From positions 3,296,001 through 3,360,000 of the forward strand of contig OZ242010.1 of assembly GCA_965204745.1 (NCBI GenBank): a stretch of 64,000 nt of DNA, written 5' to 3'. The notes below the pieces were generated by a model. That model was not told the DNA's origin. It worked only from the letters and a program-made list of their open reading frames with translations, and did not search any database. Positions 1 to 64,000 of this stretch are shown piece after piece (positions within the stretch are counted from its first letter, which is position 1; each line of letters starts with the position of its first letter). This stretch comes from Candidatus Latescibacterota bacterium (GTDB lineage Bacteria > Latescibacterota > UBA2968). The translations under genes were made by a program, and so were the position numbers.

Positions 1-314
1 GAACTTTCGATTTCGCAACAAAAAGAAGTGCCGTGCCGCCGAAGGAGTTCGTACTCTGCTTTGGTGTAGATGAGCAGATCGATGGGAACGCGCCTATTGA
101 TTTCACGGAGCCTGTCCCGCACCATAAGCCGCCGCCGCATCCTTTCCCGATAGGTTTGTGAGATCGCCTCAGAGTCGAGGATGACCAGCAGATCTATATC
201 GCTGTCCGCGTTCTCTGTCCCCGATGCCTGGGATCCGAAAAGCACGATCCGATAGGGTTCAAGAGTCAAAAGACGCGAAACGATATCGCATAAGTCGTCG
301 GTTTGGGTCTTCAT
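1..314 (-). CDS. Minimal nucleotidyltransferase (MNT-type antitoxin family), runs off window start
   Basis: Manual translation MKTQTDDLCDIVSRLLTLEPYRIVLFGSQASGTENADSDIDLLVI... has the GS...DxD Pol-beta motif; not in the ORF track because the stop lies outside the window. Confidence 0.8.
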   Translation of the reverse strand, partial: MKTQTDDLCDIVSRLLTLEPYRIVLFGSQASGTENADSDIDLLVILDSEAISQTYRERMRRRLMVRDRLREINRRVPIDLLIYTKAEYELLRRHGTSFCCEIES

Positions 315-391
315 TTTTTGTCCGTTTATGTTATCGTCCCACCATCCCCTTCGGCGATCAGATGCATGAGAAAGGCGATGCTCGACAGGTG

Positions 392-781
392 TTACTCCTC
401 CGGCTCTTTCTTCCCTCTGTGACACATCTGGCAGGTGACTTGGGTAAATTGACCGTCTTTGAAGTCCTTGAGGATCTCGCCATTGATCTTCTGCGTCATG
501 GTGATCATGAGGCGGGCGATGTCTTTGTGGTAGTTTTCGTCGGATGCAAAGTCATAGGTGGATAGGGGTTTGTCTTCTTCCCCGACATGGCAAAAGTGAC
601 ACTTCACCCCAAGCGCGCGGCTAAATTCCTTCATGTGTTGCATGAGTTGCGCCTTTTTGATGTCTTTGGGCAGCACTTTCAAATTGGTATAGGTATCGGG
701 AATTTGCGCGAAAGACGCCGTGCCGATAGCGATGAGGGTACCGAGTGCGAGAACGAGTGCGACGAGAAGTGAGTATTTCAT
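392..781 (-). CDS. Exported diheme c-type cytochrome (photosynthetic RC cytochrome c subunit-like family)
   Basis: Signal peptide MKYSLLVALVLALG..., two CxxCH motifs (CHFCH, CQMCH), NLKVLP motif; AAGGAG RBS upstream of ATG 781. Confidence 0.8.
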   Translation of the reverse strand: MKYSLLVALVLALGTLIAIGTASFAQIPDTYTNLKVLPKDIKKAQLMQHMKEFSRALGVKCHFCHVGEEDKPLSTYDFASDENYHKDIARLMITMTQKINGEILKDFKDGQFTQVTCQMCHRGKKEPEE

Positions 782-900
782 GAGAATCTCCTTTGCTAAA
801 GCCTGCGACTGAATAACACCCCTGCAACACAGGCCATGAATGCCTGTATCAGGGTACAAAATTCCTAAATGGTCGACCGCTTGGGGGACGGGGATTGGGA

Positions 901-974
901 CTGACTACTGACTACTGACTACTGACTACTGACTACTGACTACTGACTACTGACTACTGACTACTGACTACTGA
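901..974. repeat. Heptamer tandem repeat (CTGACTA)n, left part (10.5 copies)
   Basis: Perfect 7-mer array seen directly; continues after the IS630 at 2123-2214. Confidence 0.97.
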
Positions 975-2122
975 TACCAAATTGAATTTATCTTGTCCTA
1001 TTATTATCTTTTATTTTTTGTTGTTCTACCCTATTGTGCGGAGGTGTCCATGTGGATTGACTATCCCAATCAGATTACAGAAAGCCCGGAAGCCTTGCTC
1101 CGGGAAGAAAAACGCCTGAAAGCCACCCCAATGGCTGATCGCGTGCGTTTCTTGCGCTTGCTCAAAAGCGCGACCTATCCCACGCAAACCCAAGTCGCTG
1201 ATCTGTTGGGATACGATGTGCGCACATTGCGGCGTTGGTGGCGTTGCTACCGCACGGAGGGCCTGCCCGGTCTTCTGGCGCAGGCCAAAAAACGCGGGGC
1301 CAAAGAGCGGATCACGGCTTCAGCACGCACGGCGTTGCTGGCGGCGATGAAGCAGGGAGAGATCGCCACCATGGAAGAGGCCCGGCAACTGCTTCAGACG
1401 CAGTTTGGTGTGGTCTATCGCAGTGTGAGTAGCCTGTCCAAGTGGTGCCAACGCCATGGGATCAAACGCAAGACAGGACGGCCTGTGCATGTGAAAACGG
1501 ATGGGGATCGCCAAGAGACTCTTAAAAAAACTTCGCCACGCTCATAACTCATGCCAAAACCGGGCATTCGCCACGCCGCCGGCGTGTCTTTGCCTTTGAT
1601 GAAGCCCGTTTTGGCTTGAAAACATGGCATCGGCGGCGCGGGTGTCCAAGCGGGCATCGTCCGCCTTGGCCAGTGCAGATGCGCTATGACTGGCTCTGGC
1701 GCTATGCTGCGGTTGAACCGGCGACGGGGCACTGCGTCTGTTTGTCTCTGCCCGCGTTGAACCAGGAGTCTTTTCAATGCTTTATTGATCATCTTCAACG
1801 TCTGTATCCCGAAGATTTGGTGATCCTCGTCCAAGACAATGCCCGGGCCCATTGTCGCGCAAAGGTGCGTTGGTCAAAGCAGATGGCCCCCTTTTATCTG
1901 CCGCCTTATTCGCCTCAACTGAATCCTGTGGAACGTTGGTTTGAGGGCTTGCGCGGGGCCTTATCTAACCGAGTCTTTGAGACGAGGGCGGCGTTAGAGA
2001 CCGCGTTGAGCGATGTGTTGCAAGCCTTTCGCAATGCCCCAGACCGGTTGGCGCGTTTGACCGGCTTTGGCTGGTGGTTACAAGCACTCGAAACATGAGG
2101 ACAGATTAATTTCAATTTGGTA
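975..2122 (+). mobile_element. IS630-family insertion sequence
   Basis: Terminal IRs TACCAAATTGAATTTATCTTGTCC / GGACAGATTAATTTCAATTTGGTA; HTH ORF plus DDE ORF; inserted in the heptamer array. Confidence 0.92.
1050..2098 (+). CDS. IS630 transposase, two ORFs joined by a probable -1 frameshift at CTTAAAAAAAC (~1521-1531)
   Basis: OrfA winged HTH (1050-1547); OrfB with DEARFG, QDNA and LPPYSPQLNPVE motifs; A7 slippery site at the overlap. Confidence 0.85.
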
Positions 2123-2214
2123 TGACTACTGACTACTGACTACTGACTACTGACTACTGACTACTGACTACTGACTACTGACTACTGACTACTGACTACT
2201 GACTACTGACTACT
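2123..2214. repeat. Heptamer tandem repeat (CTGACTA)n, right part (about 13 copies)
   Basis: Perfect 7-mer array seen directly. Confidence 0.97.
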
Positions 2215-2269
2215 TGAGCAATGGCGGGGTTGCCTCACCTCTCCCGTCTCCCCTCTTGTATCTTGGAAG

Positions 2270-2470
2270 TAAGGGTTAATTAGGAGTTGCGCCCTCGTAT
2301 CGAGATAAGCCATCTTGATGCCCGGCTCGGGGAAGGCCGGCCCCTCTTGAAGGCGATGACCTTGTAGGTAAGATAGGCCCCCCGACCACCGGGTCTATGC
2401 CGAAGAGTATCTAAGCCCCTTGAGGCTGCATATACAAGACCGGTAGACTTGGCGTCAATGGTCGGGACGC
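2270..2470 (+). ncRNA. Predicted IS110 bridge RNA, copy 1 (boundaries approximate)
   Basis: Guides CCCCTCTT (2341-2348), AGGTAAGA (2366-2373), AGAGTATCT (2404-2412) and ATACAAGA (2432-2439) match target and donor arms; each pair flanks an internal hairpin. Confidence 0.85.
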
Positions 2471-2522
2471 GACCCCGAGCGCACACCAGACCCTTACAAC
2501 CCCCTCATCACAGGAGGCCCCC

Positions 2523-3530
2523 ATGTCGAAATCTCAACCCGCTTTTGCCGGCATTGATGTCAGTGCCCGCACGTTGTCCGTTGCCCTGTCCAGACCCGGA
2601 CAAGCTGTCATGCAAGCGACCTTTGCCAATGATCCCCAAGCCCATAAGCGGTTGCTGCAGTGGCTCACGAAGGGCGGGCACATGGTCTCTGTGTGCCTCG
2701 AAGCGACCGGGCTTTACAGTTTGGGGGTGGCCTTGGCCTTGCATCGGCATCGCCACACAAAGGTCATGGTCGTCAATCCCAAAGCGATGAGCAAGTACGC
2801 CCAAGCCTGCATGCAACGGGCGAAGACGGATGCGAAGGATGCGTTGTTGATCCTCGACTATGCCGAGCGCATGCCTTTTGTGCCTTGGCAAGCGCCGAGC
2901 GAGCAACGGCTTCAACTGCAAGCCCTCACCAGACGCATTGACCAACTCAAGCAGGAGATCATCCGCGAACAGAGCCGCAACCACGCGCAGAGCTACCACA
3001 TCCGCAGCACACGGCGCATCGCACGCGATATTCAGGTGAATATTCGACACTTCAAACGCCGCATTGCCTACTTGGAAAGCCAAGCCCTCGATCTCGTTTT
3101 GCACGATGAGCCCCTCAAGCGTGCCTACCAACGCCTCTGCTCGACGCCTGGCATCGCGCAAACGAGTGCCTTGCGGCTCTTGGCCGAGTTGACCCTTTTG
3201 CCAGAGGAGATGCAACCGCCCCAGTGGGTCGCACATGCAGGCCTGGATCCCAAACCCAAACAATCCGGAACCGCCAATCCACAAAGACGCATCTCGAAAA
3301 CCGGGAATAAGTACCTCCGCCATGCCCTCTATATGCCTGCCTGGGTGGCCAGCAGACACGAAGTCCATGTCAAAGCCTTCTATGACCAACTCATCGCCCG
3401 CGGCAAGAAACCTTTGCAGGCTATCGTTGCGGTGATGCGAAAGTTGCTCCATTCGATCTGGGGCATGTTGCGCCATGACCAAGATTTTGAGGGCGAAAAA
3501 TTCTATCGAATCACCCCGAAAACCCCTTGA
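2523..3530 (+). CDS. IS110 DEDD recombinase/transposase
   Basis: GIDVS, LEATG, KTDAKDA (DEDD) and QSG serine motif; AGGAGG RBS. Confidence 0.95.
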   Translation: MSKSQPAFAGIDVSARTLSVALSRPGQAVMQATFANDPQAHKRLLQWLTKGGHMVSVCLEATGLYSLGVALALHRHRHTKVMVVNPKAMSKYAQACMQRAKTDAKDALLILDYAERMPFVPWQAPSEQRLQLQALTRRIDQLKQEIIREQSRNHAQSYHIRSTRRIARDIQVNIRHFKRRIAYLESQALDLVLHDEPLKRAYQRLCSTPGIAQTSALRLLAELTLLPEEMQPPQWVAHAGLDPKPKQSGTANPQRRISKTGNKYLRHALYMPAWVASRHEVHVKAFYDQLIARGKKPLQAIVAVMRKLLHSIWGMLRHDQDFEGEKFYRITPKTP

Positions 3531-3587
3531 CCTTTTAAGAGAGTATCTTACCTCTCACCGAAGGGGGTTGGGCGGGGTGGAAACTGC

Positions 3588-4613
3588 CTACTGACTCTCA
3601 AGCCATCGCAACTGATCCATTTCCGGAAACGGAACAATGCGATTTTCGAGCGGGCCAATACCTTCAAACGCCATGCACACGCGGTCGCCCTCGCGCAAAC
3701 CGGTCTCGAGATCGCGGTCGGAAAATACGATGGGCGTGCCCCAATAGAGAACTTGCAGGGTATCGGGTTTGAGGGGCAAGCGGGAAAAGAGCGAGCGTTC
3801 GAGGTGGAAGAGGCCGTCGGGCATGTTGAGGTGATCGCGCCCGGTGCGCCCTTCTTTGTGGGCGATGCACACCCCATTGCGAATCACCTTGCAAGAGACG
3901 GCCACACTGCGGTTGTCATAAGCCGAATCCGCGACCATCAACGGGCCTAAACTCGCGCAGCCATAAGACCAGTTTTTCGCCTGCGGCAAGTTGAGTGGGT
4001 TCTCGGCTTCGATGCCATTGTCCGTATAATCATTGCCCCCCGTGTACCCCAATCGCTCAATTTGACCTGTGGCGTTGAGCCCGTAAATGGTGACGAGTTC
4101 GGTTTCGGGCACCAGGCGGCGGGTGGTGTTCGGATATGAGATGCCGCCGCCGTGACCGACCAGAGCCGCGCTGTCGTTTTTGGCAAAGAGTTCGGGCATG
4201 CCGCCTTGCGCGCATTCTCGGTATTTTTGGTCGTACACATTGACGGTCTCGCCCGTGGCCTGCCTGGCCTCAATTTCGCGCAATTTCGCGCTGTCTTCAT
4301 GCGTGACGCCAGCCAGCCAAATCCGCAAGTTGTGCGGCGCGTCCCTCGGCGCCGTGACCGGGCTTATCAAGTGCGGTTGGTCAAAATCGCCCGCATTGTC
4401 CAACAAGTCGTCGAGCAGAAGGCGCGGCGCATCGCGGATATTGATCGCCTGCACGACAGACGCGATGCCATGTTCGCTCCCGCCGTGTCGATAATACAGG
4501 TCGTAAAGCGACGCCGGATGCGGAGCACGAGCCGTCAAGTCCAAAACATCGCGGCCCTCGACAAGCCCCAAGCGCGCACCGGTTCCGGGTTGTGCAAATT
4601 GCAAGAGTTTCAT
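3588..4613 (-). CDS. Fumarylacetoacetate hydrolase family protein
   Basis: AGVT, PELFAK, VPETEL, GNDY, EAENPLNLPQAK motifs; likely start MKLLQF at 4613. Confidence 0.8.
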   Translation of the reverse strand: MKLLQFAQPGTGARLGLVEGRDVLDLTARAPHPASLYDLYYRHGGSEHGIASVVQAINIRDAPRLLLDDLLDNAGDFDQPHLISPVTAPRDAPHNLRIWLAGVTHEDSAKLREIEARQATGETVNVYDQKYRECAQGGMPELFAKNDSAALVGHGGGISYPNTTRRLVPETELVTIYGLNATGQIERLGYTGGNDYTDNGIEAENPLNLPQAKNWSYGCASLGPLMVADSAYDNRSVAVSCKVIRNGVCIAHKEGRTGRDHLNMPDGLFHLERSLFSRLPLKPDTLQVLYWGTPIVFSDRDLETGLREGDRVCMAFEGIGPLENRIVPFPEMDQLRWLESQ

Positions 4614-4832
4614 AACTTGCCTCAGGAATAGGGGAATCAGTCGGAAAGACAAGAATAGGCACAATCGCCATCCGTGTAAAGCAGATTTTCGGGACGCGCT
4701 CTGCTCATCGCTGGCGAGCACGGGGGCATCGCCCCTACACACTGTTCGCCTTTGAACTAAACGCCCCTCTCCCCTATCCATTGCGGAGAGGGGATCATCG
4801 TTTTAAGACAACCTCGTAGGGAAATTGCGGTC

Positions 4833-6950
4833 ATGAAAAAAAGAAAACGCAGATCGACGGGCAAGACAGGTACGCCGGCTCGCCGCGAACCGCTTATGCT
4901 ACTTCCCGATCTACACGCGCTTCGCCTCAACCGCGACCTCGTCGGCATCGCGTTGCTCTTTGCCGGCGTGCTCGTCCTATACGCCGCCTCCACGCCGCGC
5001 ACCGTGATGTTAGAGGACGACGGCTTGTTCATCACCATCGCGACATTTGCCAGCGTTGGCCACCCGCCCGGCTATCCCCTGTACATCCTGCTCGGCCATC
5101 TCGCCTCGCTGTTGCCACTCGGCAGCGTCGCTTGGCGAGTGCATACCCTGAGCGGGCTGATGGGCGCGCTCACCTGCGCCTGCATCGCCTACCTCGTGTT
5201 GCGCCGCACCGGCAACCGGCCCGCCGCGTATTTGGCCGGCGCAGCACTCGCGGTCTCCGAGCATTTTTGGTCGCAGGCGATCATCGCCGATGTGTACACA
5301 ACCAACACCGCGGTGGTGTTCCTGACGCTGGCCCTCGTGCAAGAAGCGGCGGCGAATCGGAGTACGCGGCTGTGGATCGGCGCCGCGATAGTGTACGGCT
5401 TGGGCCTGGCTAATCACTATCCGCTACTGATCTTGTCTAGCCCCCTCTTTCTCGCCTACGCCATTGGGGCGGAAAGTCACCAAATCATCACCTCCAAGCA
5501 TCAGAATATCTACTTTCTCGCCAGGGATTTTTCTCGCCGCGTTCCCTACCTGCTTCCCATCGCGCTGCTCCCTGCGGCTGTCCTCTACGGCTGGATGGTG
5601 TGGCGTTCTCTCCAGCCATTGCCGGTCAATTTCTTAGGGCCCATTCAGTCGTGGGGCGCGTTCCTCACCTTCATCGACCGCAGCATCTACGGACATATCG
5701 ACCAGAACGTCAACGCCGACCTTTCCGACAAGTTGTTGTACGCCAAATATTTTGCGACGCAAGCACTGTTGCAATTTGGCATCGCGGGCGGCCTTGTCGC
5801 GCTGTGGGGCGCGTTCTCGCAGTATCGGACCGGCTGGCGTATCGGGCTTTTGTGCGAGACGCTCGCATTTGCCGCCAGCAGTTTCCTGCTCATCGCCATG
5901 CTCGGCTTCAACTACGAACCCCTCAGAATCTACACCTTCCGGCCGTATCCGCTGGTCGCGTACTGCATTTTCGCGCTCTGGATGGGCTATGGCATGCACG
6001 CATTGATGCGAGGCGTGCGCGATTGGCGCAAGCCGATGCTTCCGGCCATCTATGCCGCGTGCGCGCTCGGGGTGGCGGCCCTCGGCGTCTATAACGGAAA
6101 ACGCAACTATCGACCGCACGACCGGTTCGCAGCGGAGCAGGCGCAGGCAATGCTCGACATCGCCGAGAAGGATACCGCCTTTGTGCTTTACGCGGACCCG
6201 TATGTCGGCCCGATATCCTATCTTCACTATGTGGAAGGACAGCGTCCAAACCTCCGCCTGCTGGAGTATCACGGCTTGGTCTTCAGCGATAGGATCGTAC
6301 ATCCGTTGACGACGACCAACCAAAAGACCGCCGCGTGGGCCGAATTTCTTCGGAATGCGGATCAACCCGTGTATTCCCTGTGGTTCGGCCCGGCCTTTTC
6401 GGCGGCGGGCCTCGCGCATCTCGGCTTCTTTGTCGAAGTCAATAAGACCGTCGGATCGGGGCGAATCCAGATCAAGGGCAACGACAAGGCCAAAGAGTAC
6501 TTCGAGAAACTGATCGCGATGCCGGTGCCGAAGGACTGGCCGAACGCGGTCCATCGCAATGAAATGCTGAGAGGCTACGGAGAATATCTGGGTCTCGCAC
6601 AAGTGGATGAGCGGTCCGCGATGATCGATTACATCGCCGACATCCTGCCCTTGGCAAAAAGCAATTACTGGTCGCTGATGGGCATGGCCAAGGCGCTCGC
6701 GAGTCAAGGAGGCGACAGGCCCTTAGATCTGGCGGAAACCTACCTACAAAAAGCCGTGCAACTCGCGGGGGATGACCGCAACAAGGAGACCCGAGCAAAG
6801 GAATACTTCGTGGCCGGACAGATCGCACGGCGAAAGGGGAACGACAGCAGGGCGATAGCCTTGTTCCGCGAATCCTTGCGAATCGACAAGGCGCCATCCA
6901 ACCCATCCCATCAGGCACTCAAAGCGATGGGATTTCCCGGGCAGAAGTGA
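4833..6950 (+). CDS. DUF2723 / TMEM260-like GT-C membrane glycosyltransferase with C-terminal TPR-like region
   Basis: EDDGLF..GHPPGYPLY, WSQAIIADVY and ANH motifs; many TM helices. Confidence 0.8.
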   Translation: MKKRKRRSTGKTGTPARREPLMLLPDLHALRLNRDLVGIALLFAGVLVLYAASTPRTVMLEDDGLFITIATFASVGHPPGYPLYILLGHLASLLPLGSVAWRVHTLSGLMGALTCACIAYLVLRRTGNRPAAYLAGAALAVSEHFWSQAIIADVYTTNTAVVFLTLALVQEAAANRSTRLWIGAAIVYGLGLANHYPLLILSSPLFLAYAIGAESHQIITSKHQNIYFLARDFSRRVPYLLPIALLPAAVLYGWMVWRSLQPLPVNFLGPIQSWGAFLTFIDRSIYGHIDQNVNADLSDKLLYAKYFATQALLQFGIAGGLVALWGAFSQYRTGWRIGLLCETLAFAASSFLLIAMLGFNYEPLRIYTFRPYPLVAYCIFALWMGYGMHALMRGVRDWRKPMLPAIYAACALGVAALGVYNGKRNYRPHDRFAAEQAQAMLDIAEKDTAFVLYADPYVGPISYLHYVEGQRPNLRLLEYHGLVFSDRIVHPLTTTNQKTAAWAEFLRNADQPVYSLWFGPAFSAAGLAHLGFFVEVNKTVGSGRIQIKGNDKAKEYFEKLIAMPVPKDWPNAVHRNEMLRGYGEYLGLAQVDERSAMIDYIADILPLAKSNYWSLMGMAKALASQGGDRPLDLAETYLQKAVQLAGDDRNKETRAKEYFVAGQIARRKGNDSRAIALFRESLRIDKAPSNPSHQALKAMGFPGQK

Positions 6951-6972
6951 AATCGGAAAATAAAAAAATAAC

Positions 6973-8793
6973 ATGGCAAAAAGAACGCCTACAAACAGGA
7001 CGCACCGCAACAGATCGCCCGCAAAGCAAAGTCGGCGGGCGCGACAGCGGGCGGCCAGGGGAAACGCGAAGACGCGACAGCATCAACCGCGCCGCGAATC
7101 GCGCAAACCGACGCGGTGGGACGCGCTGGGCATCCTCGCGCTCGGCCTGTTGGTGGTGGTCAGCTACTTCCCCGCGTTCTTTGCCGGCTTTGTCTGGGAC
7201 GACGAGATCATCACCGAGTCAGTCGTCCAAAATTGGTCCGGCTTGTGGCACATCTATTTCTCGCCCACGGAGATCGAGCGCGAGGGGCACTACTGGCCGC
7301 TGGTCTATACGACCTTCTGGTTAGAGCACAAGTTGTGGGGCTATGCCCCGGCCGGCTACCACATCGTCAATGTTTTACTGCACCTCGTCAACACCCTGCT
7401 CCTTTGGCGTCTGATCGAGCGGTTGACCGTGCCCGGCGCGTGGATCCTCGCCGCCGTATTCGCAGTTCATCCCCTGCATGTCGAGTCCGTCGCCTGGGTG
7501 ATCGAGCGCAAGGACGTGCTCTCGGGGCTATTCTATCTCACCGCCTTCTCGACTTATGTTCGCTTCGCGGCGGAGAATCGTTCGACGCGGAGGCGAAGAA
7601 CCTATCTCTCGGCACTCGCGCTGTTCGCACTGGGGTTGCTGTGCAAGTCCATCGTAGTTACCCTGCCCGCGGCACTGGTGATCTATCACTGGTGGCAAGA
7701 TGACCGCATAACCGGCGCGGACCTGCTCAGGTTGGCGCCATTTTTCGCGCTGGGGCTGATCGCCGTGGTGGCGGATACCCTATTCTACCAGTCCAGAGAA
7801 CCCCTTGCCCTCGGCTACGCCATGCTCGAGCGGGTGCTCATCGCAGCGCACGCCCTGTGGTTCTACGCGGGCAAGTTGCTATGGCCGGTGGACTTAGCGG
7901 TCATCTATCCCCATTGGGACGTGAGCGTCACAGACCCGCTGGCCTGGAGTTATGTCATAGCCGCTGTTGCAGTGGTCGCGGCACTTTACGGCTTTCGACA
8001 TCGGATCGGGCGAGGGCCGCTGGCCGGCGCGCTGTTCTTCGCGGTGACCCTGTCGCCCGTGCTCGGCTTTGTGGACTTCGGGTACATGCAATTCTCCTTT
8101 GTCGCGGACCGTTACCAATATCTGGCCGGTATCGGGTTGATGACCGTGCTCGTCGGTGCCGCGACTTCTGGCGTGGGACGCCTGCCGGAGGGCTGGCGAA
8201 AGGGCGCGACGGGCGTCGCTGTGGTCGCGCTGATCGCCATGGGGACCCTGACCTATCAGCAGGCGGGCATCTACCGGGACGAGGTGACTTTCTTTAGCCA
8301 TATCGTCTCGCACAATCCCACGGCTCGGGGGGCATACCAAAATCTCGGCCGCGCACTGCTCGCCGTACAACGCCCGGAAGAAGCACTGGACGCTTCTCGC
8401 ATCGCCGTGGAACAAGACCCAGACGATGTCAAGGCGCGTGTCAACGCAGGCGTCGCGCTCATACGCTTGGGCCGGTTCGACGAGGGAGAGGCATGGTTGC
8501 GCCACGCCTTGGAACTGGATTCGCAACAGATGGTTGCCTTTCAGAACCTGGCAGAGGCACTCAGGCGCCAGGGCAGATTCGAGGAATCGCTCGAATTTTA
8601 TCGCACCGCGATTCAGATGGATCCCGAAAACGCCTTGCCGTATGCCGGTATGGGCGACGCCCTCTTTCACCTGAAGCGATACGGAGAGGCCCTTCAGAAC
8701 TTCAACCGGGCACTCGCGCTGGCTCCGACCCTAAAAACAGTGCGAGAGATGCGCGCATCCACGCTGACGTTCCTGGGGCGAACTGGCGAATAG
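6973..8793 (+). CDS. TMTC-like GT-C glycosyltransferase with TPR repeats (paralog 1)
   Basis: FVWDD, YWPL, FAVHPLHVESVAWVIERKD and ADRYQYL motifs; C-terminal TPRs. Confidence 0.82.
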   Translation: MAKRTPTNRTHRNRSPAKQSRRARQRAARGNAKTRQHQPRRESRKPTRWDALGILALGLLVVVSYFPAFFAGFVWDDEIITESVVQNWSGLWHIYFSPTEIEREGHYWPLVYTTFWLEHKLWGYAPAGYHIVNVLLHLVNTLLLWRLIERLTVPGAWILAAVFAVHPLHVESVAWVIERKDVLSGLFYLTAFSTYVRFAAENRSTRRRRTYLSALALFALGLLCKSIVVTLPAALVIYHWWQDDRITGADLLRLAPFFALGLIAVVADTLFYQSREPLALGYAMLERVLIAAHALWFYAGKLLWPVDLAVIYPHWDVSVTDPLAWSYVIAAVAVVAALYGFRHRIGRGPLAGALFFAVTLSPVLGFVDFGYMQFSFVADRYQYLAGIGLMTVLVGAATSGVGRLPEGWRKGATGVAVVALIAMGTLTYQQAGIYRDEVTFFSHIVSHNPTARGAYQNLGRALLAVQRPEEALDASRIAVEQDPDDVKARVNAGVALIRLGRFDEGEAWLRHALELDSQQMVAFQNLAEALRRQGRFEESLEFYRTAIQMDPENALPYAGMGDALFHLKRYGEALQNFNRALALAPTLKTVREMRASTLTFLGRTGE

Positions 8794-8847
8794 CGGATAA
8801 ACGAGGTAAGAGGGGAGAGGCAAGAGGTAAGATACTCTCTTAAAAGG

Positions 8848-9855
8848 TCAAGGGGTTTTCGGGGTGATTCGATAGAATTTTTCGCCCTCAAAATCTTGGT
8901 CATGGCGCAACATGCCCCAGATCGAATGGAGCAACTTTCGCATCACCGCAACGATAGCCTGCAAAGGTTTCTTGCCGCGGGCGATGAGTTGGTCATAGAA
9001 GGCTTTGACATGGCCTTCGTGTCTGATGGCCACCCAGGCAGGCATATAGAGGGCATGGCGGAGGTACTTATTCCCGGTTTTCGAGATGCGTCTTTGTGGA
9101 TTGGCGGTTCCGGATTGTTTGGGTTTGGGATCCAGGCCTGCATGTGCGACCCACTGGGGCGGTTGCATCTCCTCTGGCAAAAGGGTCAACTCGGCCAAGA
9201 GCCGCAAGGCACTCGTTTGCGCGATGCCAGGCGTCGAGCAGAGGCGTTGGTAGGCACGCTTGAGGGGCTCATCGTGCAAAACGAGATCGAGGGCTTGGCT
9301 TTCCAAGTATGCAATCCGGCGTTTGAAGTGTCGAATATTCACCTGAATATCGCGTGCGATGAGACGTGTGCTGCGGATGTGGTAGCTCTGCGCGTGGTTG
9401 CGGCTCTGTTCGCGGATGATCTCCTGCTTGAGTTGGTCAATGCGTCTGGTGAGGGCTTGCAGTTGAAGCCGTTGCTCGCTCGGCGCTTGCCAAGGCACAA
9501 AAGGCATGCGCTCGGCATAGTCGAGGATCAACAACGCATCCTTCGCATCCGTCTTCGCCCGTTGCATGCAGGCTTGGGCGTACTTGCTCATCGCTTTGGG
9601 ATTGACGACCATGACCTTTGTGTGGCGATGCCGATGCAAGGCCAAGGCCACCCCCAAACTGTAAAGCCCGGTCGCTTCGAGGCACACAGAGACCATGTGC
9701 CCGCCCTTCGTGAGCCACTTCAGCAACCGCTTATGCGCTTGGGGATCATTGGCAAAGGTCGCTTGCATGACAGCTTGTCCGGGTCTGGACAGGGCAACGG
9801 ACAACGTGCGGGCACTGACATCAATGCCGGCAAAAGCGGGGTGAGATTTCGACAT
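8848..9855 (-). CDS. IS110 DEDD recombinase/transposase
   Basis: Same motifs as copy 1; start MSKSHP behind AGGAGG. Confidence 0.95.
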   Translation of the reverse strand: MSKSHPAFAGIDVSARTLSVALSRPGQAVMQATFANDPQAHKRLLKWLTKGGHMVSVCLEATGLYSLGVALALHRHRHTKVMVVNPKAMSKYAQACMQRAKTDAKDALLILDYAERMPFVPWQAPSEQRLQLQALTRRIDQLKQEIIREQSRNHAQSYHIRSTRLIARDIQVNIRHFKRRIAYLESQALDLVLHDEPLKRAYQRLCSTPGIAQTSALRLLAELTLLPEEMQPPQWVAHAGLDPKPKQSGTANPQRRISKTGNKYLRHALYMPAWVAIRHEGHVKAFYDQLIARGKKPLQAIVAVMRKLLHSIWGMLRHDQDFEGEKFYRITPKTP

Positions 9856-9909
9856 GGGGGCCTCCTGTGATGAGGGGGTTGTAAGGGATCTGGTGCGCGC
9901 TCGGGGTCG

Positions 9910-10110
9910 CGTCCCGACCATTGACGCCAAGTCTACCGGTCTTGTATATGCAGCCTCAAGGGGCTTAGATACTCTTCGGCATAGACCCGGCGGTCGGGGG
10001 GCCTATCTTACCTACAAGGTCATCGCCTTCAAGAGGGGCCGGCCTTCCCCGAGCCGGGCATCAAGATGGCTTATCTCGATACGAGGGCGCAACTCCTAAT
10101 TAACCCTTAC
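9910..10110 (-). ncRNA. Predicted IS110 bridge RNA, copy 2 (boundaries approximate)
   Basis: Same four guide segments as copy 1, on the minus strand. Confidence 0.8.
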
Positions 10111-10437
10111 TTCCAAGATACAAGAGGGGAGAGGGCTTGCGAGGAGGACATGCACAGGGGCCTATCCCTACGGTTGATGGCGACGGGGTGTGCGAAGGAC
10201 ATAGCGGGAGAACGATGAAGCGGCTGTAGGGTTGTGGGGGTAATCCGCGCAATCTGTGTAATCCGTTTAATCCGCGATTCAGACACGGCGGGGACGAGAC
10301 GGGCACGCACGGGTGGTTGGGCAGAGCGGCTGGGAATATCCCTTGACATCATTATCAGGCAGGCTGTATATTGCTTCTCGTCAAGCCATCCTCTATTCGT
10401 GAGCTGGACACCTACCCCCAACGCAAAGGAGAGAATC

Positions 10438-13400
10438 ATGCATAACCGGATTTTTTCAACAGGCTTGTTGATGACCGCGCTCACAGCGCTGGTCTTTCTG
10501 AGCTATCGGGTCGTTGCCGAACCCGATGCCCAAGGCGGCGCGACGGCTGGGGGATCTTCCCCTTCCGAAAGCCCGTCCTCGAGTGATATGCTCACCACGA
10601 CAAACCGGATCTCGTTTAACGTTCCTACGACTTCCACGGCCGATTTTGATGCCGATGGGATGGTAGGCTTTTCCGACTTCTTGGCGTTTGCAGGGCAGTA
10701 TGGCACGCGACAAGGGGATGGCAGATACCAAGCGAAGTATGATTTGGATAGCGATGGTGCGATAGACTTGCAGGATTTTCTGAGTTTTGCCGGCAGTTAT
10801 GGCAACACAGTACCTCCTCCACCTCCTAGTGGTGGCGGTACGCCCAAGATGTACTGGAGGGACAATGTCACGGATAAGATTCAGCGTGCCAACCTCGATG
10901 GCTCCAATGTCGAAGACCTCATCACCACAGGATTGAGGAATCCACGGGGCATCGCGCTAGATGTGGGACGCGGAAAGATGTACTGGACGGACAGGGACAC
11001 GGATAAGATTCAGCGTGCCAACCTCGATGGCTCCAATGTCGAAGACCTCATCACCACAGGATTGAGGAATCCACGGGGCATCGCGCTGGATGTGGGACGC
11101 GGAAAGATGTACTGGACGGACTGGGACACGGATAAGATTCAGCGTGCCAACCTCGATGGCTCCAATGTCGAAGACCTCATCACCACAGGATTGAGGGGGC
11201 CAGAGGGCATCGCGCTGGATGTGGGACGCGGAAAGATGTACTGGACGGACTATGGCACGGATAAGATTCAGCGTGCCAACCTCGATGGCTCCCAGGTTGA
11301 AGACCTCATCACCACAGGATTGAGCAATCCATCTGGCATCGCGCTAGATATGGGACGCGGAAAGATGTACTGGACGGACTATGGCACGGATAAGATTCAG
11401 CGTGCCAACCTCGATGGCTCCCAGGTTGAAGACCTCATCACCACAGGATTGAGCAATCCATCTAGCATCGCGCTGGATGTGGGACGCGGAAAGATGTACT
11501 GGACGGACTGGGACACGGATAAGATTCAGCGTGCCAACCTCGATGGCTCCCAGGTCGAAGACCTCATCACCACAGGATTGAGGACGCCAGGTGGCATCGC
11601 GCTGGATACTCAGGGAACCGGTAGTGCCGGTAGTGGCAGTGGTGGGGGTAGCAGTGGTCCTGACCTGATCGTTGAATCGCCTTCGGTCAGCGATAGCACC
11701 TTGACGCCTGGGCAATCCTTCACCCTGCACGCCACAGTTCGCAACCGGGGCACGGCTCGGTCAGCCTCGACGACCTTGCGCTACTACCGCTCGTCCGACG
11801 CGACGATCTCCACGAGCGATACAGAAGTGGGCACGGATTCGGTCAGCGGTCTGTCCGCTTCGGGCACGGGTTCGGAATCGATCAGTCTGACTGCTCCGTC
11901 GAGTACCGGCACGTATTACTACGGCGCGTGCGTGGCAAGCGTCAGCGACGAGAGCAACACCGACAACAACTGCTCGGCTGCCGTCGTGCGCGTCACGGTG
12001 AGTAGCGGTGGCGGTACGCCCAAGATGTACTGGACAGACTGGGGCACGGATAAGATTCAGTGTGCCAACTTGGATGGCTCCAATGTCGAAGACCTCATCA
12101 CCACAGGATTGACTACGCCAGTTGGCATCGTGCTGGATGTGGTACGCGGAAAGATGTACTGGACAGACTGGGGCACGGATAAGATTCAGCGTGCCAACTT
12201 GAATGGCTCCTATGTCGAAGACCTCATCACCACAGGATTGAGGGGGCCACGGGGCATCGCGCTAGATATGGGACGCGGAAAGATGTACTGGACGGACTCT
12301 GGCACGGATAAGATTCAGCGTGCCAACCTCGATGGCTCCAATGTCGAAGACCTCATCACCACAGGATTGAGTTATCCATATGGCATCGCGCTAGATGTGG
12401 GACGCGGAAAGATGTACTGGACGGACAGGGAAACGGATAAGATTCAGCGTGCCAACTTGGATGGCTCCAATGTCGAAGACCTCATCACCACAGGATTGAG
12501 CAATCCATCTGGCATCGCGCTGGATGTGGGACGCGGAAAGATGTACTGGACGGACAATGGCACGGATAAGATTCAGCGTGCCAACCTCGATGGCTCCAAT
12601 GTCGAAGACCTCATCACCACAGGATTGAGGAATCCACAGGGCCTCGCGCTGGATGTGGGCCGCGGAAAGATGTACTGGACGGACCCTGACACGGAGAAGA
12701 TTCAGCGTGCCAACCTCGATGGCTCCAATGTCGAAGACCTCATCACCACAGGATTGAGGAATCCACAGGGCCTCGCGCTGGATACTCAGGGAACCGGTAG
12801 TGCCGGTAGTGGCAGTGGTGGGGGTAGCAGTGGTCCTGACCTGATCGTTGAATCGCCTTCGGTCAGCGATAGCACCTTGACGCCTGGGCAATCCTTCACC
12901 CTGCACGCCACAGTTCGCAACCGGGGCACGGCTCGGTCAGCCTCGACGACCTTGCGCTACTACCGCTCGTCCGACGCGACGATCTCCACGAGCGATACAG
13001 AAGTGGGCACAGATTCGGTCAGCGGTCTGTCCGCTTCGGGCACGGGTTCGGAATCGATCAGTCTGACTGCTCCGTCGAGTACCGGCACGTATTACTACGG
13101 CGCGTGCGTGGCAAGCGTCAGCGACGAGAGCAACACCGACAACAACTGCTCGGCTGCCGTCGTGCGCGTCACGGTGAGTAGCGGTGGCGGTGGCGGTACG
13201 CCCAAGATGTACTGGGTGGACCCTGGCACGGATAAGATTCAATATGCCAACTTGGATGGCTCCAATGTCGAAGACCTCATCACCACAGGATTGAGGGGGC
13301 CATTGGGCATCGCGCTGGATGTGGGACGCGGAAAGATGTACTGGACGGACTGGCGCACGAATAAGATTCAGCGTGCCAACTTGGATGGCTCCAATGTCGA

Positions 13401-16400
13401 AGACCTCATCACCACAGGATTGAGTTCGCCAGAAGGCATCGCGCTAGATGGACGCGGAAAGATGTACTGGACGGACTCTGGCACGGATAAGATTCAGCGT
13501 GCCAACTTGAATGGCTCCTATGTCGAAGACCTCATCACCACAGGATTGAGTTATCCACAGGGCATCGCGCTAGATATGGGACGCGGAAAGATGTACTGGA
13601 CGGACCCTGTCACGGATAAGATTCAGCGTGCCAACCTCGATGGCTCCAATGTCGAAGACCTCATCACCACAGGATTGAGGTCGGCATCAGGCATCGCGCT
13701 AGATGTGGGACGCGGAAAGATGTACTGGACGGACTCTGGCACGCCTGGGTACCAGGGCACGAAGAAGATTCAGCGTGCCAACTTGGATGGCTCCAATGTC
13801 GAAGACCTCATCACCACAGGATTGTGGGGGCCAGAGGGCATCGCGCTGGATGTGGGCCGCGGAAAGATGTACTGGACGGACCCTGGCACGGATAAGATTC
13901 AGCGTGCCAACCTCGATGGCTCCAATGTCGAAGACCTCATCACCACAGGATTGAGTGTGCCATTGGGCATCGCGCTGGATACTCAGGGAACCGGTAGTGC
14001 CGGTAGCGGCAGTGGTGGGGGTAGCAGTGGTCCTGACCTGATCGTTGAATCGCCTTCGGTCAGCGATAGCACCTTGACGCCTGGGCCATCCTTCACCTTA
14101 CAAGTCACCGTTCGCAATCGGGGCACGGGGCAATCAGCCTCGACGACCTTGCGCTACTACCGCTCGTCCGACGCGACGATCTCCACGAGCGATACAGAAG
14201 TGGGCACAGATTCGGTCAGCGGTCTGTCCGCTTCGGGCACGGGTTCGGAATCGATCAGTCTAACTGCTCCGTCGAGTACCGGCACGTATTACTACGGCGC
14301 GTGCGTGGCAAGCGTCAGCGGCGAGAGCAACACCGACAACAACTGCTCGGCTGCCGTGCGCGTCACGGTCAGTGGTAGCGGTAGCGGCGGTGGCGGCACA
14401 CCTACTAAGATGTACTGGATATCCGGTACCAAGATTCAGCGGGCCAACCTCGATGGGTCCGAGGTCGAAGACCTCATCACCACAGGATTGAGGAATCCAC
14501 GGGGCATCGCGCTGGATGTGGGACGCGGAAAGATGTACTGGACGGACTGGGACACGGATAAGATTCAGCGTGCCAACCTCGATGGCTCCAATGTCGAAGA
14601 CCTCATCACCACAGGATTGAGGGGGCCAGAGGGCATCGCGCTGGATGTGGGACGCGGAAAGATGTACTGGACAGAGAACCTCGGAGCCACCGACAGGATT
14701 CGGAGGGCGAACCTTGATGGGTCCGAGGTCGAAGTCGTCGTGAAACCAGGAGGCGGAGGTCCGGTCGCGCTGGGGCTAGGAAAGATATACTGGGCGACCC
14801 GTAGTAGTATTCAGCGGGCCAATCTCGATGGCTCCGAGGTCGAAGACCTCATCACCACAGGATTGAGGGGGTCACGGGGCATCGCGCTGGATGTGGGGCG
14901 AGGAAAGATATACTGGAAGGACAATTCTTACCCGTATAAGATTCAGCGGGCCAACCTCGATGGGTCCGAGGTTGAAGACCTCATCACAGGATCGGGGTAT
15001 GGAGGAGGCATCGCGCTGGATGTGGGGCGAGGAAAGATATACTGGACGAACGGCAGAAGTAAGATTCAGCGGGCCAACCTCGATGGGTCCGAGGTCGAAG
15101 ACCTCATCACAGGATTGGATGCTCCAAACGGCATCGCGCTGGACGGTCTTGCTGTTAGCGAGGGTGCTGGTCTCGACCTGATCGTTGGCTCGCCTGAGGT
15201 CAGCGACAGCCTACTGGCGCCTGGGCAATCCTTCTCCCTGCGCGCAAGAGTTCGCAACAGCAGCCCGGTATGGTCCGCCGCAACGACCTTGCGCTACTAC
15301 CGCTCAACGGACGCGACAATCTCCACCAGCGATACACCCGTCGGCACGAACGAGGTGGGCGAGCTGTCGGCTTGGGGCACGAGTTTGGAAGCGATCGATC
15401 TGACGGCCCCGTCAAATACCGGCACGTATTACTACGGCGCGTGTGTCGAAAGCGTCAGCGGCGAGAGCAAGACCAATAACAACTGCTCGGATGCCGTGCG
15501 CGTTACGGTGAGTAGCGGTGGTGGTGGCGGTGGCGGCACACCTAATAAGATGTACTGGATATCCGGTACCAAGATTCAGCGGGCCAACCTCGATGGGTCC
15601 TATATCGAAGACCTCATCACCGGAGGGGAGTGGCCAAGAGGCCTCGCGCTGGATGTGGGGCGAGGAAAGATATACTGGACGATCTCTAGTAGTATTCAGC
15701 GGGCCAACCTCAATGGGTCCGAGGTCGAAGACCTCATCACAGGATCGGGGTATAAAGGAGGCCTCGCGCTGGATGTGGGGCGAGGAAAGATATACTGGAA
15801 GGACAATTCTTACCCGTATAAGATTCAGCGGGCCAACCTCGATGGGTCCGAGGTTGAAGACCTCATCACAGGATCGGGGTCTGAAGGAGGCCTCGCGCTG
15901 GATGTGGGGCTAGGAAAGATGTACTGGACGACCCGTAGTAGGATTCAGCGGGCCAATCTCGATGGCTCCGAGGTCGAAGACCTCATCACCAGATTGGCCG
16001 ACCTAGGAGGCATCGCGCTGGATGTGGGGCGAGGAAAGATGTACTGGAAGGGCAATTCTTACCCGTATAAGATTCAGCGGGCCAACCTCGATGGGTCCGA
16101 GGTCGAAGACCTCATCACAGGATCGGGGTCTGAAGGAGGCCTCGCGCTGGATGTGGGGCTAGGAAAGATGTACTGGACGACCCGTAGTAGGATTCAGCGG
16201 GCCAATCTCGATGGCTCCGAGGTCGAAGACCTCATCACCAGATTGGCCGACCTAGGAGGCATCGCGCTGGCACTGGACGATCTTGCTGTCAGCGAGGCCA
16301 CTGGTTTCGACTTAGTCGTTGAATCGCCTTCGGTCAGCGACAGCCTACTGACGCCTGGGCAATCCTTCTCCCTGCGCGCAAGAGTTCGCAACAGCAGCAC

Positions 16401-17832
16401 GATACGGTCCGCCGCAACGACCTTGCGCTACTACCGCTCAACGGACGCGACAATCTCCACCAGCGATACACCCGTCGGCACGGACGAGGTCGGCGCGCTG
16501 TCGGCACGGGGCATGAGCCGGGAATCGATCACTTTGACTGCCCCGTCAAATACCGGCACGTATTACTACGGCGCGTGTGTCGAAAGCGTCAGCGGCGAGA
16601 GCAATACCAATAACAACTGCTCAACCAGCGTACGCATCACGGTGAGTAGGTTCGACCTGATCGTTGAATCGCCTTCGGTCAGCGACAGCCTACTGGCGTT
16701 CGGGCAATCCTTCACCCTGCGCGCCACAGTTCGCAACCGTAGCACGATACGGTCCGCCGCAACGACCTTGCGCTACTATCGCTCAACGGACGCGACAATC
16801 TCCACCAGCGATACATCCGTCGGCACGGACGCGGTGGGCGAGTTGTCAGCTTCGGGCACGAGTTCGGAATCGATCACTTTGACTGCCCCGTCAAATACCG
16901 GCACGTATTACTACGGCGCGTGTGTCGAAAGCGTCAGCGGCGAGAGCAATACCAATAACAACTGCTCAACCAGCATACGCGTCATGGTGCGCGCTGGTTT
17001 CGACTTGGTCGTTGGCTCGCCTGAGGTCAGCGACAGCCTACTGACGTTAGGGCAATCCTTCACCCTGAGCACCACAGTTCGCAACCGCAGCACGATACGG
17101 TCCGCCGCAACGACCTTGCGCTACTACCGCTCAACGGACGCGAGGATCGACACCAGCGATACATCCGTCGGCACGGACGCGGTGGGCGAGTTGTCAGCTT
17201 CGGGCACGAGTTCGGAATCGATCACTCTGACTCCGTTAAATATGGGAGACTACTACTATGGGGCCTGTGTCGAAGAAGCTACGTGGGAGAGCGATTCCCA
17301 GAACAACTGCTCGGATGGAGTGCACGTCTCCGTGGGATTGGTCATAGCCCCGGGCGCGAGAAAACAATACATAGCGAAGTTTCCTGCCAATTTTTCTTAT
17401 CAGCCTTCTTTTGAGACTATCTCGTATCGCGTCGTGTCGTCAGCCGTGGACTCTGGCTTATTAGGTGTGTCAAATGTTGATGTTAGCATAACTTGGCGCG
17501 ACCAGTTTGGAGTTGTTCGCTCAGTAACTGAAGTGAGATTTACTTACAATCTGTCCGTACGCTCATCAACACCCTTAAATACTACGCTACGGGCTAGAAT
17601 GACTTATAAGATAGTCTCGGCGATAGTCGGGAGCGAGGAGTTCACCTCCGGTGCTGTGGCGACTTATACTGTTCCATTAACGATTTTTGTTAGGGACAGC
17701 GGTAGTGCCAAGTTGACCGCCGGAGACGCGGAGTCGGCGACGCCAGTCCAAGAGCAAGACCGTTTGCCCCCGTCATCAGCACGGATCAACCTAAAACGCT
17801 CTATCGAGCAACCTAGAAATCCCTCACCATAA
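10438..17832 (+). CDS. Giant secreted repeat protein: EF-hand/dockerin-like pair, five 6-bladed YWTD (LDL-receptor class B) propellers, seven CARDB/Ig-like domains
   Basis: AAGGAG RBS before ATG 10438; signal peptide; DFDADG/DLDSDG motifs; 43-aa repeats KMYWTD..KIQRANLDGS..GIALD; DLIVESP...YYYGACV...NNCS domains. Confidence 0.88.
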   Translation: MHNRIFSTGLLMTALTALVFLSYRVVAEPDAQGGATAGGSSPSESPSSSDMLTTTNRISFNVPTTSTADFDADGMVGFSDFLAFAGQYGTRQGDGRYQAKYDLDSDGAIDLQDFLSFAGSYGNTVPPPPPSGGGTPKMYWRDNVTDKIQRANLDGSNVEDLITTGLRNPRGIALDVGRGKMYWTDRDTDKIQRANLDGSNVEDLITTGLRNPRGIALDVGRGKMYWTDWDTDKIQRANLDGSNVEDLITTGLRGPEGIALDVGRGKMYWTDYGTDKIQRANLDGSQVEDLITTGLSNPSGIALDMGRGKMYWTDYGTDKIQRANLDGSQVEDLITTGLSNPSSIALDVGRGKMYWTDWDTDKIQRANLDGSQVEDLITTGLRTPGGIALDTQGTGSAGSGSGGGSSGPDLIVESPSVSDSTLTPGQSFTLHATVRNRGTARSASTTLRYYRSSDATISTSDTEVGTDSVSGLSASGTGSESISLTAPSSTGTYYYGACVASVSDESNTDNNCSAAVVRVTVSSGGGTPKMYWTDWGTDKIQCANLDGSNVEDLITTGLTTPVGIVLDVVRGKMYWTDWGTDKIQRANLNGSYVEDLITTGLRGPRGIALDMGRGKMYWTDSGTDKIQRANLDGSNVEDLITTGLSYPYGIALDVGRGKMYWTDRETDKIQRANLDGSNVEDLITTGLSNPSGIALDVGRGKMYWTDNGTDKIQRANLDGSNVEDLITTGLRNPQGLALDVGRGKMYWTDPDTEKIQRANLDGSNVEDLITTGLRNPQGLALDTQGTGSAGSGSGGGSSGPDLIVESPSVSDSTLTPGQSFTLHATVRNRGTARSASTTLRYYRSSDATISTSDTEVGTDSVSGLSASGTGSESISLTAPSSTGTYYYGACVASVSDESNTDNNCSAAVVRVTVSSGGGGGTPKMYWVDPGTDKIQYANLDGSNVEDLITTGLRGPLGIALDVGRGKMYWTDWRTNKIQRANLDGSNVEDLITTGLSSPEGIALDGRGKMYWTDSGTDKIQRANLNGSYVEDLITTGLSYPQGIALDMGRGKMYWTDPVTDKIQRANLDGSNVEDLITTGLRSASGIALDVGRGKMYWTDSGTPGYQGTKKIQRANLDGSNVEDLITTGLWGPEGIALDVGRGKMYWTDPGTDKIQRANLDGSNVEDLITTGLSVPLGIALDTQGTGSAGSGSGGGSSGPDLIVESPSVSDSTLTPGPSFTLQVTVRNRGTGQSASTTLRYYRSSDATISTSDTEVGTDSVSGLSASGTGSESISLTAPSSTGTYYYGACVASVSGESNTDNNCSAAVRVTVSGSGSGGGGTPTKMYWISGTKIQRANLDGSEVEDLITTGLRNPRGIALDVGRGKMYWTDWDTDKIQRANLDGSNVEDLITTGLRGPEGIALDVGRGKMYWTENLGATDRIRRANLDGSEVEVVVKPGGGGPVALGLGKIYWATRSSIQRANLDGSEVEDLITTGLRGSRGIALDVGRGKIYWKDNSYPYKIQRANLDGSEVEDLITGSGYGGGIALDVGRGKIYWTNGRSKIQRANLDGSEVEDLITGLDAPNGIALDGLAVSEGAGLDLIVGSPEVSDSLLAPGQSFSLRARVRNSSPVWSAATTLRYYRSTDATISTSDTPVGTNEVGELSAWGTSLEAIDLTAPSNTGTYYYGACVESVSGESKTNNNCSDAVRVTVSSGGGGGGGTPNKMYWISGTKIQRANLDGSYIEDLITGGEWPRGLALDVGRGKIYWTISSSIQRANLNGSEVEDLITGSGYKGGLALDVGRGKIYWKDNSYPYKIQRANLDGSEVEDLITGSGSEGGLALDVGLGKMYWTTRSRIQRANLDGSEVEDLITRLADLGGIALDVGRGKMYWKGNSYPYKIQRANLDGSEVEDLITGSGSEGGLALDVGLGKMYWTTRSRIQRANLDGSEVEDLITRLADLGGIALALDDLAVSEATGFDLVVESPSVSDSLLTPGQSFSLRARVRNSSTIRSAATTLRYYRSTDATISTSDTPVGTDEVGALSARGMSRESITLTAPSNTGTYYYGACVESVSGESNTNNNCSTSVRITVSRFDLIVESPSVSDSLLAFGQSFTLRATVRNRSTIRSAATTLRYYRSTDATISTSDTSVGTDAVGELSASGTSSESITLTAPSNTGTYYYGACVESVSGESNTNNNCSTSIRVMVRAGFDLVVGSPEVSDSLLTLGQSFTLSTTVRNRSTIRSAATTLRYYRSTDARIDTSDTSVGTDAVGELSASGTSSESITLTPLNMGDYYYGACVEEATWESDSQNNCSDGVHVSVGLVIAPGARKQYIAKFPANFSYQPSFETISYRVVSSAVDSGLLGVSNVDVSITWRDQFGVVRSVTEVRFTYNLSVRSSTPLNTTLRARMTYKIVSAIVGSEEFTSGAVATYTVPLTIFVRDSGSAKLTAGDAESATPVQEQDRLPPSSARINLKRSIEQPRNPSP

Positions 17833-17865
17833 ACTGCCTACCGCAACAACAGCGGCTAGGATGGC

Positions 17866-18111
17866 GTGCGCGTTACGGTGAGTAGTGGTGGCGGCAGTGG
17901 CAGTCTCGGTGCTTGCCGTGTGGGGATGGTCGTGCGTCCCAACCAGAGTTGTCAGATCGGCGGTGGAGCGTTTAGAAATGTCGGCGGTGGGTGCTTCGTT
18001 TATACTCCCTCCGGTAGCGGCAGGTTTTGCACTGACAGCTTCAATTTGAACGGATTTAGAGGGAGTCGGGTGGGCGACGATTTCAGGATTGACGTTGCCC
18101 TAACCGGTTAG
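17866..18111 (+). pseudogene. Orphan Cys-rich C-terminal module of the giant-protein family
   Basis: Begins with the same VRVTVSSGGG linker and DNA as the CARDB ends in the upstream gene; four Cys; weak RBS. Confidence 0.5.
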
Positions 18112-18160
18112 AGCTGATAACGGCACAAGCCCTCGCAGTGGCCTCTGAAGGTAGGAGCCT

Positions 18161-18223
18161 GTTGCGAGGGCTTGTGCATACATAGAACAATGGCGGGCGA
18201 TGTTCCCAAAGCCGCTGACCACT
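18161..18223. repeat. 63-bp direct repeat, copy A, overlapping the 15-bp-arm hairpin at 18123-18177
   Basis: Matches 19532-19594 with two mismatches. Confidence 0.9.
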
Positions 18224-18429
18224 GCTTGTGGCAGGAGATGCGAAGGACATAGCGGGGAGAACGATGAAGCGGCGGTAGGGGTGTGGGTGGATCTTGCCTC
18301 TTACTTGGGGATAGGGCTTGCGGTGGGGCGGAGCGGCTGGGGAAAATCACTTGACATCGCGAGCGGGATTGGAGATTATTTATTTTGTTCCGCAAGTCGT
18401 TCAAACAATGACACGTCAGGAGGCGCCCC

Positions 18430-19467
18430 ATGGCAGAATACGATACGATTCCCAAGCAGTTGATGCACCTCTACCCGCAAGACCTCATCCGCTTGGCACT
18501 CGGACGCGAGGAGGTCGAAATTGAAGTTGAAGAAATCCTCGATACCGAACTCCCCAAGGTGGAAACGCGCCTGGTCGATAGCCTCCTTCGCGTGCGGATC
18601 GATGGCGAGGAAGCCTTGATCCACATCGAATTTCAAACCGCGGATAGCGCGAATATGGCTCGTCGCATGGCTTCCTATATCATCCGTCTCATCGAGCAGT
18701 ATGACTTGCCGGTCTATTCCTTTGTCATCTATCTACGTCCCAATGCCGGGCGGAGCGATAAAGGATTTTTCCGCCAAGATCATGCGGACTTCCCCGTGCT
18801 GGTGCGCTACAAGGTGATTCGGTTGAGCGAGTTGGATGGGCGCGGCATTCTTGAAGGTGACCAGGCCGGCTTGCTTCCTTTCGCGCCGTTGATGAAACCG
18901 CCTGTGGGGATGGATTCCGAGGACTGGTTGCGTGCGTGTGTTCGCAAGGGCGATTCGGTTTCGTTGGATCAGGCAGACAAGGCGAATTATTTGGGTAGCT
19001 TGGCGGTCTTGAGTGGGTTGGCTTATGATCCTGCCACCATCAACCGAATTTTTTCCCAGGAGGGTTTTATGGACGCGATTATGCGTGAGTCATCGTTTGC
19101 CCAGTACCTCGAGGAGCAGTTCAAGGAACAGTTTCTTGAGCAGGGAATCGAGCAGGGAATCGAGCAGGGAATCGAGCAGGGAATCGAGCAGGGAATCGAG
19201 CAGGGAATCGAGCAGGGAATCGAGCAGGGAATCGAGCAGGGAATCGAGCAGGGAATCGAGCAGGGAATCGAGCGAGGAGTCAGAGAACGAGCGGTTGAAG
19301 ACATCCTCGACGTGTTGGAGATTCGCTTTGATCCGGCCGTTGCCGGTCAGTTCGCCGGTCATATTGCGGTTATCGACGATTTGCAACGGCTCAAACGGTT
19401 GCATCGTGTAGCGGTGCAAGCGGATGACCTGGCGGCCTTTCAGCGCGTGTTGAATGCGGAGGCCTAA
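18430..19467 (+). CDS. Rpn/YhgA-like PD-(D/E)XK family protein with (EQGI)11 repeat
   Basis: VDSLL...HIEFQT...MARRMASY motifs; C-terminal EQGI repeats and LEIRF tail; AGGAGG RBS. Confidence 0.85.
   Translation: MAEYDTIPKQLMHLYPQDLIRLALGREEVEIEVEEILDTELPKVETRLVDSLLRVRIDGEEALIHIEFQTADSANMARRMASYIIRLIEQYDLPVYSFVIYLRPNAGRSDKGFFRQDHADFPVLVRYKVIRLSELDGRGILEGDQAGLLPFAPLMKPPVGMDSEDWLRACVRKGDSVSLDQADKANYLGSLAVLSGLAYDPATINRIFSQEGFMDAIMRESSFAQYLEEQFKEQFLEQGIEQGIEQGIEQGIEQGIEQGIEQGIEQGIEQGIEQGIEQGIERGVRERAVEDILDVLEIRFDPAVAGQFAGHIAVIDDLQRLKRLHRVAVQADDLAAFQRVLNAEA
19138..19269 (+). repeat. 12-bp coding tandem repeat (GAGCAGGGAATC) x11
   Basis: Perfect array seen directly. Confidence 0.97.
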
Positions 19468-19531
19468 CGCGCTTCCCTTAACGACCCAAGCCCTCGCATG
19501 CTGACCTTGAACGGATTGTTCGGGGCCAAGC

Positions 19532-19594
19532 GTTGCGAGGGCTTGTGCGTACATAGGACAATGGCGGGCGATGTTCCCAAAGCCGCTGACCACT
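19532..19594. repeat. 63-bp direct repeat, copy B
   Basis: Matches 18161-18223; preceded by the same CAAGCCCTCGCA arm (19487-19498). Confidence 0.9.
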
Positions 19595-19599
19595 AACGC

Positions 19600-20004
19600 A
19601 TGACAAACGACTTCACAATCGCAGGCGTGACCTACCGATCCCGACTGTTGATCGGCACCGCACGCTATCCCAACATGCAAGTGATGCTGGAGGCCATCGA
19701 GGCCAGCGGGGCAGAGATCGTCACCGTGGGGATCCGGCGGATCGACATGCATGACGCATCCGGCGAGGGCGTGCTCAATTTGCTCGACAGATCGCGCTAC
19801 GCCATTTTGCCCAATACGGCCGGGTGTTTCAAAGATACGCAACGTTCAGACTTGGGCGAAGGCTACGTGGATTTCCCCGCGTGCCGCGATGCCATTGCAA
19901 AAATCGGGTACGAGGGCTGGTTGATCTTTGAAACCCCCGCAGGAGACGACCCCATCGCATCGGGGACGAAAAACCTGGCGTTCGCAAAAGCGATGTTTGG
20001 GTAG
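19600..20004 (+). pseudogene. Chimeric ORF: thiazole synthase ThiG N-terminus fused to a sugar-phosphate isomerase/epimerase C-terminus
   Basis: SRLLIGTARY...EIVTVGIRR...LPNTAGCF (ThiG) followed by KDT..LGEGYVDF..IGYEGWLIFE (xylose-isomerase-like TIM barrel). Confidence 0.75.
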
Positions 20005-20072
20005 GGGAGGGAAGAGGGAAGACGTGAGAGGCTAGCAACCCTCTCCCATACTCCCCAAGCGAGGAAGCGATC

Positions 20073-21893
20073 TTGAACACGAGAAGAGGGACGCGCAACA
20101 ACACCGCGCGTCAAAATAGGCGTGTCTCGCGGCGGAAGCGCGGGAAAGAGCACAGCGAAACCGCGGAGACACAACAGCATCAGCCGCGCCGCGAATCGCG
20201 CAACCTGACGCGGTGGGACGCAATGGGCATCCTCGCGCTCGGCCTGCTGGTGGTGGTCTGCTACTTCCCGGCGTTCTTTGCCGGTTTTGTCTGGGATGAC
20301 CGCGTCTTCACCGAGGCCCGTGCGGTTCGGGACCTGGACGGCCTGTGGCGCATCTATTTCTCGCCCGCGGAGATCGAGAACGAGGCGCACTACTGGCCGT
20401 TGGTCTATACGACCTTCTGGTTAGAGCACAAGTTGTGGGGTTACGCCCCAACTGGCTACCACATCGTCAATGTTCTGCTACACCTCGTCAACACCCTGCT
20501 CCTTTGGCGTCTGATCGAGCGGTTGACCGTGCCCGGCGCATGGATCCTCGCCGCCGTGTTCGCAGTTCATCCCCTCCACGTCGAGTCTGTCGCCTGGGTG
20601 ATCGAGCGCAAGGACGTGCTCTCGGGGCTATTCTATCTCGCGGCCTTCTCGACCTACATTCGCTTTGTACAGGAGAAGCGTTCGGGACAGGGGCGAAAAC
20701 ACTACCTCTTGGCACTCGCGCTGTTCGCCCTGGGGTTATTGTGCAAGTCTATCGTGGTCACCTTGCCCGCGGCATTGTCGATCTATCATTGGTGGAAACA
20801 CGGTCGCATAACCGGCGCGGACCTGCTCGGGTTGGCGCCGTTCTTCGCGGTAGGTCTGATCGCCGCGGGCGCAGATGTGACATTCGCCGCGTCGCGAGAA
20901 CCCCTTGCCCTCGGCTACTCAATGCCCGAGCGGCTCCTCATCGCAACGCACGCCTTGGGGTTCTACGCGGGCAAGTTGCTGTGGCCGGTGGACTTAGCGG
21001 TTATCTATCCCCATTGGGAGGTGAACGTCACAGACCCGCTGGCATGGGGCTATGTCATAGCCGCTTTTGCAGTGGTCGCGGCACTTTATGGCTTTCGACA
21101 TCGGATCGGGCGAGGGCCGCTGGCCGGCGCGCTGTTCTTCGCGGTGACCCTGTCGCCCGTGCTCGGCTTTGTGGACTTCGGGTACATGCAGTTCTCCTTT
21201 GTCGCGGACCGTTACCAATATCTGGCCGGTATCGGGTTGATGACCGCGCTCGTCGGTGCCGCGACTTCTGGCGTGGGACGCTTGCCGGAGGGCTGGCGAA
21301 AGGGCGCGACGGGCGTCGCTGTGGTCGCGCTGATCGCCATGGGAACCCTGACCTATCAGCAGGCGGGCATCTACCGGGATGGCGTGACCTTCTTCACTCA
21401 CATCGTCGCCCACAATCCCACGGCGCGGGAAGCCCATCGAAATCTGGGCGAGGCATTGACCAAGCAGGGGCGTTGGGAAGAAGCCCTCGCCGCCTTTCGC
21501 ATTGCCGTAGCGCAGAACCCAAACGACGCCCGCGAGCACTCCAATATCGGAGCCGCGCTGATCATGCTAGACCGACTCGCCGAAGCCGAGGAACCGTTTC
21601 GCCAAGCCCTGAAGCTCAACCCGCGCTCAAAGTACGCCCTACAAAATTTGGCTGCTCTAAAGGTCAAACGACAACGCTACGGCGAAGCACTCGATCTCTA
21701 TCGCCGCCTCGTTGAGGTCACTCCCCGCAACCCGAGTGCCCACCACGGCGTGGGCACCGCGCTGTTCTTCTTGGGCAGACTCGATGAAGCACTCGCGGCA
21801 TTAGAGCGAGGACTGGCCCTAGACCCGACGCGCGGGGACATCCGGACCAACCGCGACGAGGTGCTGGCGATCTTGCGAAAACGCGGGCAATAA
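20073..21893 (+). CDS. TMTC-like GT-C glycosyltransferase with TPR repeats (paralog 2)
   Basis: Membrane domain highly similar to 6973-8793; divergent TPR tail; TTG start. Confidence 0.82.
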   Translation: MNTRRGTRNNTARQNRRVSRRKRGKEHSETAETQQHQPRRESRNLTRWDAMGILALGLLVVVCYFPAFFAGFVWDDRVFTEARAVRDLDGLWRIYFSPAEIENEAHYWPLVYTTFWLEHKLWGYAPTGYHIVNVLLHLVNTLLLWRLIERLTVPGAWILAAVFAVHPLHVESVAWVIERKDVLSGLFYLAAFSTYIRFVQEKRSGQGRKHYLLALALFALGLLCKSIVVTLPAALSIYHWWKHGRITGADLLGLAPFFAVGLIAAGADVTFAASREPLALGYSMPERLLIATHALGFYAGKLLWPVDLAVIYPHWEVNVTDPLAWGYVIAAFAVVAALYGFRHRIGRGPLAGALFFAVTLSPVLGFVDFGYMQFSFVADRYQYLAGIGLMTALVGAATSGVGRLPEGWRKGATGVAVVALIAMGTLTYQQAGIYRDGVTFFTHIVAHNPTAREAHRNLGEALTKQGRWEEALAAFRIAVAQNPNDAREHSNIGAALIMLDRLAEAEEPFRQALKLNPRSKYALQNLAALKVKRQRYGEALDLYRRLVEVTPRNPSAHHGVGTALFFLGRLDEALAALERGLALDPTRGDIRTNRDEVLAILRKRGQ

Positions 21894-21927
21894 TCGAATT
21901 CAAAAAATAACGCGGAGGCATATCGTT

Positions 21928-24900
21928 TTGACCCATCCATTTTTTGAACAACCCATTCTCAACTCGCCTTATGCCCACCCGAGCCGGCATTGGGAATTGG
22001 ACGAGGCCGGGCAACCGACTCAGCAGATCATCGAAAGCCGGAGGCAGGTCAAATTCATCACGCCGATCCCAAAGCCGAAGCGGCAAAGGGGCGCGAAACA
22101 AGCGGCGCTGATCTTCGACGAGGGCAAAGGGCTTTCAACCGAGCAACAACAGTACGCACACGCGGAAATCATCAACGGGGTCCGGCGGCAGATCGACCAA
22201 TGGCGAACCATACCCGACCCGAGCCAATGGCGCGTGACCCCCGAGACCGGGTGCTTGCTCCGGCACTGGCGGCATCATGCCTTCAGCGGGATTCGGCCCT
22301 TCTTCTGCCAAATTGAAGCAGTGGAGACCGCGATATGGCTCGCCGAGGTCGCGCCGCGCATGGGGCGCGTTGGCAGAGACTTCCTCGATCATCTGGCAAA
22401 TGCCAACAACGACGCCAACCCCGAGTTGCCGCGTCTCGCGCTCAAGTTGGCGACAGGCGCGGGCAAGACCACTGTGATGGCGATGTTGATCGCCTGGCAG
22501 ACCATCAATGCGGTACGCCATCCCCAAAGCCGCAGATTCACGTGCGGGTTTCTCGTGGTCACGCCCGGCATCACCATCAAAGATCGCCTCCGCGTGTTGC
22601 AACCCCATGATCCGGACAGCTATTACCAAAGCCGCGAATTGATCCCAAGCGACATGCTGCCCGATCTAAAAAAGGCCAAGATCGTCATCACCAATTACCA
22701 CGCCTTTAAGCGGCGCGAGCGCATCGAACTCGCCAAAGGCAGTCGCTCCTTGCTTCAAGGACGCGGCGAGGCCCTCTCGACTTTGGAAGCCGGGGGGCAG
22801 ATGTTGCGCCGGGTCATGCCCGAACTCATGAACATAAAAAATATCATGGTTCTCAACGACGAAGCGCACCATTGCTACCGGGAAAAGCCGGGCGAGGATG
22901 GGGAAGGCAGGCTCACGGGCGACGACCAGCGGGAAGCCCAAAAGAACCGGGAAGCGGCCCGCCTGTGGATTTCCGGGCTCGAAACAGTGGGCAAAAAACT
23001 CGGCATCGGCCGGGTGATGGATCTCTCTGCGACGCCATTCTTTTTGCGCGGGTCGGGCTATGCCGAAGGCACGTTGTTCCCCTGGACAATGAGCGACTTT
23101 TCGCTGATGGACGCCATTGAATGCGGCATTGTCAAGTTGCCCCGCGTGCCCGTGGCCGACAACATCCCCGGCGGAGACATGCCGAAGTTCCGCAATCTTT
23201 GGGAACACATCCGCACCGCCATGCCAAAGGCGAGCCGGTCCAAATTCCTCGATCCCCACAGCCTGCCCGTAGAACTCCAGACCGCCCTAGACGCGCTGTA
23301 CGGGCATTACGAGCAAACCTTTGAGCAGATGCAAGCGGCGGGCATTGCCATGCCGCCGTGCTTTATCGTGGTGTGCAACAACATCTCGACCTCCAAGTTG
23401 GTCTATGACTACATCTCGGGTTTTTACCGGGAAAATGACGACGGTTCGCGGATCTTGGAAAACGGCCGCCTGCACCTTTTCCGCAATTTTGACGAGAATG
23501 GCAACCCGTACGCCCGGCCGCGCACCTTGTTGGTCAACAGCGAACAATTGGAATCTGGCGACGCGCTGGACAAAAACTTCCGCGCCATGGCCGCAGACGA
23601 GATCGAACGCTTCCGGCGCGAAATCATCGCACGCACCGGGGATCGCCACCGCGCCGAGAACATCGACGATCAAGCGTTGTTGCGCGAGGTGATGAATACC
23701 GTGGGCAAACCGGGGCGGCTCGGGGATTCGATTCGCTGCGTGGTGTCCGTGGCCATGCTCACCGAAGGGTGGGACGCAAATACCGTCAGCCATGTGCTGG
23801 GCATTCGCGCTTTTGGCACGCAGTTGCTCTGCGAGCAGGTCATCGGCCGCGCCCTGCGCCGGCAATCCTACGATCTCAATGACCAGGGCCTGTTCGACGT
23901 GGAGTACGCCGACGTGTTGGGCATCCCCTTCGATTTTACGGCAAAGCCCGTCGTTGCCCCGCCGCAAAAGCCGCGCGCGACCATTCAGGTCAAAGCCGTG
24001 CGCCCCGAACGAGACGCGCTTGAAATTCGCTTTCCGCGCGTGGCCGGGTACCGCGTGGCACTGCCGCAAGAGCGACTTCGCGCCGCGTTTAATGACGACG
24101 CGACGCTCATGCTCACGCCCGATCTCGTGGGGCCATCGCGCACGCACAACCAAGGGATCATCGGCGAGGGCGTCGATCTCACGCTGATTCACACCAACGA
24201 CCTGCGGCGCACGACCTTGCTCTTTCACCTGACCAAGCGGTTGCTCTACACAAAGTGGCGCGATCCGGGCGAGGTGCCAAAGCTCCACCTGTTCGGCCAA
24301 CTCAAACAGATCACGCGCCAGTGGCTGACCGACCACCTCGTTTGCAAGGGCGGCACGTACCCCGCGCAACTGATGTACCAGGAACTGGCCGACATCGCCT
24401 GCGAGCGCATCACCGCCGCGATCACGCGCCACCACGCAACCGAGCGCCCCATCGAGGTCATGCTCGATTCCTACAATCCCTCGGGATCCACCGCGCAGAT
24501 CCACTTCAACACGTCCAAGACCAGCCGCTACGAAACCGATGCGCGGCGTTGCCACGTCAACTGGGTCGTCCTCGACAGCGATTGGGAAGCCGAGTTTTGC
24601 CGCGTTGCCGAATCCCATCCGCGCGTCAAAGCCTACGTCAAAAACCACAATCTCGGCCTGGAGGTGCCCTATCGCGTGGGCGCAAAGTCCCGCACGTACA
24701 TCCCGGATTTCATCGTGCAGCTTGACGATGGCGATGCCGACCCGTTGCACCTGATCGCGGAGATCAAGGGCTACCGCGGCGAAGACGCAAAGGACAAGAA
24801 GACCGCGATGGAAACCTATTGGATCCCGGGCGTGAACCGCCTCCGCGATTACGGTCGTTGGGCCTTTGCCGAACTCACCGATGTTTATGAAATCGAATCC

Positions 24901-24951
24901 GCATTTGCCGATTGTGTCCGCCGGTTAGTCGCAAATCCGCCCCAAAGTTGA
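21928..24951 (+). CDS. res: Type III restriction enzyme Res subunit (SF2 helicase plus PD-(D/E)XK nuclease)
   Basis: ATGAGKT, DEAH, SAT, LTEGWD, QVIGRALR and PDFIV...EIKG motifs; GGAGG RBS before TTG. Confidence 0.88.
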   Translation: MTHPFFEQPILNSPYAHPSRHWELDEAGQPTQQIIESRRQVKFITPIPKPKRQRGAKQAALIFDEGKGLSTEQQQYAHAEIINGVRRQIDQWRTIPDPSQWRVTPETGCLLRHWRHHAFSGIRPFFCQIEAVETAIWLAEVAPRMGRVGRDFLDHLANANNDANPELPRLALKLATGAGKTTVMAMLIAWQTINAVRHPQSRRFTCGFLVVTPGITIKDRLRVLQPHDPDSYYQSRELIPSDMLPDLKKAKIVITNYHAFKRRERIELAKGSRSLLQGRGEALSTLEAGGQMLRRVMPELMNIKNIMVLNDEAHHCYREKPGEDGEGRLTGDDQREAQKNREAARLWISGLETVGKKLGIGRVMDLSATPFFLRGSGYAEGTLFPWTMSDFSLMDAIECGIVKLPRVPVADNIPGGDMPKFRNLWEHIRTAMPKASRSKFLDPHSLPVELQTALDALYGHYEQTFEQMQAAGIAMPPCFIVVCNNISTSKLVYDYISGFYRENDDGSRILENGRLHLFRNFDENGNPYARPRTLLVNSEQLESGDALDKNFRAMAADEIERFRREIIARTGDRHRAENIDDQALLREVMNTVGKPGRLGDSIRCVVSVAMLTEGWDANTVSHVLGIRAFGTQLLCEQVIGRALRRQSYDLNDQGLFDVEYADVLGIPFDFTAKPVVAPPQKPRATIQVKAVRPERDALEIRFPRVAGYRVALPQERLRAAFNDDATLMLTPDLVGPSRTHNQGIIGEGVDLTLIHTNDLRRTTLLFHLTKRLLYTKWRDPGEVPKLHLFGQLKQITRQWLTDHLVCKGGTYPAQLMYQELADIACERITAAITRHHATERPIEVMLDSYNPSGSTAQIHFNTSKTSRYETDARRCHVNWVVLDSDWEAEFCRVAESHPRVKAYVKNHNLGLEVPYRVGAKSRTYIPDFIVQLDDGDADPLHLIAEIKGYRGEDAKDKKTAMETYWIPGVNRLRDYGRWAFAELTDVYEIESAFADCVRRLVANPPQS

Positions 24952-24986
24952 CAAATGGTGACTGGTTTTCTATCTTTTTTGTCAAC
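24947..24986 (+). promoter_or_regulatory. Repeated sigma70-type promoter module, copy A (TTGACA-17-TATCTT, bounded by GTTGAC/GTCAAC)
   Basis: Consensus spacing; overlaps res stop codon; repeated at 25829 and 27976. Confidence 0.7.
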
Positions 24987-25039
24987 TGAGCGAATCAGTC
25001 ATTGTCGATGCGGGTGGCTTTTAATGAAAGGCGGTAACA

Positions 25040-25438
25040 GTGGATACAGGGCTTAATTTTTCGCGTGTATTGAAGTACGAAGGTTTTGTTGCATTCTGGC
25101 TTCTCCTTGTCGATAGTCTTGCGGTCATGTTATGGTTGAATAAATTTGGTCTGAATCCGTATCGAGGCATTCAAGGCGCGGGTGATATGGTGGGCTTTGT
25201 TGCCTTGTTGTTGTTCATTCCTTTATCAGCATTGGAGGCGATCATGATTTTTTATCAAATGTTTAAGGAGCGAGAACGCCGAGAAGGGCGCGAAGAAGGG
25301 CTTCAAGAAGGACGCCAAGAAGGACGCGAAGAAGCGCGGCAGGAATTGCTTCAAGAGCTCACTCGCGTGTTTGCGGGCGATAAAGACGCCATGGAAAAGA
25401 TCGATAAATTTTTCAATGGCACAGCCAGTCAGAAGTAA
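25040..25438 (+). CDS. Small membrane protein (2 TM) with C-terminal EGREEG-type charged repeat
   Basis: GTG start after GAAAGG; two hydrophobic segments; internal GGAGG-N5-ATG at 25244. Confidence 0.65.
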   Translation: MDTGLNFSRVLKYEGFVAFWLLLVDSLAVMLWLNKFGLNPYRGIQGAGDMVGFVALLLFIPLSALEAIMIFYQMFKERERREGREEGLQEGRQEGREEARQELLQELTRVFAGDKDAMEKIDKFFNGTASQK

Positions 25439-25482
25439 ATCGCAAAACATTATTCGGCCCTTTATCATCACTGGAGGCGATC

Positions 25483-25701
25483 ATGATTTTTTACGAAATG
25501 TTTAAGAAGCGAGAACGCCGAGAAGGGCGCGAAGAAGGACGCCGAGAAGGACGCCAAAAAGGGCTTCAAGAAGGGCGTAGAGAAGGGCTTCAAGAAGCGC
25601 GGCAGGAATTGCTTCAAGAGCTCACTCGCGTGTTTGCGGGCGATAAAGACGCCATGGAGAAGATCGATAAATTTTTCAATGGCACAGCCAGTCAAAAGTA
25701 A
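25483..25701 (+). CDS. Duplicated C-terminal module of the preceding gene with its own RBS
   Basis: Near-identical to 25244-25438, including the GGAGGCGATCATG start context; two extra 4-aa repeat units. Confidence 0.6.
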   Translation: MIFYEMFKKRERREGREEGRREGRQKGLQEGRREGLQEARQELLQELTRVFAGDKDAMEKIDKFFNGTASQK

Positions 25702-25828
25702 ATCGCAAGGCGTTATTCGGCATTGGACGTGCAAAGTACGTGGCGCGGAGTTAAATGCGAGGCGGAACATTCGCAACACCCGTTGCCTCTGTTGCGAGAC
25801 TTGATTGACAAAGCCATCAACCCCAAAG

Positions 25829-25869
25829 GTTGACAAATGGTGATAGGTATTCTATCTTTATTTTTGTCA
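25829..25869 (+). promoter_or_regulatory. Promoter module copy B, interrupted at its GTCAAC arm by IS982
   Basis: TTGACA-17-TATCTT; remainder resumes at 27942. Confidence 0.65.
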
Positions 25870-25882
25870 ATGCGAATTAAGA

Positions 25883-26959
25883 TAGGACTTACGCCAGGGT
25901 CATTGGTATCGCCGGTGTTTTGAGTTGTTGTCTCAAATAGTCCTCCCATAAGCCATGTTTGACTTGAGAGATGGTTTGTCCGGTCTGATGGGCGACTTGG
26001 GTCAGTCGTCCCCAAACGAGAAAGGCACACGCAATGTGGTTTCGCACAATGCGTGCCAATCGGCATTGACACTTTTCAAGCCCCGTTACCTGTTTTGCTT
26101 CCCGGTGAACTTGCTCAATCTTCCAACGCAAGTGGCACACCTCTTGTGCCACCGACGGGTCGGTTTGCGTCAAGTCGTTGGTTACGATATACGCCGTGCG
26201 TCCCGTAGGAGATGCAACCCGGAATACGTTCACCTTATGGTTTTTGGGGAACCCTCTGAGTTTCATGCGTTTTCCTGTGGCCTGTTCGCGTTTTGTCCAA
26301 GTTAAGGCATCGACCCGTTGATAGGGGTTTTCACCTGCCGAATCGTCCACGAGGCGATTCTTTTTAATAGGACAGGAATAGGTCTTTTGCAAGTGCTCAA
26401 TGTGAAGCATGACCGCTTTGGTGGCATACCAAGTATCCATCACGACCCGATCAAAAGGCAGCTTTTTGTGATAGACCAAGAGTGACAACATCTCTTTGAC
26501 GGGGTCTAACTTGGTTTTTCCGTCCCCTTCTGGGTCGTAAATGCGAGAGTCAATCAACCAAAACGGATCGGTAACCGGATTGACAGACACACATGTCACC
26601 ACACCGATCCCATTGATGACCCCCTTCGCATTGCCACTGTATTGCCGACGCACGAGGGCCATCTTTTTCGCATAGCGCTTGTCTTGGACCGTATCATCAA
26701 AGAGAACCACGCCCTTTGCGGTCGACGTGAGGTGGGGTTTGACGTTTTTCCAGATCTCACGCGGCGAGACGCGATCCCCACTCAGCGTGCGGTTGAGCAT
26801 ATCATGCGTGAACTGGTCGCTGTGATCTGCGAAATGAGTCAGGGTATAGTTGTGCGGACTACTAAGCAATACTGGCAGTAATCCAGGCGCGTTGGTTTCG
26901 CCATACAGACCTCCAATGTGAGGATGGGGGGCGTCCCGTTCTTTTTTGCGTAAGTCCTA
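25883..26959 (-). mobile_element. IS701-family element, copy 1
   Basis: IRs TAGGACTTACGC; 6-bp TSD TTAAGA (25877-25882, 26960-26965). Confidence 0.9.
25889..26904 (-). pseudogene. IS701 transposase, frameshifted near the 5' end
   Basis: 1-nt deletion near 26870 relative to the intact copy (1016 vs 1017 nt); FDDT, MDTWY, RWKIE motifs. Confidence 0.8.
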
Positions 26960-27035
26960 TTAAGAGTTGAATCCATCGCGTACTTGTCTTTTCTTGAGGG
27001 CTCAACCATTTCACCCTTAAAGGAAGGAGCACGCG

Positions 27036-27929
27036 ATGGATTGGCAAGATAAACTCATTCACTTGTATGTCTATATTTGTCAGCAGTATGACCAAAAGCA
27101 TCTGTGGTTTTATACACAACGCATGAGTAATAACGATACGCCGACCTTCACAGATGAAGAAGTGCTGACGATCTATCTGTTTGGGATCATGCAACAACAC
27201 ACGCAGATCAAGGCGATTTATACCTATACCAAGGATCATCTTTCCGACTGGTTTCCCCATCTGCCCACTTATGCAGGCTATATCCAGCGGTTGAACCGTT
27301 TGTGTGTGGTCTTCGCCCCATTGATTGAACAGATCCAAAAGGACAGTCCCGCAACCGATGTCTCTGAACACACCTACAGGGTGGATTCCATGCCGATTGT
27401 TATGGCACAATCGGCACGTAGCGGAAAGGCATGTGTGGCCGAAGAACAACTGGCCAACAAAGGCCGGTGCGCTTCCAAAAAGATGTGGTATTACGGCACT
27501 AAACTGCACATTGTCGCACAAGACCGAGCGAATGGCCTGCCCAAAGCAGAGTACTTCGGCTTGACAGGCGCAGCAGAGCATGACCTGACCGCTTTGCGAC
27601 AAGGCTTACCCGTTTTGCGGGATGGACACCTCTACGGCGATAAAATCTACGCCGATCAGCCCTTAAAAGACACGCTTAGCAAACAGCAGAACCTGATCTT
27701 CAAGACGCCGGTGAAGCGAAAGAAGGGGCAAGAAAGCCTGACCGAGGCCGAAAAAGACTTTTCTCGGGCGGTTTCGAGCATGCGACAGCCTATAGAGGCC
27801 TTGTTCAGTTGGATTGAACGAAAGACGAACATCTCGATGGCGTCTCGGGTACGATCCTATGAGGGCTTACTCGTTCATGTCTTTGGGCGATTGACCGCGG
27901 CTTGCTTCTTACTCGCTTTCTACTCTTGA
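27036..27929 (+). CDS. IS982-family DDE transposase
   Basis: FTDEEVLT, VDSMPI, YYGTKLH, GDKIY and RQPIEALF motifs. Confidence 0.88.
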   Translation: MDWQDKLIHLYVYICQQYDQKHLWFYTQRMSNNDTPTFTDEEVLTIYLFGIMQQHTQIKAIYTYTKDHLSDWFPHLPTYAGYIQRLNRLCVVFAPLIEQIQKDSPATDVSEHTYRVDSMPIVMAQSARSGKACVAEEQLANKGRCASKKMWYYGTKLHIVAQDRANGLPKAEYFGLTGAAEHDLTALRQGLPVLRDGHLYGDKIYADQPLKDTLSKQQNLIFKTPVKRKKGQESLTEAEKDFSRAVSSMRQPIEALFSWIERKTNISMASRVRSYEGLLVHVFGRLTAACFLLAFYS

Positions 27930-27975
27930 TTCGCATTGTCAACAAAAAGATTGACTATTATTCATGCCAAAAAAG

Positions 27976-28018
27976 GTTGACAAATGGTGATAGGTATTCT
28001 ATCTTTATTTACGTCAAC
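27976..28018 (+). promoter_or_regulatory. Promoter module copy C
   Basis: TTGACA-17-TATCTT then GTCAAC; tandem duplicate of copy B. Confidence 0.7.
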
Positions 28019-28047
28019 AAAAAGATTGACCATTATTCATCCCAAAA

Positions 28048-29046
28048 ATGGAACGAGAGATGCAAAAAACATTACAGGACGCTGGCGACGACAATCAACA
28101 CGACGAGTCTCAGCAGAAAATGAAACAGGAAATGCAAAGCGCGTTGCAAGGCTTGGCTACCAAACGGCGGCGTCCCGTTCTTTGCTTCTATGGAGATATG
28201 GATCCGGTTTCTGTCCAGACGATACGTCGTATCGCGCCTAAATTAGAAGAGTCCAGTAAATTATCGGTGTTGTTGCATTCCCCCGGAGGCAATATTGAGG
28301 ATGCCTATAGAATAGTTTTGACATTGCGAGAATACGCAGAAGATATCGAAGTGCTCGTGCCTCAATGGGCAAAAAGTGCTGCGACCTTTTTTTCTCTCGT
28401 GGCAAATACCATTTATATCGGACGGTATGGAGAACTGGGGCCTCTCGATCCGCAGAGGTTAAATCTAAAAGGAAGCGCGCTGTGGACCTCTGCACTGGAA
28501 TCGTTTAAGGCACTTGATCAACTTTTTGAATTCTCTTTAGACTCTTTAGATGGGATAGTCCAGAACTTATTAATGCGTGCTCCGATAGATATTCCCTATG
28601 CAATAGAACACGCACAACCATTATTCTCAGCAATCGTGTCGCCTCTATACTCCCAAGTTGACCCACATGAATTGGGCAATGCGGGAAGGGCGTTGGCTAC
28701 TAGCGAGGAATATGCGATGAGAGTAATGGAGAGATGGGGATATTCAGAGCTAGGAGATAAGGAAAGGCGGGAGATAGCATGGCGTTTAACTTGGGATTAT
28801 CCGACGCATGGATTTGTCATTGACTTGGAGGAAGCAAAACAGATCGGGCTGAAAGCCAAAAGACTTGACCATGAATGTGACGAGATGTGTAGGGAAACAT
28901 TGGCACTGCTCAACAGCGCAGATATCCCTCACTATATTGACATTGAATCCCCACCACCAGATGTCCAAGACAAGGAGAACAGGCATGAACCCAAAGGAGA
29001 GGAACTTGCAGAGAGGGATTCGGAGAGGCAACAGAACGCCGTTTAG
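28048..29046 (+). CDS. SDH-family Clp-fold serine protease
   Basis: HSPGG, AKSAAT (Ser), LGPLDPQ (Asp) and YPTHG (His) motifs; lower GC than flanks. Confidence 0.82.
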   Translation: MEREMQKTLQDAGDDNQHDESQQKMKQEMQSALQGLATKRRRPVLCFYGDMDPVSVQTIRRIAPKLEESSKLSVLLHSPGGNIEDAYRIVLTLREYAEDIEVLVPQWAKSAATFFSLVANTIYIGRYGELGPLDPQRLNLKGSALWTSALESFKALDQLFEFSLDSLDGIVQNLLMRAPIDIPYAIEHAQPLFSAIVSPLYSQVDPHELGNAGRALATSEEYAMRVMERWGYSELGDKERREIAWRLTWDYPTHGFVIDLEEAKQIGLKAKRLDHECDEMCRETLALLNSADIPHYIDIESPPPDVQDKENRHEPKGEELAERDSERQQNAV

Positions 29047-30463
29047 GCGCGAAAAGGCATCCGAGCGATCATCTCTTCGCATCAAGAGGTGGTTGCGGCA
29101 AAGGCGAATCTATCGCGGCATTAAAGAAGTGCCCTTTATGCCCTATGAGGATGATAGATCCAAGGGCAGACCAGGGTACTGAAAAATCCAATTTTGATCC
29201 ACATCCGCTCCATGGCAGTACGTCTTGCTCCCATCGCGCAATGAGGGCGATCACAAGTAAGACCGATCCCTTGGAGCTTTTTTTTGTACAAGTCGAGAAA
29301 GGATCGCGCCCATGGCGAAACGAGCGAGAACGCCCAAATCCGTCGAAACCCTCACGCACGGCGATGCGACGCGCAAGAATATTCCCACCGCCGAGTATCA
29401 ACCCGTGATGCGGGAAGAGGAGCAAACCCCGATTCGAGTCGCCTATCAGCGGCGCAACCGCGACCTCGATCCGCAACTCGTCTGGCGCGGCAAGGACGAG
29501 CAGGATTGGTCCGATTTGGTCGTTCAAGCCCCGCCGATCTTCATCCAAGAGAAGGTGCATCCCAAGGTCGTGATCGACGACCTGATGCGCCAATGCGCGG
29601 AGACAGCCACCACAGCACAGGGGTTCCAGCCCGACTTGTTCGCCGATTTCAACGGCCTGCCCGACCCAAGCGCGGCGACCGAGTTCTATCAGCACGACGC
29701 CAACTGGTCAAACCGCATGATCCTCGGCGACAGCCTGCAAGTGATGGCATCCTTGGCCGAGCGCGAGGGCCTGCGCGGTCAAGTGCAGTGCATTTACATC
29801 GACCCGCCCTACGGCATCAAGTTCAATTCCAATTTCCTACCGGCAACACCCAGCCGCGAGGTGCGAGATGGCAAGCGCGAGCACATCACGCGAGAGCCAG
29901 AGCAGATCAAGGCGTATCGGGATACGTGGCGCGACGGCATCCATTCCTACCTGACCTACCTCCGCGACCGCCTGACCGTAGCACGCGACTTGCTGACCGA
30001 GAGCGGGTCATTGTTCTTTCAGATCGGAGACGAAAATGTCCATCGCGTCAGGGCGTTGATGGACGAGATATTTGGGGATGAGAATTTTGTCGGGGAGATT
30101 ATTTTCAAAACCCGTAGCACTTCTACCAGCAAAAATCTGTCTGCATTGAACGATTACATCATCTGGTATTGTAGAGATATTAATGCTCTAAAATTCCGTC
30201 AATTTTACGTGCCGAAAAGTGCTGACAGGGCGCGTTTCAGTTTTGTCGATATTGATGGCGAAGTTTTCAGGGCGAGTAAAAATGCCGGGAGCGTTAAAAT
30301 ATTTTCAAGTAGTAGCCTGTTTTCAACAAGCGGCGGCGACGCCTCCCGGATTCCCTTTGAGTTCCGTGGCAAAGAATATACCCCGGCAACCTCTCGCGGA
30401 TGGCGCTGCTCACTTGATGGACTATTACGCCTTACCTATGCAAGCCGTATATTTAACCAAGGT

Positions 30464-31543
30464 TAGGACTTACGCCAGGGTCATTGGTATCGCCGGTGTT
30501 TTGAGTTGTTGTCTCAAATAATCCTCCCATAAGCCATGTTTGACTTGATAGATGGTTTGTCCAGTCTGATAGGCGACTTGGGTCAGTCGTCCCCAAACGA
30601 GAAAGGCACACGCGATGTGGTTTCGCACAATGCGTGCCAATCGGCATTGACACTTTTCAAGCCCCGTTACCTGTTTTGCTTCCCGGTGAACTTGCTCAAT
30701 CTTCCAACGCAAGTGGCACACCGCTTGTGCCACTGACGGGTCGGTTTGAGTCAAGTCGTTGGTTACGATATACGCCGTGCGTCTCGTCGCAGACGCGACC
30801 CGGAATACGTTCACCTTGTGGTTTTTAGGGAACCCTCTGAGTTTCATGCGTTTTCCTGTGGCCTGTTCGCGTTTTGTCCAAGTTAAGGCATCGACCCGTT
30901 GATAGGGGTTTTCACCTGACGAATCGTCCACGAGGCGATTCTTTTTGATAGGACAGTAATAGGTCTTTTGCAAGTGCTCAATGTGAAGCATGACCGCTTT
31001 GGTGGCATACCAAGTATCCATCACCACTCGCTCAAAAGGCAGTTTTTTGTGATAGACCAAGAGTGACAACATCTCTTTGACGTGGTCTAACTTGGTTTTT
31101 CCATCCCCTTGCGGATCGTAAATGCGATAGTCAATCAGCCAAAACCGATCTTGAATCGGATTGACATACACACACGTCACCACACCGATCCCCGAGATGA
31201 CCCCCTTCGCATTGCCACTGTATTGCCGACGCACGAGAGCCATCTTTTTGGCATAGCGCTTATCTAAGACCGTGTCATCAAAGAGAATTACGCCCTTTGC
31301 GGTCGACGTGAGGTGGGGTTTGACGTTTTTCCAGATCACACGCGGCGAGACGCGATCCCCACCCAGATAGCGGTTGAGCATATCATGCGTGAACCGGTCG
31401 CTGTGATCTGCGAAATGAGTCAGGGTATAATTGAGCGGACTGCTAAGCAGATACTGGCAGTAATCCAAGCGCGTTGGTTTCGCCATACAGACCTCCAAAG
31501 TGAGGATGGGGGTTCGATCCTGTTCTTTTTTGCGTAAGTCCTA
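30464..31543 (-). mobile_element. IS701-family element, copy 2
   Basis: IRs TAGGACTTACGC; 6-bp TSD CAAGGT (30458-30463, 31544-31549). Confidence 0.92.
30470..31486 (-). CDS. IS701-family transposase
   Basis: Intact 338-aa ORF, GGAGG RBS; FDDT, MDTWY, RWKIE motifs. Confidence 0.9.
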   Translation of the reverse strand: MAKPTRLDYCQYLLSSPLNYTLTHFADHSDRFTHDMLNRYLGGDRVSPRVIWKNVKPHLTSTAKGVILFDDTVLDKRYAKKMALVRRQYSGNAKGVISGIGVVTCVYVNPIQDRFWLIDYRIYDPQGDGKTKLDHVKEMLSLLVYHKKLPFERVVMDTWYATKAVMLHIEHLQKTYYCPIKKNRLVDDSSGENPYQRVDALTWTKREQATGKRMKLRGFPKNHKVNVFRVASATRRTAYIVTNDLTQTDPSVAQAVCHLRWKIEQVHREAKQVTGLEKCQCRLARIVRNHIACAFLVWGRLTQVAYQTGQTIYQVKHGLWEDYLRQQLKTPAIPMTLA

Positions 31544-33040
31544 CAAGGTAATTCTATCCGCTATAAATACTTTCACGACGATTTCCCATTCGTCGAAGGC
31601 GGGAATCTATGGATTGATCAAATGTCCGAGCAAAACAAATCTTATGTGGTGCAAACATCTCCAAGACCCATTGAACGTTGCGTCCTCATGACCACCGACC
31701 CTGGCGACCTCGTCCTCGATCCCACCTGCGGGGCTGGCACAACCGCGTATGTTGCCGAGCAGTGGGGCAGGCGGTGGATCACCATCGACACCAGCCGAGT
31801 TGCCCTCGCGTTGGCGCGTGCGCGCATCATGGGGGCGCGTTATCCCTACTACTTGCTCGCGGACAGCGCGGAGGGGCAGCGCAAGGAAGCGGAAATCAGC
31901 CGCACCGCGCCATCGGAAATGCCCGCGCATGGCGACGTCCGCCAAGGCTTTGTGTATGAGCGCGTGCCGCACATCACCTTGCGCGACATCGCCAACAACG
32001 CGGAAATCGACATCATTTGGGACAAATATCAAAAAACGCTCGAACCGCTTCGGGAATCGCTCAACGAGGCTCTCGACGAGACATGGCGGGAATGGGAAAT
32101 CCCACGCGAAGCCGACGCGGCGTGGTCAGACGAGGCCAAGGCATTGCACGGCCAATGGTGGGAACAGCGCATCGCCCGGCAAAAAGAGATCGACGCGTCT
32201 ATCGCGGCAAAGGCGGACTACGAGTATCTCTACGACAAGCCCTACGAGGACAAGAAAAAGGTGCGCGTCGCCGGCCCGTTCACGGTCGATAGCCTATCCC
32301 CGCACCGCGTTTTGGGCGTCGATGAAAACGACGACCTCATCGACAGCGCAACAATGCGCGGCGACAGTGAATCGCAGGATTTTGCCGAGATGATCATGGA
32401 GCACCTCAAAACCGCGGGCGTGCAACAGGCGCGCAAAGACGACCGGATCGCGTTTTCGTCTCTCGCGCCGTGGCCGGGCGATTTGGTTTGCGCCGAGGGC
32501 ACGTACGCCGAGGGCGACTCGGATTCTGGCATCTACAAACGCGCTGGTATTTTCATCGGCCCCGAGTTCGGCACGGTCTCGCGTCCCGACTTGGTGAGGG
32601 CCGTGCGCGAGGCGGGCGAAGCCGATTTCGATGTGCTCATCTCCTGCGCGTTCAACTACGACGCCCAATCCACGGAGTTCGACAAACTGGGGCGCGTCCC
32701 GGTGCTCAAAGCGCGCATGAACGCGGATCTCCACATGGCCGACGATCTCAAGAACACGGGCAAGGGCAATTTGTTCGTGATTTTTGGGGAGCCGGATATC
32801 GACATTCTCGACGCAGACGACGGTCAAATCCAAGTCAAGGTCAATGGCGTGGATGTCTTCCATCCCAACACCGGCGAGATTCGCAGCGACGGCGCCGACG
32901 GCATCGCCTGTTGGTTCATCGACACGGACTACAACGAGGAGAGTTTTTTCGTGCGCCACGCCTACTTCCTCGGCGTGAAGGACCCGTACAGATCCCTCAA
33001 GACCACGCTCAAAGCCGAGATCGACCCCGACGCTTGGGCC

Positions 33041-33200
33041 ACCCTGTACAGCGACACGTCGCGGCCGTTCGCCAAACCCACCTCCGGACGCATCGCGGTC
33101 AAGGTGATCAACCACTTGGGCGATGAAGTGATGAAAGTATTTCGGGTATAAGGGCATTGATCGCGACGAAAGGCTATGTGATTAAGTGATGTCGTGACGC
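33041..33200. repeat. 160-bp direct repeat, copy A (mod 3' end plus downstream)
   Basis: Matches 38978-39137 with scattered substitutions. Confidence 0.95.
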
Positions 33201-33668
33201 CTGGTGTCTCAAGATGTGTGATGTTTTCAGAAACCACTTGGCGCATCCTCGATTGCACGCTATATTTTGAAACATAGAGATATAAACCTTTCTGTTCGCG
33301 AGCAATTGTCAGCGCACGGAAAGAGAGGGAAGGATAAAGGGTGCTTGTGTATGATTGAGCACCCTTCTTTTTTAACTCAAAAAATGGGATTACAGCGACG
33401 CAATAAATTCGACAAACGCGCTCCAATTTGCCAATAGAGATAGGGAGGTCAAAGAAATTTGGCCTCCCTAAATTGTTGTAAAATCGCTGGATGTGTGAAC
33501 TTGATTTTGATATTTGGATGTTTTTATAGTGAACTATCAAAATAAATCTTGACACAAGAGATAGAAATTGGTACCTTTCTTTCATATCTTGATTTCTGTG
33601 CCACTTTTCCATAGGTGGGAATCTATTCTCTCGCAGAAATCGCCACCATTCATGATAAGGAGTATCAC

Positions 33669-34928
33669 ATGAACAGAAATGCCCCAGTAGCACATTTGAC
33701 CGAACCAACGGATATTCTGTTGGCAGATGTCGCGATTCGCATCCAACTCCGGCCGACGCATTACAACATGGCTGTTGAGCGGTATCAGAAGATCAGCAAA
33801 TTGATTGAGCGAGGCAACAGCCCCCTCAAGGATCGTGTCGATCTGTTTTATCCGCAGGGATCTATGGCTATCGGCGCAACTATCGCGTCTAAACTCAAGA
33901 CGGATGAGTTTGACCTCGATGTGGTTGCACAACTTGATCTGCCTGAGTCAGTATCACCTTCTGAGCCACTGGATTTGCTGTTTGAAGCAATCAGAGGCGA
34001 GCCTGGTTCCCGGTATTATCGAATGACCAAGCGGAGGACCCGTTGTGTCACTGTCAGTTACAGCGACAAGATGCACATTGACATTACGCCGCTCATTCGT
34101 CGCTACCAATACACTCCAGAGCGTGAAAGCTGGATTTTTCATGACCGGCCAGAAGCACCCCAAGAGCCGGGTAAGAAACTTATCGCCAATCCCTATGGTT
34201 TTGCCGAGTGGTTCAAGGATAACACACCACCCGATCAAGATTTTGCCGGTATCTTTGAGAAACGTGCGGCTGAATACGAGCGAAAGGTGATGCTAGAAGC
34301 GGAAAGTGAACCTGTTCCCCCTCCCGAGCCGCCATTCCGAAAATCGAAGGCAGTGATCGTGCTTCAACTCCTGAAGCGCTGGCGCAATGTGCAATACGAT
34401 ACGCGACAGGGGCGCAGGCCCCCATCAATTCTGATTGCGAAACTCGTCGCCGATGTTGCGAACCATACGGACCGGCTGTCAGAAGAATTATTGCTTCAGG
34501 TACGGCACATGCTGTCTGTATTCCAAAATTGCCATAATGCGGGCAAGCGTATTCATGTCTCAAATCCCGTGTGTGACCAAGATGTTTTGACTGATCGATG
34601 GCCGGAAACGTTGCAAGATCAAGCAGTGTTTCTCCGAGATCTTGAAAATCTTGTTGCCAAAGTTGACCGACTGGTCTCTGGTTGTGATCTTGGCAAGATG
34701 CAGAAAATCATGATAGAGTTGTTCGGTGAAGCACCGACGACAGAAGCCTTCCAAGCCTTCAATGAACGGATGGGCGATCAAATCCGTACAGGGCAAAGTA
34801 GGCACCGCTCTGGTACTGGTTGTTTAGTCCTTCCAGCAAGCACAGCGGGGGCCATCAATCCGACATCCTCAAGAGGGACTCGAACTACTCCAAAGCACAC
34901 CTTTTACGGTAACGACAGGAAAAAATAA
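33669..34928 (+). CDS. CBASS CD-NTase (cGAS/DncV-like, SMODS nucleotidyltransferase)
   Basis: QGS-x-x-IG...EFDLD and HIDITP motifs, LLKRWR, VSNPV, C-terminal HTFYG; AAGGAG RBS; upstream TTGACA-17-TACCTT at 33549. Confidence 0.85.
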   Translation: MNRNAPVAHLTEPTDILLADVAIRIQLRPTHYNMAVERYQKISKLIERGNSPLKDRVDLFYPQGSMAIGATIASKLKTDEFDLDVVAQLDLPESVSPSEPLDLLFEAIRGEPGSRYYRMTKRRTRCVTVSYSDKMHIDITPLIRRYQYTPERESWIFHDRPEAPQEPGKKLIANPYGFAEWFKDNTPPDQDFAGIFEKRAAEYERKVMLEAESEPVPPPEPPFRKSKAVIVLQLLKRWRNVQYDTRQGRRPPSILIAKLVADVANHTDRLSEELLLQVRHMLSVFQNCHNAGKRIHVSNPVCDQDVLTDRWPETLQDQAVFLRDLENLVAKVDRLVSGCDLGKMQKIMIELFGEAPTTEAFQAFNERMGDQIRTGQSRHRSGTGCLVLPASTAGAINPTSSRGTRTTPKHTFYGNDRKK

Positions 34929-35362
34929 TGGGACTGACGATTTGGAAACAGGCTGAACTCATGAAACGATCCTGGCCTGACTTTCGGGTTCTTCATCAAA
35001 TTCGTTGGTTTATATGCTGGGAGGGGCAACTTCGGCCTTTTAATCAAACATACATAGTTCAAATATTCCTCTCACGCAAACGGGGATGTAGCCGTGACAA
35101 ATTATTGACAGTTCCGGCCGTGATGGTAATTGATCCCCTGCTGTGCAGGCGAGTTGAAAATCCCAGTGAACCCATACCACATCACTATCCAAACCAAGAG
35201 CATCCCGAGTTACCCTTTCTTTGCCTCTACGATCCCGATACTCAAGAGTGGCACCCCGGTCGATCGGTAGCCCAGACTATTATCCCTTGGACGATTGATT
35301 GGCTGGCGTGCTACGAGGGTTGGCTTGCCACTGGAAAATGGACCGGAGGTGGTCGTCACTGA
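34928..35362 (+). CDS. Prokaryotic E2-like protein (short type II CBASS)
   Basis: IPHHY...LCLY...EW...TIIPW...WL..YE.WL.TG.W.GGG pattern; translationally coupled to the CD-NTase. Confidence 0.78.
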   Translation: MGLTIWKQAELMKRSWPDFRVLHQIRWFICWEGQLRPFNQTYIVQIFLSRKRGCSRDKLLTVPAVMVIDPLLCRRVENPSEPIPHHYPNQEHPELPFLCLYDPDTQEWHPGRSVAQTIIPWTIDWLACYEGWLATGKWTGGGRH

Positions 35363-35384
35363 TTATAGGTTAAGTAGGGGTACA

Positions 35385-36440
35385 ATGTCCACTAGCAAAG
35401 AGAATCCTCCGAAACGATCATCCGGTGCGCTCACTCAGCGTCGTGTTCCACTACCTTGGCCACAAGATCGGGAGTTTCGTATCCTCTCTATCAATGGTGG
35501 TGGCATCCGTGGAATATTTCCGGCCGCATTCTTGGCAGGGTTGGAGGAACGCTATCTCAACGAAACTTCTGTGGCCCAATACTTTGATCTTATTGCTGGA
35601 ACCTCAACCGGAGGTATTATTGCCCTTGGACTCGCTGCTAGGCTTCCAGCCGCTGAACTGCGAGACCTTTATATTGAGCGCGGATGCGAAATTTTCCCTC
35701 CTATTCGTAACGGCCTTTTTGGAGTAGCAGAACGACGCCTGAAAAACTTTTGCCAATATTTTAAATTTCGCTATGATCGCGATGCCCTTATGCGCGTCCT
35801 CAATGATACCTTTGGCGACCGAAAATTTGGCGAAGCACAGACCAGGTTGTGCATACCCTCTTTTGATGGTCAGTATGGAGAAGTATATATTTTTAAGACG
35901 CCACATCATCCAGACTTCCGCAATGATGCTAAGGAGTACATGACAAAGGTGGCCGCGGCTACATCTGCAGCGCCGACATTCTTCCGTCCACTTGAGGATG
36001 GTGGATACAAATTCGTTGATGGTGGAGTTTGGGCAAACAATCCCATTATGATTGCATTGGTCGATGCGTTATCCTGCTTTTCCGTACCGCGAGAACGCAT
36101 CCGCATTCTAAGTTTGGGCTGTGGAGATGACGAATATCCTGTTGGCAAGTTGAAAATGTTGTTGGGCGGCAAATTATCTTGGTACGACATCATCTTTGCA
36201 GCGATGCGTCTCCAGTCTCTCAACGCTCTTGGTCAAGCCGGGTTGCTAATTGGTGCTAACAGAATTATGAAAGTCAACGCGCCCATTTGTGGCAAGCAAA
36301 TACAACTAGACGATTGGAGTCGCGCTGTGGAAGAGTTGCCCTCGGTTGCCATAGCGACTCTCGACGAGATCGGCGAAACCGTGGCGTCTGCATTTTTAGC
36401 AGAGCCCGCTACTCCTTACCAGCCAATTATCCCCATCTGA
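35385..36440 (+). CDS. Patatin-like phospholipase, CBASS effector (CapV-like)
   Basis: GGGIRG, GTSTGG, SAAPTFF and DGGVWANNP motifs. Confidence 0.88.
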   Translation: MSTSKENPPKRSSGALTQRRVPLPWPQDREFRILSINGGGIRGIFPAAFLAGLEERYLNETSVAQYFDLIAGTSTGGIIALGLAARLPAAELRDLYIERGCEIFPPIRNGLFGVAERRLKNFCQYFKFRYDRDALMRVLNDTFGDRKFGEAQTRLCIPSFDGQYGEVYIFKTPHHPDFRNDAKEYMTKVAAATSAAPTFFRPLEDGGYKFVDGGVWANNPIMIALVDALSCFSVPRERIRILSLGCGDDEYPVGKLKMLLGGKLSWYDIIFAAMRLQSLNALGQAGLLIGANRIMKVNAPICGKQIQLDDWSRAVEELPSVAIATLDEIGETVASAFLAEPATPYQPIIPI

Positions 36441-36651
36441 AGATATTGAAAAATCCCATCCCTGCTACCACTCTATAACTTTGGATAGAATCCTATCATC
36501 CAGCAAAGAGGATCGTTTGCTGGATTTCCGACCCGAGTTCAACCTTGCAGATACCCAATAGATTAGGCTTGTATTATACATCTTGATAGCCGTATAATAG
36601 AGGATCAAGGGCTGATGTTTCCATGATTACCCTCTTTCACGAGATAATACA

Positions 36652-37908
36652 ATGCTGACGCAGCGTGAATTGGGACAGCGGTTGAAACGGGCGCGAGAGG
36701 CAACCGGGTTGACTCAACAGCAGGTCGCCGAGCATGTTGCGCTCACCCGGGTTGCCATCTCCCAAATTGAGTCGGGGCACCGCATGGTCAGTTCGCTTGA
36801 ATTGACGCGCTTGGCGCGCCTTTACGGCCGGGATATCGCCAGTTTCTTAGAAGAAAAGCCCTCCCCGAATGAAAAAGAAAACGCGCTGACCGTCCTGTTT
36901 CGCGCACATCCCGATCTCATGCAAAACCCCACCCCCCTGCGAAACGCCACCGAACTGTTCCGAGAATATACCAATCTGAAAGCCCTCTTGGATCTGGATA
37001 CAGAACAGAACCTGCCGCCTAGATATGCTTGTGCCGAACCGAGAAATGTTTGGGAAGCCATTCAAATGGGCGAACGGGCCGCCGAGGCGGAACGCAGTCG
37101 TCTGGCATTGGGGATAGATCCCATCCGCGACATGGCCGAGTTGGTGGAATCCCAGGGCATACCCGTCATTGAAATTGATTTGGACGATCAGATATCGGGT
37201 ATTTTTATGACCGATGCCGAGGGGCAATTGTGCATCTTCATCAACCAGGCACAGTTCGACAAAGCCAAGGCTCGCGTCGCATTTACCATTGCCCATGAAT
37301 ACAGTCACATATTGCTCGACCGGGATAAGGTCAGTGCCATCAGCAAAATCTCAAATGATCGCGATTTGTTTGAAGTGCGTGCGAATGCGTTTGCCGCAGC
37401 GTTTCTCATGCCCGAAGAAGGCGTGAGTCAATTTCTCAAAACCATCGGCAAGGGCGAGGCCAGTCGCGAAAAGTTGTTGGCTTATACCGAGCAGCACGAT
37501 CCGCTTGTCGGGCATCATCGCCGCTTGGCATCCACCCAAATCATCACGCTTTACGATGTCGTCAAGCTGTGTATGTCCTTTGGAACCAGCTATGAAGCCG
37601 CCTTGTACAGATTGAGAAACACAAAATTTCTATCCGAAGGATCATTTGATCACCTCTACCGACGAAAAGACGAAGCAAGGGAAATTGTACAAAATCTCAA
37701 AATAGAAGGAAGGCGAGAATACCCCAGCAGTTTCGCCCTCAACTTCACGGGTATGGCTATCGAAGCCTATCGCCGCGACAAAATCACGTACGACAAATTG
37801 ATCGCGCTCGCCGATCAAGTGGCGTTTGATTCCAAGGTCATAGACCAAATACTTTGCTACATGGGACTGGAGAACAATCTCGAAGCAGAGGTCTATCTCC
37901 CGGAGTGA
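36652..37908 (+). CDS. XRE HTH fused to ImmA/IrrE-family zinc metallopeptidase
   Basis: N-terminal HTH_3; FTIAHEYSH (HExxH); EVRANAFAAAFLMP. Confidence 0.88.
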   Translation: MLTQRELGQRLKRAREATGLTQQQVAEHVALTRVAISQIESGHRMVSSLELTRLARLYGRDIASFLEEKPSPNEKENALTVLFRAHPDLMQNPTPLRNATELFREYTNLKALLDLDTEQNLPPRYACAEPRNVWEAIQMGERAAEAERSRLALGIDPIRDMAELVESQGIPVIEIDLDDQISGIFMTDAEGQLCIFINQAQFDKAKARVAFTIAHEYSHILLDRDKVSAISKISNDRDLFEVRANAFAAAFLMPEEGVSQFLKTIGKGEASREKLLAYTEQHDPLVGHHRRLASTQIITLYDVVKLCMSFGTSYEAALYRLRNTKFLSEGSFDHLYRRKDEAREIVQNLKIEGRREYPSSFALNFTGMAIEAYRRDKITYDKLIALADQVAFDSKVIDQILCYMGLENNLEAEVYLPE

Positions 37909-37912
37909 TCTC

Positions 37913-38431
37913 GTGCAACAAAAAACAGAGAGCCAGTCATGCGCGATCACAGACGCAAATATCCTGATCAACTTTATCAAACTTGGCCGCGTGGATATTC
38001 TCCAACAACTGCGAATGTATGCTTTCTATCTGTCCGAGGAAGTGTATCGGGAAATCACATATCCAGCACAACGGCTCGTTTTAGATCATGCCCTAAAAAA
38101 TGGATGGCTTAGAGAGACAGTGATAACGGATCAAAATGAATTGCGTTCTTATGCACAGTACAGACGACAAATGGGAGATGGAGAAGCCGCGTGTTTGGCG
38201 ATTGCGATTTGTCGAAAATGGATCATGGTCTGCGATGAGAAAAAAAAGAAACTGATTTCCAGAACTGTTCGGCATCATTTAGGAGCGGGTTATCTGCTGA
38301 ATACACCGGGTATTTTGCTCAAGGCCATACGCGAGGGTATTCTCACTGTATCACAAGCAGACGCAATCAAAAACACATTGGCGCAGAACCGATTTGTCAT
38401 GCCATTTGCATCTTTCCAGAATTTTATCTGA
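37913..38431 (+). CDS. PIN-domain protein
   Basis: ITDANILI, GDGEAACLAIA, CDE, TPGIL motifs. Confidence 0.78.
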   Translation: MQQKTESQSCAITDANILINFIKLGRVDILQQLRMYAFYLSEEVYREITYPAQRLVLDHALKNGWLRETVITDQNELRSYAQYRRQMGDGEAACLAIAICRKWIMVCDEKKKKLISRTVRHHLGAGYLLNTPGILLKAIREGILTVSQADAIKNTLAQNRFVMPFASFQNFI

Positions 38432-38453
38432 AATAGGACACCGTCCTGCTACC

Positions 38454-38488
38454 AAAAAGGCCGCGAGGGTTTCATTCCTCGCGGCCTT
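38454..38488. terminator. Terminator-like hairpin AGGCCGCGAGG-loop-CCTCGCGGCCT
   Basis: Strong stem with an A-tract on the left; a second copy at 42925-42957. Confidence 0.6.
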
Positions 38489-38537
38489 CCGAACATCCCT
38501 GCCGCTGTCCTACCCGTTACTTGAGCATGTTGCGGGC

Positions 38538-38657
38538 CACCGTCTCTCGGGTAACCGTCAAAATGCCTGGAGCATTTCGATATCTGGCAATTGGCGAATC
38601 GCGTTTGAAGAAGATGAAGGGTGTATTGACCGCTTAAACTTGGAGGATTACCACTGA
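38538..38657 (+). pseudogene. higB: 5'-truncated HigB toxin fragment
   Basis: HRLSGNRQNAWSISISGNWRIAF...LEDYH is the HigB C-terminal half; no proper start. Confidence 0.75.
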
Positions 38658-38944
38658 TGACAACTCATGGCATTGCAGTAACCATGACCCCTTCGCATCC
38701 GGGCGACTTCATTCGCACAGAGATCATCGAGGAGTTGGGGCTAAGCGTGACGCGGATAGCCGAGATTTTGGGAGTTCGTCAAGCGACGCTTTCAGAGGTG
38801 CTAAACGGCCATGCCGCGCTATCGCCGGAAATGGCCCTACGCATCGAAAAGGTATTTGACATCAGCATGGATATGTTGTTGCGAATGCAGGCTTGGTATG
38901 ACGCCTCGCAAATGCGCGCCCGGGCAAATGAGATTGAGGTTTAA
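38657..38944 (+). CDS. higA: HigA-family antitoxin (HTH)
   Basis: HPGDFI...LSPEMALRIEKVF...LRMQAWYD; coupled to the higB stop. Confidence 0.85.
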   Translation: MTTHGIAVTMTPSHPGDFIRTEIIEELGLSVTRIAEILGVRQATLSEVLNGHAALSPEMALRIEKVFDISMDMLLRMQAWYDASQMRARANEIEV

Positions 38945-38977
38945 CGCTACGCATCCGCTTGAAGGTTGCCAGGCTCA

Positions 38978-39137
38978 ACCCTGCACAGCGACACGTCGCG
39001 GCCATTCGCCAAACCCACCTCCGGACGCATCGCGGTCAAGGCGATCAACCACTTGGGCGATGAGGTGATGAAAGTGTTTCGCGTGTGAGGGCATTGATCG
39101 CGACGAAAGGCTATGTGATTAAGTGATGTCGTGACGC
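38978..39137. repeat. 160-bp direct repeat, copy B (orphan mod 3' end)
   Basis: Encodes SDTSRPFAKPTSGRIAVKAINHLGDEVMKVFRV*, matching the mod C-terminus. Confidence 0.95.
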
Positions 39138-39259
39138 AAAAAAACAAGTTCGATCTTTAAGATTGAAAATCTACTATTGACGCATGAGACGTGAAACGAT
39201 ATTTTTTGAACGGATTAAAAATAGAAGGCTTACCCGTATCGAGATAGGAAAATTTCAGC

Positions 39260-42200
39260 ATGAACCAATCTAAACTTCGTCAGTTGCTCGACCGTCTGTG
39301 CGGACTTCCAGAGAACGAATGGCTCGAGTTCAAGAAAGCGAAAAAGGGGTATGACTTCAATAAGTTAGGCCAGTATTTCTCCGCGCTGTCCAATGAAGCC
39401 AACCTCAACGGGCAAGCGTGCGGTTGGTTGGTATTCGGCGTAAGCGATGATCGTTCGGTTTGCGGCAGCCAGTTCCGCAAAGACCGAGCGGATCTTAACA
39501 GCTTGAAACATGAAATCGCCAATCATACGACTGGTGGCCTCACATTTGTCGATATTCACGTCGTTGAGCACCCGAACGGTCGCGTCGTGATGTTCGAGAT
39601 TCCGGCCGCATTACAAGGCATACCAACGGCGTGGAAAGAACATTGGTACGGACGCAATGGCGAGTCCCTAGGCGGTCTTAGCCTGATGGAATTGGAAAAA
39701 ATTCGGTCAAATTCTTCTGGCGGGCATCAAGACTGGAATCGCCACGAGTACGCCCCAGACTTGGCTATTGCCAACTTGCTTGGGTCATGGAATGAGCTAA
39801 ACGAAGCGGATGTAGAGATCGTGAGTCAACTGATCAATGATGAGGATTACGCAAAGTGGATTCTCAAAATGAGGGAGATGTTAAGCCAAGCGATAAGCCC
39901 TGTGAGATATGTAAATGGAAAATGGTATGTCGATGATCGAAAAGAACTGTGGCAGGCGTTGGGCAAACGAGTTTTTGACGAGAGCCTGAACGCCCTAAAA
40001 CAATGCGCTATCGCTGTCTTGTCCGAGTGCGATCCCCAGTTTGACTTACCTCCCGATGAACGCTATACCGCCCGTATCTCTGGAAAGACATTGAAGTACT
40101 CATCTACACTTCGGACAGGACTGACCGAAACGCTGGCACTGCTCGGCACTGCCCCCGATGCTTTGATCAATTTTTCACCTCAAGGTTGGAAGCCAAAAGA
40201 TACGGCTGATTTTGTCGTGCGAGAAATACTCGAGAATGCGGATTGGGTGTTGTGGGGAAGCCTTAGGGGTCTTCTCTCGACACTCGCAGAAGCAGCCCCG
40301 GATAAATTTTTGGATGCCGTGGAAAATGCCTTGCAACGATCCCTTTGCCCATTTGATGCGCTTTTCGCCCAAGAGGGTGCTCCGATCACTGGCAGCAGTT
40401 ATATGTCGGACTTGCTGTGGGCATTGGAAACACTCGCTTGGGATGCCGAGTACCTCGTCCGCGTATGTGTGATTCTCGGCAAACTCGCCAGCCGCGACCC
40501 GGGCGGCCCTTGGGCAAACCGTCCCGCCGATTCGCTGTCGATGATCTTATTGCCCTGGCTTCCACAAACGATCGCGCCAGTTGAAAAACGCAAAGTCGCC
40601 ATTCAAACGCTCTGCGATGAATTGCCAGAAATTGCTTGGAACTTGATCGTCAGCCTGTTGCCCGGCCAGAACCAGATAACCACTGGGACTCGCAAACCGG
40701 CCTGGCGCAATACCATACCCGTTGATTGGAAAGAAAAAGTTACCAGGCAGGATTATCGAGATCAAGTAGCGTTCTGCGCCGAACGCGCGGTTTCAATCGC
40801 AGGTTGTGATCCGGATAAACTCGGCGAACTGATTGACCATTTAGCCGGTTTTCCCAAACCTTCATTTCACGCGTTGCTCGAGACTTTAGCGTCTGATTCC
40901 ATTACAGCACTTTCAGAAGAAAAACGGTTACACCTTTGGGACAAACTCGTAAAATTCATATCCCGACACCGACGTTTATCGGGCGAAAAAGGGACTCGGA
41001 ACGATGGGTCGCTCGCGCCCATTGAGGCCGTTGCGAACGAGTTGGCTCCTAAGAATCCTTTGAATCTCTATCGCAGATTATTCAGCCGCAGTATTTGGGA
41101 TCACTCTACAAAAAGTGAAGATTGGACAAAGCAGCTCGATAGAGACCGTCAGCAAGCTATAAAAGAGATTTTGGCTTGCGGTGGGGTGGAGTTGGTCCTT
41201 CGATTCGCCGAAGTTGTCGAGGCCCCGTGGGATGTTGGTCGTTCTTTGGGTGCGATTGCCCAAGTGGAAAACGACAGACGCCTTCTGCCCGCATTGTTGG
41301 AAACCGAGAATGACAAACTCGCGCTGTTTGCAAATAACTATGTCAGAAGCCGCCAAAACATCGCTGGATGGAAATGGGTCGATGGCTTTGATATCTCGAA
41401 CTGGTCAGCTTCGCAAATAGGTCGATTCTTAGCCGCTTTGCCCTTCACGAGAGAAGCGTGGCACCGTGCTACAAAATGGCTCGGCAAGTCCGAAGAGGAG
41501 TACTGGAGCAAAACCAGCGCAAACCCATATAGTACCGATGAGGATCTCCGCTTTGCCATAGACAAACTGATCGCGCATGGCAGACCCCATGCGGCTATCA
41601 AATGTCTGATGTGCCAAATGGACCTCGGCAAACAGCCATTGGACAACGCTCTATGCGTAAAGGCTCTTAGGGCCGCCATTTCTTCTTATGAACCTTCCCA
41701 TGAAGTAGAGACGCATAGCATCATTGCAATCGTAAAGGCTTTACAGGACGATCCCAAAACCGATCCCGACGCGCTTTTTCAAATCGAATGGGCATATCTG
41801 CGCTTGCTCGACAAATATTATCACCCTGACGCATCGCCGAAGACATTGAAAAATAGGCTGGCTTCTGATCCCGAGTTTTTTTGTGAAGTGATACGCCTCG
41901 TCTATCGGTCAAAAAGGGAAACGGAATCTCCGCAACAACTCGATGACCGAGATAAAGTCATTGCCGACAACGCATACGAACTCCTCCGTAACTGGCAGAC
42001 TCCTCCAGGTACGCAAGCGGATGGTCGATTTTTGCCGGAACAATTCGAGAAGTGGTTCAAACGAACAAAAGAAGCGTGTGTTGAATCTGGACATCTCGAA
42101 GTCGCTCTCAGGCGTATAGGTGAAGTTCTCATTCATGCCCCACCGGATCCAAAAGGGCTGTGGATCCATCGAACCCTAGCATCTGCGCTCAACACAGAGG

Positions 42201-42508
42201 ATGCGGGGGAAATGAGGGATGGGTTCCGGGTCGGAATTTACAATGCTCGCGGGGTTCATGTGGTTGACCCAACGGGAAAACCAGAGCGAGAGCTCGCCGA
42301 AAAATACAGACAACAGGCCGAAGAAGTTGAAAATGCGGGCTATCACCGTTTTGCTATTACACTCCGGAACTTGGAAAAAGAATACAATCGGGAGGCGGAA
42401 GTATATGTCGCTGAGCATCAACGGGAAAGTGCCCGCCAATTGGCACGCCTCGGCGGGAGCGAGCCACAACTGCAATCCATACCACGCCAACGGACTGATC
42501 GCGCATGA
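39260..42508 (+). CDS. Schlafen/AlbA_2-domain protein with large helical region and VapB-like C-terminal tail
   Basis: ENEWLEFK, SALSN, GWLVFGVSD and YGRNGES motifs; tail RESARQLARLGGSEPQLQSIPRQR. Confidence 0.75.
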   Translation: MNQSKLRQLLDRLCGLPENEWLEFKKAKKGYDFNKLGQYFSALSNEANLNGQACGWLVFGVSDDRSVCGSQFRKDRADLNSLKHEIANHTTGGLTFVDIHVVEHPNGRVVMFEIPAALQGIPTAWKEHWYGRNGESLGGLSLMELEKIRSNSSGGHQDWNRHEYAPDLAIANLLGSWNELNEADVEIVSQLINDEDYAKWILKMREMLSQAISPVRYVNGKWYVDDRKELWQALGKRVFDESLNALKQCAIAVLSECDPQFDLPPDERYTARISGKTLKYSSTLRTGLTETLALLGTAPDALINFSPQGWKPKDTADFVVREILENADWVLWGSLRGLLSTLAEAAPDKFLDAVENALQRSLCPFDALFAQEGAPITGSSYMSDLLWALETLAWDAEYLVRVCVILGKLASRDPGGPWANRPADSLSMILLPWLPQTIAPVEKRKVAIQTLCDELPEIAWNLIVSLLPGQNQITTGTRKPAWRNTIPVDWKEKVTRQDYRDQVAFCAERAVSIAGCDPDKLGELIDHLAGFPKPSFHALLETLASDSITALSEEKRLHLWDKLVKFISRHRRLSGEKGTRNDGSLAPIEAVANELAPKNPLNLYRRLFSRSIWDHSTKSEDWTKQLDRDRQQAIKEILACGGVELVLRFAEVVEAPWDVGRSLGAIAQVENDRRLLPALLETENDKLALFANNYVRSRQNIAGWKWVDGFDISNWSASQIGRFLAALPFTREAWHRATKWLGKSEEEYWSKTSANPYSTDEDLRFAIDKLIAHGRPHAAIKCLMCQMDLGKQPLDNALCVKALRAAISSYEPSHEVETHSIIAIVKALQDDPKTDPDALFQIEWAYLRLLDKYYHPDASPKTLKNRLASDPEFFCEVIRLVYRSKRETESPQQLDDRDKVIADNAYELLRNWQTPPGTQADGRFLPEQFEKWFKRTKEACVESGHLEVALRRIGEVLIHAPPDPKGLWIHRTLASALNTEDAGEMRDGFRVGIYNARGVHVVDPTGKPERELAEKYRQQAEEVENAGYHRFAITLRNLEKEYNREAEVYVAEHQRESARQLARLGGSEPQLQSIPRQRTDRA

Positions 42509-42870
42509 TTTTAGTTGATACCTCCGTCTGGATTGATCATTTGAGTAGCGAAGAAAATCACTTGGTTATCCTATTAAATAATGGTCTGGTATTGACTCAC
42601 CCCATGGTCGTTGGAGAACTGGCTTGCGGCAATCTGAGCAATCGCGGAGCGATTTTGACGATGCTCAAAAATTTGCCCCAAGCATCGGTTGCCCCCGATG
42701 ACCAAGTGCTTCGCTTCATTGAACGGAACCAACTCATGGGCCGTGGTATCAACTATATTGATTTTCATCTGCTGACCGCCACAGCATTGACTAAAGCGAC
42801 CGAACTTTGGACACGCGATAAACGGCTTATGGATGCTGCTAAACAACTAAATCTCGCTTACGAAATTTAA
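42505..42870 (+). CDS. vapC: VapC-family PIN toxin
   Basis: ILVDTSVWIDHL, HPMVVGELACG, IDFHLL, LWTRDKRL; ATGA overlap with the upstream gene. Confidence 0.9.
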   Translation: MILVDTSVWIDHLSSEENHLVILLNNGLVLTHPMVVGELACGNLSNRGAILTMLKNLPQASVAPDDQVLRFIERNQLMGRGINYIDFHLLTATALTKATELWTRDKRLMDAAKQLNLAYEI

Positions 42871-42924
42871 GGGAGGCAGGGAGGTCGCGTGTTTGGCGAT
42901 TGCGATTTGTCGGATGATGAGCAC

Positions 42925-42957
42925 AGGTCGCGAGGGTTTCATTCCTCGCGGCCTTTT
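42925..42957 (+). terminator. Rho-independent terminator (copy of the 38454 hairpin)
   Basis: AGGTCGCGAGG-loop-CCTCGCGGCCT followed by T residues. Confidence 0.65.
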
Positions 42958-43077
42958 GCGTGGTCCAAAGCCGATCAAACTATGGTGAGTAAAAAAGAAA
43001 TCCGTTTGCTGAAGACAAGGTCAATGCGTATTATATGACGCCTTTACAGACAAATCCTTTACAGAAGGAGAACAACC

Positions 43078-44247
43078 ATGAATTTCAAAGGCAAGTTGGT
43101 CGGTGCGTCAGAGGTCGTCACAGTGCAGACAGAGGGCGCGCACATCGCGGGCATTCGCCGCGGCGGTTCCGCAGATGCGATAGGCGGAGACGACGTGTGG
43201 ATCGCGCCTGCGATTTTTGACGTGCAGGTCAACGGCATCGGCGGGATCAACTACAAAGCCAAAAATTTGACCGTAGAGAAAATCGTGGAGACAACCGCGT
43301 GGATGCACAAAACCGGCACGGGATTGTGGTGCCCCACGGTCACCACCTCGTCTGCCCAAGATGCGATCCGCGGCCTGAAACGCTTGGCGCGAGCGTGCGA
43401 GGAATCGAACGCAGCGCGGGCGTCTTTTGCCGGGTTTCACGTCGAAGGGCCGTACATCGCATCGGAAGATGGGCCTCGCGGCGCGCATCCCTTAAACCAT
43501 GTGCGCGATCCGGATTGGGATGAATTTCAGCGGTACCAAGACGCCGCGGGCGGGCGCATCGCCATCTTCACCCTTGCACCCGAGCGCGAAGGCGCGCTGG
43601 CATTCATCGAAAAAGTGGCCGCAACCGGCGTCATCGTCTCTATCGGTCACTCTGGCGCGCGTCCCGAGCGCATTCGAGACGCGGTCGCCGCGGGCGCGAA
43701 AATGTCCACCCACTTGGGCAATGGCGCGCACGCGGAACTGCCCCGGCATCCCAATTACATCTGGGAACAACTCGCCGCAGACGCGCTGTGGGCAGGCATC
43801 ATCCCAGATGGCTTTCACTTGCCCCCAGCCGTCTTGAAAAGTTTTTACCGCGCCAAAGGCAAAGACCGGATCTGCTTGGTCAGCGACGTGGCCTCTATCG
43901 CGGGCCTGCCGCCCGGCATCTACGGATCCGAAAGCGGGTTGGGCAAAAGCGAGTTGCACGCCAATGGCAAAATCTCACTGGCGGGCACGCCCTATCTGGC
44001 CGGCGCGGGCCTGTTGCTGGACAGCGGGATTCCCAATGCCGTGCGCCACACAGACGCATCATTGACCGACGCCATCGCCATGACCTCGATAAACCCGGCG
44101 CGCTTGTTGGGCATCGACGACCGCGTGGGGTCCATCGCAGTCGGCAAAGAGGCGAGCCTGTCCTTGTTCCGCTGGCGAGCAGATCAGGCAAACTTGGACA
44201 TCGTGGCAACTGTCGTGCGCGGGCAGGTCGTCTATCGAGCGTCATGA
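43078..44247 (+). CDS. nagA: N-acetylglucosamine-6-phosphate deacetylase family amidohydrolase
   Basis: DVQVNG, HVEGPYI, GAH, TLAPE, GHS, THLGN, DGFH, SD and LAG motifs. Confidence 0.8.
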   Translation: MNFKGKLVGASEVVTVQTEGAHIAGIRRGGSADAIGGDDVWIAPAIFDVQVNGIGGINYKAKNLTVEKIVETTAWMHKTGTGLWCPTVTTSSAQDAIRGLKRLARACEESNAARASFAGFHVEGPYIASEDGPRGAHPLNHVRDPDWDEFQRYQDAAGGRIAIFTLAPEREGALAFIEKVAATGVIVSIGHSGARPERIRDAVAAGAKMSTHLGNGAHAELPRHPNYIWEQLAADALWAGIIPDGFHLPPAVLKSFYRAKGKDRICLVSDVASIAGLPPGIYGSESGLGKSELHANGKISLAGTPYLAGAGLLLDSGIPNAVRHTDASLTDAIAMTSINPARLLGIDDRVGSIAVGKEASLSLFRWRADQANLDIVATVVRGQVVYRAS

Positions 44248-44263
44248 ACACAGGAGAAACGCC

Positions 44264-45109
44264 ATGTCACAAAAGAAGATCGTCGTCATCGGTGCAGCGG
44301 GCTATGTGGCGGGGTTGATGCTACCCGCATTGCGCGCACAATACGACCTGACCTTGCTGGACGTCAAAACCACCACCCGCGATGGTGACGCAGTCGAAGG
44401 CGTGCAAATCGCGGACTTGGAAAATCCGGATCGGGATGCGTACCGCGCCCATTTTCAAGGGGCAGACGCCGTCGTCCACTGCGGGTTCAAGGGCACGGTG
44501 GCCTGGCAACACACGGACTACTGGAAAGAATCCGACAATATTCGGATGTGCTACAACGTGTACCAAACCTGCATTGAAGAAGGCGTCAACCGCATCGTGG
44601 TGATGAGTTCCAACCACGCCTGCGACTTTTACGAGCGGCTGATCTGGTCCGACCAATTGGACTTTGCCACCACCGACATGCTACCCCTGTCCGACAATTT
44701 TTACGGCTGGGCCAAATCCTCCTACGAACACCTCGCCTTCGTGTTTGCAACCGGCAACGCCACCGATGGCAAGCGGCTGGAAAGCGTCCACATCCGCATC
44801 GGCGCGCCCCGCGACACCGTCATGGAAGGGCAATCCGCAGACGACCTGAAACGCATGCACCGCGAACTCGGCGCGTACTTGAGCGCGCGCGACCTCTCGC
44901 AACTCGTCATCAAAAGCCTCGAAACCGAGAACATCGAAGACGAAAACGGCATCCCATTTCAAATTTTTTTCGGCATCAGCGGAAACACACACCGATTCTG
45001 GAACATCGCCAACGCAAGACGCATCGTGGGCTACGCACCCGAAGACGACAGCCAACTCCGCTTTGCGAATGAGATTGCAAAAGTGATACAAAAGAGAGGG
45101 GAGAGGTAA
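44264..45109 (+). CDS. NAD-dependent epimerase/dehydratase (uronate dehydrogenase-like)
   Basis: GAAGYVA Rossmann motif, SSNHA, YGWAK; stop codon overlaps the IS110 core. Confidence 0.8.
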   Translation: MSQKKIVVIGAAGYVAGLMLPALRAQYDLTLLDVKTTTRDGDAVEGVQIADLENPDRDAYRAHFQGADAVVHCGFKGTVAWQHTDYWKESDNIRMCYNVYQTCIEEGVNRIVVMSSNHACDFYERLIWSDQLDFATTDMLPLSDNFYGWAKSSYEHLAFVFATGNATDGKRLESVHIRIGAPRDTVMEGQSADDLKRMHRELGAYLSARDLSQLVIKSLETENIEDENGIPFQIFFGISGNTHRFWNIANARRIVGYAPEDDSQLRFANEIAKVIQKRGER

Positions 45110-45126
45110 GATACTCTCTTAAAAGG

Positions 45127-46134
45127 TCAAGGGGTTTTCGGGGTGATTCGATAGAATTTTTCGCCCTCAAAATCTTGGTCATGGCGCAACATGCCCCAGA
45201 TCGAATGGAGCAACTTTCGCATCACCGCAACGATAGCCTGCAAAGGTTTCTTGCCGCGGGCGATGAGTTGGTCATAGAAGGCTTTGACATGGCCTTCGTG
45301 TCTGATGGCCACCCAGGCAGGCATATAGAGGGCATGGCGGAGGTACTTATTCCCGGTTTTCGAGATGCGTCTTTGTGGATTGGCGGTTCCGGATTGTTTG
45401 GGTTTGGGATCCAGGCCTGCATGTGCGACCCACTGGGGCGGTTGCATCTCCTCTGGCAAAAGGGTCAACTCGGCCAAGAGCCGCAAGGCACTCGTTTGCG
45501 CGATGCCAGGCGTCGAGCAGAGGCGTTGGTAGGCACGCTTGAGGGGCTCATCGTGCAAAACGAGATCGAGGGCTTGGCTTTCCAAGTATGCAATCCGGCG
45601 TTTGAAGTGTCGAATATTCACCTGAATATCGCGTGCGATGAGACGTGTGCTGCGGATGTGGTAGCTCTGCGCGTGGTTGCGGCTCTGTTCGCGGATGATC
45701 TCCTGCTTGAGTTGGTCAATGCGTCTGGTGAGGGCTTGCAGTTGAAGCCGTTGCTCGCTCGGCGCTTGCCAAGGCACAAAAGGCATGCGCTCGGCATAGT
45801 CGAGGATCAACAACGCATCCTTCGCATCCGTCTTCGCCCGTTGCATGCAGGCTTGGGCGTACTTGCTCATCGCTTTGGGATTGACGACCATGACCTTTGT
45901 GTGGCGATGCCGATGCAAGGCCAAGGCCACCCCCAAACTGTAAAGCCCGGTCGCTTCGAGGCACACAGAGACCATGTGCCCGCCCTTCGTGAGCCACTTC
46001 AGCAACCGCTTATGCGCTTGGGGATCATTGGCAAAGGTCGCTTGCATGACAGCTTGTCCGGGTCTGGACAGGGCAACGGACAACGTGCGGGCACTGACAT
46101 CAATGCCGGCAAAAGCGGGGTGAGATTTCGACAT
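45127..46134 (-). CDS. IS110 DEDD recombinase/transposase
   Basis: Same protein as copy 2. Confidence 0.95.
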   Translation of the reverse strand: MSKSHPAFAGIDVSARTLSVALSRPGQAVMQATFANDPQAHKRLLKWLTKGGHMVSVCLEATGLYSLGVALALHRHRHTKVMVVNPKAMSKYAQACMQRAKTDAKDALLILDYAERMPFVPWQAPSEQRLQLQALTRRIDQLKQEIIREQSRNHAQSYHIRSTRLIARDIQVNIRHFKRRIAYLESQALDLVLHDEPLKRAYQRLCSTPGIAQTSALRLLAELTLLPEEMQPPQWVAHAGLDPKPKQSGTANPQRRISKTGNKYLRHALYMPAWVAIRHEGHVKAFYDQLIARGKKPLQAIVAVMRKLLHSIWGMLRHDQDFEGEKFYRITPKTP

Positions 46135-46189
46135 GGGGGCCTCCTGTGATGAGGGGGTTGTAAGGGATCTGGTGCGCGCTCGGGGTCGC

Positions 46190-46390
46190 GTCCCGACCAT
46201 TGACGCCAAGTCTACCGGTCTTGTATATGCAGCCTCAAGGGGCTTAGATACTCTTCGGCATAGACCCGGCGGTCGGGGGGCCTATCTTACCTACAAGGTC
46301 ATCGCCTTCAAGAGGGGCCGGCCTTCCCCGAGCCGGGCATCAAGATGGCTTATCTCGATACGAGGGCGCAACTCCTAATTAACCCTTACT
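46190..46390 (-). ncRNA. Predicted IS110 bridge RNA, copy 3 (boundaries approximate)
   Basis: Same four guide segments on the minus strand. Confidence 0.8.
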
Positions 46391-46400
46391 TCCAAGATAC

Positions 46401-46841
46401 AAGAGGGGAGAGGGGAGAGGGGAGAGGCAAGAGGGGAGAGGGGAGAGGGGAGAGGCAAGAGGGGAGAGGTAAGAGGTAAGACGGGAGAGGTGAAAGGTGA
46501 GAGGCCGGGGAATATAGGCTGGGATAACGCACAGGACGGTGTGGAGGTGGAGAGGAAGGGCACGCACACGGCGGGGCAGGGTAGCGGAGGGGATCGCACT
46601 TGGGCGGATGGGCGGGCCAGGGATGGGCACGCACGGGCGGATGGGTGGATGAGCGGGACACGCACTTGGGCGGCGGCGCAGAAGCGAGGATGGGCACGCA
46701 CTTGGGCGGTGGCGCGGAAGCGGGCACAGAGGCATTCGCCCCTACAAACACCGCTCACCTCTTGCCTCTTGCCTCTTGCCTCTTGCCTTTTGCCTTTTGC
46801 CTTTTGCCTTTTGCCTCTTACGTCTTACGTCTTACGTCTCA
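46401..46841. repeat. Composite intergenic repeat: inverted heptamer arrays (GAGGGGA/GAGGCAA vs CCTCTTG/CCTTTTG/CGTCTTA) around GGGCACGCAC-type repeats
   Basis: Arrays at about 46401-46504 and 46753-46841 in opposite orientation; lies between convergent genes. Confidence 0.85.
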
Positions 46842-49800
46842 CTATTTAATCACCGCCGCCTTGATAAACCGCACTTCTGTGCGCGTGCCATCGCTGGCTT
46901 GCAGGCGACACAGATAGAGGCCACTGGCGTAATCGGTCACATCCCACGCGATTTCATTGTCGGTATTGGGTATGGGGTTGGCGTGCGCGAGATCGCCGAC
47001 CTTTTCGCCCAGAGGATTGTAAATCGCCACCCTGACCTCGGCCGGTTGCGACAGGAAAAATCGGATGCGCGCGCGGTCGCCGTAGCGCACGGGGTTGGGG
47101 TAGAGATACGCGCGGTCAGGGGGCAAAAGCGCGGGGTCTGTCGGCGGCGCGACCTCGCCCGCCTGTTGAAGCAATCGGCCCGCGTTGCCCGGCCCACCGC
47201 CGAGTTGTCCCCAAATAACGGTGTTGCCCGTGTAAGCCGGGTCAATCGCCTCCAAGTGGAAGAGCTGCGCGCCGCCATCTGCGGTAAAGACCACGAGTTC
47301 TAGCGTGCCGTCTGCGTCCAAGTCGTCGATCAAAGGCGAGGCGAGAATGGGGCCGGACAGCGACAGGGGAAAGCCCGGCAAATGTTGCCCGCGCGCGGTC
47401 AGGCCGTAGAGGAGGCCGCCGGCTGTGCCCACAAAAATATCGGGTGACGAGTCGTCGTCAATGTCCGCAAGAACGGCCGGGGCTCGGATGGGGCCGGCTG
47501 CGTCTTTGAGGGGCAAAGCCAGCGCGCCGCCGGTTTGCAACACCGCGTTGAACCGATACGCCCACACCTCGCCATCGCCGCCAAACAGCACTTCGGCAAA
47601 ACCATCTGCGTCGAGGTCCGCAAGCACTGGGGGAGAATGCGCGCCGCCGGAGATGGGATCGCTCGCAAAAATTAGGCCGTCTGCGTCGAGAATGGAGAGA
47701 ACGCCGTCTGCGGTGACGATGGCGATGTCGTCGTCACCATCCCGATCCAGATCGCCCAATGCCGCGTTGCCGATTACGGGATGCGCGAATGCGGCGAGGA
47801 GATCGGATTGCCCGGATGCGTGGATGAGATGCACTTCGCCGTTGCCGGTCACAGCGATGAGTTCATTGTCCGCGTCGCCATCGACATTGCCCACGGCCAG
47901 GGATTGCACTGCGTCGCGCAAAACGACGCTGCCCACGGCTTGGGACGAGAAATGGCCCCATTCGATTTTCCCATCGCGTTGCCCCCAAATATCGACACGG
48001 GCTTCGGGAAAATGTGCAATCACCGGCGGCGCGGAGAACAATGCGGGGACGGCGACCGAATCGCGAATCGCGCCGCCGGGTTGCCAATGCGTTCTCGCCC
48101 TCGCGCTCGAGAAGATGAACTCGGATGGATCGCCCGTGGCCGGGGTAGAGGAACTGCTGTCGCATGACTCCGCCATTTCAAACGCCGCGCCGCTGACGCG
48201 CCAAGCGATAGACGATTCCGAACAGCCGAGGATTTCTTTTGTCCCATCGCCGTCGAGGTCGATGGCGCGAGGCGCGCGCCGCGTGGGATTCAATCCCGCT
48301 ATGGGCCAGTTGTCCGCGCGATTGGCAAAGCGAATGGCGACGCGCATCACTTCGCCGGGGGGGCTGAGCACTTCGATAGTGATGCCGGTTTCATAGCCCA
48401 AATTGCTGCGCGTATTCGGCGCGGTGTTCGGGCCAAACACCGCGTTGTTGCCCACGTAAAAAGCATCTTCGGGCGCGCCTTCGATGTTGCCGAGGGAAAT
48501 GATGCCGCTTTGGACGATGCGGCGGGCCGATACATTGCCGATGTCCTGCAAGCCGTCGGCTTCTTCGAGGGCAATGCCGCGGCGGTATTGGGCGTCCGCG
48601 ATTTTGTACTCCGGATGGCTGTTGATGGGATTTTCCGAGTCGCTAGCCCGAATCACCGCGTCGTCGATGTGGTAGATGAGAATGCCGGAGCCGGGGATGA
48701 ACGCATCGTAATCATCTGCAAAGAGCCAGACCCCGTGAGGCGTGGAAAATTGGATTTGCGGGACGCGGTTTTCCACCTCGAGGCGCGAGAGCCGGTTTTC
48801 GATGAGGAAGTATTCGGTCGCGCTGATGGGCACGCGCACGGCTTGGGGCAACTCGGACGCGCTGCCGTTTGCGGCGATTTCCACGGTGTCGTTTTGGGTG
48901 ATGACGAGCGGTTTGATCCAGCCGAGTTGCATGCGCGACCACGCCATCATGCGGCTGGGCAAAAAGCCGATGAGATGCGTGGCGTCGCCGGTTTGGGGGC
49001 GAACGCCCAAGCGCGCGGCGTCAATTTGGTTGTTCGCGCCGGTGTCCATCAAGCACCAGTCGCCGAGGGCGGGCAGGTCGTTTTCAAAATCCGAAAGCCC
49101 GGGCAAGCCGAGTTGCGACGCGAAAAACCGCGCGAGCGTGCCATTGAGGCCGCCCCGGCCGTTCTCGCTGATGGCTTCGGGCAATAGCATGCCAGAGCGC
49201 ACGTAAACCGCGCCATTGTTGACGGCAATCGCGCCATCGACCAGTTCGACGAGATCGCGTTCCAAAATGAATGCCGAGGGGATGTCGTTGAGCCGTTGAC
49301 TCGCCTCGCCGCCTAGGCCCGCGTGAAACACCGCAAAAGCCCGATATTGCGAGAAATCGATAGCATCGGCGGCATCGGCGGCGCGGATGCCATCCCGAAA
49401 GAGCCGGGTGACGCGCTCGTCGATTTCCCGCCGGGTGCGCCCATTGCCGTAGTCGATCAACGGCGCGTCGAGCACATAACTGCCGTTTGGGTCTTGCGGG
49501 TACACATCGCATTCGATGATCAACTGCCCGTTGGATACGGTTCGATAATAATTGGCGAGTGCGCGCAGGTGGGCTTCAAAATAGGCGCGATTGTGGGGGG
49601 GCGCGTCAAAGGGATAGGCGCGGTCAGCCGCTCGCGCCGAGAGATCGAACGCGCCATTCCCGCTGGTGGTCTCGTTGTCCGGCTCTTCGGGCGGAAAAGA
49701 CACGCGCACGGCCAAAACGCGCCAAGTATCGGCCTGCGCCGCGCACGGGGCCGAACCAAAAGAAAGAGCCACAAGGCACGGGAGGATCGCGCAAACGCCC

Positions 49801-49853
49801 CCCCAAATGCCTTGTGGCTTGCAAATCGCAGTGATGCACCGCGCCATTTTCAT
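46842..49853 (-). CDS. Secreted protein: M6/immune-inhibitor-A-like N-terminus, FG-GAP repeats, T9SS-type C-terminal sorting domain
   Basis: EYFLIENR, GILIYHID, EEADG motifs; DLDGDG repeats; YPNP...IYNPLGEKV...ASGLYLCRL tail. Confidence 0.72.
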   Translation of the reverse strand: MKMARCITAICKPQGIWGGVCAILPCLVALSFGSAPCAAQADTWRVLAVRVSFPPEEPDNETTSGNGAFDLSARAADRAYPFDAPPHNRAYFEAHLRALANYYRTVSNGQLIIECDVYPQDPNGSYVLDAPLIDYGNGRTRREIDERVTRLFRDGIRAADAADAIDFSQYRAFAVFHAGLGGEASQRLNDIPSAFILERDLVELVDGAIAVNNGAVYVRSGMLLPEAISENGRGGLNGTLARFFASQLGLPGLSDFENDLPALGDWCLMDTGANNQIDAARLGVRPQTGDATHLIGFLPSRMMAWSRMQLGWIKPLVITQNDTVEIAANGSASELPQAVRVPISATEYFLIENRLSRLEVENRVPQIQFSTPHGVWLFADDYDAFIPGSGILIYHIDDAVIRASDSENPINSHPEYKIADAQYRRGIALEEADGLQDIGNVSARRIVQSGIISLGNIEGAPEDAFYVGNNAVFGPNTAPNTRSNLGYETGITIEVLSPPGEVMRVAIRFANRADNWPIAGLNPTRRAPRAIDLDGDGTKEILGCSESSIAWRVSGAAFEMAESCDSSSSTPATGDPSEFIFSSARARTHWQPGGAIRDSVAVPALFSAPPVIAHFPEARVDIWGQRDGKIEWGHFSSQAVGSVVLRDAVQSLAVGNVDGDADNELIAVTGNGEVHLIHASGQSDLLAAFAHPVIGNAALGDLDRDGDDDIAIVTADGVLSILDADGLIFASDPISGGAHSPPVLADLDADGFAEVLFGGDGEVWAYRFNAVLQTGGALALPLKDAAGPIRAPAVLADIDDDSSPDIFVGTAGGLLYGLTARGQHLPGFPLSLSGPILASPLIDDLDADGTLELVVFTADGGAQLFHLEAIDPAYTGNTVIWGQLGGGPGNAGRLLQQAGEVAPPTDPALLPPDRAYLYPNPVRYGDRARIRFFLSQPAEVRVAIYNPLGEKVGDLAHANPIPNTDNEIAWDVTDYASGLYLCRLQASDGTRTEVRFIKAAVIK

Positions 49854-49867
49854 GTGCCCAATTCGTG

Positions 49868-50935
49868 TTAAAATGTGAATCCACCCGTGAAGCGGAACGT
49901 GTTGCTAGCGGGCGTGTCTTCATTTTTCAAAAAATACGAAATGTCGAAATTTGCCCAGTTGTATTTTAGGCCCAGGCCAAAAGTGAGCAATTTGCGGTTG
50001 CCATCCTTGTCGTAAGAATAGCCGCTGCGCAGGGCAAACGCCGAATCTTCAGAAAGCCAGTACATCCATTCCGCGCCGGCGTGGTAATCTATATCGTCAA
50101 ATTCCGTGAACCCGTTGCCGCCGCCCTCTTTGGGCTTCCAGCCATAGGGATCGTCGTTCCAGCCCGAGATAAAGGAAAAAAATCCATCGTGCGCCAGGGG
50201 CTTGTACACGTCGGCGGTGAGAATCAGGTGATACGCGTCGGTTTTGAGCACTTGGTACGCGATGCCCAAAACGAAATTTTGCGGCAGGGGATCGGCTTGG
50301 TCCGCGTCGATAAAGGTCATGTTGGGGCCCACATTTCGCAGGACGCTGGCCAGGGTCAGGCGGCGCGTGGCGGCCCACATCAGGCCCAAGTCCCCGGCAA
50401 ACGTGGTCGCCGTGCCTTTGCCCTGCTCGATTCCCGCGCCCGTTTCGGAGAGGTGTTCGTGGACGAACTTCACCGTAATGCCCAGCGCGAGATTTTTGAA
50501 GAGATGCGTGCCGTAGGACACGCCTAGTGCCATGCCATAGCTCTTAAACGTGCCGAGATCATTGCCTTCCTCATCCGTGCGTTGTTGTTCGCCCAACGAA
50601 CTGTAAATGAGGCTGTATCCCAGATTGCCAATGCCACTAAACGGGTGGGTGTAAGCTCCGAATGACGAAAAGATGTCGCTGGCCAGTCCGGGAACGGGTT
50701 TGTACAAGGTGGTGCTCAGGTTGCGAATTTTTTGCGAGGCCAGCGCGGCCGGGTTGTAATACGTGGCATTGGCATCATCGGCAATGGCGATATAAGCATT
50801 GCCCATGCCCGATGCGCGGGCAGATGGGGCAAACAACAAAAAGTTGGCCGTGGCCTGAGATTCCGGCGTCGCGTGAACGTGCGTGCTGAAAAGGCCGATG
50901 CCAATGGCGAACAGGGCGATGAGACGGTAGGTCAT
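49868..50935 (-). CDS. PorV/PorQ-family outer-membrane beta-barrel
   Basis: FLLFAPSARASGMG...DDANATYYNPAAL motif; signal peptide; C-terminal Phe. Confidence 0.82.
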   Translation of the reverse strand: MTYRLIALFAIGIGLFSTHVHATPESQATANFLLFAPSARASGMGNAYIAIADDANATYYNPAALASQKIRNLSTTLYKPVPGLASDIFSSFGAYTHPFSGIGNLGYSLIYSSLGEQQRTDEEGNDLGTFKSYGMALGVSYGTHLFKNLALGITVKFVHEHLSETGAGIEQGKGTATTFAGDLGLMWAATRRLTLASVLRNVGPNMTFIDADQADPLPQNFVLGIAYQVLKTDAYHLILTADVYKPLAHDGFFSFISGWNDDPYGWKPKEGGGNGFTEFDDIDYHAGAEWMYWLSEDSAFALRSGYSYDKDGNRKLLTFGLGLKYNWANFDISYFLKNEDTPASNTFRFTGGFTF

Positions 50936-51246
50936 GATTCTCTCCTTGAGAAAGTTGGCCGGGAACCCTGCAAGATATGAAAAAACCCGGAATGAGCGCG
51001 TGGGATGCGCCGCCAACCGGGTGGGGCATTCCAAACATCGCGCGCTAAAGCAGGCAATCTCGGCCAGTGGACAAGTGCCGACTGGGGGTGACAAATAATG
51101 ATGAACGACAAAAAACCAATGCTTTAGCGGTGATGCGATAGACAAATTCCCTGTTTGATGTCGAAAGCAAAAAATCGCTTGTTTGAGACTCGTGCGTTGC
51201 CTATTTTCTGACCGCACATTTTTAATAGGCGAGAAAGGAGAAAACC

Positions 51247-51507
51247 GTGATCGATCAAAATTTACTCGATGTTTTGGCCTGCCCCGAGAACAAAACGCCC
51301 GTAAAATTGGGCGATCAACCGCTGATTGATGCCATCAACCGCGCGATAAAACAAGGCGAGATCGAAAACCGAGGCGGGCAAAAAGTTGAACATCCGATAG
51401 ACGGGGGCTTGGTGCGCGAAGATGGCCTGTATTTGTATCCGATTCGAGATGCCATTCCCATTATGTTGATCGACGAAGCCATTTCGCTTAAAAATGTGCA
51501 GGTCTAA
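51247..51507 (+). CDS. Trm112-like (UPF0434) protein
   Basis: LLDVLACP...YPIRDAIPIMLIDEA. Confidence 0.85.
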   Translation: MIDQNLLDVLACPENKTPVKLGDQPLIDAINRAIKQGEIENRGGQKVEHPIDGGLVREDGLYLYPIRDAIPIMLIDEAISLKNVQV

Positions 51508-51625
51508 ATTCTCTGCACTTGGGAAAGTTCAGCAAATCCCGCGCATGTGTCAAGCCTTTTTTGTTTGGTTTATACGTTTTCCCCAACGGCTAGTTCCGCT
51601 TTTTCTCAACAAAAAATCAATTGCG

Positions 51626-53131
51626 ATGTCGCGTACCATCGATCAGATGAGAGTCGGTTTGCAACAAAATGCGTGGATCATCCTCGCGCTGGGGATGTTC
51701 TCCGTCGGGTGCGGCGGAGCGTCCGATGAGACGGGAACCCCGCCTGTCACCGCCCTCGACAGCGGTCAAATAACCTGGCGAAACTGGCAACAAAGAGATT
51801 CTGCCCGCGTGCTCGGTCGCCCGATGCTGTTGTTTTTCTACACGCAACGGTCGGTTTGGTGCCGAGACATGGCGGCGCGATGTTTTGAAAATGAAGCGAT
51901 CACCCGCGCGATAGCGCGCCACGCCTTGCCGATATGGATCGACGCGGATCAACGCCCGGATTTGTTTGAGCGTTTTGGCATGGGCGGCGTTCCCTCGGTC
52001 TCTTTTTTAACGCCTGACGGGCAGCGGATCACGGGTAGCACCTATCTCGATCCCGACGATTTGACAGAACTCTTGCGGCGGGTGCAAATTTTGTACGAAA
52101 ACCCCGATAGGCTGACCGCGCTCGAAGCGCAACGGACAGAGTTGAACCGGCGCGCAGCACTTCATCAAAAGAAGCATCCGAGACCCCGCATCGCGCACGG
52201 CACGGCACTGTTGCACCGCGTGCGCGACAGTTTGAACGCCGTGGTCAAACGCGGGGTTGACCCCGGCCCCGAGGGCCTGCTCGCGCTTGCAGAAGCGGGG
52301 GTCGATTCGCCGTTGATCCAGTTTGCCCACAGCGCCCGGCGCGCCGCCGATGGCACTTACGTGCAGGGCGTGTTGACACCTCGCGGGCCCGTGATCGATG
52401 CGGAAAAACACATGGCGGTCAATGCCCAACTGCTGATGGCGTATGCACGGGTCAATTTGTCGCGCAATCTGGCCGATGCCATGCTGCGACAATTCGCGGT
52501 ATCGGGCGATGTTTTGTTGGGCGCGGGGCTTGCGGGTTTCCGCGATCCATCCGGGCGGGCATTGCGAGATACCGCGGTTTATTCGGGGTGGAACGCGCTG
52601 GCTGTTTCGGGGTTGTGCGCTACGTTTCGAGACACCGACGAGAAGCGGTATTTGGATGCGGCGCGGCGAATTTTTGACGCGATTAAAACGCGATTTATCC
52701 GGCGCGATGGCTCGTTCGCCCACGCGCAATCGCCGAACGCGCCCGGTTTTTTGCAAGATCAGGTTTTCATCATCCGCGCTGCGCTCGACTTGTTTGACGC
52801 CGAAGCCCGACCGGCCGATTTGTCATTTGCGCGCATGCACGCAGATCGGGTCATGGCCGCGTTTGCCGATTCTTCGGGCGCTCTAAAAGACCGCACGCCC
52901 GATGCCGATATCGCTGTCGCGCCCGCAGTGGATCGGTGGCTGCCCTCGGCAAATGGGGTGGCCGCGCAGGTTTTGATGCGGCTTTTCGTGCAGACAAACA
53001 TGTCGCGCTATCGAAATGGGGCAGAGGCGATTTTGACGGCTCTCGTTGGCCCCAACATAGATCGCATCGGATACGCCGGCGCCTTGCACCGCGCCTTGGC
53101 CTTATTCGTGCGGGAAAGCGAAAACAGATGA
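51626..53131 (+). CDS. DUF255 thioredoxin / YyaL-like protein, probable lipoprotein
   Basis: Lipobox SVGC; WCRDM, DQRPDL, GGVPS, GSTY, SGWNAL, PSANG motifs; start uncertain. Confidence 0.72.
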   Translation: MSRTIDQMRVGLQQNAWIILALGMFSVGCGGASDETGTPPVTALDSGQITWRNWQQRDSARVLGRPMLLFFYTQRSVWCRDMAARCFENEAITRAIARHALPIWIDADQRPDLFERFGMGGVPSVSFLTPDGQRITGSTYLDPDDLTELLRRVQILYENPDRLTALEAQRTELNRRAALHQKKHPRPRIAHGTALLHRVRDSLNAVVKRGVDPGPEGLLALAEAGVDSPLIQFAHSARRAADGTYVQGVLTPRGPVIDAEKHMAVNAQLLMAYARVNLSRNLADAMLRQFAVSGDVLLGAGLAGFRDPSGRALRDTAVYSGWNALAVSGLCATFRDTDEKRYLDAARRIFDAIKTRFIRRDGSFAHAQSPNAPGFLQDQVFIIRAALDLFDAEARPADLSFARMHADRVMAAFADSSGALKDRTPDADIAVAPAVDRWLPSANGVAAQVLMRLFVQTNMSRYRNGAEAILTALVGPNIDRIGYAGALHRALALFVRESENR

Positions 53132-54015
53132 CCGACAACCGCTTGCTCATCGTGGGCGCGTCCGGCTTTTTGGGACACGCGCTTTGCGATACGCCCAGCA
53201 CTTGGGAGCGCGTGCCCGCATCTCGCAGGGGTCAGAAGGGGCACCGCTTCGTGGATGTGACGCAACCCGAATCCGTGCGCGATGCGGTATCGCAAGTGCG
53301 CCCTCGATGGGTGATCAATGCCACGGCCCTGACGAGCGTCGATGACTGCGAGCGAAATCCCGACCTCGCGCGTGCCGTACACATCGACGGCACGCGCAAC
53401 CTCATTCGGGCGTGCGAACAAGTCGGCTGCGGGTTGGTGAACGTATCGACCAATTATGTGTTTGACGGAAAAAAGGGGCCTTATGCCGAAGGCGATGAAG
53501 CGCGGCCGATCAATGTGTATGGACGGACCAAGTTGGAAAGCGAACGCCTCGTGTTGCACGCACGTTGCCCCGGCATCGTGGTACGCACGGCGGTTTTGTA
53601 CGGCTTTCGCCCGGGGTGTCGGCCCAATTTTGTGACGTGGGCTATGGCCTCGCTGGCATCGCGTCTGCCCATTCGCGTGGTGACCGACGAATGGGCAAAT
53701 CCGACCTTTGTCGATGAACTCGCGGCGTTTATCTCGTCGCTGTGTCACACCGAATTTCGCGGCGTGGTGCATTTTGGCGGGGCGGATTTTTTGACGCGCT
53801 TTGAAATGGTCGAGCGGATCTGCGCCGTGATGGACTTCGATCTCGGCCTCGCAGCTGCCACCCCATCTGCCGAATTTGGACAACCCGCGCAACGCCCACT
53901 CCGCGCAGGGCTTTGCACGACCCGCGCCCAAACCCTGTGCGATGTCGCGCCCGCTCCTTTTGACCACAATTTGAGACGACTAAAGCGCGTCCTTCCCCAA
54001 AGAGACTATGTCTGA
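53128..54015 (+). CDS. rfbD: dTDP-4-dehydrorhamnose reductase family
   Basis: GASGFLG, VDDCE, STNYVFDG, YGRTK, RP motifs. Confidence 0.82.
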   Translation: MTDNRLLIVGASGFLGHALCDTPSTWERVPASRRGQKGHRFVDVTQPESVRDAVSQVRPRWVINATALTSVDDCERNPDLARAVHIDGTRNLIRACEQVGCGLVNVSTNYVFDGKKGPYAEGDEARPINVYGRTKLESERLVLHARCPGIVVRTAVLYGFRPGCRPNFVTWAMASLASRLPIRVVTDEWANPTFVDELAAFISSLCHTEFRGVVHFGGADFLTRFEMVERICAVMDFDLGLAAATPSAEFGQPAQRPLRAGLCTTRAQTLCDVAPAPFDHNLRRLKRVLPQRDYV

Positions 54016-54730
54016 TCAAAAACTCCGCATTTCTCTGATTACCCCCACGTACAACGAGCGCGAAAATATCGCGTTGTTGGCCGAAGAAATTTTTGGCGTT
54101 TTGAAAGACCATCCCGCCATCGATCTCGAATTGATCGTGGTCGATGACAATTCGCCCGATGGCACGGGTGAGGTGGCCGAATCGCTCACAAATCGCTATC
54201 CCGTGCAGGTGGTTCATCGCGCCGGAAAACTGGGCTTGGGCAGCGCGGTGATGGCCGGATTTGCGCGGTCCAACCGCGATCTGTTGGGCGTGATGGACGC
54301 GGATTTGAGCCACGATCCCATCGTGTTACCCCAACTCATTTACGGGTTGCGGGATTGCGATCTGTCCATTGGCAGCCGGTTCGATGCGGACAGTCACGTT
54401 GAAAAATGGGCGTGGTACCGCAAAGCGATTTCGCAAGTCGGGGTGTTTTTCGCACGGCGATTGACCGGCGTGCAAGACCCGCTGGCGGGCTACTTCTTTT
54501 TGCACCGGCGCGTCATTCAAGACATGGCCCTGACTTCGCCGGGGTACAAAATTTTGCTGGAAATTCTGGTCAAGGGGCACTACGCCTCCCTGTTGGAAGT
54601 GCCCTTTGTCTTTCGCCACCGGCAATACAGCAGCAGCAAATTGAACGGGATGGAGTACTATTTGTTTGCCAAACAATTGTTGACCTTCTACTTTTTGCGG
54701 CGAAAAAAGCCCAAAATTCACACCGACTAG
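54008..54730 (+). CDS. Polyprenol-phosphate mannose synthase (Dpm1-like GT2)
   Basis: PTYNERENI, VDDNSPDGT, GLGSA, MDADLSH, GYKILLE motifs. Confidence 0.85.
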   Translation: MSDQKLRISLITPTYNERENIALLAEEIFGVLKDHPAIDLELIVVDDNSPDGTGEVAESLTNRYPVQVVHRAGKLGLGSAVMAGFARSNRDLLGVMDADLSHDPIVLPQLIYGLRDCDLSIGSRFDADSHVEKWAWYRKAISQVGVFFARRLTGVQDPLAGYFFLHRRVIQDMALTSPGYKILLEILVKGHYASLLEVPFVFRHRQYSSSKLNGMEYYLFAKQLLTFYFLRRKKPKIHTD

Positions 54731-54812
54731 GTTCGGGTATTTTTGCTTGACAGTGGGGCAACTGGCCTATATGTTGCTTCAGACACTCGGGACCATAAAT
54801 TTTGGAGGCATT

Positions 54813-55484
54813 ATGTCAGACCAGCGCGAACTCAAAACCCAAATTACCCTGCCGCTTTCCAAAGCGATAGAGATCAGTTTTAATAGCGTTAAAATCCGCT
54901 TTGGGCGGTCCTTGATCACCGTGAGTGGCATCGTGCTCGCCATTGCATTTTTGATGTCGATTTGGGCGGGCAATGCCATTGTCGAGGGGTTGATTTCTGC
55001 GGGCGATCCCAAGATCAATTTGGTGTTGCAACAAAAAGGGGTTGAAATCGATCCGGACAGCACTGCTGCCAGACAAAAACAATCAAAGGATACGTGGCTG
55101 GTGGTGTTGTCCCTGCTCGTGTGTCTGGTGGGGATTGCCAATGCCATGCTGATGTCCGTCACCGAGCGCTTCCGCGAGATCGGCACGATGAAGTGCATGG
55201 GCGCGCTGGATGGGTTTATCATCAAGTTGTTCATTCTCGAATCCACATTTATGGGCATTGCGGGCACAATTATCGGCGTGGTCGTGGGATTCGTGCTGAC
55301 TGCGTTGCTCAATATGTCGAGTTTTGGCACGGTCATTTTTGACCATCTGCCCATGTACCAAGTTTTCTTATACGGCATTTTGGCCGTCGGGATCGGTTCC
55401 ATCTTGTCCCTGATAGGCGGCATCTTACCCGCGTACCGCGCCGCCAAGATGGAGCCTGTCGACGCGATGTCTTTGGAAGTGTGA
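54813..55484 (+). CDS. FtsX/MacB-like ABC permease
   Basis: SVTERFREIGTMKCMGA, PAYRAAKMEPVDAM; GGAGG RBS. Confidence 0.85.
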   Translation: MSDQRELKTQITLPLSKAIEISFNSVKIRFGRSLITVSGIVLAIAFLMSIWAGNAIVEGLISAGDPKINLVLQQKGVEIDPDSTAARQKQSKDTWLVVLSLLVCLVGIANAMLMSVTERFREIGTMKCMGALDGFIIKLFILESTFMGIAGTIIGVVVGFVLTALLNMSSFGTVIFDHLPMYQVFLYGILAVGIGSILSLIGGILPAYRAAKMEPVDAMSLEV

Positions 55485-55487
55485 GTT

Positions 55488-55620
55488 AAGTAGTCAGCGG
55501 TCAGTAGCCAGTCGTCAGTTACCCCGCCCCAAGGCGATGCCTGTACTGATTGCTGACCGCGAACGACCAACTGCTTGGGGCCAGTGGGTGGACTGATAAC
55601 CGACAACCGACAACTGAACT
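55488..55620. repeat. Degenerate inverted heptamer arrays (AGTAGTC-like / CAACCGA-like)
   Basis: AGTAGTC AGCGGTC AGTAGCC AGTCGTC ... ACTGATA ACCGACA ACCGACA ACTGA. Confidence 0.65.
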
Positions 55621-55631
55621 CGAGGTGTTTT

Positions 55632-56408
55632 ATGGCTATTGAAGAAACGACAGAAACCACTGCTACCGCAGAGGCCGAAGAGGCAACCGTCGTGCGGACG
55701 CAGGACGTGAAAAAGGTCTATGTGATGGGCGAAGAGGAGATTCACGCGCTCAAAGGCGTGGACCTGGAAGTCTCGCAGGGCGAGTACCTGTCCATCATGG
55801 GGCCTTCGGGATCTGGCAAGAGTACCTTGTTCAACATGGTGGGCGGGTTGGACAAGCCGACCGAGGGCAAGGTCTATATCGACGATGTGGATGTGGCCCA
55901 ACTCGACGCGTATGAACTCGCGTGGTTGCGCTGCCGCAAGATCGGCTACATTTTCCAATCCTACAATTTGATTCCGGTGATGACCGCGCTCGAAAATGTC
56001 ACCTTGCCGATGGTCTTTGCCGGGCTGACGAGCGATGAAGCGCGCGAGAAGGGCGTGGATTTGCTGACGCAAGTGGGCCTGGGCGAGCGCGTGATGCACA
56101 AGCCCTTTGAGCTGTCGGGTGGACAACAACAGCGCGTGGCGGTCGCGCGGGCCTTTGCCAATGATCCCGCGATCATTTTGGCCGATGAGCCGACCGGGAA
56201 TCTCGATTTGAATACCGGGCGCGAGATTATCGAATTGCTGCGCCGGATGAACGAAGAGTCGGGCGTGACCGTGATTTCCGCCACGCACGATCACAAAATG
56301 CTATCCGTATCCGACCGCGTGGTGTGGGTGCGCGATGGCCGCGTGGATCGCGTGATCGACCGCGATGAGTTGAAAATCGAGGTGGGCACGATCGACGGGC
56401 ATGAGTAA
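55632..56408 (+). CDS. ABC transporter ATP-binding protein (LolD/MacB-like)
   Basis: GPSGSGKS, LSGGQQQR, ILADEPTGNLD motifs. Confidence 0.92.
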   Translation: MAIEETTETTATAEAEEATVVRTQDVKKVYVMGEEEIHALKGVDLEVSQGEYLSIMGPSGSGKSTLFNMVGGLDKPTEGKVYIDDVDVAQLDAYELAWLRCRKIGYIFQSYNLIPVMTALENVTLPMVFAGLTSDEAREKGVDLLTQVGLGERVMHKPFELSGGQQQRVAVARAFANDPAIILADEPTGNLDLNTGREIIELLRRMNEESGVTVISATHDHKMLSVSDRVVWVRDGRVDRVIDRDELKIEVGTIDGHE

Positions 56409-56416
56409 AATCCCCC

Positions 56417-56446
56417 TTGACAATTCGTTTTGAAATTGGTTATCTT
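56417..56446 (+). promoter_or_regulatory. trp operon promoter (TTGACA-18-TATCTT)
   Basis: Consensus-like hexamers upstream of the leader. Confidence 0.6.
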
Positions 56447-56470
56447 TGGCGCACCTGAAAGGAATTTGAC

Positions 56471-56566
56471 ATGAACGCTTTTGCAACCCACTTTTGGTCT
56501 CGTCAATTCGACTGGCGATATTATTATCGCCGCCCGTCCAAAGGTGTGGTTTGCCCTGCGTGTTGA
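56471..56566 (+). CDS. trpL: trp operon leader peptide MNAFATHFWSRQFDWRYYYRRPSKGVVCPAC
   Basis: GAAAGGA RBS; 2 Trp, 3 Phe and 3 Tyr codons; followed by a terminator before trpE. Confidence 0.72.
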   Translation: MNAFATHFWSRQFDWRYYYRRPSKGVVCPAC

Positions 56567-56591
56567 GTGTTTTGTACGTGAATACACAATG

Positions 56592-56623
56592 AGGTCGTGG
56601 GCAACTAGCTCACGGCCTTTTTT
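56592..56623 (+). terminator. Attenuator terminator
   Basis: AGGTCGTGGG(C)-loop-(G)CTCACGGCCT followed by TTTTT, 17 nt before the trpE ATG. Confidence 0.78.
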
Positions 56624-56640
56624 GGTTTTAGGATTTTCAG

Positions 56641-58116
56641 ATGATTCAACCCGATTTCAAAACCGTGAAACAATTGGCCCGAGGCTGTGGGCTCGTTCCC
56701 ATCGCCAAGGAGCTCCTCGCGGATACCGAGACGCCGGTTTCGGCCTATTTGAAAATTCGCGCCCAGTCGTCTTATGCGTTCTTGTTTGAAAGCGTGGTGG
56801 GCGGCGAGCAAATTGGGCGATACTCGTTTTTGGGCGTGGATCCGTTTTTGATTTTCCGGTCGCGCGGCGCGAAAATTGCGATAGAAGACGCGGGTACTGG
56901 GCAGGTGCGGGAATTTGAGGGAGACCCGATTGCGGAATTGCGCGGGCTGTTGGCGAGCTACCGGTCGCAACGCGTCGAAGGCTTTCCCCGATTCACGGGC
57001 GGCGCAGTGGGCTATGTGAGCTACGACGCCGTGCGGTTGATCGAGCGCATTCCCAATACGGTTGAAGACGATCTGCACATGGACGATGTGTTGCTGATGT
57101 TTTTCGATTCCGTGCTGGCATTTGACAATGTGACGCACAAAGTACACGTGATGGTCAATGTGCATACCGCGGGCGATTTGGCGGCGAATTACGCGGAGGC
57201 GGTCGAGCGGATAGACGCGCTCATCGAGACCCTGGCGCGGCCGGTCGCCGCGGCCATGAAACCGGGGACGAGTTCGTGCGCGGTGACGTCCAATACGAGC
57301 AAAGAGGCGTATATGGACATCGTGGCGCGATGCAGGGAGTACATCGTCGCGGGCGATATTTTTCAAGTTGTGCCCTCGCAGCGATTCGCGATGGATGTGA
57401 GCGTGGATGCCTTGGCGATTTATCGGGCATTGCGAACCGTGAACCCGTCGCCGTATATGTTTCACGTCGATTTGAAAGATCACCAACTCGTGGGCGCGTC
57501 GCCCGAGTTGCTCGTCCGAGTCGAAGACGGCGTGGTGCAGGTGCGACCGATTGCGGGCACGCGCTGGCGCGGCAAAACAGCGGCCGAAGATCGGGCACTG
57601 GCGAGGGAGTTGTTGACCGACGAAAAAGAGCGCGCCGAGCACATTATGCTGCTGGATTTGGGCCGCAACGACATCGGGCGCGTGTCCCGCTTCAACAGCG
57701 TGCGCGTGACCGAACAGATGGCGATAGAACGCTATTCGCACGTCATGCACATCGTTTCAAACGTGCGCGGCGAGTTGCTCGATGAGGTGGATGCCTTAGA
57801 CGCGCTTTTTGCCTGCTATCCGGCCGGCACCGTGTCCGGCGCGCCCAAAATTCGGGCGATGGAGATCATCGACGAGATGGAGACCACGCGCCGAGGGCCG
57901 TATGCTGGCGCCGTGGGCTATATCGACTTTGCGGGCAACCTGGATACGTGCATCGCCATTCGCACCATGCTGATCAAAGACGGCAAGGCGTACGTGCAAG
58001 CAGGCGGCGGCGTGGTGTTCGATTCGGATCCGGAATACGAATACCATGAGACCGTGAACAAGGCACGCGCCCTGTTTCGGGCCGTGGAAATGGCAGAGAG
58101 AGGAGCATGGGTGTGA
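56641..58116 (+). CDS. trpE: Anthranilate synthase component I
   Basis: [48 protein letters not shown]. Confidence 0.95.
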
Positions 58117-58676
58117 TTCTCGTCATCGACAATTACGATTCCTTCACGTACAACCTCGTGCAGTATCTCGGGGAATTGGGGGCAAATCTCATCGTGCATC
58201 GCAACGATGCCATCTCGCTTGAAGAGATCGCGGAAATCGCACCGGATAAGATCGTCATTTCCCCCGGCCCGTGTACGCCCAATGAAGCGGGCATTTCCAT
58301 CGCGCTGGTGCAGCACTTTGCCGGGCAAATCCCGATCTTGGGGGTTTGCCTGGGGCATCAGGCCATCGGGCAGGCGTTTGGCGGCGCAGTTGTCGGCGCG
58401 CCGATCATTATGCACGGGAAGGTGTCGGAAATCCACCACGCGGCGCAGTCTGTTTTTTGCGGCCTGCCCAATCCCTTTATCGCCACGCGGTATCACTCCT
58501 TGGTGGTCGCACGCGAAAGCCTGCCCGATTGCCTCGCCATTACGGCCGAGACCGACGATGGCACGATCATGGGCTTGCGCCACAAAGACCATGCCGTGGA
58601 TGGCGTGCAATTTCATCCAGAATCCATTTTGACGGGCGAGGGGAAAAGCCTGTTGCAAAACTTCCTCGATGCCTGA
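58113..58676 (+). CDS. trpG: Anthranilate synthase component II (glutamine amidotransferase)
   Basis: [30 protein letters not shown]; GTGA overlap with trpE (ATG 58107 is an alternative start). Confidence 0.93.
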
Positions 58677-58691
58677 GCGGAGAACGAGACC

Positions 58692-59813
58692 ATGATCAAC
58701 GCTTTCTTCGTCAGAAATTTCAGACTGTTCAACCGCCTCGACCTTCCCCGCTTGAGACGAGTCAATCTCATCGCCGGGAAAAACGGCTCCGGCAAGAGCG
58801 CGTTGTTAGAGGCGATCCGCCTCTACGCGAGCCATGCGGCCCCTTGGGTGTTGGCCGATCTCGTCTTGACAAGAAAAGAACACGGTTTTGACGAACCCGC
58901 TTCGGGGCAAGTGCTCAGGCATTTGTTCTGTGGGCATCAACTTCCCGAACTCAATGCCGAGGGGATTCGCATTGGCGAGTCAGCAGAGGAATATTGCCAT
59001 CTCACCACAGAGGCTTATGTGCAGTTGGAAGGCGGTTATGTCCAACGAGTGCCGTCCCCGCAACCGGTCATGGCAAAGGATGAACCGCTTATGGGATCCC
59101 CCCTCACGACAAAGGACATCAAAAAATTATCCGACGATATTTCTTTTCGAGACCGGTATCTCGTTTTAGAATACAAAGGGCAAACGCACCCGCTGGTCAA
59201 CCTAGACAAGCGTTTGAAGGATCAGCCGAGGTCCGCGCACGATCACAGCCGCTATGCCGTGCAAGTGGTGCGACCCCGATCCGCAGACCCAAATGAATTG
59301 GCTTCTCTGTGGGACAAGACCGTGCTGACGAGTTTGGAAGCCGAGGTGATCGCCGGCCTACAACTGATCGAGCGCGACATAAACCGGCTTTCGTTTGTCG
59401 ATGCAGAAGATTTTCGCGTTCGGATTCCGATGGTTCAACACCGCGATTCCCCAGAGCCATTGTCGCTCCAAAGTTTCGGCGAGGGCATTTTGCGTTTGTT
59501 TGACATTCTCCTTTCTTTGGTCAATGCGAAAAATGGCATTTTGTTGATCGATGAATTGGAAAACGGGTTGCACTACAAAATCCATCCCCAAGTCTGGGAC
59601 CTCATCTTTCGGCTGTCGCAAAAATTAAATGTTCAAATTTTTGCAACCACGCACAGTTGGGACTGCATCCGGGGCTTTAAGGCCGCCTGGCGCGAAGACT
59701 TAGATGCGGGTACATTTTTCCGCTTGGATGTGAAAGTGGATAAAGTCAAACCGACCTATTACGACCGCGAAGTGTTGAATGATGCGTTGCGGTTGGATAT
59801 TGAGGTTCGCTAA
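58692..59813 (+). CDS. ABC-type AAA_15/AAA_21 ATPase
   Basis: GKNGSGKS Walker A, SFGEG signature, LLIDELENGLH, TTHS. Confidence 0.85.
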   Translation: MINAFFVRNFRLFNRLDLPRLRRVNLIAGKNGSGKSALLEAIRLYASHAAPWVLADLVLTRKEHGFDEPASGQVLRHLFCGHQLPELNAEGIRIGESAEEYCHLTTEAYVQLEGGYVQRVPSPQPVMAKDEPLMGSPLTTKDIKKLSDDISFRDRYLVLEYKGQTHPLVNLDKRLKDQPRSAHDHSRYAVQVVRPRSADPNELASLWDKTVLTSLEAEVIAGLQLIERDINRLSFVDAEDFRVRIPMVQHRDSPEPLSLQSFGEGILRLFDILLSLVNAKNGILLIDELENGLHYKIHPQVWDLIFRLSQKLNVQIFATTHSWDCIRGFKAAWREDLDAGTFFRLDVKVDKVKPTYYDREVLNDALRLDIEVR

Positions 59814-60451
59814 TGCCTGTCCAGAATCGAGAACGCCTGTTTGATGAGCCACGGTTATTGCTCGTGGAAGGGAAAGATGATTTCCATGTGATCTCGGCAC
59901 TTTGTGAAGTGAATGAATTGCCTGAAAATTTCTCGATCTTTGATTGTGGTTCAGATGAGGAAGTGTTCAATGCGTTACGCGCGTTGTTGTCACGAGCCGA
60001 TCCCCCTGAAACCGTCGGCGTTGTGTTAGACGCAGATGAAAAGGTCGAAAGCCGCTGGCAGAGCATTCGGGATAAATTGCAACATTATCCCTACCGCTTA
60101 CCGGATGTGCCGGATCCCGGAGGGACAATTGTCGAAGCGGTCGAAGATCTGCCGCGCCTCGGTTTTTGGCTGATGCCGAATAACGTCGATCCGGGGATGT
60201 TGGAGGATTTTTGTCGGCAACTTGCCCCTGATGATGCGATTGCGTTTGCAGAGGATTGCGTGACGCAGGCGCGAAAAAAATCATTTGCCACGTTTCGGGA
60301 CGCGCATCGATCCAAAGCCGTGGTGCATACGTATTTGGCATGGCAAGACGAACCCGGCAAGCCCTTGGGACAATCCATTACCGCACGAGTTTTGCAACCC
60401 AAGACGACAATCGCCGCGACATTTGCCGATTGGTTGCGCGCATTGTACTGA
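59813..60451 (+). CDS. DUF3226-like (TOPRIM-like) protein
   Basis: LLVEGKDD, VLDAD, WLMPNN..PGMLEDF, SKA.VHTYLAWQDEPG; TAATG coupling. Confidence 0.75.
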   Translation: MPVQNRERLFDEPRLLLVEGKDDFHVISALCEVNELPENFSIFDCGSDEEVFNALRALLSRADPPETVGVVLDADEKVESRWQSIRDKLQHYPYRLPDVPDPGGTIVEAVEDLPRLGFWLMPNNVDPGMLEDFCRQLAPDDAIAFAEDCVTQARKKSFATFRDAHRSKAVVHTYLAWQDEPGKPLGQSITARVLQPKTTIAATFADWLRALY

Positions 60452-60461
60452 GGAGACGAGC

Positions 60462-61475
60462 ATGAACATGCAAAAAGCGATAGCAAAAGCGATCGACGGC
60501 GATGACCTGCGCCGCGATGAGATGGTCGATGTGATGAATCAGATCATGTCGGGCGAGGCGACGGATGCACAGATCGGCGCGTTTTTGATCGCGTTGCGGC
60601 TGAAGGGCGAAAGCGTGGATGAAATCGCAGGCGCCGCAGCGGTGATGCGCGAAAAAGCCACCCCCATTGCCACAAAGCACGACGTGATCGTGGATACCTG
60701 CGGCACTGGGGGCGATCATTCGGGCACGTTCAACATTTCGACCACCGCGGCATTTGTCGCGGCCGGCGCGGGCTTGTGCGTTGCCAAACACGGCAATCGC
60801 GCCGCGACGAGTCAGAGCGGTAGCGCGGATGTGCTCATGGCTTTGGGGGTCAATATCGAGGCATCGCCCGAAACCGTGAGCCAATGTCTCGACGAGGTGG
60901 GCATCGGATTTTTGTTTGCCCCTGCATTGCACGGGGCCATGAAATACGCCATCGGGCCGCGCCGGGAACTCGGGGTGCGGACCATTTTTAACGCGCTGGG
61001 GCCATTGACCAACCCCGCGGGCGCGAGGCGGCAGGTGATCGGCGTGTACAGCGCGGCATTGACCGAAACGCTAGCAGGTGTTTTGGCGACGCTGGGGGCA
61101 GAACGCGCTTACGTCGTTCACGGGGCGGACGGTTTGGATGAAATGACCCTCACGGGCCCGACAAAGGTGAGCGAACTCAAGGACGGGGCCGTTTCGACAT
61201 ATCGCGTTTCGCCGGGGGAGGTCGGCTTGGGCCAAGCGCGTGCCGACGCGCTCAAAGGCGGCGATGCCGATAGCAATGCCGCGATCACCCTGTCGGTCTT
61301 AAAAGGCGCGGAAGGCCCGGCGCGCGACATCGTGTTGCTCAATGCCGCCGCCGCCATTGTCGCAGGCGGTAAAGCGAGCGATTTGCGCGAAGGCGTTCAG
61401 GTCGCTGCGGAGGCGATTGATTCGGGCAGGGCAATGGCGAAATTGGAGGCTCTGATTGAGGCGAGCAATCGGTAA
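60462..61475 (+). CDS. trpD: Anthranilate phosphoribosyltransferase
   Basis: DTCGTGGD, NIST, KHGN, GSAD, GLDE motifs; AGGAG RBS. Confidence 0.95.
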   Translation: MNMQKAIAKAIDGDDLRRDEMVDVMNQIMSGEATDAQIGAFLIALRLKGESVDEIAGAAAVMREKATPIATKHDVIVDTCGTGGDHSGTFNISTTAAFVAAGAGLCVAKHGNRAATSQSGSADVLMALGVNIEASPETVSQCLDEVGIGFLFAPALHGAMKYAIGPRRELGVRTIFNALGPLTNPAGARRQVIGVYSAALTETLAGVLATLGAERAYVVHGADGLDEMTLTGPTKVSELKDGAVSTYRVSPGEVGLGQARADALKGGDADSNAAITLSVLKGAEGPARDIVLLNAAAAIVAGGKASDLREGVQVAAEAIDSGRAMAKLEALIEASNR

Positions 61476-61477
61476 GG

Positions 61478-61575
61478 ATCAGTTGTCAGTTGTCAGTTGT
61501 CAGTTGTCAGTTATCAGTCCCCAACCCCGCTGCTGTCCCACCTCTCCCGTCTCACCTCTCCCGTCTCACCATTTC
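61478..61575. repeat. Heptamer arrays (AGTTGTC)x4 and (CCTCTCC CGTCTCA)x2
   Basis: Seen directly in the trpD-groES intergenic region. Confidence 0.8.
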
Positions 61576-61619
61576 CCCTTGCGTCCATTTGGGCGAGTTT
61601 GTATATTCTACTTTCGCCT

Positions 61620-61646
61620 TTGGCACTCTGCACAACGGAGTGCCAA
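61620..61646. promoter_or_regulatory. CIRCE element (HrcA operator)
   Basis: TTGGCACTC-N9-GAGTGCCAA upstream of groES. Confidence 0.92.
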
Positions 61647-61680
61647 CGCCTTTAACCATATCGTTCAAGGAGGTTTTTAG

Positions 61681-63605
<1,925 letters not shown>

Positions 63606-63630
63606 ATCGCGTGCTCGGCATGCTTCACGA

Positions 63631-63659
63631 GGGGTTGACCACGGGTCAGCCCCTTTTTT
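63631..63659 (+). terminator. Rho-independent terminator after groEL
   Basis: GGGGTTGACC-ACG-GGTCAGCCCC followed by T6. Confidence 0.88.
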
Positions 63660-63755
63660 GTTTGGTTGAATTTATGGGGAAATTTGTCTATATTACGGGC
63701 ACATAAAGAAAATTTAAGCGCGTATTTGTCGATCACCCATCAATGAAAGGACAGT

Positions 63756-64000
63756 ATGGCAAAAACAAACCCTCAAGTTGACGAACCCCAAGACGCGACA
63801 ACCCAACGTCCGTCAAAAAAGCGCGCGACGAAGAAGCCGACCAAGAAGCCGGTGAAGAAACAGCGGGCGGATCAAACGACCGACGAAGCCACCACATCCT
63901 CGGCGCCGCGGACCACCAAAAAGCGCGCGACGAAGAAGCCCGCCAAGAAAGCCAAGAAGCCGGTGAAGAAACAGCGGGCGACCTCAAAACAAGAGAATGC
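63756..64000 (+). CDS. Lys/Arg-rich low-complexity N-terminus (histone-H1-like), runs off window end
   Basis: GAAAGGA RBS; MAKTNPQVDEPQDATTQRPSKKRATKKPTKKPVKKQRA... with an internal duplication. Confidence 0.6.
   Translation, partial: MAKTNPQVDEPQDATTQRPSKKRATKKPTKKPVKKQRADQTTDEATTSSAPRTTKKRATKKPAKKAKKPVKKQRATSKQEN

Follow-up and report, generated by a model that had tools for sequence, protein, structure and literature searches.

Insertion sequences of the IS110 family lack terminal inverted repeats, carry the same core dinucleotide at both ends and generate no target duplication beyond this core, features also present in the element described here. In the IS1111 subgroup, a recombinase of the same protein family is associated with an element-encoded guide RNA, the so-called seekRNA, located downstream of the gene. 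With respect to IS621 from Escherichia coli, the available parts of two reports (PMC11208160, PMC11208158) locate the RNA upstream of the gene, within the left end, and describe it as a 5' hairpin followed by a target-binding loop and a donor-binding loop. According to the rule laid down in the available text of PMC11208160, the left target guide (LTG) and left donor guide (LDG) are both complementary to the bottom strand and hence have the top-strand sequence, the right guides (RTG and RDG) bind the top strand and have the sequence of its reverse complement, and the core is part of all four guides. The same text describes how joining the ends of the element restores a promoter. Other members of the family, ISPpu9 and ISPpu10 from Pseudomonas putida, have all their copies located in one short dispersed class of host repeats, as far as the available descriptions go.

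The window analysed here, a stretch of 64,000 nucleotides of a Candidatus Latescibacterota genome, contains three copies of what is very probably an autonomous IS621-type insertion sequence (IS110 family), with a bridge RNA encoded in its left end. The element shares with IS621 both protein domains, the catalytic motifs, the position of the predicted RNA upstream of the gene with its 5' hairpin and two loops, the coverage of the core CT by all four guides in the same strand sense, and a promoter-like sequence rebuilt across the joined ends (available text of PMC11208160 and PMC11208158). In contrast, the two recombinases are distantly related (phmmer E 1.2e-36), and the target consists of a junction of 7-nt tandem repeats instead of a REP element. 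The left guide of the element displays five clear non-core matches (CCCCT) against seven in IS621, whereas its right guide covers five non-core bases (TACCT) against two in wild-type IS621, as given in the available text of PMC11208160. In addition, an extra T-A adjoins the core on each loop strand of the element. A blastn search of the element with the 'distant' setting against 20,395 E. coli records yielded no DNA match. The recombinase of ISCro4 (PDB code 9t56), compared by protein only, is the best match among solved structures (E 1.3e-39, residues 7-326). The element resembles ISPpu9 and ISPpu10 in the confinement of its copies to one class of short host repeats but differs from them, by description and within the available sources, in that these two insert into palindromic REP or conserved intergenic sequences and not into tandem heptamers. 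Unlike the IS1111 elements, it has no long non-coding right end: only 18 nt separate the end of the stop codon (3530) from that of the element (3548), which leaves no room for an RNA downstream of the gene.

The RNA-guided mechanism being already known, the element is a clear further example of it, whose value lies in the natural situation that it offers. One closed genome contains 52 copies with at least four guide variants, each located at the repeat junction dictated by its own loops. This example is drawn from a little-studied group of bacteria, the closest relatives occurring in metagenome-assembled genomes of Latescibacterota. Without overturning the current understanding of these elements, it indicates that dedicated insertion sites can be tandem heptamer arrays and not only REP-type palindromes. 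A recombinase with a longer right target guide than that of wild-type IS621 also represents a candidate tool.

Organization of the element and its copies

The main features of the element and of its flanks in the window are as follows.

2257..3548, + strand: copy 1 of the IS110-family element; its 1292 bp start with the donor base that follows the left core and include the right core
about 8830..10122, - strand: copy 2, in target CCCCT-CT-TACCT; 99.07% identity to copy 1, DNA of the majority form
about 45109..46401, - strand: copy 3, majority form, in target CCCCT-CT-TACCT within a long array of CCCCTCT heptamers
2230..2256, + strand: left flank, a short CCTCTNN-type heptamer array, with CCCCT (2250-2254) as left target half and CT (2255-2256) as core at its end
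2257..2264, + strand: left end, corresponding to the right donor half, TGTATCTT; includes a -10-like TATCTT (2259-2264)
2523..3530, + strand: recombinase gene, 335 amino acids, with DEDD (RuvC-like) and Transposase_20 domains
3527..3532, + strand: -35-like TTGACC in the right end, overlapping the stop codon; it would act together with the left-end -10 only after circularisation
3540..3553, + strand: right end, AGAGTAT (3540-3546), corresponding to the left donor half, then CT (3547-3548) as core and TACCT (3549-3553) as right target half

Probes of 29 nt taken from the ends gave three matches each in the window, against 0.00 expected. The initial annotation of this DNA had proposed a common target for the three copies; all of them have ...TCTCCCCTCTT on the left and ACCTCT on the right. 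At the genome scale, 52 full copies were found, among which 51 possess an intact open reading frame and 30 have the same DNA sequence throughout their roughly 1.29 kb. This supports the recent activity that had been proposed for the element. Copy 1 shares its sequence with no other copy, 12 differences separating it from the majority form.

The core CT stands 5' of TGTATC on the left and 3' of AGAGTAT on the right in 51/52 copies, the last copy having one left-end base changed. No inverted repeats were detected by eye between the ends TGTATCTT and AGAGTATCT. The left end TGTA[TC]CTT was present in all the loci examined (23/23). A shared core of up to four nucleotides had also been suggested. 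The sequence TCTT does not hold as a core, as four of the 52 copies read C after the right-hand CT (GTATCT/C...), whereas CTCT/TGTAT is invariably the left junction. The exchange would thus take place within TCT, and CT probably represents the core, as the parsimonious choice and as in IS621; the additional T on each side then corresponds to an identity between target and donor.

The recombinase

The Pfam domains PF01548 (8e-25) and PF02371 (1.2e-19) were both recognized in the recombinase, and its full-length matches among solved structures are the recombinases of ISCro4 (1.3e-39) and IS621 (1.2e-36), the alignment to the IS621 chain 8wt6_A spanning residues 8-326. The assignment to the IS110 family, made at the outset, is thereby confirmed. 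The putative catalytic residues D12, E60, D103, D106 and S248 are invariant in seven homologs and align with motifs containing the published residues D11, E60, D102, D105 and S241. The protein thus displays the N-terminal DEDD domain and the C-terminal Tnp domain with a putative catalytic serine that are expected from an IS110 recombinase.

The predicted bridge RNA

The non-coding left end upstream of the gene comprises 265 nt, and its predicted fold (z = -2.63) is organized around the following elements.

2297..2321, + strand: 5' stem-loop of the non-coding RNA, a 10-bp stem and a 5-nt loop in the minimum-free-energy fold
2326..2479, + strand: core of the bridge RNA, with the outer stem CTCGGGG (2326-2332) / CCCCGAG (2473-2479) around both binding loops
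2335..2379, + strand: target-binding loop, closed by GGCC (2335-2338) / GGCC (2376-2379), with the apical hairpin AAGG (2350-2353) / CCTT (2360-2363)
2381..2466, + strand: donor-binding loop with the stems CCCGACC/GGTCGGG, GGTC/GACT and TGCCG/CGGTA, and the apical hairpin AGCC (2414-2417) / GGCT (2424-2427)

Folding and covariation with homologs give a 5' hairpin and two internal loops, in agreement with the two-loop bridge-RNA layout recognized in the initial annotation. The RNAalifold consensus contains 33 pairs, 14 of which show compensatory changes; in the outer stem (helix 1), both sides change in 3/5 pairs. In the consensus fold 94.5% of the cells are paired, against at most 47.4% in slid controls. 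The observed values were reached by 0/500 shuffles on four of the five measures and by 8/500 on the fifth. A scan against Rfam 15 gave four chance-level matches, with scores well short of the gathering thresholds; the lowest E value was 1.1. Among 74 relative loci, 34 distinct left ends were read by eye; 32 of them exhibit the same scaffold with variable guide segments, and in the other two (L098 and L100) the scaffold is not clearly visible.

Regarding the individual helices, the stem CCCGACCA (2381-2388) / TGGTCGGG (2459-2466) lies where it had been placed, and likewise the GGCC, AAGG/CCTT and AGCC/GGCT stems. Next to the donor loop, covariation backs, in place of GTCTA/TAGAC, the helix TGCCG (2398-2402) / CGGTA (2441-2445), accompanied by GGTC/GACT, with which GTCTA/TAGAC has three pairs in common. 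The change A2388>G does occur in copies 2 and 3, where it turns an A-U pair into a G-U pair. However, the pair A2388-T2459 is lost in relatives (the loci of genome G082 have G opposite A), so that the conserved stem consists of 7 bp.

Guides and predicted recognition of target and donor

Four segments located in the two loops correspond to the target and to the ends of the element.

2341..2347, + strand: left target guide, CCCCT+CT, plus T2348; CCCCTCTT at 2341-2348
2366..2372, + strand: right target guide, AGGTA+AG; AGGTAAGA at 2366-2373; handshake positions A2373 and U2374
2404..2412, + strand: left donor guide, AGAGTAT+CT, AGAGTATCT
2432..2438, + strand: right donor guide, ATACA+AG; ATACAAGA at 2432-2439; handshake positions A2439 and C2440

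These four assignments, proposed beforehand together with their strand sense, check in both coordinates and strings, and they match the IS621 rule exactly, as it stands in the available text of PMC11208160. The LDG equals the right end plus CT, and the RDG the reverse complement of CT plus TGTAT.

The guides change together with the targets. The comparison rested on relatives drawn from nine other genomes and on the subfamilies of the present genome. With one representative per lineage, sometimes the better-matched insertion, 114/132 positions match between guide and target over 12 lineages, whereas shuffled pairs reach 64.2 +/- 6.5 with a maximum of 95, and none of 20000 shuffles equals the observed value. 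Similarly, the mean match over all 28 cognate pairs is 4.79/6 on the left and 4.18/5 on the right; the 392 non-cognate pairs give 2.62 and 2.45. Minor subfamilies possess guide pairs shifted to other heptamer junctions: the so-called 89% subfamily, with the guides GCGCCTCTT and AAGTAAGA, is located in CGCCT-CT-TACTT, and the copy at genome position 1297037, with GTCCCTCTC and AGGTGAGA, in TCCCT-CT-CACCT. A few guides match poorly, namely those of the copy at 602783 (3 mismatches), of the locus L010 (3/6 on the left) and of the G082 loci (6-8/9 on the left).

The donors are nearly invariant, and a joint change of donor and guide was therefore seen in one lineage only, represented by the locus L007, whose right end and LDG both read GAAAAC; the handshake bases of the target loop follow. 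The donor of IS621 around the core is presumably a nearly identical string to that of the present element.

In the target loop, the handshake bases AU can pair with A6 and T7 of the donor, a situation comparable to that of A81/U82 with dA6/dT7 in IS621 (available text of PMC11208158). In the donor loop, the base adjoining the core, as read by eye, fits target position 7 exactly in 7/10 lineages and by wobble in two more. Since T7 of the target equals T7 of the donor, the two handshake bases are each able to pair with their own DNA as well, a pairing that was inhibitory in IS621 and that the present element may tolerate. At the position of G166 of IS621, the present element has an A, which can pair with T7 of the donor itself. 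According to the available text of PMC11208158, the mutation G166A strongly reduces recombination in IS621; by analogy, either the G166 rule may be relaxed in the present element, or the element may pay a cost.

Insertion in heptamer arrays and occupancy of the sites

The targeting of the heptamer repeats of the host, deduced from the three copies of the window, extends to the whole genome: all 52 reconstructed sites are located in heptamer arrays of the CCTCTNN type and none in an unrelated target, at least three units spanning 47/52 of them and at least four units 41/52. These arrays may act as safe harbours for the element, as had been proposed. The literature on IS110 elements and heptameric or tandem repeats yielded no description of a tandem-heptamer insertion, although Supplementary Data 2 of PMC11208160 may list the element or its relatives. 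The "tandem repeat" of 10.1101/2025.10.25.684509 designates tandem copies of a cargo, in the available part of this source.

For the 45 copies carrying the main guide pair, occupancy tracks complementarity. CCCCT-CT occurs on the left of 40 of these copies, a 41st differing by one base at its left end, whereas, among the 3967 junctions between array units, only 6.8% have this sequence. The site CCCCT-CT-TACCT is occupied 20 times and empty 5 times in the genome (80%). For CCCCT-CT-TGCCT, in which a U-G wobble is allowed, 16 sites are occupied and 63-65 empty (20%), and for TACCT-CT-TACCT 4 are occupied and 80 empty (5%). This drop from 80% to 20% and 5% with decreasing complementarity represents a natural read-out of the specificity of a bridge recombinase and of its tolerance towards mismatches.

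One may tentatively imagine that a shortage of target sites drives a natural reprogramming of the bridge RNA within a single genome, an idea that we regard as rather unlikely; 22-25 sites CGCCT-CT-TACTT, the target of the 89% subfamily, remain empty. Should it be true, the fast-mutating tandem heptamer arrays would act as self-renewing landing pads, continuously generating new junctions that match the guides, and the element and the repeat would evolve together.

Proposed mechanism and alternative explanations

The proposed mechanism would start with the excision of the element as a circle, in which the right end and the left end are joined across the CT core. The joined ends create the sequence TTGACC-18-TATCTT, which matches a promoter of the sigma-70-like type, whereas a scan of the integrated copy for promoters detected no promoter-like site. 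Such a joined-end promoter was recognized in 15/23 loci, the other 8/23 falling under the threshold of an E. coli-like consensus that is perhaps not suited to this phylum. From this promoter, roughly 200 nt of the left end would be transcribed, and the RNA would fold into the 5' hairpin and the two internal loops. The first loop would pair with both strands of the heptamer-array junction CCCCT-CT-TACCT and the second with the element's own junction AGAGTAT-CT-TGTAT, while the two bases 3' of each core-binding segment, the handshake positions, could pair with the other DNA after strand exchange. The DEDD/Ser recombinase, associated with this RNA, would exchange the strands at CT and insert the circle without target duplication. 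On this basis, the recombinase provided with the left end is predicted to recombine the target CCCCTCTTACCT with the joined ends.

The bridge RNA is deduced here from the sequence, and it could be argued that the guide-like segments of the left end are DNA sites, subterminal repeats or decoys, read by the transposase, the heptamer being chosen by the protein. The near invariance of the donor sequence across relatives is what a protein site would display. Several observations make such a direct reading by the protein highly improbable. The variable segments coincide with the internal loops of a fold whose helices undergo compensatory changes, and the mismatches that are tolerated often correspond to RNA-DNA wobbles, such as TGCCT facing the guide AGGUA or CATA facing UGUG. 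Moreover, within each loop one side reads one strand of the DNA and the second side the other, an arrangement identical to that of the solved IS621 complex according to the available text of PMC11208160 and PMC11208158, and the recombinase shows full-length homology to two recombinases solved together with their bridge RNA.

The match between guides and flanks might also be historical, the family being the remnant of one past burst, in which RNA and recombinase no longer cooperate in this genome. The singleton status of copy 1, with its distance from the majority form, and the A found in place of G166, which the IS621 rule would make inhibitory (available text of PMC11208158), would be in line with such a decay, as would the contigs of the runs X1, X3, X7 and X10, among which no joint of right end to left end, i.e., no circle junction, was seen, although contigs cannot show absence. 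The integrity of almost all reading frames and the identity of 30 copies over their length stand against it, together with the occurrence of at least three subfamilies, each inserted in the sites that its own guides specify, and the extinction of the system appears quite improbable. A working element of the IS621 type thus remains the preferred explanation.

Traces of mobility were looked for in related populations. A joint leading from 2253 to 3546 skips exactly 1292 bases and connects the flanks of copy 1 without the element; observed in one contig of a related population (run X1; depth 2.43, shorter side 28 nt), it weakly suggests a presence/absence polymorphism of copy 1, and argues to that extent against a fossil family. 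A search for empty sites using copy 2 and its flanks against 21 genomes of the genus gave no more than a left-flank match in G082 and many matches to a repetitive gene on the right side. Several other skip joints with sides of 21-28 nt, a weak kind of trace, lie in repeats, and only the X1 joint fits the element exactly.

The element, its copies and its recombinase

The stretch carries an IS110-family insertion sequence in three copies. The features of copy 1 are as follows, with the guides written as non-core part + core.

Features of copy 1 (window coordinates)
2257-3548, + strand: IS110-family mobile element, copy 1, 1292 bp
2341-2347, + strand: left target guide (LTG), CCCCU+CU, same sense as left flank plus core
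2366-2372, + strand: right target guide (RTG), AGGUA+AG, reverse complement of core plus TACCT
2404-2412, + strand: left donor guide (LDG), AGAGUAU+CU, same sense as right end plus core
2432-2438, + strand: right donor guide (RDG), AUACA+AG, reverse complement of core plus TGTAT
2523-3530, + strand: recombinase ORF, the sole long ORF of the element, 335 aa

A non-coding left end of 265 bases precedes the ORF, and only 18 bases separate the stop codon from the end of the element. The protein contains both IS110 transposase Pfam domains (DEDD_Tnp_IS110, 8e-25; Transposase_20, 1.2e-19), and the solved bridge recombinases ISCro4 (E 1.3e-39) and IS621 (E 1.2e-36) align over nearly its full length; its relationship to IS621 is only distant. 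Residues D12, E60, D103, D106 and S248 occupy the motifs holding D11, E60, D102, D105 and S241, the catalytic residues of IS621 according to the available text of PMC11208158, and they are unchanged in an alignment of seven homologs (53-83% identity to the window protein). In the homolog from locus L005 of another genome, G101, a stop codon occurs within the matched frame, though the genome search recorded no stop in its match.

The host genome, a single contig of 5.48 Mb (56.5% G+C), contains 52 full-length copies together with fragments. With respect to copy 1, 37 copies are 98.7-100% identical, nine about 96%, one 94.7% and five about 89%; the ORF is intact in 51 of the 52, and 30 share one DNA sequence over their full length. 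Copy 1 occurs only once, with 12 differences from the majority form. All the strings and coordinates of the initial annotation proved correct against the window sequence, including the three copies and the G that replaces A2388 in copies 2 and 3. At 1121587-1124179 of this genome, beyond the window, a member of the 96% subfamily and one of the 99% subfamily lie head to tail, 7 bp apart; these 7 bp correspond to one heptamer unit, TACCTCT, which fits two independent insertions at neighbouring junctions of one array.

Guides and predicted fold of the bridge RNA

In bridge RNAs, as described in PMC11208160, the bottom strand is bound by LTG and LDG and the top strand by RTG and RDG, each of the four guides including the core. 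Compared with IS621, the left guide of the present element is shorter and the right guide longer.

The left end folds with a z of -2.63 relative to shuffles. An alignment of 20 left ends, six being variants of this genome and 14 coming from nine other genomes (recombinases 52-83% identical), yielded in RNAalifold an outer stem followed by two internal loops, the first with a GGCC/GGCC closing stem and an AAGG/CCTT apical hairpin, the second with a long closing stem and an AGCC/GGCU apical hairpin. Compensatory changes occur in 14 of the 33 pairs, and 94.5% of the cells are paired on the consensus structure, the CCCGACC/GGUCGGG stem, out of register in distant sequences, being left out of these counts. 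The observed values were reached by none of 500 shuffles on four of five measures and by 8 of 500 on the fifth; when the partners are slid by 1-3 columns, pairing falls to 23-47%.

The scaffold around the guides is almost invariant across genomes, and the alignment varies most in the two target segments. In sequencing run X10, a contig from a related population follows the element to 2340 and departs from it precisely where the left target guide begins; its left guide differs, and so does the beginning of its right guide. Judged by its sequence, it represents another naturally occurring guide variant, from beyond this genome. C2341>T has a depth of 30.3 of 241.5 in that run.

Ends, core and a possible empty site

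In all copies the left end reads ...CT|TGTATCTT and the right end AGAGTAT-CT|. The base just right of the right-hand CT is T in 48 copies, hence the TCTT core of up to 4 nt initially proposed, and C in the other four of the 52, which indicates that this base is target-derived and that exchange takes place to its left. The TCTT version therefore does not hold; CT, preceded by T in both partners, stands as the most parsimonious candidate core. The core of IS621 is likewise a CT dinucleotide (available text of PMC11208160). In sequencing run X1, one contig joins 2253 to 3546, a skip of precisely 1292 bases with 4 bases ambiguous; this joint fits the empty site of copy 1 in a related population, weakly so, since it comes from a single low-depth contig with a shorter side of 28 nt.

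The joined ends (3543-3549 + 2258-2264) would read GTATCTT twice in tandem, so that the donor site of the circle junction would consist of two 7-nt repeats with TCTT at their end, resembling the host heptamers CCCTCTT and ACCTCTT. This resemblance may be a coincidence, because the left end TGTATCTT and the right end AGTATCT are kept in distant relatives. At loci L022 and L017 of genome G041, the left junction is ..CAT|TGTATC and the right junction TAT-CT|AACG, and the last two bases of the left target guide are AU; a target core AT facing a donor core CT may represent a natural mismatched-core insertion.

Target arrays and their occupancy

Tandem repeat searches (TRF) of the genome returned 357 period-7 and 185 period-14 arrays; loosely defined CCTCTNN-type arrays of at least 3 units number 672, with 3967 unit junctions. 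All 52 insertions lie within CCTCTNN-type arrays, a 2-unit array being nearly implied by the target sequence itself; 47 of the 52 sites are spanned by at least 3 units and 41 by at least 4. The CCCCT-CT left half represents 6.8% of the unit junctions, yet of the 45 copies carrying the main guide pair (CCCCT+CT / AGGTA+AG) 40 are inserted there, and in a 41st the left half is off by one base, at its left end. Occupancy by these 45 copies declines as complementarity drops.

Occupancy of target sites by the 45 copies with the main guide pair
CCCCT-CT-TACCT (perfect match): 20 occupied, 5 empty
CCCCT-CT-TGCCT (U-G wobble possible): 16 occupied, 63-65 empty
TACCT-CT-TACCT: 4 occupied, 80 empty
Other sites: 5 occupied

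Further heptamer families are abundant genome-wide by TRF (AACTGAC, 94 arrays; ACCACTG, 65; ACTACTG, 49), and none of the 52 copies is inserted in them. An (ACTACTG)n array of about 13 units (window 2123-2215) abuts the array holding copy 1. A G-rich box (GGCGGGGTTGCC, GGGCGGGGTGG, GCGGTGGCC) flanks many of the CCTCT-type arrays, e.g., at window 2224-2236 and 3561-3582, and the left flank ..GGTGGCC(N)TCTCCCCTCT occurs in at least 10 of the 52 copies; the arrays may belong to a more extensive dispersed repeat.

Joint change of guides with targets and donors

Guides covary with targets. The subfamily about 89% identical to copy 1 has the guides GCGCCUCUU and AAGUAAGA and the target CGCCT-CT-TACTT or close variants, and in the copy at genome coordinate 1297037 the guides are GUCCCUCUC and AGGUGAGA and the target is TCCCT-CT-CACCT. 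Both flanks also track the guides in genomes G091, G128, G101, G120, G097, G041, G152 and G151. Scored over 6 non-core left and 5 right positions, 12 lineage representatives, hand-picked and in some lineages chosen as the better-matched insertion, match at 114 of 132 positions versus 64.2 +/- 6.5 on random re-pairing (maximum 95); none of 20000 shuffles attained 114. Among all 28 insertions, unselected, cognate means are 4.79 of 6 (left) and 4.18 of 5 (right), versus 2.62 and 2.45 for 392 non-cognate pairs. Poor matches occur in the copy at 602783 (3 mismatches), at locus L010 (left, 3/6) and at the loci of genome G082 (left, 6-8 of 9). The donor is nearly constant; only in lineage L007 does it vary, the right end GAGAAAAC-CT being matched by the LDG GGAAAACC.

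In IS621, according to the text available of PMC11208158, the two nucleotides that follow each core-binding segment on its 3' side pair, after exchange, with positions 6-7 of the other DNA, and the reaction is blocked when these handshake bases pair with their own DNA. In the present element the target-loop handshake bases, AU, are identical to those given for IS621 and can pair with donor A6 and T7; in L007 they shift from AU-type to GU-type, tracking the donor. The core-adjacent base of the donor loop matches target position 7 exactly in 7 of 10 lineages and by wobble in 2 more, as read by eye from a table. Because position 7 is T in target and donor alike, pairing of either handshake base with its own DNA is also possible. 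The equivalent of IS621 G166 is an A, a change (G166A) reported in PMC11208158 as strongly inhibitory in IS621. Since the element has clearly spread to 52 copies, the own-DNA rule seems less strict here than in IS621.

Judged at the sequence level, the element has all the defining traits of an IS621-type element that could be compared, except that the handshake pairing is ambiguous. The two differ in target class (tandem heptamers versus REP elements) and in host, the closest relatives of the present element occurring in Latescibacterota MAGs and more remote relatives in MAGs of beta- and gammaproteobacteria. Literature searches revealed no publication on IS110 elements that target tandem heptamers; the supplementary tables of the large PMC11208160 survey may include the present element.

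Predicted promoter and proposed mechanism

A promoter scan found no sigma-70-like site in the integrated copy. Joining the right and left ends in silico creates TTGACC, 18 nt, TATCTT, the -35 overlapping the stop codon and the -10 lying within the initial bases of the left end; an equivalent site occurs in 15 of 23 loci, mostly with a 17-nt spacer, and falls below threshold in eight. This predicted promoter agrees, as a sequence match, with the promoter rebuilt on the circle in the available text of PMC11208160. We infer that excision would produce a circle, whose rebuilt junction promoter would drive transcription of the bridge RNA; a recombinase-RNA complex would then hold the circle junction in one loop and the heptamer junction in the other, and strand exchange at CT would result in insertion without target duplication.

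Neighbouring sequences

Immediately left of copy 1, two consecutive ORFs (993-1547 and 1616-2098, + strand) look like two halves of another transposase gene, and a DDE-like region is discernible by eye in the second. The right flank of copy 2 (window ~10830-16180) is a gene region built of internal repeats; bases 3228-3801 of the copy 2 query (element plus flanks) gave many matches of 78-93% identity at 3307233-3312179 of this genome, with further matches in several genomes of the genus.

Follow-up and report, generated by a model that had tools for sequence, protein, structure and literature searches.

How does an R-M locus come to hold a changing set of defence genes when no integrase is found beside them? 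This question is raised by positions 21928–42957 of the window, by which we mean the whole 64,000-nt stretch of DNA analysed, taken from the single-contig, repeat-rich 5.48-Mb genome of a sponge-associated bacterium. The first-pass annotation had described a Type III R-M locus acting as a platform that accumulates defence cassettes, with the conserved ends of res and mod as recombination anchors. Our reading, to which we give a probability of about 0.6, is that of a defence island in and around a res-first, Type III-like R-M pair in a Latescibacterota-type genome. The kind is already known, namely defence genes embedded in and adjoining R-M loci, and this locus is a further member of it.

A res-first pair with an interrupted mod

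The left half of the island consists of the R-M pair, the cargo between its two genes and several insertion sequences:

21928–24951, plus strand: res, 1007 aa, intact; restriction endonuclease of the BPTD_3080 family, with SF2 helicase and C-terminal endonuclease domains
24943–24988, plus strand: promoter-like module, copy 1, overlapping the res stop codon
25040–25701, plus strand: two tandem small ORFs of 132 aa and 72 aa (a repeat about 83% identical), not at this position in the relative G016
25825–25870, plus strand: promoter-like module, copy 2, the left half of a 75-nt tandem pair
25870–27936, plus strand: IS982-family element (transposase 27036–27929; 5-bp target duplication TGTCA), host to a nested IS701 copy
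25883–26959, minus strand: IS701-family copy 1 (transposase 25889–26869; 12-bp terminal inverted repeats; 6-bp target duplication TTAAGA)
27937–28051, plus strand: rest of the 75-nt tandem units, including module copy 3 (27972–28017), immediately 5' of the protease gene
28048–29046, plus strand: SDH-type ClpP-like serine protease (Pfam PF01972, E 4.8e-12), embedded between res and mod
29312–30463, plus strand: mod, N-terminal part (PADLOC MTase_III PDLC03632, E 2e-135)
30464–31543, minus strand: IS701-family copy 2, 1080 bp, inside mod (6-bp target duplication CAAGGT)
31544–33151, plus strand: mod, C-terminal part (PADLOC MTase_III PDLC03632, E 3.6e-270)

Res scored 1335 bits against NCBIfam NF046055 (restr_BPTD_3080; cutoff 800) and matched Pfam ResIII (E 3.4e-8), with RE_endonuc slightly below its cutoff (22.3 against 23.4 bits). 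By Pfam and NCBIfam it therefore combines an SF2 motor with a C-terminal endonuclease, as expected for Type III. Its match to the PADLOC Type III profiles (REase_III) was weak (E 4.5e-6). The protein is 91% identical to its counterparts in the two closest relatives, G016 and G018. Mod is, by Pfam and PADLOC, an N6/N4 methyltransferase of Type III layout with the target-recognition region inside the catalytic domain: positions 1–114 of the Pfam N6_N4_Mtase profile fall in the N-terminal part and 159–217 in the C-terminal part. In relatives mod is one single ORF, and the intact G016 orthologue scored 1343 bits against PDLC03632. As a rule in this family, res precedes mod: 15 of the 17 loci from the order and 39 of the 49 cross-phylum loci have this arrangement.

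In the window only one of the two subunits is intact. The 1080-bp IS701-family element splits mod, and removing it together with one copy of the target duplication restores an open frame of about 917 aa. Public contigs carry the uninterrupted gene, with the joint 30457 to 31544 (an empty IS site) in two runs among the joints listed. Because of this element the R-M system is probably inactive in this genome, which speaks against the locus as an acting platform; the island would then represent an R-M system switched off by an IS while its neighbours are still intact.

The cargo after res also differs from its first description, since part of it is IS DNA and three genes with DDE transposase domains had been overlooked. 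Three copies of a 46-nt promoter-like module (at 24943, 25825 and 27972; TTGACA-17-TATCTT, 10 of 12 consensus positions) had been reported after res. All three are real, but one sits at the res stop, and the other two belonged to adjoining 75-nt tandem units before the insertion of IS701 in IS982 split them, so that the supposed block between copies 2 and 3 consists of nested IS only. On comparison with other positions, the module is not intrinsically part of the res gene end, because in G016 the module, there in one copy, lies about 50 nt past the res stop, and a similar 41-nt stretch lies 5' of a nadB-like gene at another place in the window's genome. The IS982-family element has more than 15 genomic copies. 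As separate observations, window positions 25876–28046 are duplicated about 0.5 Mb away at about 100% identity, beside a further IS701 copy, and an IS110-family transposase gene lies 2.2 kb right of the interval.

The remaining cargo between res and mod, the small ORFs and the SDH protease on the plus strand, has the layout of embedded defence genes, and its role in defence is a candidate one. The protease occupies the same spacer in G016 (81% identity) and in a Caldilineaceae MAG (66%), which makes three loci in two phyla.

Cargo that differs among relatives

The right half of the island follows mod:

33041–33200, plus strand: 160-nt repeat, copy 1 (last 110 nt of mod and 49–50 nt downstream)
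33413–33579, plus strand: linker with a hairpin and a promoter-like site, common to regions 5' of other cassettes in G016 and G018
33615–36440, plus strand: CBASS (CD-NTase 33615–34928, E2-like 34928–35362, patatin phospholipase effector 35295–36440)
36652–38488, plus strand: XRE-ImmA protein, PIN-like 172-aa ORF (37913–38431) and GC-rich hairpin (38455–38488), from Pfam and PADLOC
38394–38944, plus strand: apparent higB remnant (38394–38657) and higA (38657–38944), from Pfam and comparison with G016
38978–39137, plus strand: 160-nt repeat, copy 2 (mod 3' fragment), joined illegitimately on its left, 12 nt into the start of a mazE-like ORF
39260–42870, plus strand: Schlafen/AlbA_2 protein (1082 aa) with an overlapping PIN gene (42505–42870), from Pfam
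42871–42957, plus strand: PIN-like gene remnant (42 nt) and a copy of the 38455–38488 hairpin; right edge of the island

All cargo units are co-oriented with res and mod, and several begin with their own promoter-like site. As had been annotated, the cargo is mostly lower in GC (0.46–0.52) than res, mod and the flanks (0.58–0.63). The cargo identities assigned earlier were borne out by Pfam and PADLOC, except that higB looks truncated and the 'vapC' gene has no antitoxin ORF before it. The CBASS genes matched the PADLOC profiles for cyclase (E 2e-145), E2 (E 2.7e-44) and phospholipase effector (E 3.1e-110), and the combination of CD-NTase, E2-like accessory and effector is that of the E2-only accessory type; G016 and G018 lack CBASS in this slot. 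The XRE-ImmA protein matched RmrA profiles (E 1e-31). RosmerTA combines RmrA, a protein with an HTH and an M78/ImmA peptidase, with an adjacent toxin gene, and the unit in the window may be RosmerTA-like; the neighbouring 172-aa ORF gave weak matches to PDC-S70 and DUF3368, and the hairpin at 38455–38488 may be a terminator. The Pfam match of higB covers profile positions 54–90 of 91 (E 0.0023), and homology to the full G016 higB is limited to the last 40 codons or so. Between the Schlafen gene and the PIN ('vapC') gene there is a 4-nt overlap at the Schlafen stop and no antitoxin ORF. This pair recurs in G018, the proteins being 83% and 81% identical and the DNA about 89%.

Fixed gene content in relatives would have spoken against a hotspot, but both cargo and order vary, which supports the earlier view of an integrase-free hotspot with changing defence cargo. 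Among 15 loci of the order with both genes, the res-mod gap ranges from 313 to 4602 nt and holds HepT, MNT, PIN, Fic, DUF1828, Schlafen with HATPase_c_4, or the SDH protease, with the relatives' genes called by a crude longest-ORF method. Across phyla, with Res 60–91% identical among the loci recovered, the gap exceeds 300 nt in about 25 of 39 loci and is at most 160 nt in 14; its contents include Bro-N (6 loci), 23S_rRNA_IVP, YhcG, HNH, AAA_35 and others. After mod, relatives carry Dsr2, IetA/IetS, AAA_15 with DUF4435, GmrSD, a reverse transcriptase or a UvrD-like helicase.

The window's genome and its two closest relatives share cassettes in different orders:

Window's genome: mod, CBASS, RosmerTA-like, higA, mod fragment, Schlafen-PIN
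G018: mod, Schlafen-PIN, PIN', higA, mazEF, mod fragment, RosmerTA-like, higA
G016: mod, RosmerTA-like, mod fragment, Dsr2, higBA, mod fragment

Blocks of homology begin and end at gene borders, for instance at the res ribosome-binding site (21913) and 12 nt 5' of the start of the rmrA-like gene. The flanks outside the island lack conservation even between close relatives: in G016 and G018, homologues of the island's two flanks in the window are separated by more than 1 Mb, and the G016 flanks map to three distant places in the window's genome. These genomes are too rearranged for an empty site to reveal mobility of the whole island. We also considered a putative Rpn-family nuclease gene at 18430–19467 (345 aa; weak TIGR01784 match) as a driver of recombination or a maker of long target duplications, and dropped it for want of any link to the island. 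About 25 copies make up its family. The 63-nt direct repeats on either side of it travel with other copies and are therefore part of the Rpn-like element; other repeats flanking Rpn-like copies are high-copy short repeats.

Gene-end fragments and the turnover of cargo

The 160-nt duplication reported after mod was confirmed. Its two copies, the only ones in the whole 5.48-Mb genome, are 95% identical (8 of 160 positions differ) and have unique flanks. At the junction 38977/38978, the sequence follows the higA-mazE region of G018 and then switches to mod at -110, and the switch falls within an imperfect 10–12-nt microhomology. Ten of the 16 loci carry an extra copy of a res 3', mod 5' or mod 3' end beside cargo (eleven when a weak match of 46 nt in L020 is included). 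This fraction overstates independent events, because loci of the same genus are kin. For comparison, 23 of 3413 long-ORF ends in the window's genome (0.7%) have a partial downstream copy, by criteria that differ from those of the 16-locus count and with tandem paralogues included. In the cross-phylum set, flanking repeats were found in just 2 of 40 loci of at least 9 kb (L036, identical to G016, and L066). The mod-end fragments share no boundary, with starts at -25, -50, -89, -107, -110 and -208 from the stop, and gene-end fragments end between -7 and about +200; this does not bear out the gene ends as defined recombination sites.

Three genomic 3'-end duplications are spaced almost equally (about 5.91–5.94 kb), but a common element was rejected and the spacing taken as coincidence because the interiors are unrelated. 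A scan of 33041–33200 for a promoter that would explain retention of the repeat found none.

Given the variable boundaries and the one junction at an imperfect microhomology, we consider it fairly probable that the fragments are scars of homology-anchored illegitimate recombination rather than att-like sites. In this model, related res-mod loci of the population would recombine with one another, and their cargo would thereby be replaced. Homology on one side of the exchange would come from the conserved res and mod genes, and the opposite side would be joined illegitimately, at short microhomologies near the gene end. An older cassette would thereby be displaced downstream, retaining the last 25–330 nt of the gene that formerly preceded it. 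We infer this mechanism, which we take to be homology-facilitated illegitimate recombination, from one dissected junction and the geometry of the fragments; no intermediate of such recombination was seen. A further point stands against it. Three runs among the contig joints listed join the linker straight to the region upstream of the Schlafen gene (33495 to 39140), and the step from this form to the window's layout is not one clean event, whether anchored or Campbell-type; it needs an extra loss of about 300–350 nt between the mod fragment and the Schlafen gene.

Other origins of the fragments were weighed against this scar reading. Campbell-type capture, the form in which gene ends would act as anchors, supposes that circular DNA carrying a gene end and cargo enters by a single homologous crossover, leaving the cargo between direct repeats for later excision and re-use. 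Direct repeats do flank cargo in the window (160 nt), at the PIN cassette of L019 (55 nt), in L026 (51 nt) and at the AAA_35 cassette of L066 (69–78 nt), and the opposite cassette orders of the window's genome and G018 fit a newcomer entering beside mod. Nevertheless, such a crossover should repeat the whole shared stretch (the mod end, about 295 nt, and the linker), whereas copy 2 holds 160 nt only and its left edge is a microhomology join within the mazE-like ORF. Moreover, no deletion or circle formed between the copies was seen among the 15 contig joints listed, with 20 more beyond the listing, in a check made on assembled contigs and not raw reads; we hold this model to be possible but rather unlikely. 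Backward joints from 25859 to 25023, examined as potential circles, are module variants. In run X9 the CBASS contig had a depth of 51.7 against about 90–100 elsewhere, a difference not interpretable from contigs alone, with some parts without cover.

A site-specific cassette system, integron-like or dif-module-like, with its site at the res or mod end and its recombinase encoded elsewhere, would need no recombinase in cis, and the mod-terminal 20-mer does recur at cassette boundaries (2, 3 and 2 copies in the window's genome, G016 and G018, 7 in all). The sharing is trivial, however, because a piece left by the gene that once lay upstream necessarily includes that gene's end. The scattered fragment starts and ends and the one microhomology join do not point to a fixed crossover point, and, in agreement with the first description, a Pfam scan of the ORFs in 21928–42957 found no integrase or resolvase domain; we regard such a system as improbable. 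The notion that gene-border pieces serve as portable homology arms for integrase-free, integron-like cassette exchange in the symbiont population, maybe via circles and restriction-enzyme breaks, seems to us speculative and doubtful. Candidate arm pieces are the res 3' end, the res-mod spacer, the mod 5' and 3' ends and the promoter linkers. Composite transposons of IS701, IS982 or IS110 might instead have brought or shuffled the cargo, given the three IS copies within the interval, the IS110-family gene 2.2 kb to its right and the recurrence of 25876–28046 next to an IS701 copy. Yet every IS has its own short target duplication and disrupts older sequence, no cargo block is delimited by IS ends, and G016 and G018 have cassettes in the same slots without these IS copies, which makes IS-driven assembly very unlikely. 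The single-contig assembly of a repeat-rich genome could also have created the 160-nt duplication artificially. This explanation is hardly credible, since the copies differ and have unique flanks, one contig of a public sponge-metagenome run bridges the junction from higA to the mod fragment, and gene-end duplications recur in independent assemblies.

The island among known systems

In classical Type III R-M systems (EcoP1I, EcoP15I), mod precedes res in the operon, and cleavage depends on ATP and on two unmethylated sites in inverse orientation. The window's pair has the reverse order but shares with them an N6/N4 Mod with an internal target-recognition region and a Res that is a helicase-nuclease fusion. 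It differs also in the Mod of the res-first family, about 917–1060 aa with a long C-terminal extension, and in a Res that is weak on PADLOC Type III profiles and strong on NF046055.

The presumed scars may be compared with the orphan toxin-immunity modules 3' of rhs and cdiA, where displaced cassettes accumulate, each keeping a piece of the conserved gene. The island likewise has displaced downstream cassettes with a piece of the gene that once preceded them. For rhs and cdiA, however, the retained piece is part of the coding toxin gene, with C-terminal toxin domains as cassettes, whereas the island's cassettes are independent defence operons.

In our literature search no study of Type III R-M loci with embedded cargo came up, which is not proof of absence. 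The accessible part of Payne et al. (bioRxiv 10.1101/2024.01.29.577857) describes genes embedded in multi-gene immune systems, many of them known defence or toxin-antitoxin-like genes and a few of them transposases. The common feature is extra same-strand genes between the genes of one defence system. The hosts named in that part are Hma, BREX, DISARM and Type I R-M, 'Type III' referring to DRT type III only, and recombination is not mentioned there. Here, by contrast, the host is a res-first Type III-like pair, and the joints are marked by gene-end fragments. 'Guilt by embedding' is extended here to a widespread res-first Type III-like family, and the res-mod spacer becomes a place to seek new defence genes, with the SDH-type protease as one candidate. 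If taken as scars, the fragments would let the order of cassette arrival be read off the locus. They would also give evidence, at the level of sequence, on the growth of integrase-free defence islands, which the accessible text of Payne et al. leaves open.

Defence islands and hotspots between conserved anchor genes, such as the E. coli immigration control region, are described in the available portion of PMC12707154, and those of PMC10250203 and PMC10121019 cover the core defence hotspots of Pseudomonas and the repertoire of E. coli defence islands. According to these portions, such hotspots have variable defence content and conserved borders, many are without an integrase, and exchange is thought to proceed via flanking homology (PMC12707154). 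As far as these sources describe them, the island departs from such hotspots in that its anchors are R-M genes rather than housekeeping genes, and its outer flanks are unconserved in close relatives.

Anatomy of the interval and its interrupted mod gene

The interval 21928-42957 was mapped from the ORF listing together with Pfam, PADLOC and NCBIfam matches.

Features of the interval 21928-42957 (plus strand unless stated)
21928-24951: res, 1007 aa; NF046055 (BPTD_3080-family restriction endonuclease), 1335 bits against a cutoff of 800
25040-25701: two tandem small ORFs (ORF listing)
25870-27936: IS982-family element with a nested IS701-family copy (Pfam/NCBIfam)
25883-26959, minus strand: IS701-family copy 1, nested in IS982
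28048-29046: SDH/ClpP-like protease (Pfam)
29312-30463 and 31544-33151: mod, in two parts (Pfam/PADLOC)
30464-31543, minus strand: IS701 copy 2, between the mod halves
33615-34928, 34928-35362 and 35295-36440: CBASS cyclase, E2-like protein and patatin effector
36652-37908: XRE-ImmA protein, RmrA match
37913-38431: PIN-like ORF
38394-38944: higB remnant and higA
39260-42508: Schlafen/AlbA_2 protein, 1082 aa
42505-42870: PIN gene overlapping the Schlafen gene

Two earlier impressions were borne out: the cargo is lower in GC (0.46-0.52, against 0.58-0.63 in res, mod and the flanks), and the Pfam scan of ORFs across the interval returned no integrase or resolvase domain, with DDE transposase domains in three ORFs. 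The PIN gene labelled vapC overlaps the Schlafen stop by 4 nt (42505-42508), has no antitoxin ORF and is paired in the same way in G018, one of the two closest relatives; Schlafen and PIN may constitute a single two-gene unit instead of a toxin-antitoxin pair. Behind it, at 42871-42957, the hairpin of 38455-38488 recurs together with 42 nt left over from the PIN-like gene, whose C-terminal part also follows the Schlafen-PIN pair of G018 (303 nt DNA match).

The first-pass annotation had treated the locus as an acting R-M platform, which probably does not hold, as mod is split by IS701 copy 2. Terminal inverted repeats of 12 bp and a 6-bp target duplication (CAAGGT) mark this element, and its excision in silico gives an open mod frame of about 917 aa; mod in the relatives is a single ORF of 818-1060 aa. 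Contigs of two public runs contain the uninterrupted site (30457 joined to 31544, six letters fitting both sides), one of them (record 10, 1377 nt) differing at 0 positions on one side of the joint and 4 on the other. In Type III systems DNA recognition is supplied by Mod, so res, though intact, should be inert beside a split mod, and the R-M system at the window locus would be decaying rather than active. Copy 2 sits within a variable mod region: about 440 nt (30091-30463 plus 31544-31609) match G016, the other closest relative, without DNA similarity to G018 (L013). This stretch is probably the target-recognition region, and its distribution indicates a specificity-domain swap. G016 and G001 have an additional ~440 nt near the mod C-terminus.

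Three promoter modules had been noticed after res. All three copies of this 46-nt module (TTGACA, 17 nt, TATCTT; promoter-like) are real, copy 1 overlapping the res stop codon, but copies 2 and 3 are formerly adjacent 75-nt tandem units that nested insertions separated: an IS982 element entered a TGTCA between them, and IS701 then entered IS982 at TTAAGA. G016 has a single module, about 50 nt past the res stop and immediately upstream of the protease gene, and a similar 41-nt sequence lies upstream of a nadB-like gene elsewhere in the window's own genome (G000). We read the module as a promoter belonging to the cargo, not a piece of res.

G000 is very repeat-rich: IS701-type elements are present in 13 copies and IS982-type elements in more than 15 (besides numerous solo ends), heptamer arrays (CAACTGA)n serve as targets of the IS982 element, and a short repeat of about 200 nt occurs in more than 200 copies. 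Window positions 25876-28046, comprising the nested IS701-in-IS982 composite and 109 nt of the protease promoter region, recur inverted 0.5 Mb away (genome 3871481-3873650, ~100% identity), where the composite abuts another IS701 copy and has a dynamin-like GTPase gene on one side and a PIN gene on the other; this may reflect gene conversion or movement as a composite transposon. Elsewhere in the window, 18430-19467 is one of about 25 family members and weakly matches the Rpn family (TIGR01784). Within it lie about 12 tandem in-frame copies of a 12-nt unit (GAGCAGGGAATC, 19090-19305), and a 63-nt direct repeat that travels with other family copies borders it on both sides (18161-18223 and 19532-19594). 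Tandem 7/14-nt G-rich repeats (AGAGGGG-like, 46381-46518) adjoin an IS110-family transposase gene (45127-46209, minus strand), as does a C-rich array, partly complementary to them and about 270 nt distant (46750-46833).

Variable cargo at res-mod loci of relatives and other phyla

Homologues of res occur in 22 of the 41 genomes of the order, G000 counted; we fetched 17 loci from 14 of these 22, G016 and G001 being labelled as the same genus as the window. Gene calls in the relatives are crude. In 15 of the 17 loci mod follows res; L016 has weak mod-like fragments only, and in L028 mod pieces adjoin a Mutator-family transposase. The res-mod gap ranges from 313 to 4602 nt and holds HepT, MNT, PIN, Fic, DUF1828, Schlafen with HATPase_c_4, the SDH protease, or tandem coiled-coil ORFs. 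The sets after mod likewise differ (Dsr2 in G016, IetA/IetS, AAA_15 with DUF4435, GmrSD, reverse transcriptase, UvrD-like helicase). Gene content is thus not fixed among relatives; fixed content was what the first-pass annotation had named as grounds for rejecting its proposal. Since these genomes are heavily rearranged, the outer flanks are not comparable.

Scanning across phyla yielded 49 loci, in which Res is 60-91% identical. The mod start follows res in 39, with a gap above 300 nt in about 25 and of at most 160 nt in 14, figures that are approximate because they come from tblastn coordinates. Pfam families were found in 23 of the 34 gap ORFs scanned: Bro-N (six loci), Schlafen or DUF4062 with HATPase_c_4, 23S_rRNA_IVP, DUF1828, YhcG, HNH, AAA_35, PIN, and the SDH protease with PIN and HepT. 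Spacer filling thus belongs to the family rather than to G000.

The SDH-type ClpP-like protease lies between res and mod at three loci in two phyla, Latescibacterota and a Caldilineaceae MAG (window 28048-29046, L014 5573-6637, L061 13310-14317; 66-81% identical), without a PADLOC match. The gene is a candidate for a defence or R-M accessory role; phage defence by it, the small ORFs and the Schlafen-PIN pair is putative. The Schlafen+HATPase_c_4 gene stands before res in several genomes of the genus and between res and mod in other loci; in L018 (577-616) and L020 (465-510, oriented coordinates) it is closely preceded by weak copies, 40-46 nt long, of the res 3' end. G016 carries a second res-mod pair (L029) that has diverged, its Res being 45% identical; a DUF5615 gene occupies the spacer, and a homologue of the Rpn family is close by.

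Gene-end fragments and the stacking of cassettes

The duplication reported after mod is real: a 160-nt repeat, which runs from 110 nt before the mod stop to about 50 nt after it, occurs genome-wide only at 33041-33200 and 38978-39137 (95% identical). An extra res 3', mod 5' or mod 3' end lies beside cargo in 10 of the 16 loci having both genes, or 11 when a weak 46-nt match in L020 is counted. Among the 16 searched, L015, L021, L023 and L024 had no extra copy, and L029 had an internal repeat only. As a base rate, 23 of 3413 long-ORF ends in G000 (0.7%) have a partial downstream copy, many being tandem paralogues. The enrichment at the res-mod loci is clear, but these loci are kin, which inflates their count, and the two figures were obtained by different criteria. 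Across phyla, flanking repeats occurred in 2 of the 40 loci of 9 kb or more.

DNA comparison of G000, G016 and G018 revealed common blocks in differing arrangement.

Order of blocks after mod
G000: mod, linker, CBASS, RosmerTA-like pair (XRE-ImmA protein and PIN-like ORF), higA, mod fragment, Schlafen-PIN
G016: mod, linker, RosmerTA-like pair, mod fragment, Dsr2, higBA, mod fragment
G018: mod, small ORF, linker, Schlafen-PIN, PIN', higA, mazEF, mod fragment, PIN, RosmerTA-like pair, higA

Relative to G016, CBASS (about 33580-36639) is an insertion, bordered by the common promoter-bearing linker on one side and reaching to 12 nt before the rmrA-like start codon on the other. The terminal 20-mer of mod occurs in two copies in G000, three in G016 and two in G018. 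The fragments start at -25, -50, -89, -107, -110 and -208 from the stop and end between -7 and about +200; several end within a few bases of the stop with the next gene following at once (Dsr2 starts 12 nt later in G016). Such ragged pieces are expected if each cassette once lay directly after mod and then moved with a piece of it. Homology blocks among the three genomes start and stop at gene borders; one begins at the res ribosome-binding site (21913). Where the second 160-nt copy begins on its left, the sequence tracks the G018 higA-mazE region 12 nt into a mazE-like ORF, then changes to mod inside an imperfect microhomology of 10-12 nt.

The best reading of these fragments, judged from one junction and the fragment geometry, is anchored recombination. 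Incoming DNA would pair through res or mod, its far end would join illegitimately near the end of the homology, and the gene end would thereby be duplicated and the older cassette displaced downstream. Homology-facilitated illegitimate recombination has been described for naturally transformable bacteria, and we take the proposed process to correspond to it. A single Campbell-type event does not fit the window layout unaided, as it needs a further 300-350 nt or so to have been lost. The variable fragment boundaries argue against a fixed recombination site at the gene ends.

The suggested search for excised or empty junctions was made in assembled contigs of public runs. Besides the uninterrupted mod site, three runs have contigs in which the linker leads straight into the Schlafen upstream region (33495 to 39140, 1-2 letters between), which is the G018-like order, and a sponge-metagenome contig (record 6, 37539-39032) bridges the higA-to-fragment junction. 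No recombination joint between the two 160-nt copies was among the 15 of 35 joints listed from these contigs, an absence that means little because contigs drop rare variants.

Relation to known defence islands

Defence islands between conserved anchor genes have long been known (PMC12707154; PMC10250203, PMC10121019). In the parts consulted, Payne et al. (bioRxiv 10.1101/2024.01.29.577857) describe defence genes that sit inside Hma, BREX, DISARM and Type I R-M systems, nearly always co-oriented (96.7%), with Type III R-M and recombination outside the treatment in that text. The window locus is of the same kind in a different host family, and what it adds are gene-end fragments that record how the cassettes were stacked.

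Follow-up and report, generated by a model that had tools for sequence, protein, structure and literature searches.

The window (64,000 nucleotides of a Candidatus Latescibacterota genome, contig OZ242010.1, positions 3,296,001 to 3,360,000) carries on its forward strand a giant gene (window positions 39260 to 42508; 1,082 amino acids, aa) and, directly behind it, vapC (42505 to 42870; 121 aa). The stop codon of the giant and the start codon of vapC overlap as ATGA (positions 42505 to 42508, + strand), as a preliminary description, made from the letters and open reading frames, had noted. Based on the ORF list, Pfam, an AlphaFold model, and homologs, the giant consists of a Schlafen head, a helical solenoid body, and a VapB-derived tail.

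The giant protein, vapC, and their surroundings

The Schlafen/AlbA_2 domain (aa 18 to 136; positions 39311 to 39667, + strand) matched Pfam PF04326 (SLFN_AlbA_2; 51.2 bits against a cut-off of 25.3; E = 2.3e-13) and opens with the Ex4ExK motif (aa 18 to 25; 39311 to 39334, + strand; sequence pattern), both as first described. Residues E18, E23, and K25 of the motif are each at least 90% conserved among 25 tail-bearing giants. The motif is the one by which a preprint defines prokaryotic Schlafens (10.1101/2025.07.24.666596); with the domain match and an Ex4(E/D)xK motif, the giant belongs to the Schlafen/AlbA_2 group, and RNase activity is predicted.

From about aa 160, the protein was modeled as all-helical (AlphaFold; mean pLDDT, 76.2), and this HEAT/ARM-like solenoid body extends to about aa 1053 (39737 to 42418, + strand). 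The body matched no family in Pfam, NCBIfam, or PADLOC, a fold search returned generic HEAT/ARM solenoids only (TM, 0.16 to 0.23) and no specific relative, and an ESM Atlas search with the body matched unnamed clusters only. PADLOC-DB v2 (E up to 0.1) gave no family for the giant or for VapC. The early statement that the protein has no Walker A motif is right in substance, in that no NTPase family matched (Pfam, NCBIfam, and PADLOC) and the giant lacks the P-loop by which STAND/AAA Avs-like sensors are recognized; taken literally it is wrong, since one Walker-A-like pattern occurs at aa 737 to 744, inside an all-helical stretch.

VapC is a PIN-domain protein (aa 2 to 112; 32.5 bits against a Pfam cut-off of 23.6; E = 1.5e-7) that scored below the cut-off of the NCBIfam VapC equivalog (27.9 bits against 80) and matched nothing in a PDB sequence search (E up to 0.01). 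Its acidic residues are D5, E38, D86, and D104; in the alignment, D5 and E38 are invariant and D86 is at least 90% conserved, and D104 is present in the VapC of the window. The pair thus has two marks of a VapBC module, a PIN-domain toxin whose acidic active-site residues are conserved and an antitoxin coding sequence directly upstream that overlaps the vapC start by ATGA; it lacks a third, the N-terminal ribbon-helix-helix (RHH) DNA-binding domain, with no RHH family found in the giant (Pfam and NCBIfam).

The genes lie in a defense island that includes CBASS, an Xre-M78/PIN-like pair, and a methylase; hsdS was not found in the window. The second copy of a 160-nucleotide direct repeat (38978 to 39137) lies directly upstream of the giant, its first copy (33041 to 33200) being the 3' end of the methylase gene. 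Just 3' of vapC (42871 to 42955), a repeat search identified D2 (42871 to 42912) and the hairpin D3 (42925 to 42955), which are copies of 38173 to 38214 and 38458 to 38488; contigs assembled from sequencing runs showed ends and a joint at the D2/D3 repeat places. A promoter and terminator scan found no more sites than in shuffled sequence. A PIN_3 gene that follows a paralog of the giant was considered as a second giant-toxin pair and set aside, since the genes do not overlap, the paralog has no VapB-type tail, and the 3' end of the PIN_3 gene is overlapped by a small ORF.

The giant belongs to a family of at least 564 loci, in which Schlafen, TIR, or unknown heads are carried on a constant body. 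Members often lie beside hsdS (directly upstream in 13 of the 80 loci examined) or other DNA-methylase genes, and normally occur without VapC, which at least 73 of the 80 do not have. The helical body therefore defines a large, unannotated, and uncharacterized family, and whether it is a new defense family is worth testing.

Origin of the C-terminal tail

The tail (aa 1054 to 1082; 42419 to 42505, + strand) begins at window base 42419, which is codon 1054, and its sequence is as first given. Over its last ~27 residues, the giant shares homology with the C-terminal end of free VapB antitoxins (PF09957), a likeness that the preliminary description had proposed and that the searches uphold. BLASTP against a free VapB from the same phylum gave 22 of 32 identities (E = 2e-11); a profile-profile comparison (hhalign) gave 98.0% probability (E = 2.3e-13) over 31 columns, confined to template columns 43 to 73; and four free PF09957 proteins of 63 to 75 aa matched the tail at 72 to 79% identity (E = 1.8e-4 to 1.8e-3; 5.8 billion sequences searched). 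An HMM search of the tail, first proposed as a check, gave nothing: queries of 29, 49, and 102 aa of tail alone found no VapB match in Pfam and NCBIfam (E up to 10), and the PF09957 VapB_antitoxin model matched neither giant nor tail (E up to 10), because that model spans VapB residues 1 to 47 only, most of which the giant does not have.

In a profile search of the whole 5.48-Mb genome (56 candidates scored, one match), the sole VapB-like sequence was window positions 42419 to 42499, where only profile positions 37 to 63 of 65 match the giant. The early remark that no other vapB is present thus holds genome-wide, and a free VapB acting in trans from elsewhere in the genome was ruled out. An assembly artifact at the giant-vapC junction was likewise ruled out, as contigs from four runs of four studies bridge it with 0 gaps. 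Conservation in giants and in free VapBs falls on exactly the same tail residues. These comparisons support the tail as a genuine C-terminal part of a VapB, and of the VapB type found upstream of this clade of VapCs. With the toxin-binding C-terminus of VapB present and the RHH half gone, the giant would be the sole antitoxin for VapC.

In the AlphaFold model of the giant alone, the tail is predicted to be disordered (pLDDT below 50 at aa 1063 to 1082) and extends from the terminal helix, with no modeled contact from the body. A co-fold of tail and VapC, also among the checks first proposed, scored 0.78, and the best of three controls scored 0.01; among solved complexes, 58 of 80 come up to that mark, as do 2 of 110 mismatched pairs, both rough counts for which own alignments were used. 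At least 61% of contacts are shared between runs, with partner pLDDT of at least 68. They place tail aa 1053 to 1062 and 1064 to 1074 against VapC residues 6 to 7, 38 to 39, and 41 to 46, among others, on the predicted active-site face. The model supports, and does not show, binding of the tail to VapC, and its score could derive from likeness to solved VapBC complexes; those with weak sequence likeness are VapBC11 (6a7v) and VapBC15 (4chg) of Mycobacterium tuberculosis.

Spread of the fusion and loss of vapC

It had been suggested that a fusion unique to this genome would favor an accident. The fusion is not unique: the tail occurs on 58 of the 120 best listed homologs of the giant and in giants of 9 of the 21 genomes of the genus, and tail-bearing sequence is known from four independent studies. 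Other genomes of the phylum supplied 29 VapC loci for comparison. The 25 whose identity is 42 to 56% all have a free VapB of 61 to 69 aa that shares the C-terminal motif; in the other 4 (at least 61% identity), it is the tail of the giant that meets vapC at the ATGA overlap. The same overlap was found at loci L003, L010, L012, and L082 to L085, and is kept in every vapC-bearing giant locus. Tail-less family members have nothing tail-like at the C-terminus, and none of the 73 examined has a VapC homolog just downstream. Metagenome contigs scanned with the last 300 aa of the giant yielded 16 loci, all with matches ending by query residue 274, short of the tail segment, and so added no tail-bearing locus. 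No description of a large effector protein ending in a VapB tail was found in the literature; supplementary lists in the Schlafen preprint or the BREX paper might include the architecture. These data support an old and conserved fusion that arose by in-frame loss of the 5' part of vapB; the deletion origin offered earlier thus stands, as an old event and not a recent accident.

The nine tail-bearing genomes of the genus form a natural experiment, with vapC intact in five and deleted in four. The deletions comprise at least two events, leaving remnants of two kinds, and in each of the four genomes the giant is whole, the tail is intact, and no VapC of this type occurs anywhere. VapC cannot then be the only reason for the tail to persist, unless the losses are recent. 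In the five genomes that keep vapC, the giants are 62 to 84% identical and VapC is full-length with all four acidic residues.

Across 25 giants, the tail core is invariant at 15 of its 24 residues and the body at 247 of 1,054, and only 12 of 1,059 24-residue windows have at least 15 invariant residues. Synonymous codon changes equaled or outnumbered nonsynonymous ones in 27 of 28 pairs. One VapB-invariant interface position (aa 1064, the pre-GG position) has changed from Leu to Arg in 19 of 58 tails, a highly recurrent change on a FastTree tree that, among the nine genomes of the genus, appears only where vapC is lost. Two homologs (P0051 and P0068) end after only ~7 VapB-derived residues.

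Proposed role and rival explanations

The homology of the tail, its fusion to the giant, the conservation of that fusion, and a genome with no other VapB of this type form the basis for interpretation. Giant and VapC are probably a type II toxin-antitoxin pair in which a defense protein is the antitoxin and the sole antidote, with VapC as an optional dead-man's switch and not an integral effector. An old in-frame fusion would have joined the VapB C-terminus to a Schlafen-headed helical protein, dropping the RHH half. In solved VapBC complexes, VapB C-termini silence VapC; here, the disordered tail would do so by folding over the VapC active-site face, and VapC synthesis would be tied, through the ATGA overlap, to translation of the giant to its end. 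If full-length giant were no longer supplied, VapC would be freed and would arrest the cell; the cause could be cassette loss, phage-induced host shut-off, destruction of the giant, or a premature stop at any point of the 3.2-kb gene. VapC would thus be a guard of the defense gene, and perhaps also an abortive effector in reserve, outside the core mechanism of the giant. Against this reading, loss of the RHH half removes the usual autoregulation, a stable 1,082-aa protein is an unusual antitoxin, and tail-VapC binding, toxicity, neutralization, and giant lability with VapC release are all predictions.

The preliminary description had suggested a possible two-nuclease system, which would make VapC an integral second nuclease. 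In such an integrated system, the body would sense a phage cue, activate the Schlafen RNase in cis, and release VapC, so that both RNases fire. The defense-island setting, the swapping of effector heads on a constant body in the manner of sensor-effector proteins, the hsdS and other DNA-methylase genes adjoining relatives, a tail that ranks with the best-conserved parts of the giant and that the co-fold puts in contact with VapC, and the protection against phages that a preprint attributes to prokaryotic Schlafen fusions (10.1101/2025.07.24.666596) are all consistent with it. We consider it unlikely nonetheless, as vapC is deleted in four of nine genomes that keep the giant whole, at least 73 of 80 examined family loci function without any VapC (with none at the 73 tail-less loci), and the tail extends from the terminal helix and is predicted to be disordered, with no modeled contact to the body.

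The same deletions (four of nine genomes, at least two events), together with the apparent tail decay in P0051 and P0068 and the recurrent interface Leu-to-Arg change (19 of 58 tails), would also suit a neutral relic, a tolerated accidental fusion with a weak or disappearing VapC whose role is limited to not killing the cell. This is improbable given VapC that stays full-length with four acidic residues in five genomes whose giants are only 62 to 84% identical, conservation of the tail far above that of the body, and an ATGA overlap preserved at every vapC-bearing locus. Least probable is a tail that has gained a VapC-independent role (e.g., oligomerization or another partner), with VapC neutralization secondary: the tail is intact in four genomes without VapC of this type and the Leu-to-Arg change could be adaptive, but no tail-less family member has a similar C-terminus, the conserved tail residues exactly match free-VapB conservation, and the tail makes no intramolecular contact in the structure model.

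As an antitoxin-bearing defense protein, the giant resembles VapBC modules with an RHH-type PF09957 VapB in the PIN toxin with four acidic residues, the antitoxin sequence directly upstream and overlapping the toxin start, and the C-terminal toxin-binding motif, which all 25 free VapBs compared from the phylum carry. It differs in that the antitoxin has neither its own gene nor an RHH DNA-binding and dimerization domain, and only about VapB residues 37 to 63 remain, at the end of a 1,082-aa protein with its own nuclease head. The PrrC anticodon nuclease is kept latent by the type I restriction-modification enzyme EcoprrI, and in PARIS AriA holds AriB; the likeness lies in a large defense protein that silences an RNA-cutting or toprim toxin until disturbed and, for PrrC, in the methylase operons of the giant's family (hsdS directly upstream at 13 of 80 loci). 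A PrrC-like system proper is a type I restriction-modification operon with an ABC-ATPase and an anticodon nuclease, whereas the window has no hsdS, the giant has no ABC-ATPase or other NTPase domain, and its tether is a borrowed antitoxin peptide. CapRel(SJ46) and fused HicAB (PMC10865869) also have an antitoxin element covalently within a larger defense protein, with a similar proposed logic in which perturbation by infection frees the toxin; as described there, however, the antitoxin and its own toxin are parts of one protein and the antitoxin acts in cis, whereas that of the giant is fused to a different effector and would act in trans on a separate toxin. Prokaryotic Schlafens (pSlfn; 10.1101/2025.07.24.666596) share the N-terminal domain with Ex4(E/D)xK, the presumed sensor fusion, and the defense-island setting; the ~900-aa helical body is absent from the common partners named in that survey (HisKinase, HTH, DUF5929, Ig-like, DUF262, and TBP-like) and may fall within its 17.2% unknown partners.

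A broader reading, which we regard as doubtful, is that the family is an undescribed and widespread group of methylase-linked immune sensors, HEAT-like solenoids with exchangeable Schlafen, TIR, or unknown heads. In this Latescibacterota clade, the sensor would have acquired a VapB peptide and with it control in trans over a second RNase, and a phage cue, or phage attack on the sensor, would release both RNases; if so, this would be a natural case of an antitoxin peptide serving as a portable leash that attaches a toxin to an immune protein unrelated to it. As a rule, antitoxins are small, labile, and self-regulating; here, a toxin-binding peptide of ~27 residues alone survives on a 1,050-residue defense protein and has long been kept. 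If the tail neutralizes VapC, so short a piece of antitoxin would suffice to tie a toxin to a protein unrelated to it, and the toxin could police the integrity and expression of the adjoining defense gene.

The giant-vapC gene pair and its VapB-like tail

The giant, a 1,082-aa Schlafen-headed helical protein (ORF 39260-42508, plus strand), shares the ATGA of its stop with the start of the vapC ORF (42505-42870, plus strand), which encodes a 121-aa PIN-domain toxin. A Schlafen/AlbA_2 domain was identified at aa 18-136 (E = 2.3e-13), with an Ex4ExK motif at aa 18-25, which a preprint reports for prokaryotic Schlafens (10.1101/2025.07.24.666596). In an AlphaFold model (20-row alignment; mean pLDDT, 76.2; pTM, 0.50), the giant was all-helical beyond about aa 160, with a long final helix (aa 1029-1063) and, after it, low-confidence residues (aa 1063-1082); Foldseek against PDB returned generic HEAT/ARM solenoids only (karyopherins, CAND1; TM, 0.16 to 0.23). 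The helical body (about aa 160-1053) had no family in Pfam, NCBIfam, or PADLOC, and its Atlas matches were unnamed clusters only. The preliminary description saw no Walker A motif, which held as regards NTPase families (no match in family-model searches), although a single Walker-A-like pattern does occur within helices (aa 737-744). VapC matched the PIN domain (E = 1.5e-7), retained D5, E38, D86, and D104 (alignment of 24 relatives), and is apparently intact.

The C-terminal tail (aa 1054-1082) had been likened to the end of VapB antitoxins. An HMM search of the tail alone, as then proposed, gave no match in Pfam or NCBIfam, because the Pfam VapB model covers VapB residues 1-47 only; the likeness was borne out by other comparisons. 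The last 53 residues of the giant, searched against short proteins (database size, 5.8 billion sequences), gave 4 matches out of 18 candidates, all PF09957 VapB_antitoxin proteins of 63 to 75 aa (72 to 79% identity across about 30 residues; E = 1.8e-4 to 1.8e-3). Aligned by BLASTP with a free VapB of the same phylum, the giant showed 22/32 identities (E = 2e-11), and a profile of 25 tail-bearing giants matched a profile of 24 free VapBs over 31 columns (98.0% probability; E = 2.3e-13). Of VapB, the giant keeps the C-terminal part alone, the ribbon-helix-helix half being absent. That no other vapB is present was also confirmed genome-wide, the sole match to the VapB profile being the tail itself (42419-42499; E = 2.1e-8; 56 candidates scored); VapC likewise occurs once in this genome.

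In the suggested co-fold, VapC (24-row alignment) and giant aa 1030-1082 (25-row alignment) scored 0.78 (runs, 0.54, 0.78, and 0.79) versus 0.01 for the best control, passing a mark reached by 58/80 solved complexes and 2/110 mismatched pairs (rough counts, own alignments used). Runs shared at least 61% of contacts, with partner pLDDT of at least 68. Contacts were predicted between tail aa 1053-1062 and 1064-1074 and VapC residues 6-7, 10, 12-17, 20-29, 38-46, and 50-58, on the VapC face with D5 and E38. The prediction supports contact between tail and toxin but falls short of showing binding, and the pass may echo likeness to solved VapBC complexes.

Spread of the fusion and loss of vapC

A VapC homologue (E of 1e-10 or better) was found in 34/168 genomes of the phylum. 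Among the 29 best VapC loci from genomes other than the window's, 25 (42 to 56% identity) have a free 61- to 69-aa VapB upstream with a shared C-terminal motif (24 called by pattern; one, at locus L088, with a variant start, recognized by inspection). The remaining four (61 to 81% identity), all in the window's genus, have the giant's tail upstream and the same ATGA overlap.

The same fusion, when looked for elsewhere, was found repeatedly. The protein database held 2,139 relatives of the giant at E of 0.001 or better (8,000 candidates scored), and the tail was present in 58 of the 120 relatives listed. One tail-bearing protein, P0003, has a 90% identical body with a TIR head replacing Schlafen. 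Two homologues, P0051 and P0068, stop only about 7 residues into the VapB-derived part, which may be a cut-off tail. Species-representative genomes held at least 564 confirmed family loci, with the tail in 7 of the best 80, all assigned to Latescibacterota; tail-type giants (at least 66% identity across the last 500 residues) occur in 9/21 genomes of the window's genus. Across 25 giants, the tail core was invariant at 15/24 positions versus 247/1,054 in the body, an invariance matched by only 12/1,059 24-residue windows of the giant. Synonymous codon differences equaled or exceeded nonsynonymous ones in 27/28 genome pairs. Contigs from four runs in four studies bridged the giant-vapC junction without a gap, the sole indel over the gene pair being in frame (6 nt at 40860, one run). 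The fusion is old and not confined to one genome.

The toxin gene is kept in five of the nine tail-type genomes. In the other four, VapC of this type was found nowhere in the genome, and remnants lie at the loci: two (L004 and L005) retain the ATGA plus 13 codons from the start of vapC, after which the gene is cut short, and in two (L002 and L006), an in-frame deletion makes the tail run directly into the final four codons of vapC, followed by the same downstream sequence. Given two kinds of remnant in four loci, the ancestor of the clade had vapC, which has since been lost on at least two occasions, leaving giant and tail whole. In a FastTree phylogeny of 64 tail-bearing giants and 2 outgroups, the four vapC-less loci fell in four separate places. 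Among 73 tail-less loci, some ending soon past the gene, the plus-strand ORFs with a start no more than 400 nt from the giant's stop included no VapC homologue (best E = 0.54). A HipA-like kinase ORF (L003:7729-8619; about 296 aa; PF07804) lies downstream of vapC or its remnant, with homologues in L004, L005, and L010; it is missing downstream in the window.

The Leu preceding GGSEP (codon 1064; 42449-42451) lies within the predicted VapC interface, and every one of the 24 free VapBs called by pattern in the phylum has it, as do database proteins P0121 to P0124. Codon 1064 is Arg in 3/4 vapC-deleted versus 0/4 vapC-bearing genomes scored; a fifth vapC-bearing genome (L012) also has Leu. Arg occupies this position in 19/58 database tails, and the Arg forms are scattered over 10 or more separate points of the tree.

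The surrounding defense island

The window is a defense island. A type III-like N6/N4 DNA methylase (29312-33151) is interrupted by a DDE transposase gene on the minus strand (30470-31498), its unsplit 918-aa counterpart lying at L012 759-3515. A type II CBASS operon follows (33615-36440; PADLOC), with cyclase (33615-34928; E = 2e-145), E2-like (34928-35362; E = 2.7e-44), and patatin phospholipase effector (35295-36440; E = 3.1e-110) genes. A protein combining Xre-HTH and M78 peptidase parts (PADLOC, RmrA-like) and a 172-aa PIN-like/DUF3368 protein (PDC-S70 in PADLOC) look like a further toxin-antitoxin-type pair (36652-38431). A HigB-like remnant (weak match, confined to the model's C-terminal part) precedes an intact HigA (TIGR02607; E = 3e-26) at 38394-38944.

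Repeats flank the giant-vapC block on both sides. A 160-nt direct repeat (33041-33200 and 38978-39137; 95% identical) has its second copy upstream of the giant, and a 42-nt repeat and a 31-nt hairpin repeat (38173-38488 and 42871-42955) have theirs downstream of vapC. The L012 locus (about 88% nucleotide identity) holds the same blocks in another order, and one metagenome contig links 39169 to 42886 via 3,493 other letters, as if the slot could take another cassette. An IS110-family transposase lies at 45127-46209 (minus strand). GC content is about 50% in the island and about 60% from 43000 on, a rise that coincides with the start of housekeeping-type genes (amidohydrolase, epimerase).

The helical family and the role of VapC

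Heads in the family include Schlafen, TIR, and others of no named family (in forms of about 1,180 and 1,270 aa). In 13 of the best 80 loci, the gene immediately upstream encodes HsdS; those inspected overlap the giant's start, and 3/3 scanned were PF01420. From another 6-locus set, L046 was scanned: its upstream neighbor is an Eco57I/MmeI-type methylase, and the gene downstream is weakly PglZ-like (16.6 bits, under the cutoff). The closest relative, L012, has an N6/N4 methylase upstream. A 1,329-aa paralogue in the window's genome (L146:2479-6468; G000:C1 around 1.35 Mb; 38% identical over the compared part) is without the VapB tail and has an Eco57I-type methylase upstream; downstream is a separate PIN_3 ORF (6542-7021), overlapped by a small ORF. 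These neighborhoods point to methylase-based immunity. A single 1,877-aa open frame (L064:1031-6664) joins nucleotidyltransferase and HsdS-like target-recognition domains to the helical body and may be a natural fusion of specificity subunit and family member. The Schlafen RNases adjoining BREX that one survey describes (PMC12839542) have a histidine-kinase plus wHTH architecture, from which the giant's differs. The helical proteins may themselves form a new defense family.

Fused toxin-antitoxin proteins and toxin domains joined to large proteins are already known, as PMC10865869 describes; of a VapB tail carried by a large effector protein, no description was found in the literature searched. 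Tail homology, fusion, conservation, lack of another VapB of this type, and repeated toxin-only loss are established, and the tail would neutralize VapC. The preliminary description raised an integrated two-nuclease defense system of giant and VapC. We prefer a dead-man's switch, since the family manages without VapC, as does nearly half of this clade. Under such a switch, vapC translation would be tied to the end of the giant's, and VapC would be set free once the supply of full-length giant stops. VapC would thereby protect the defense gene or cassette, and it may serve as a backup during phage shutoff.
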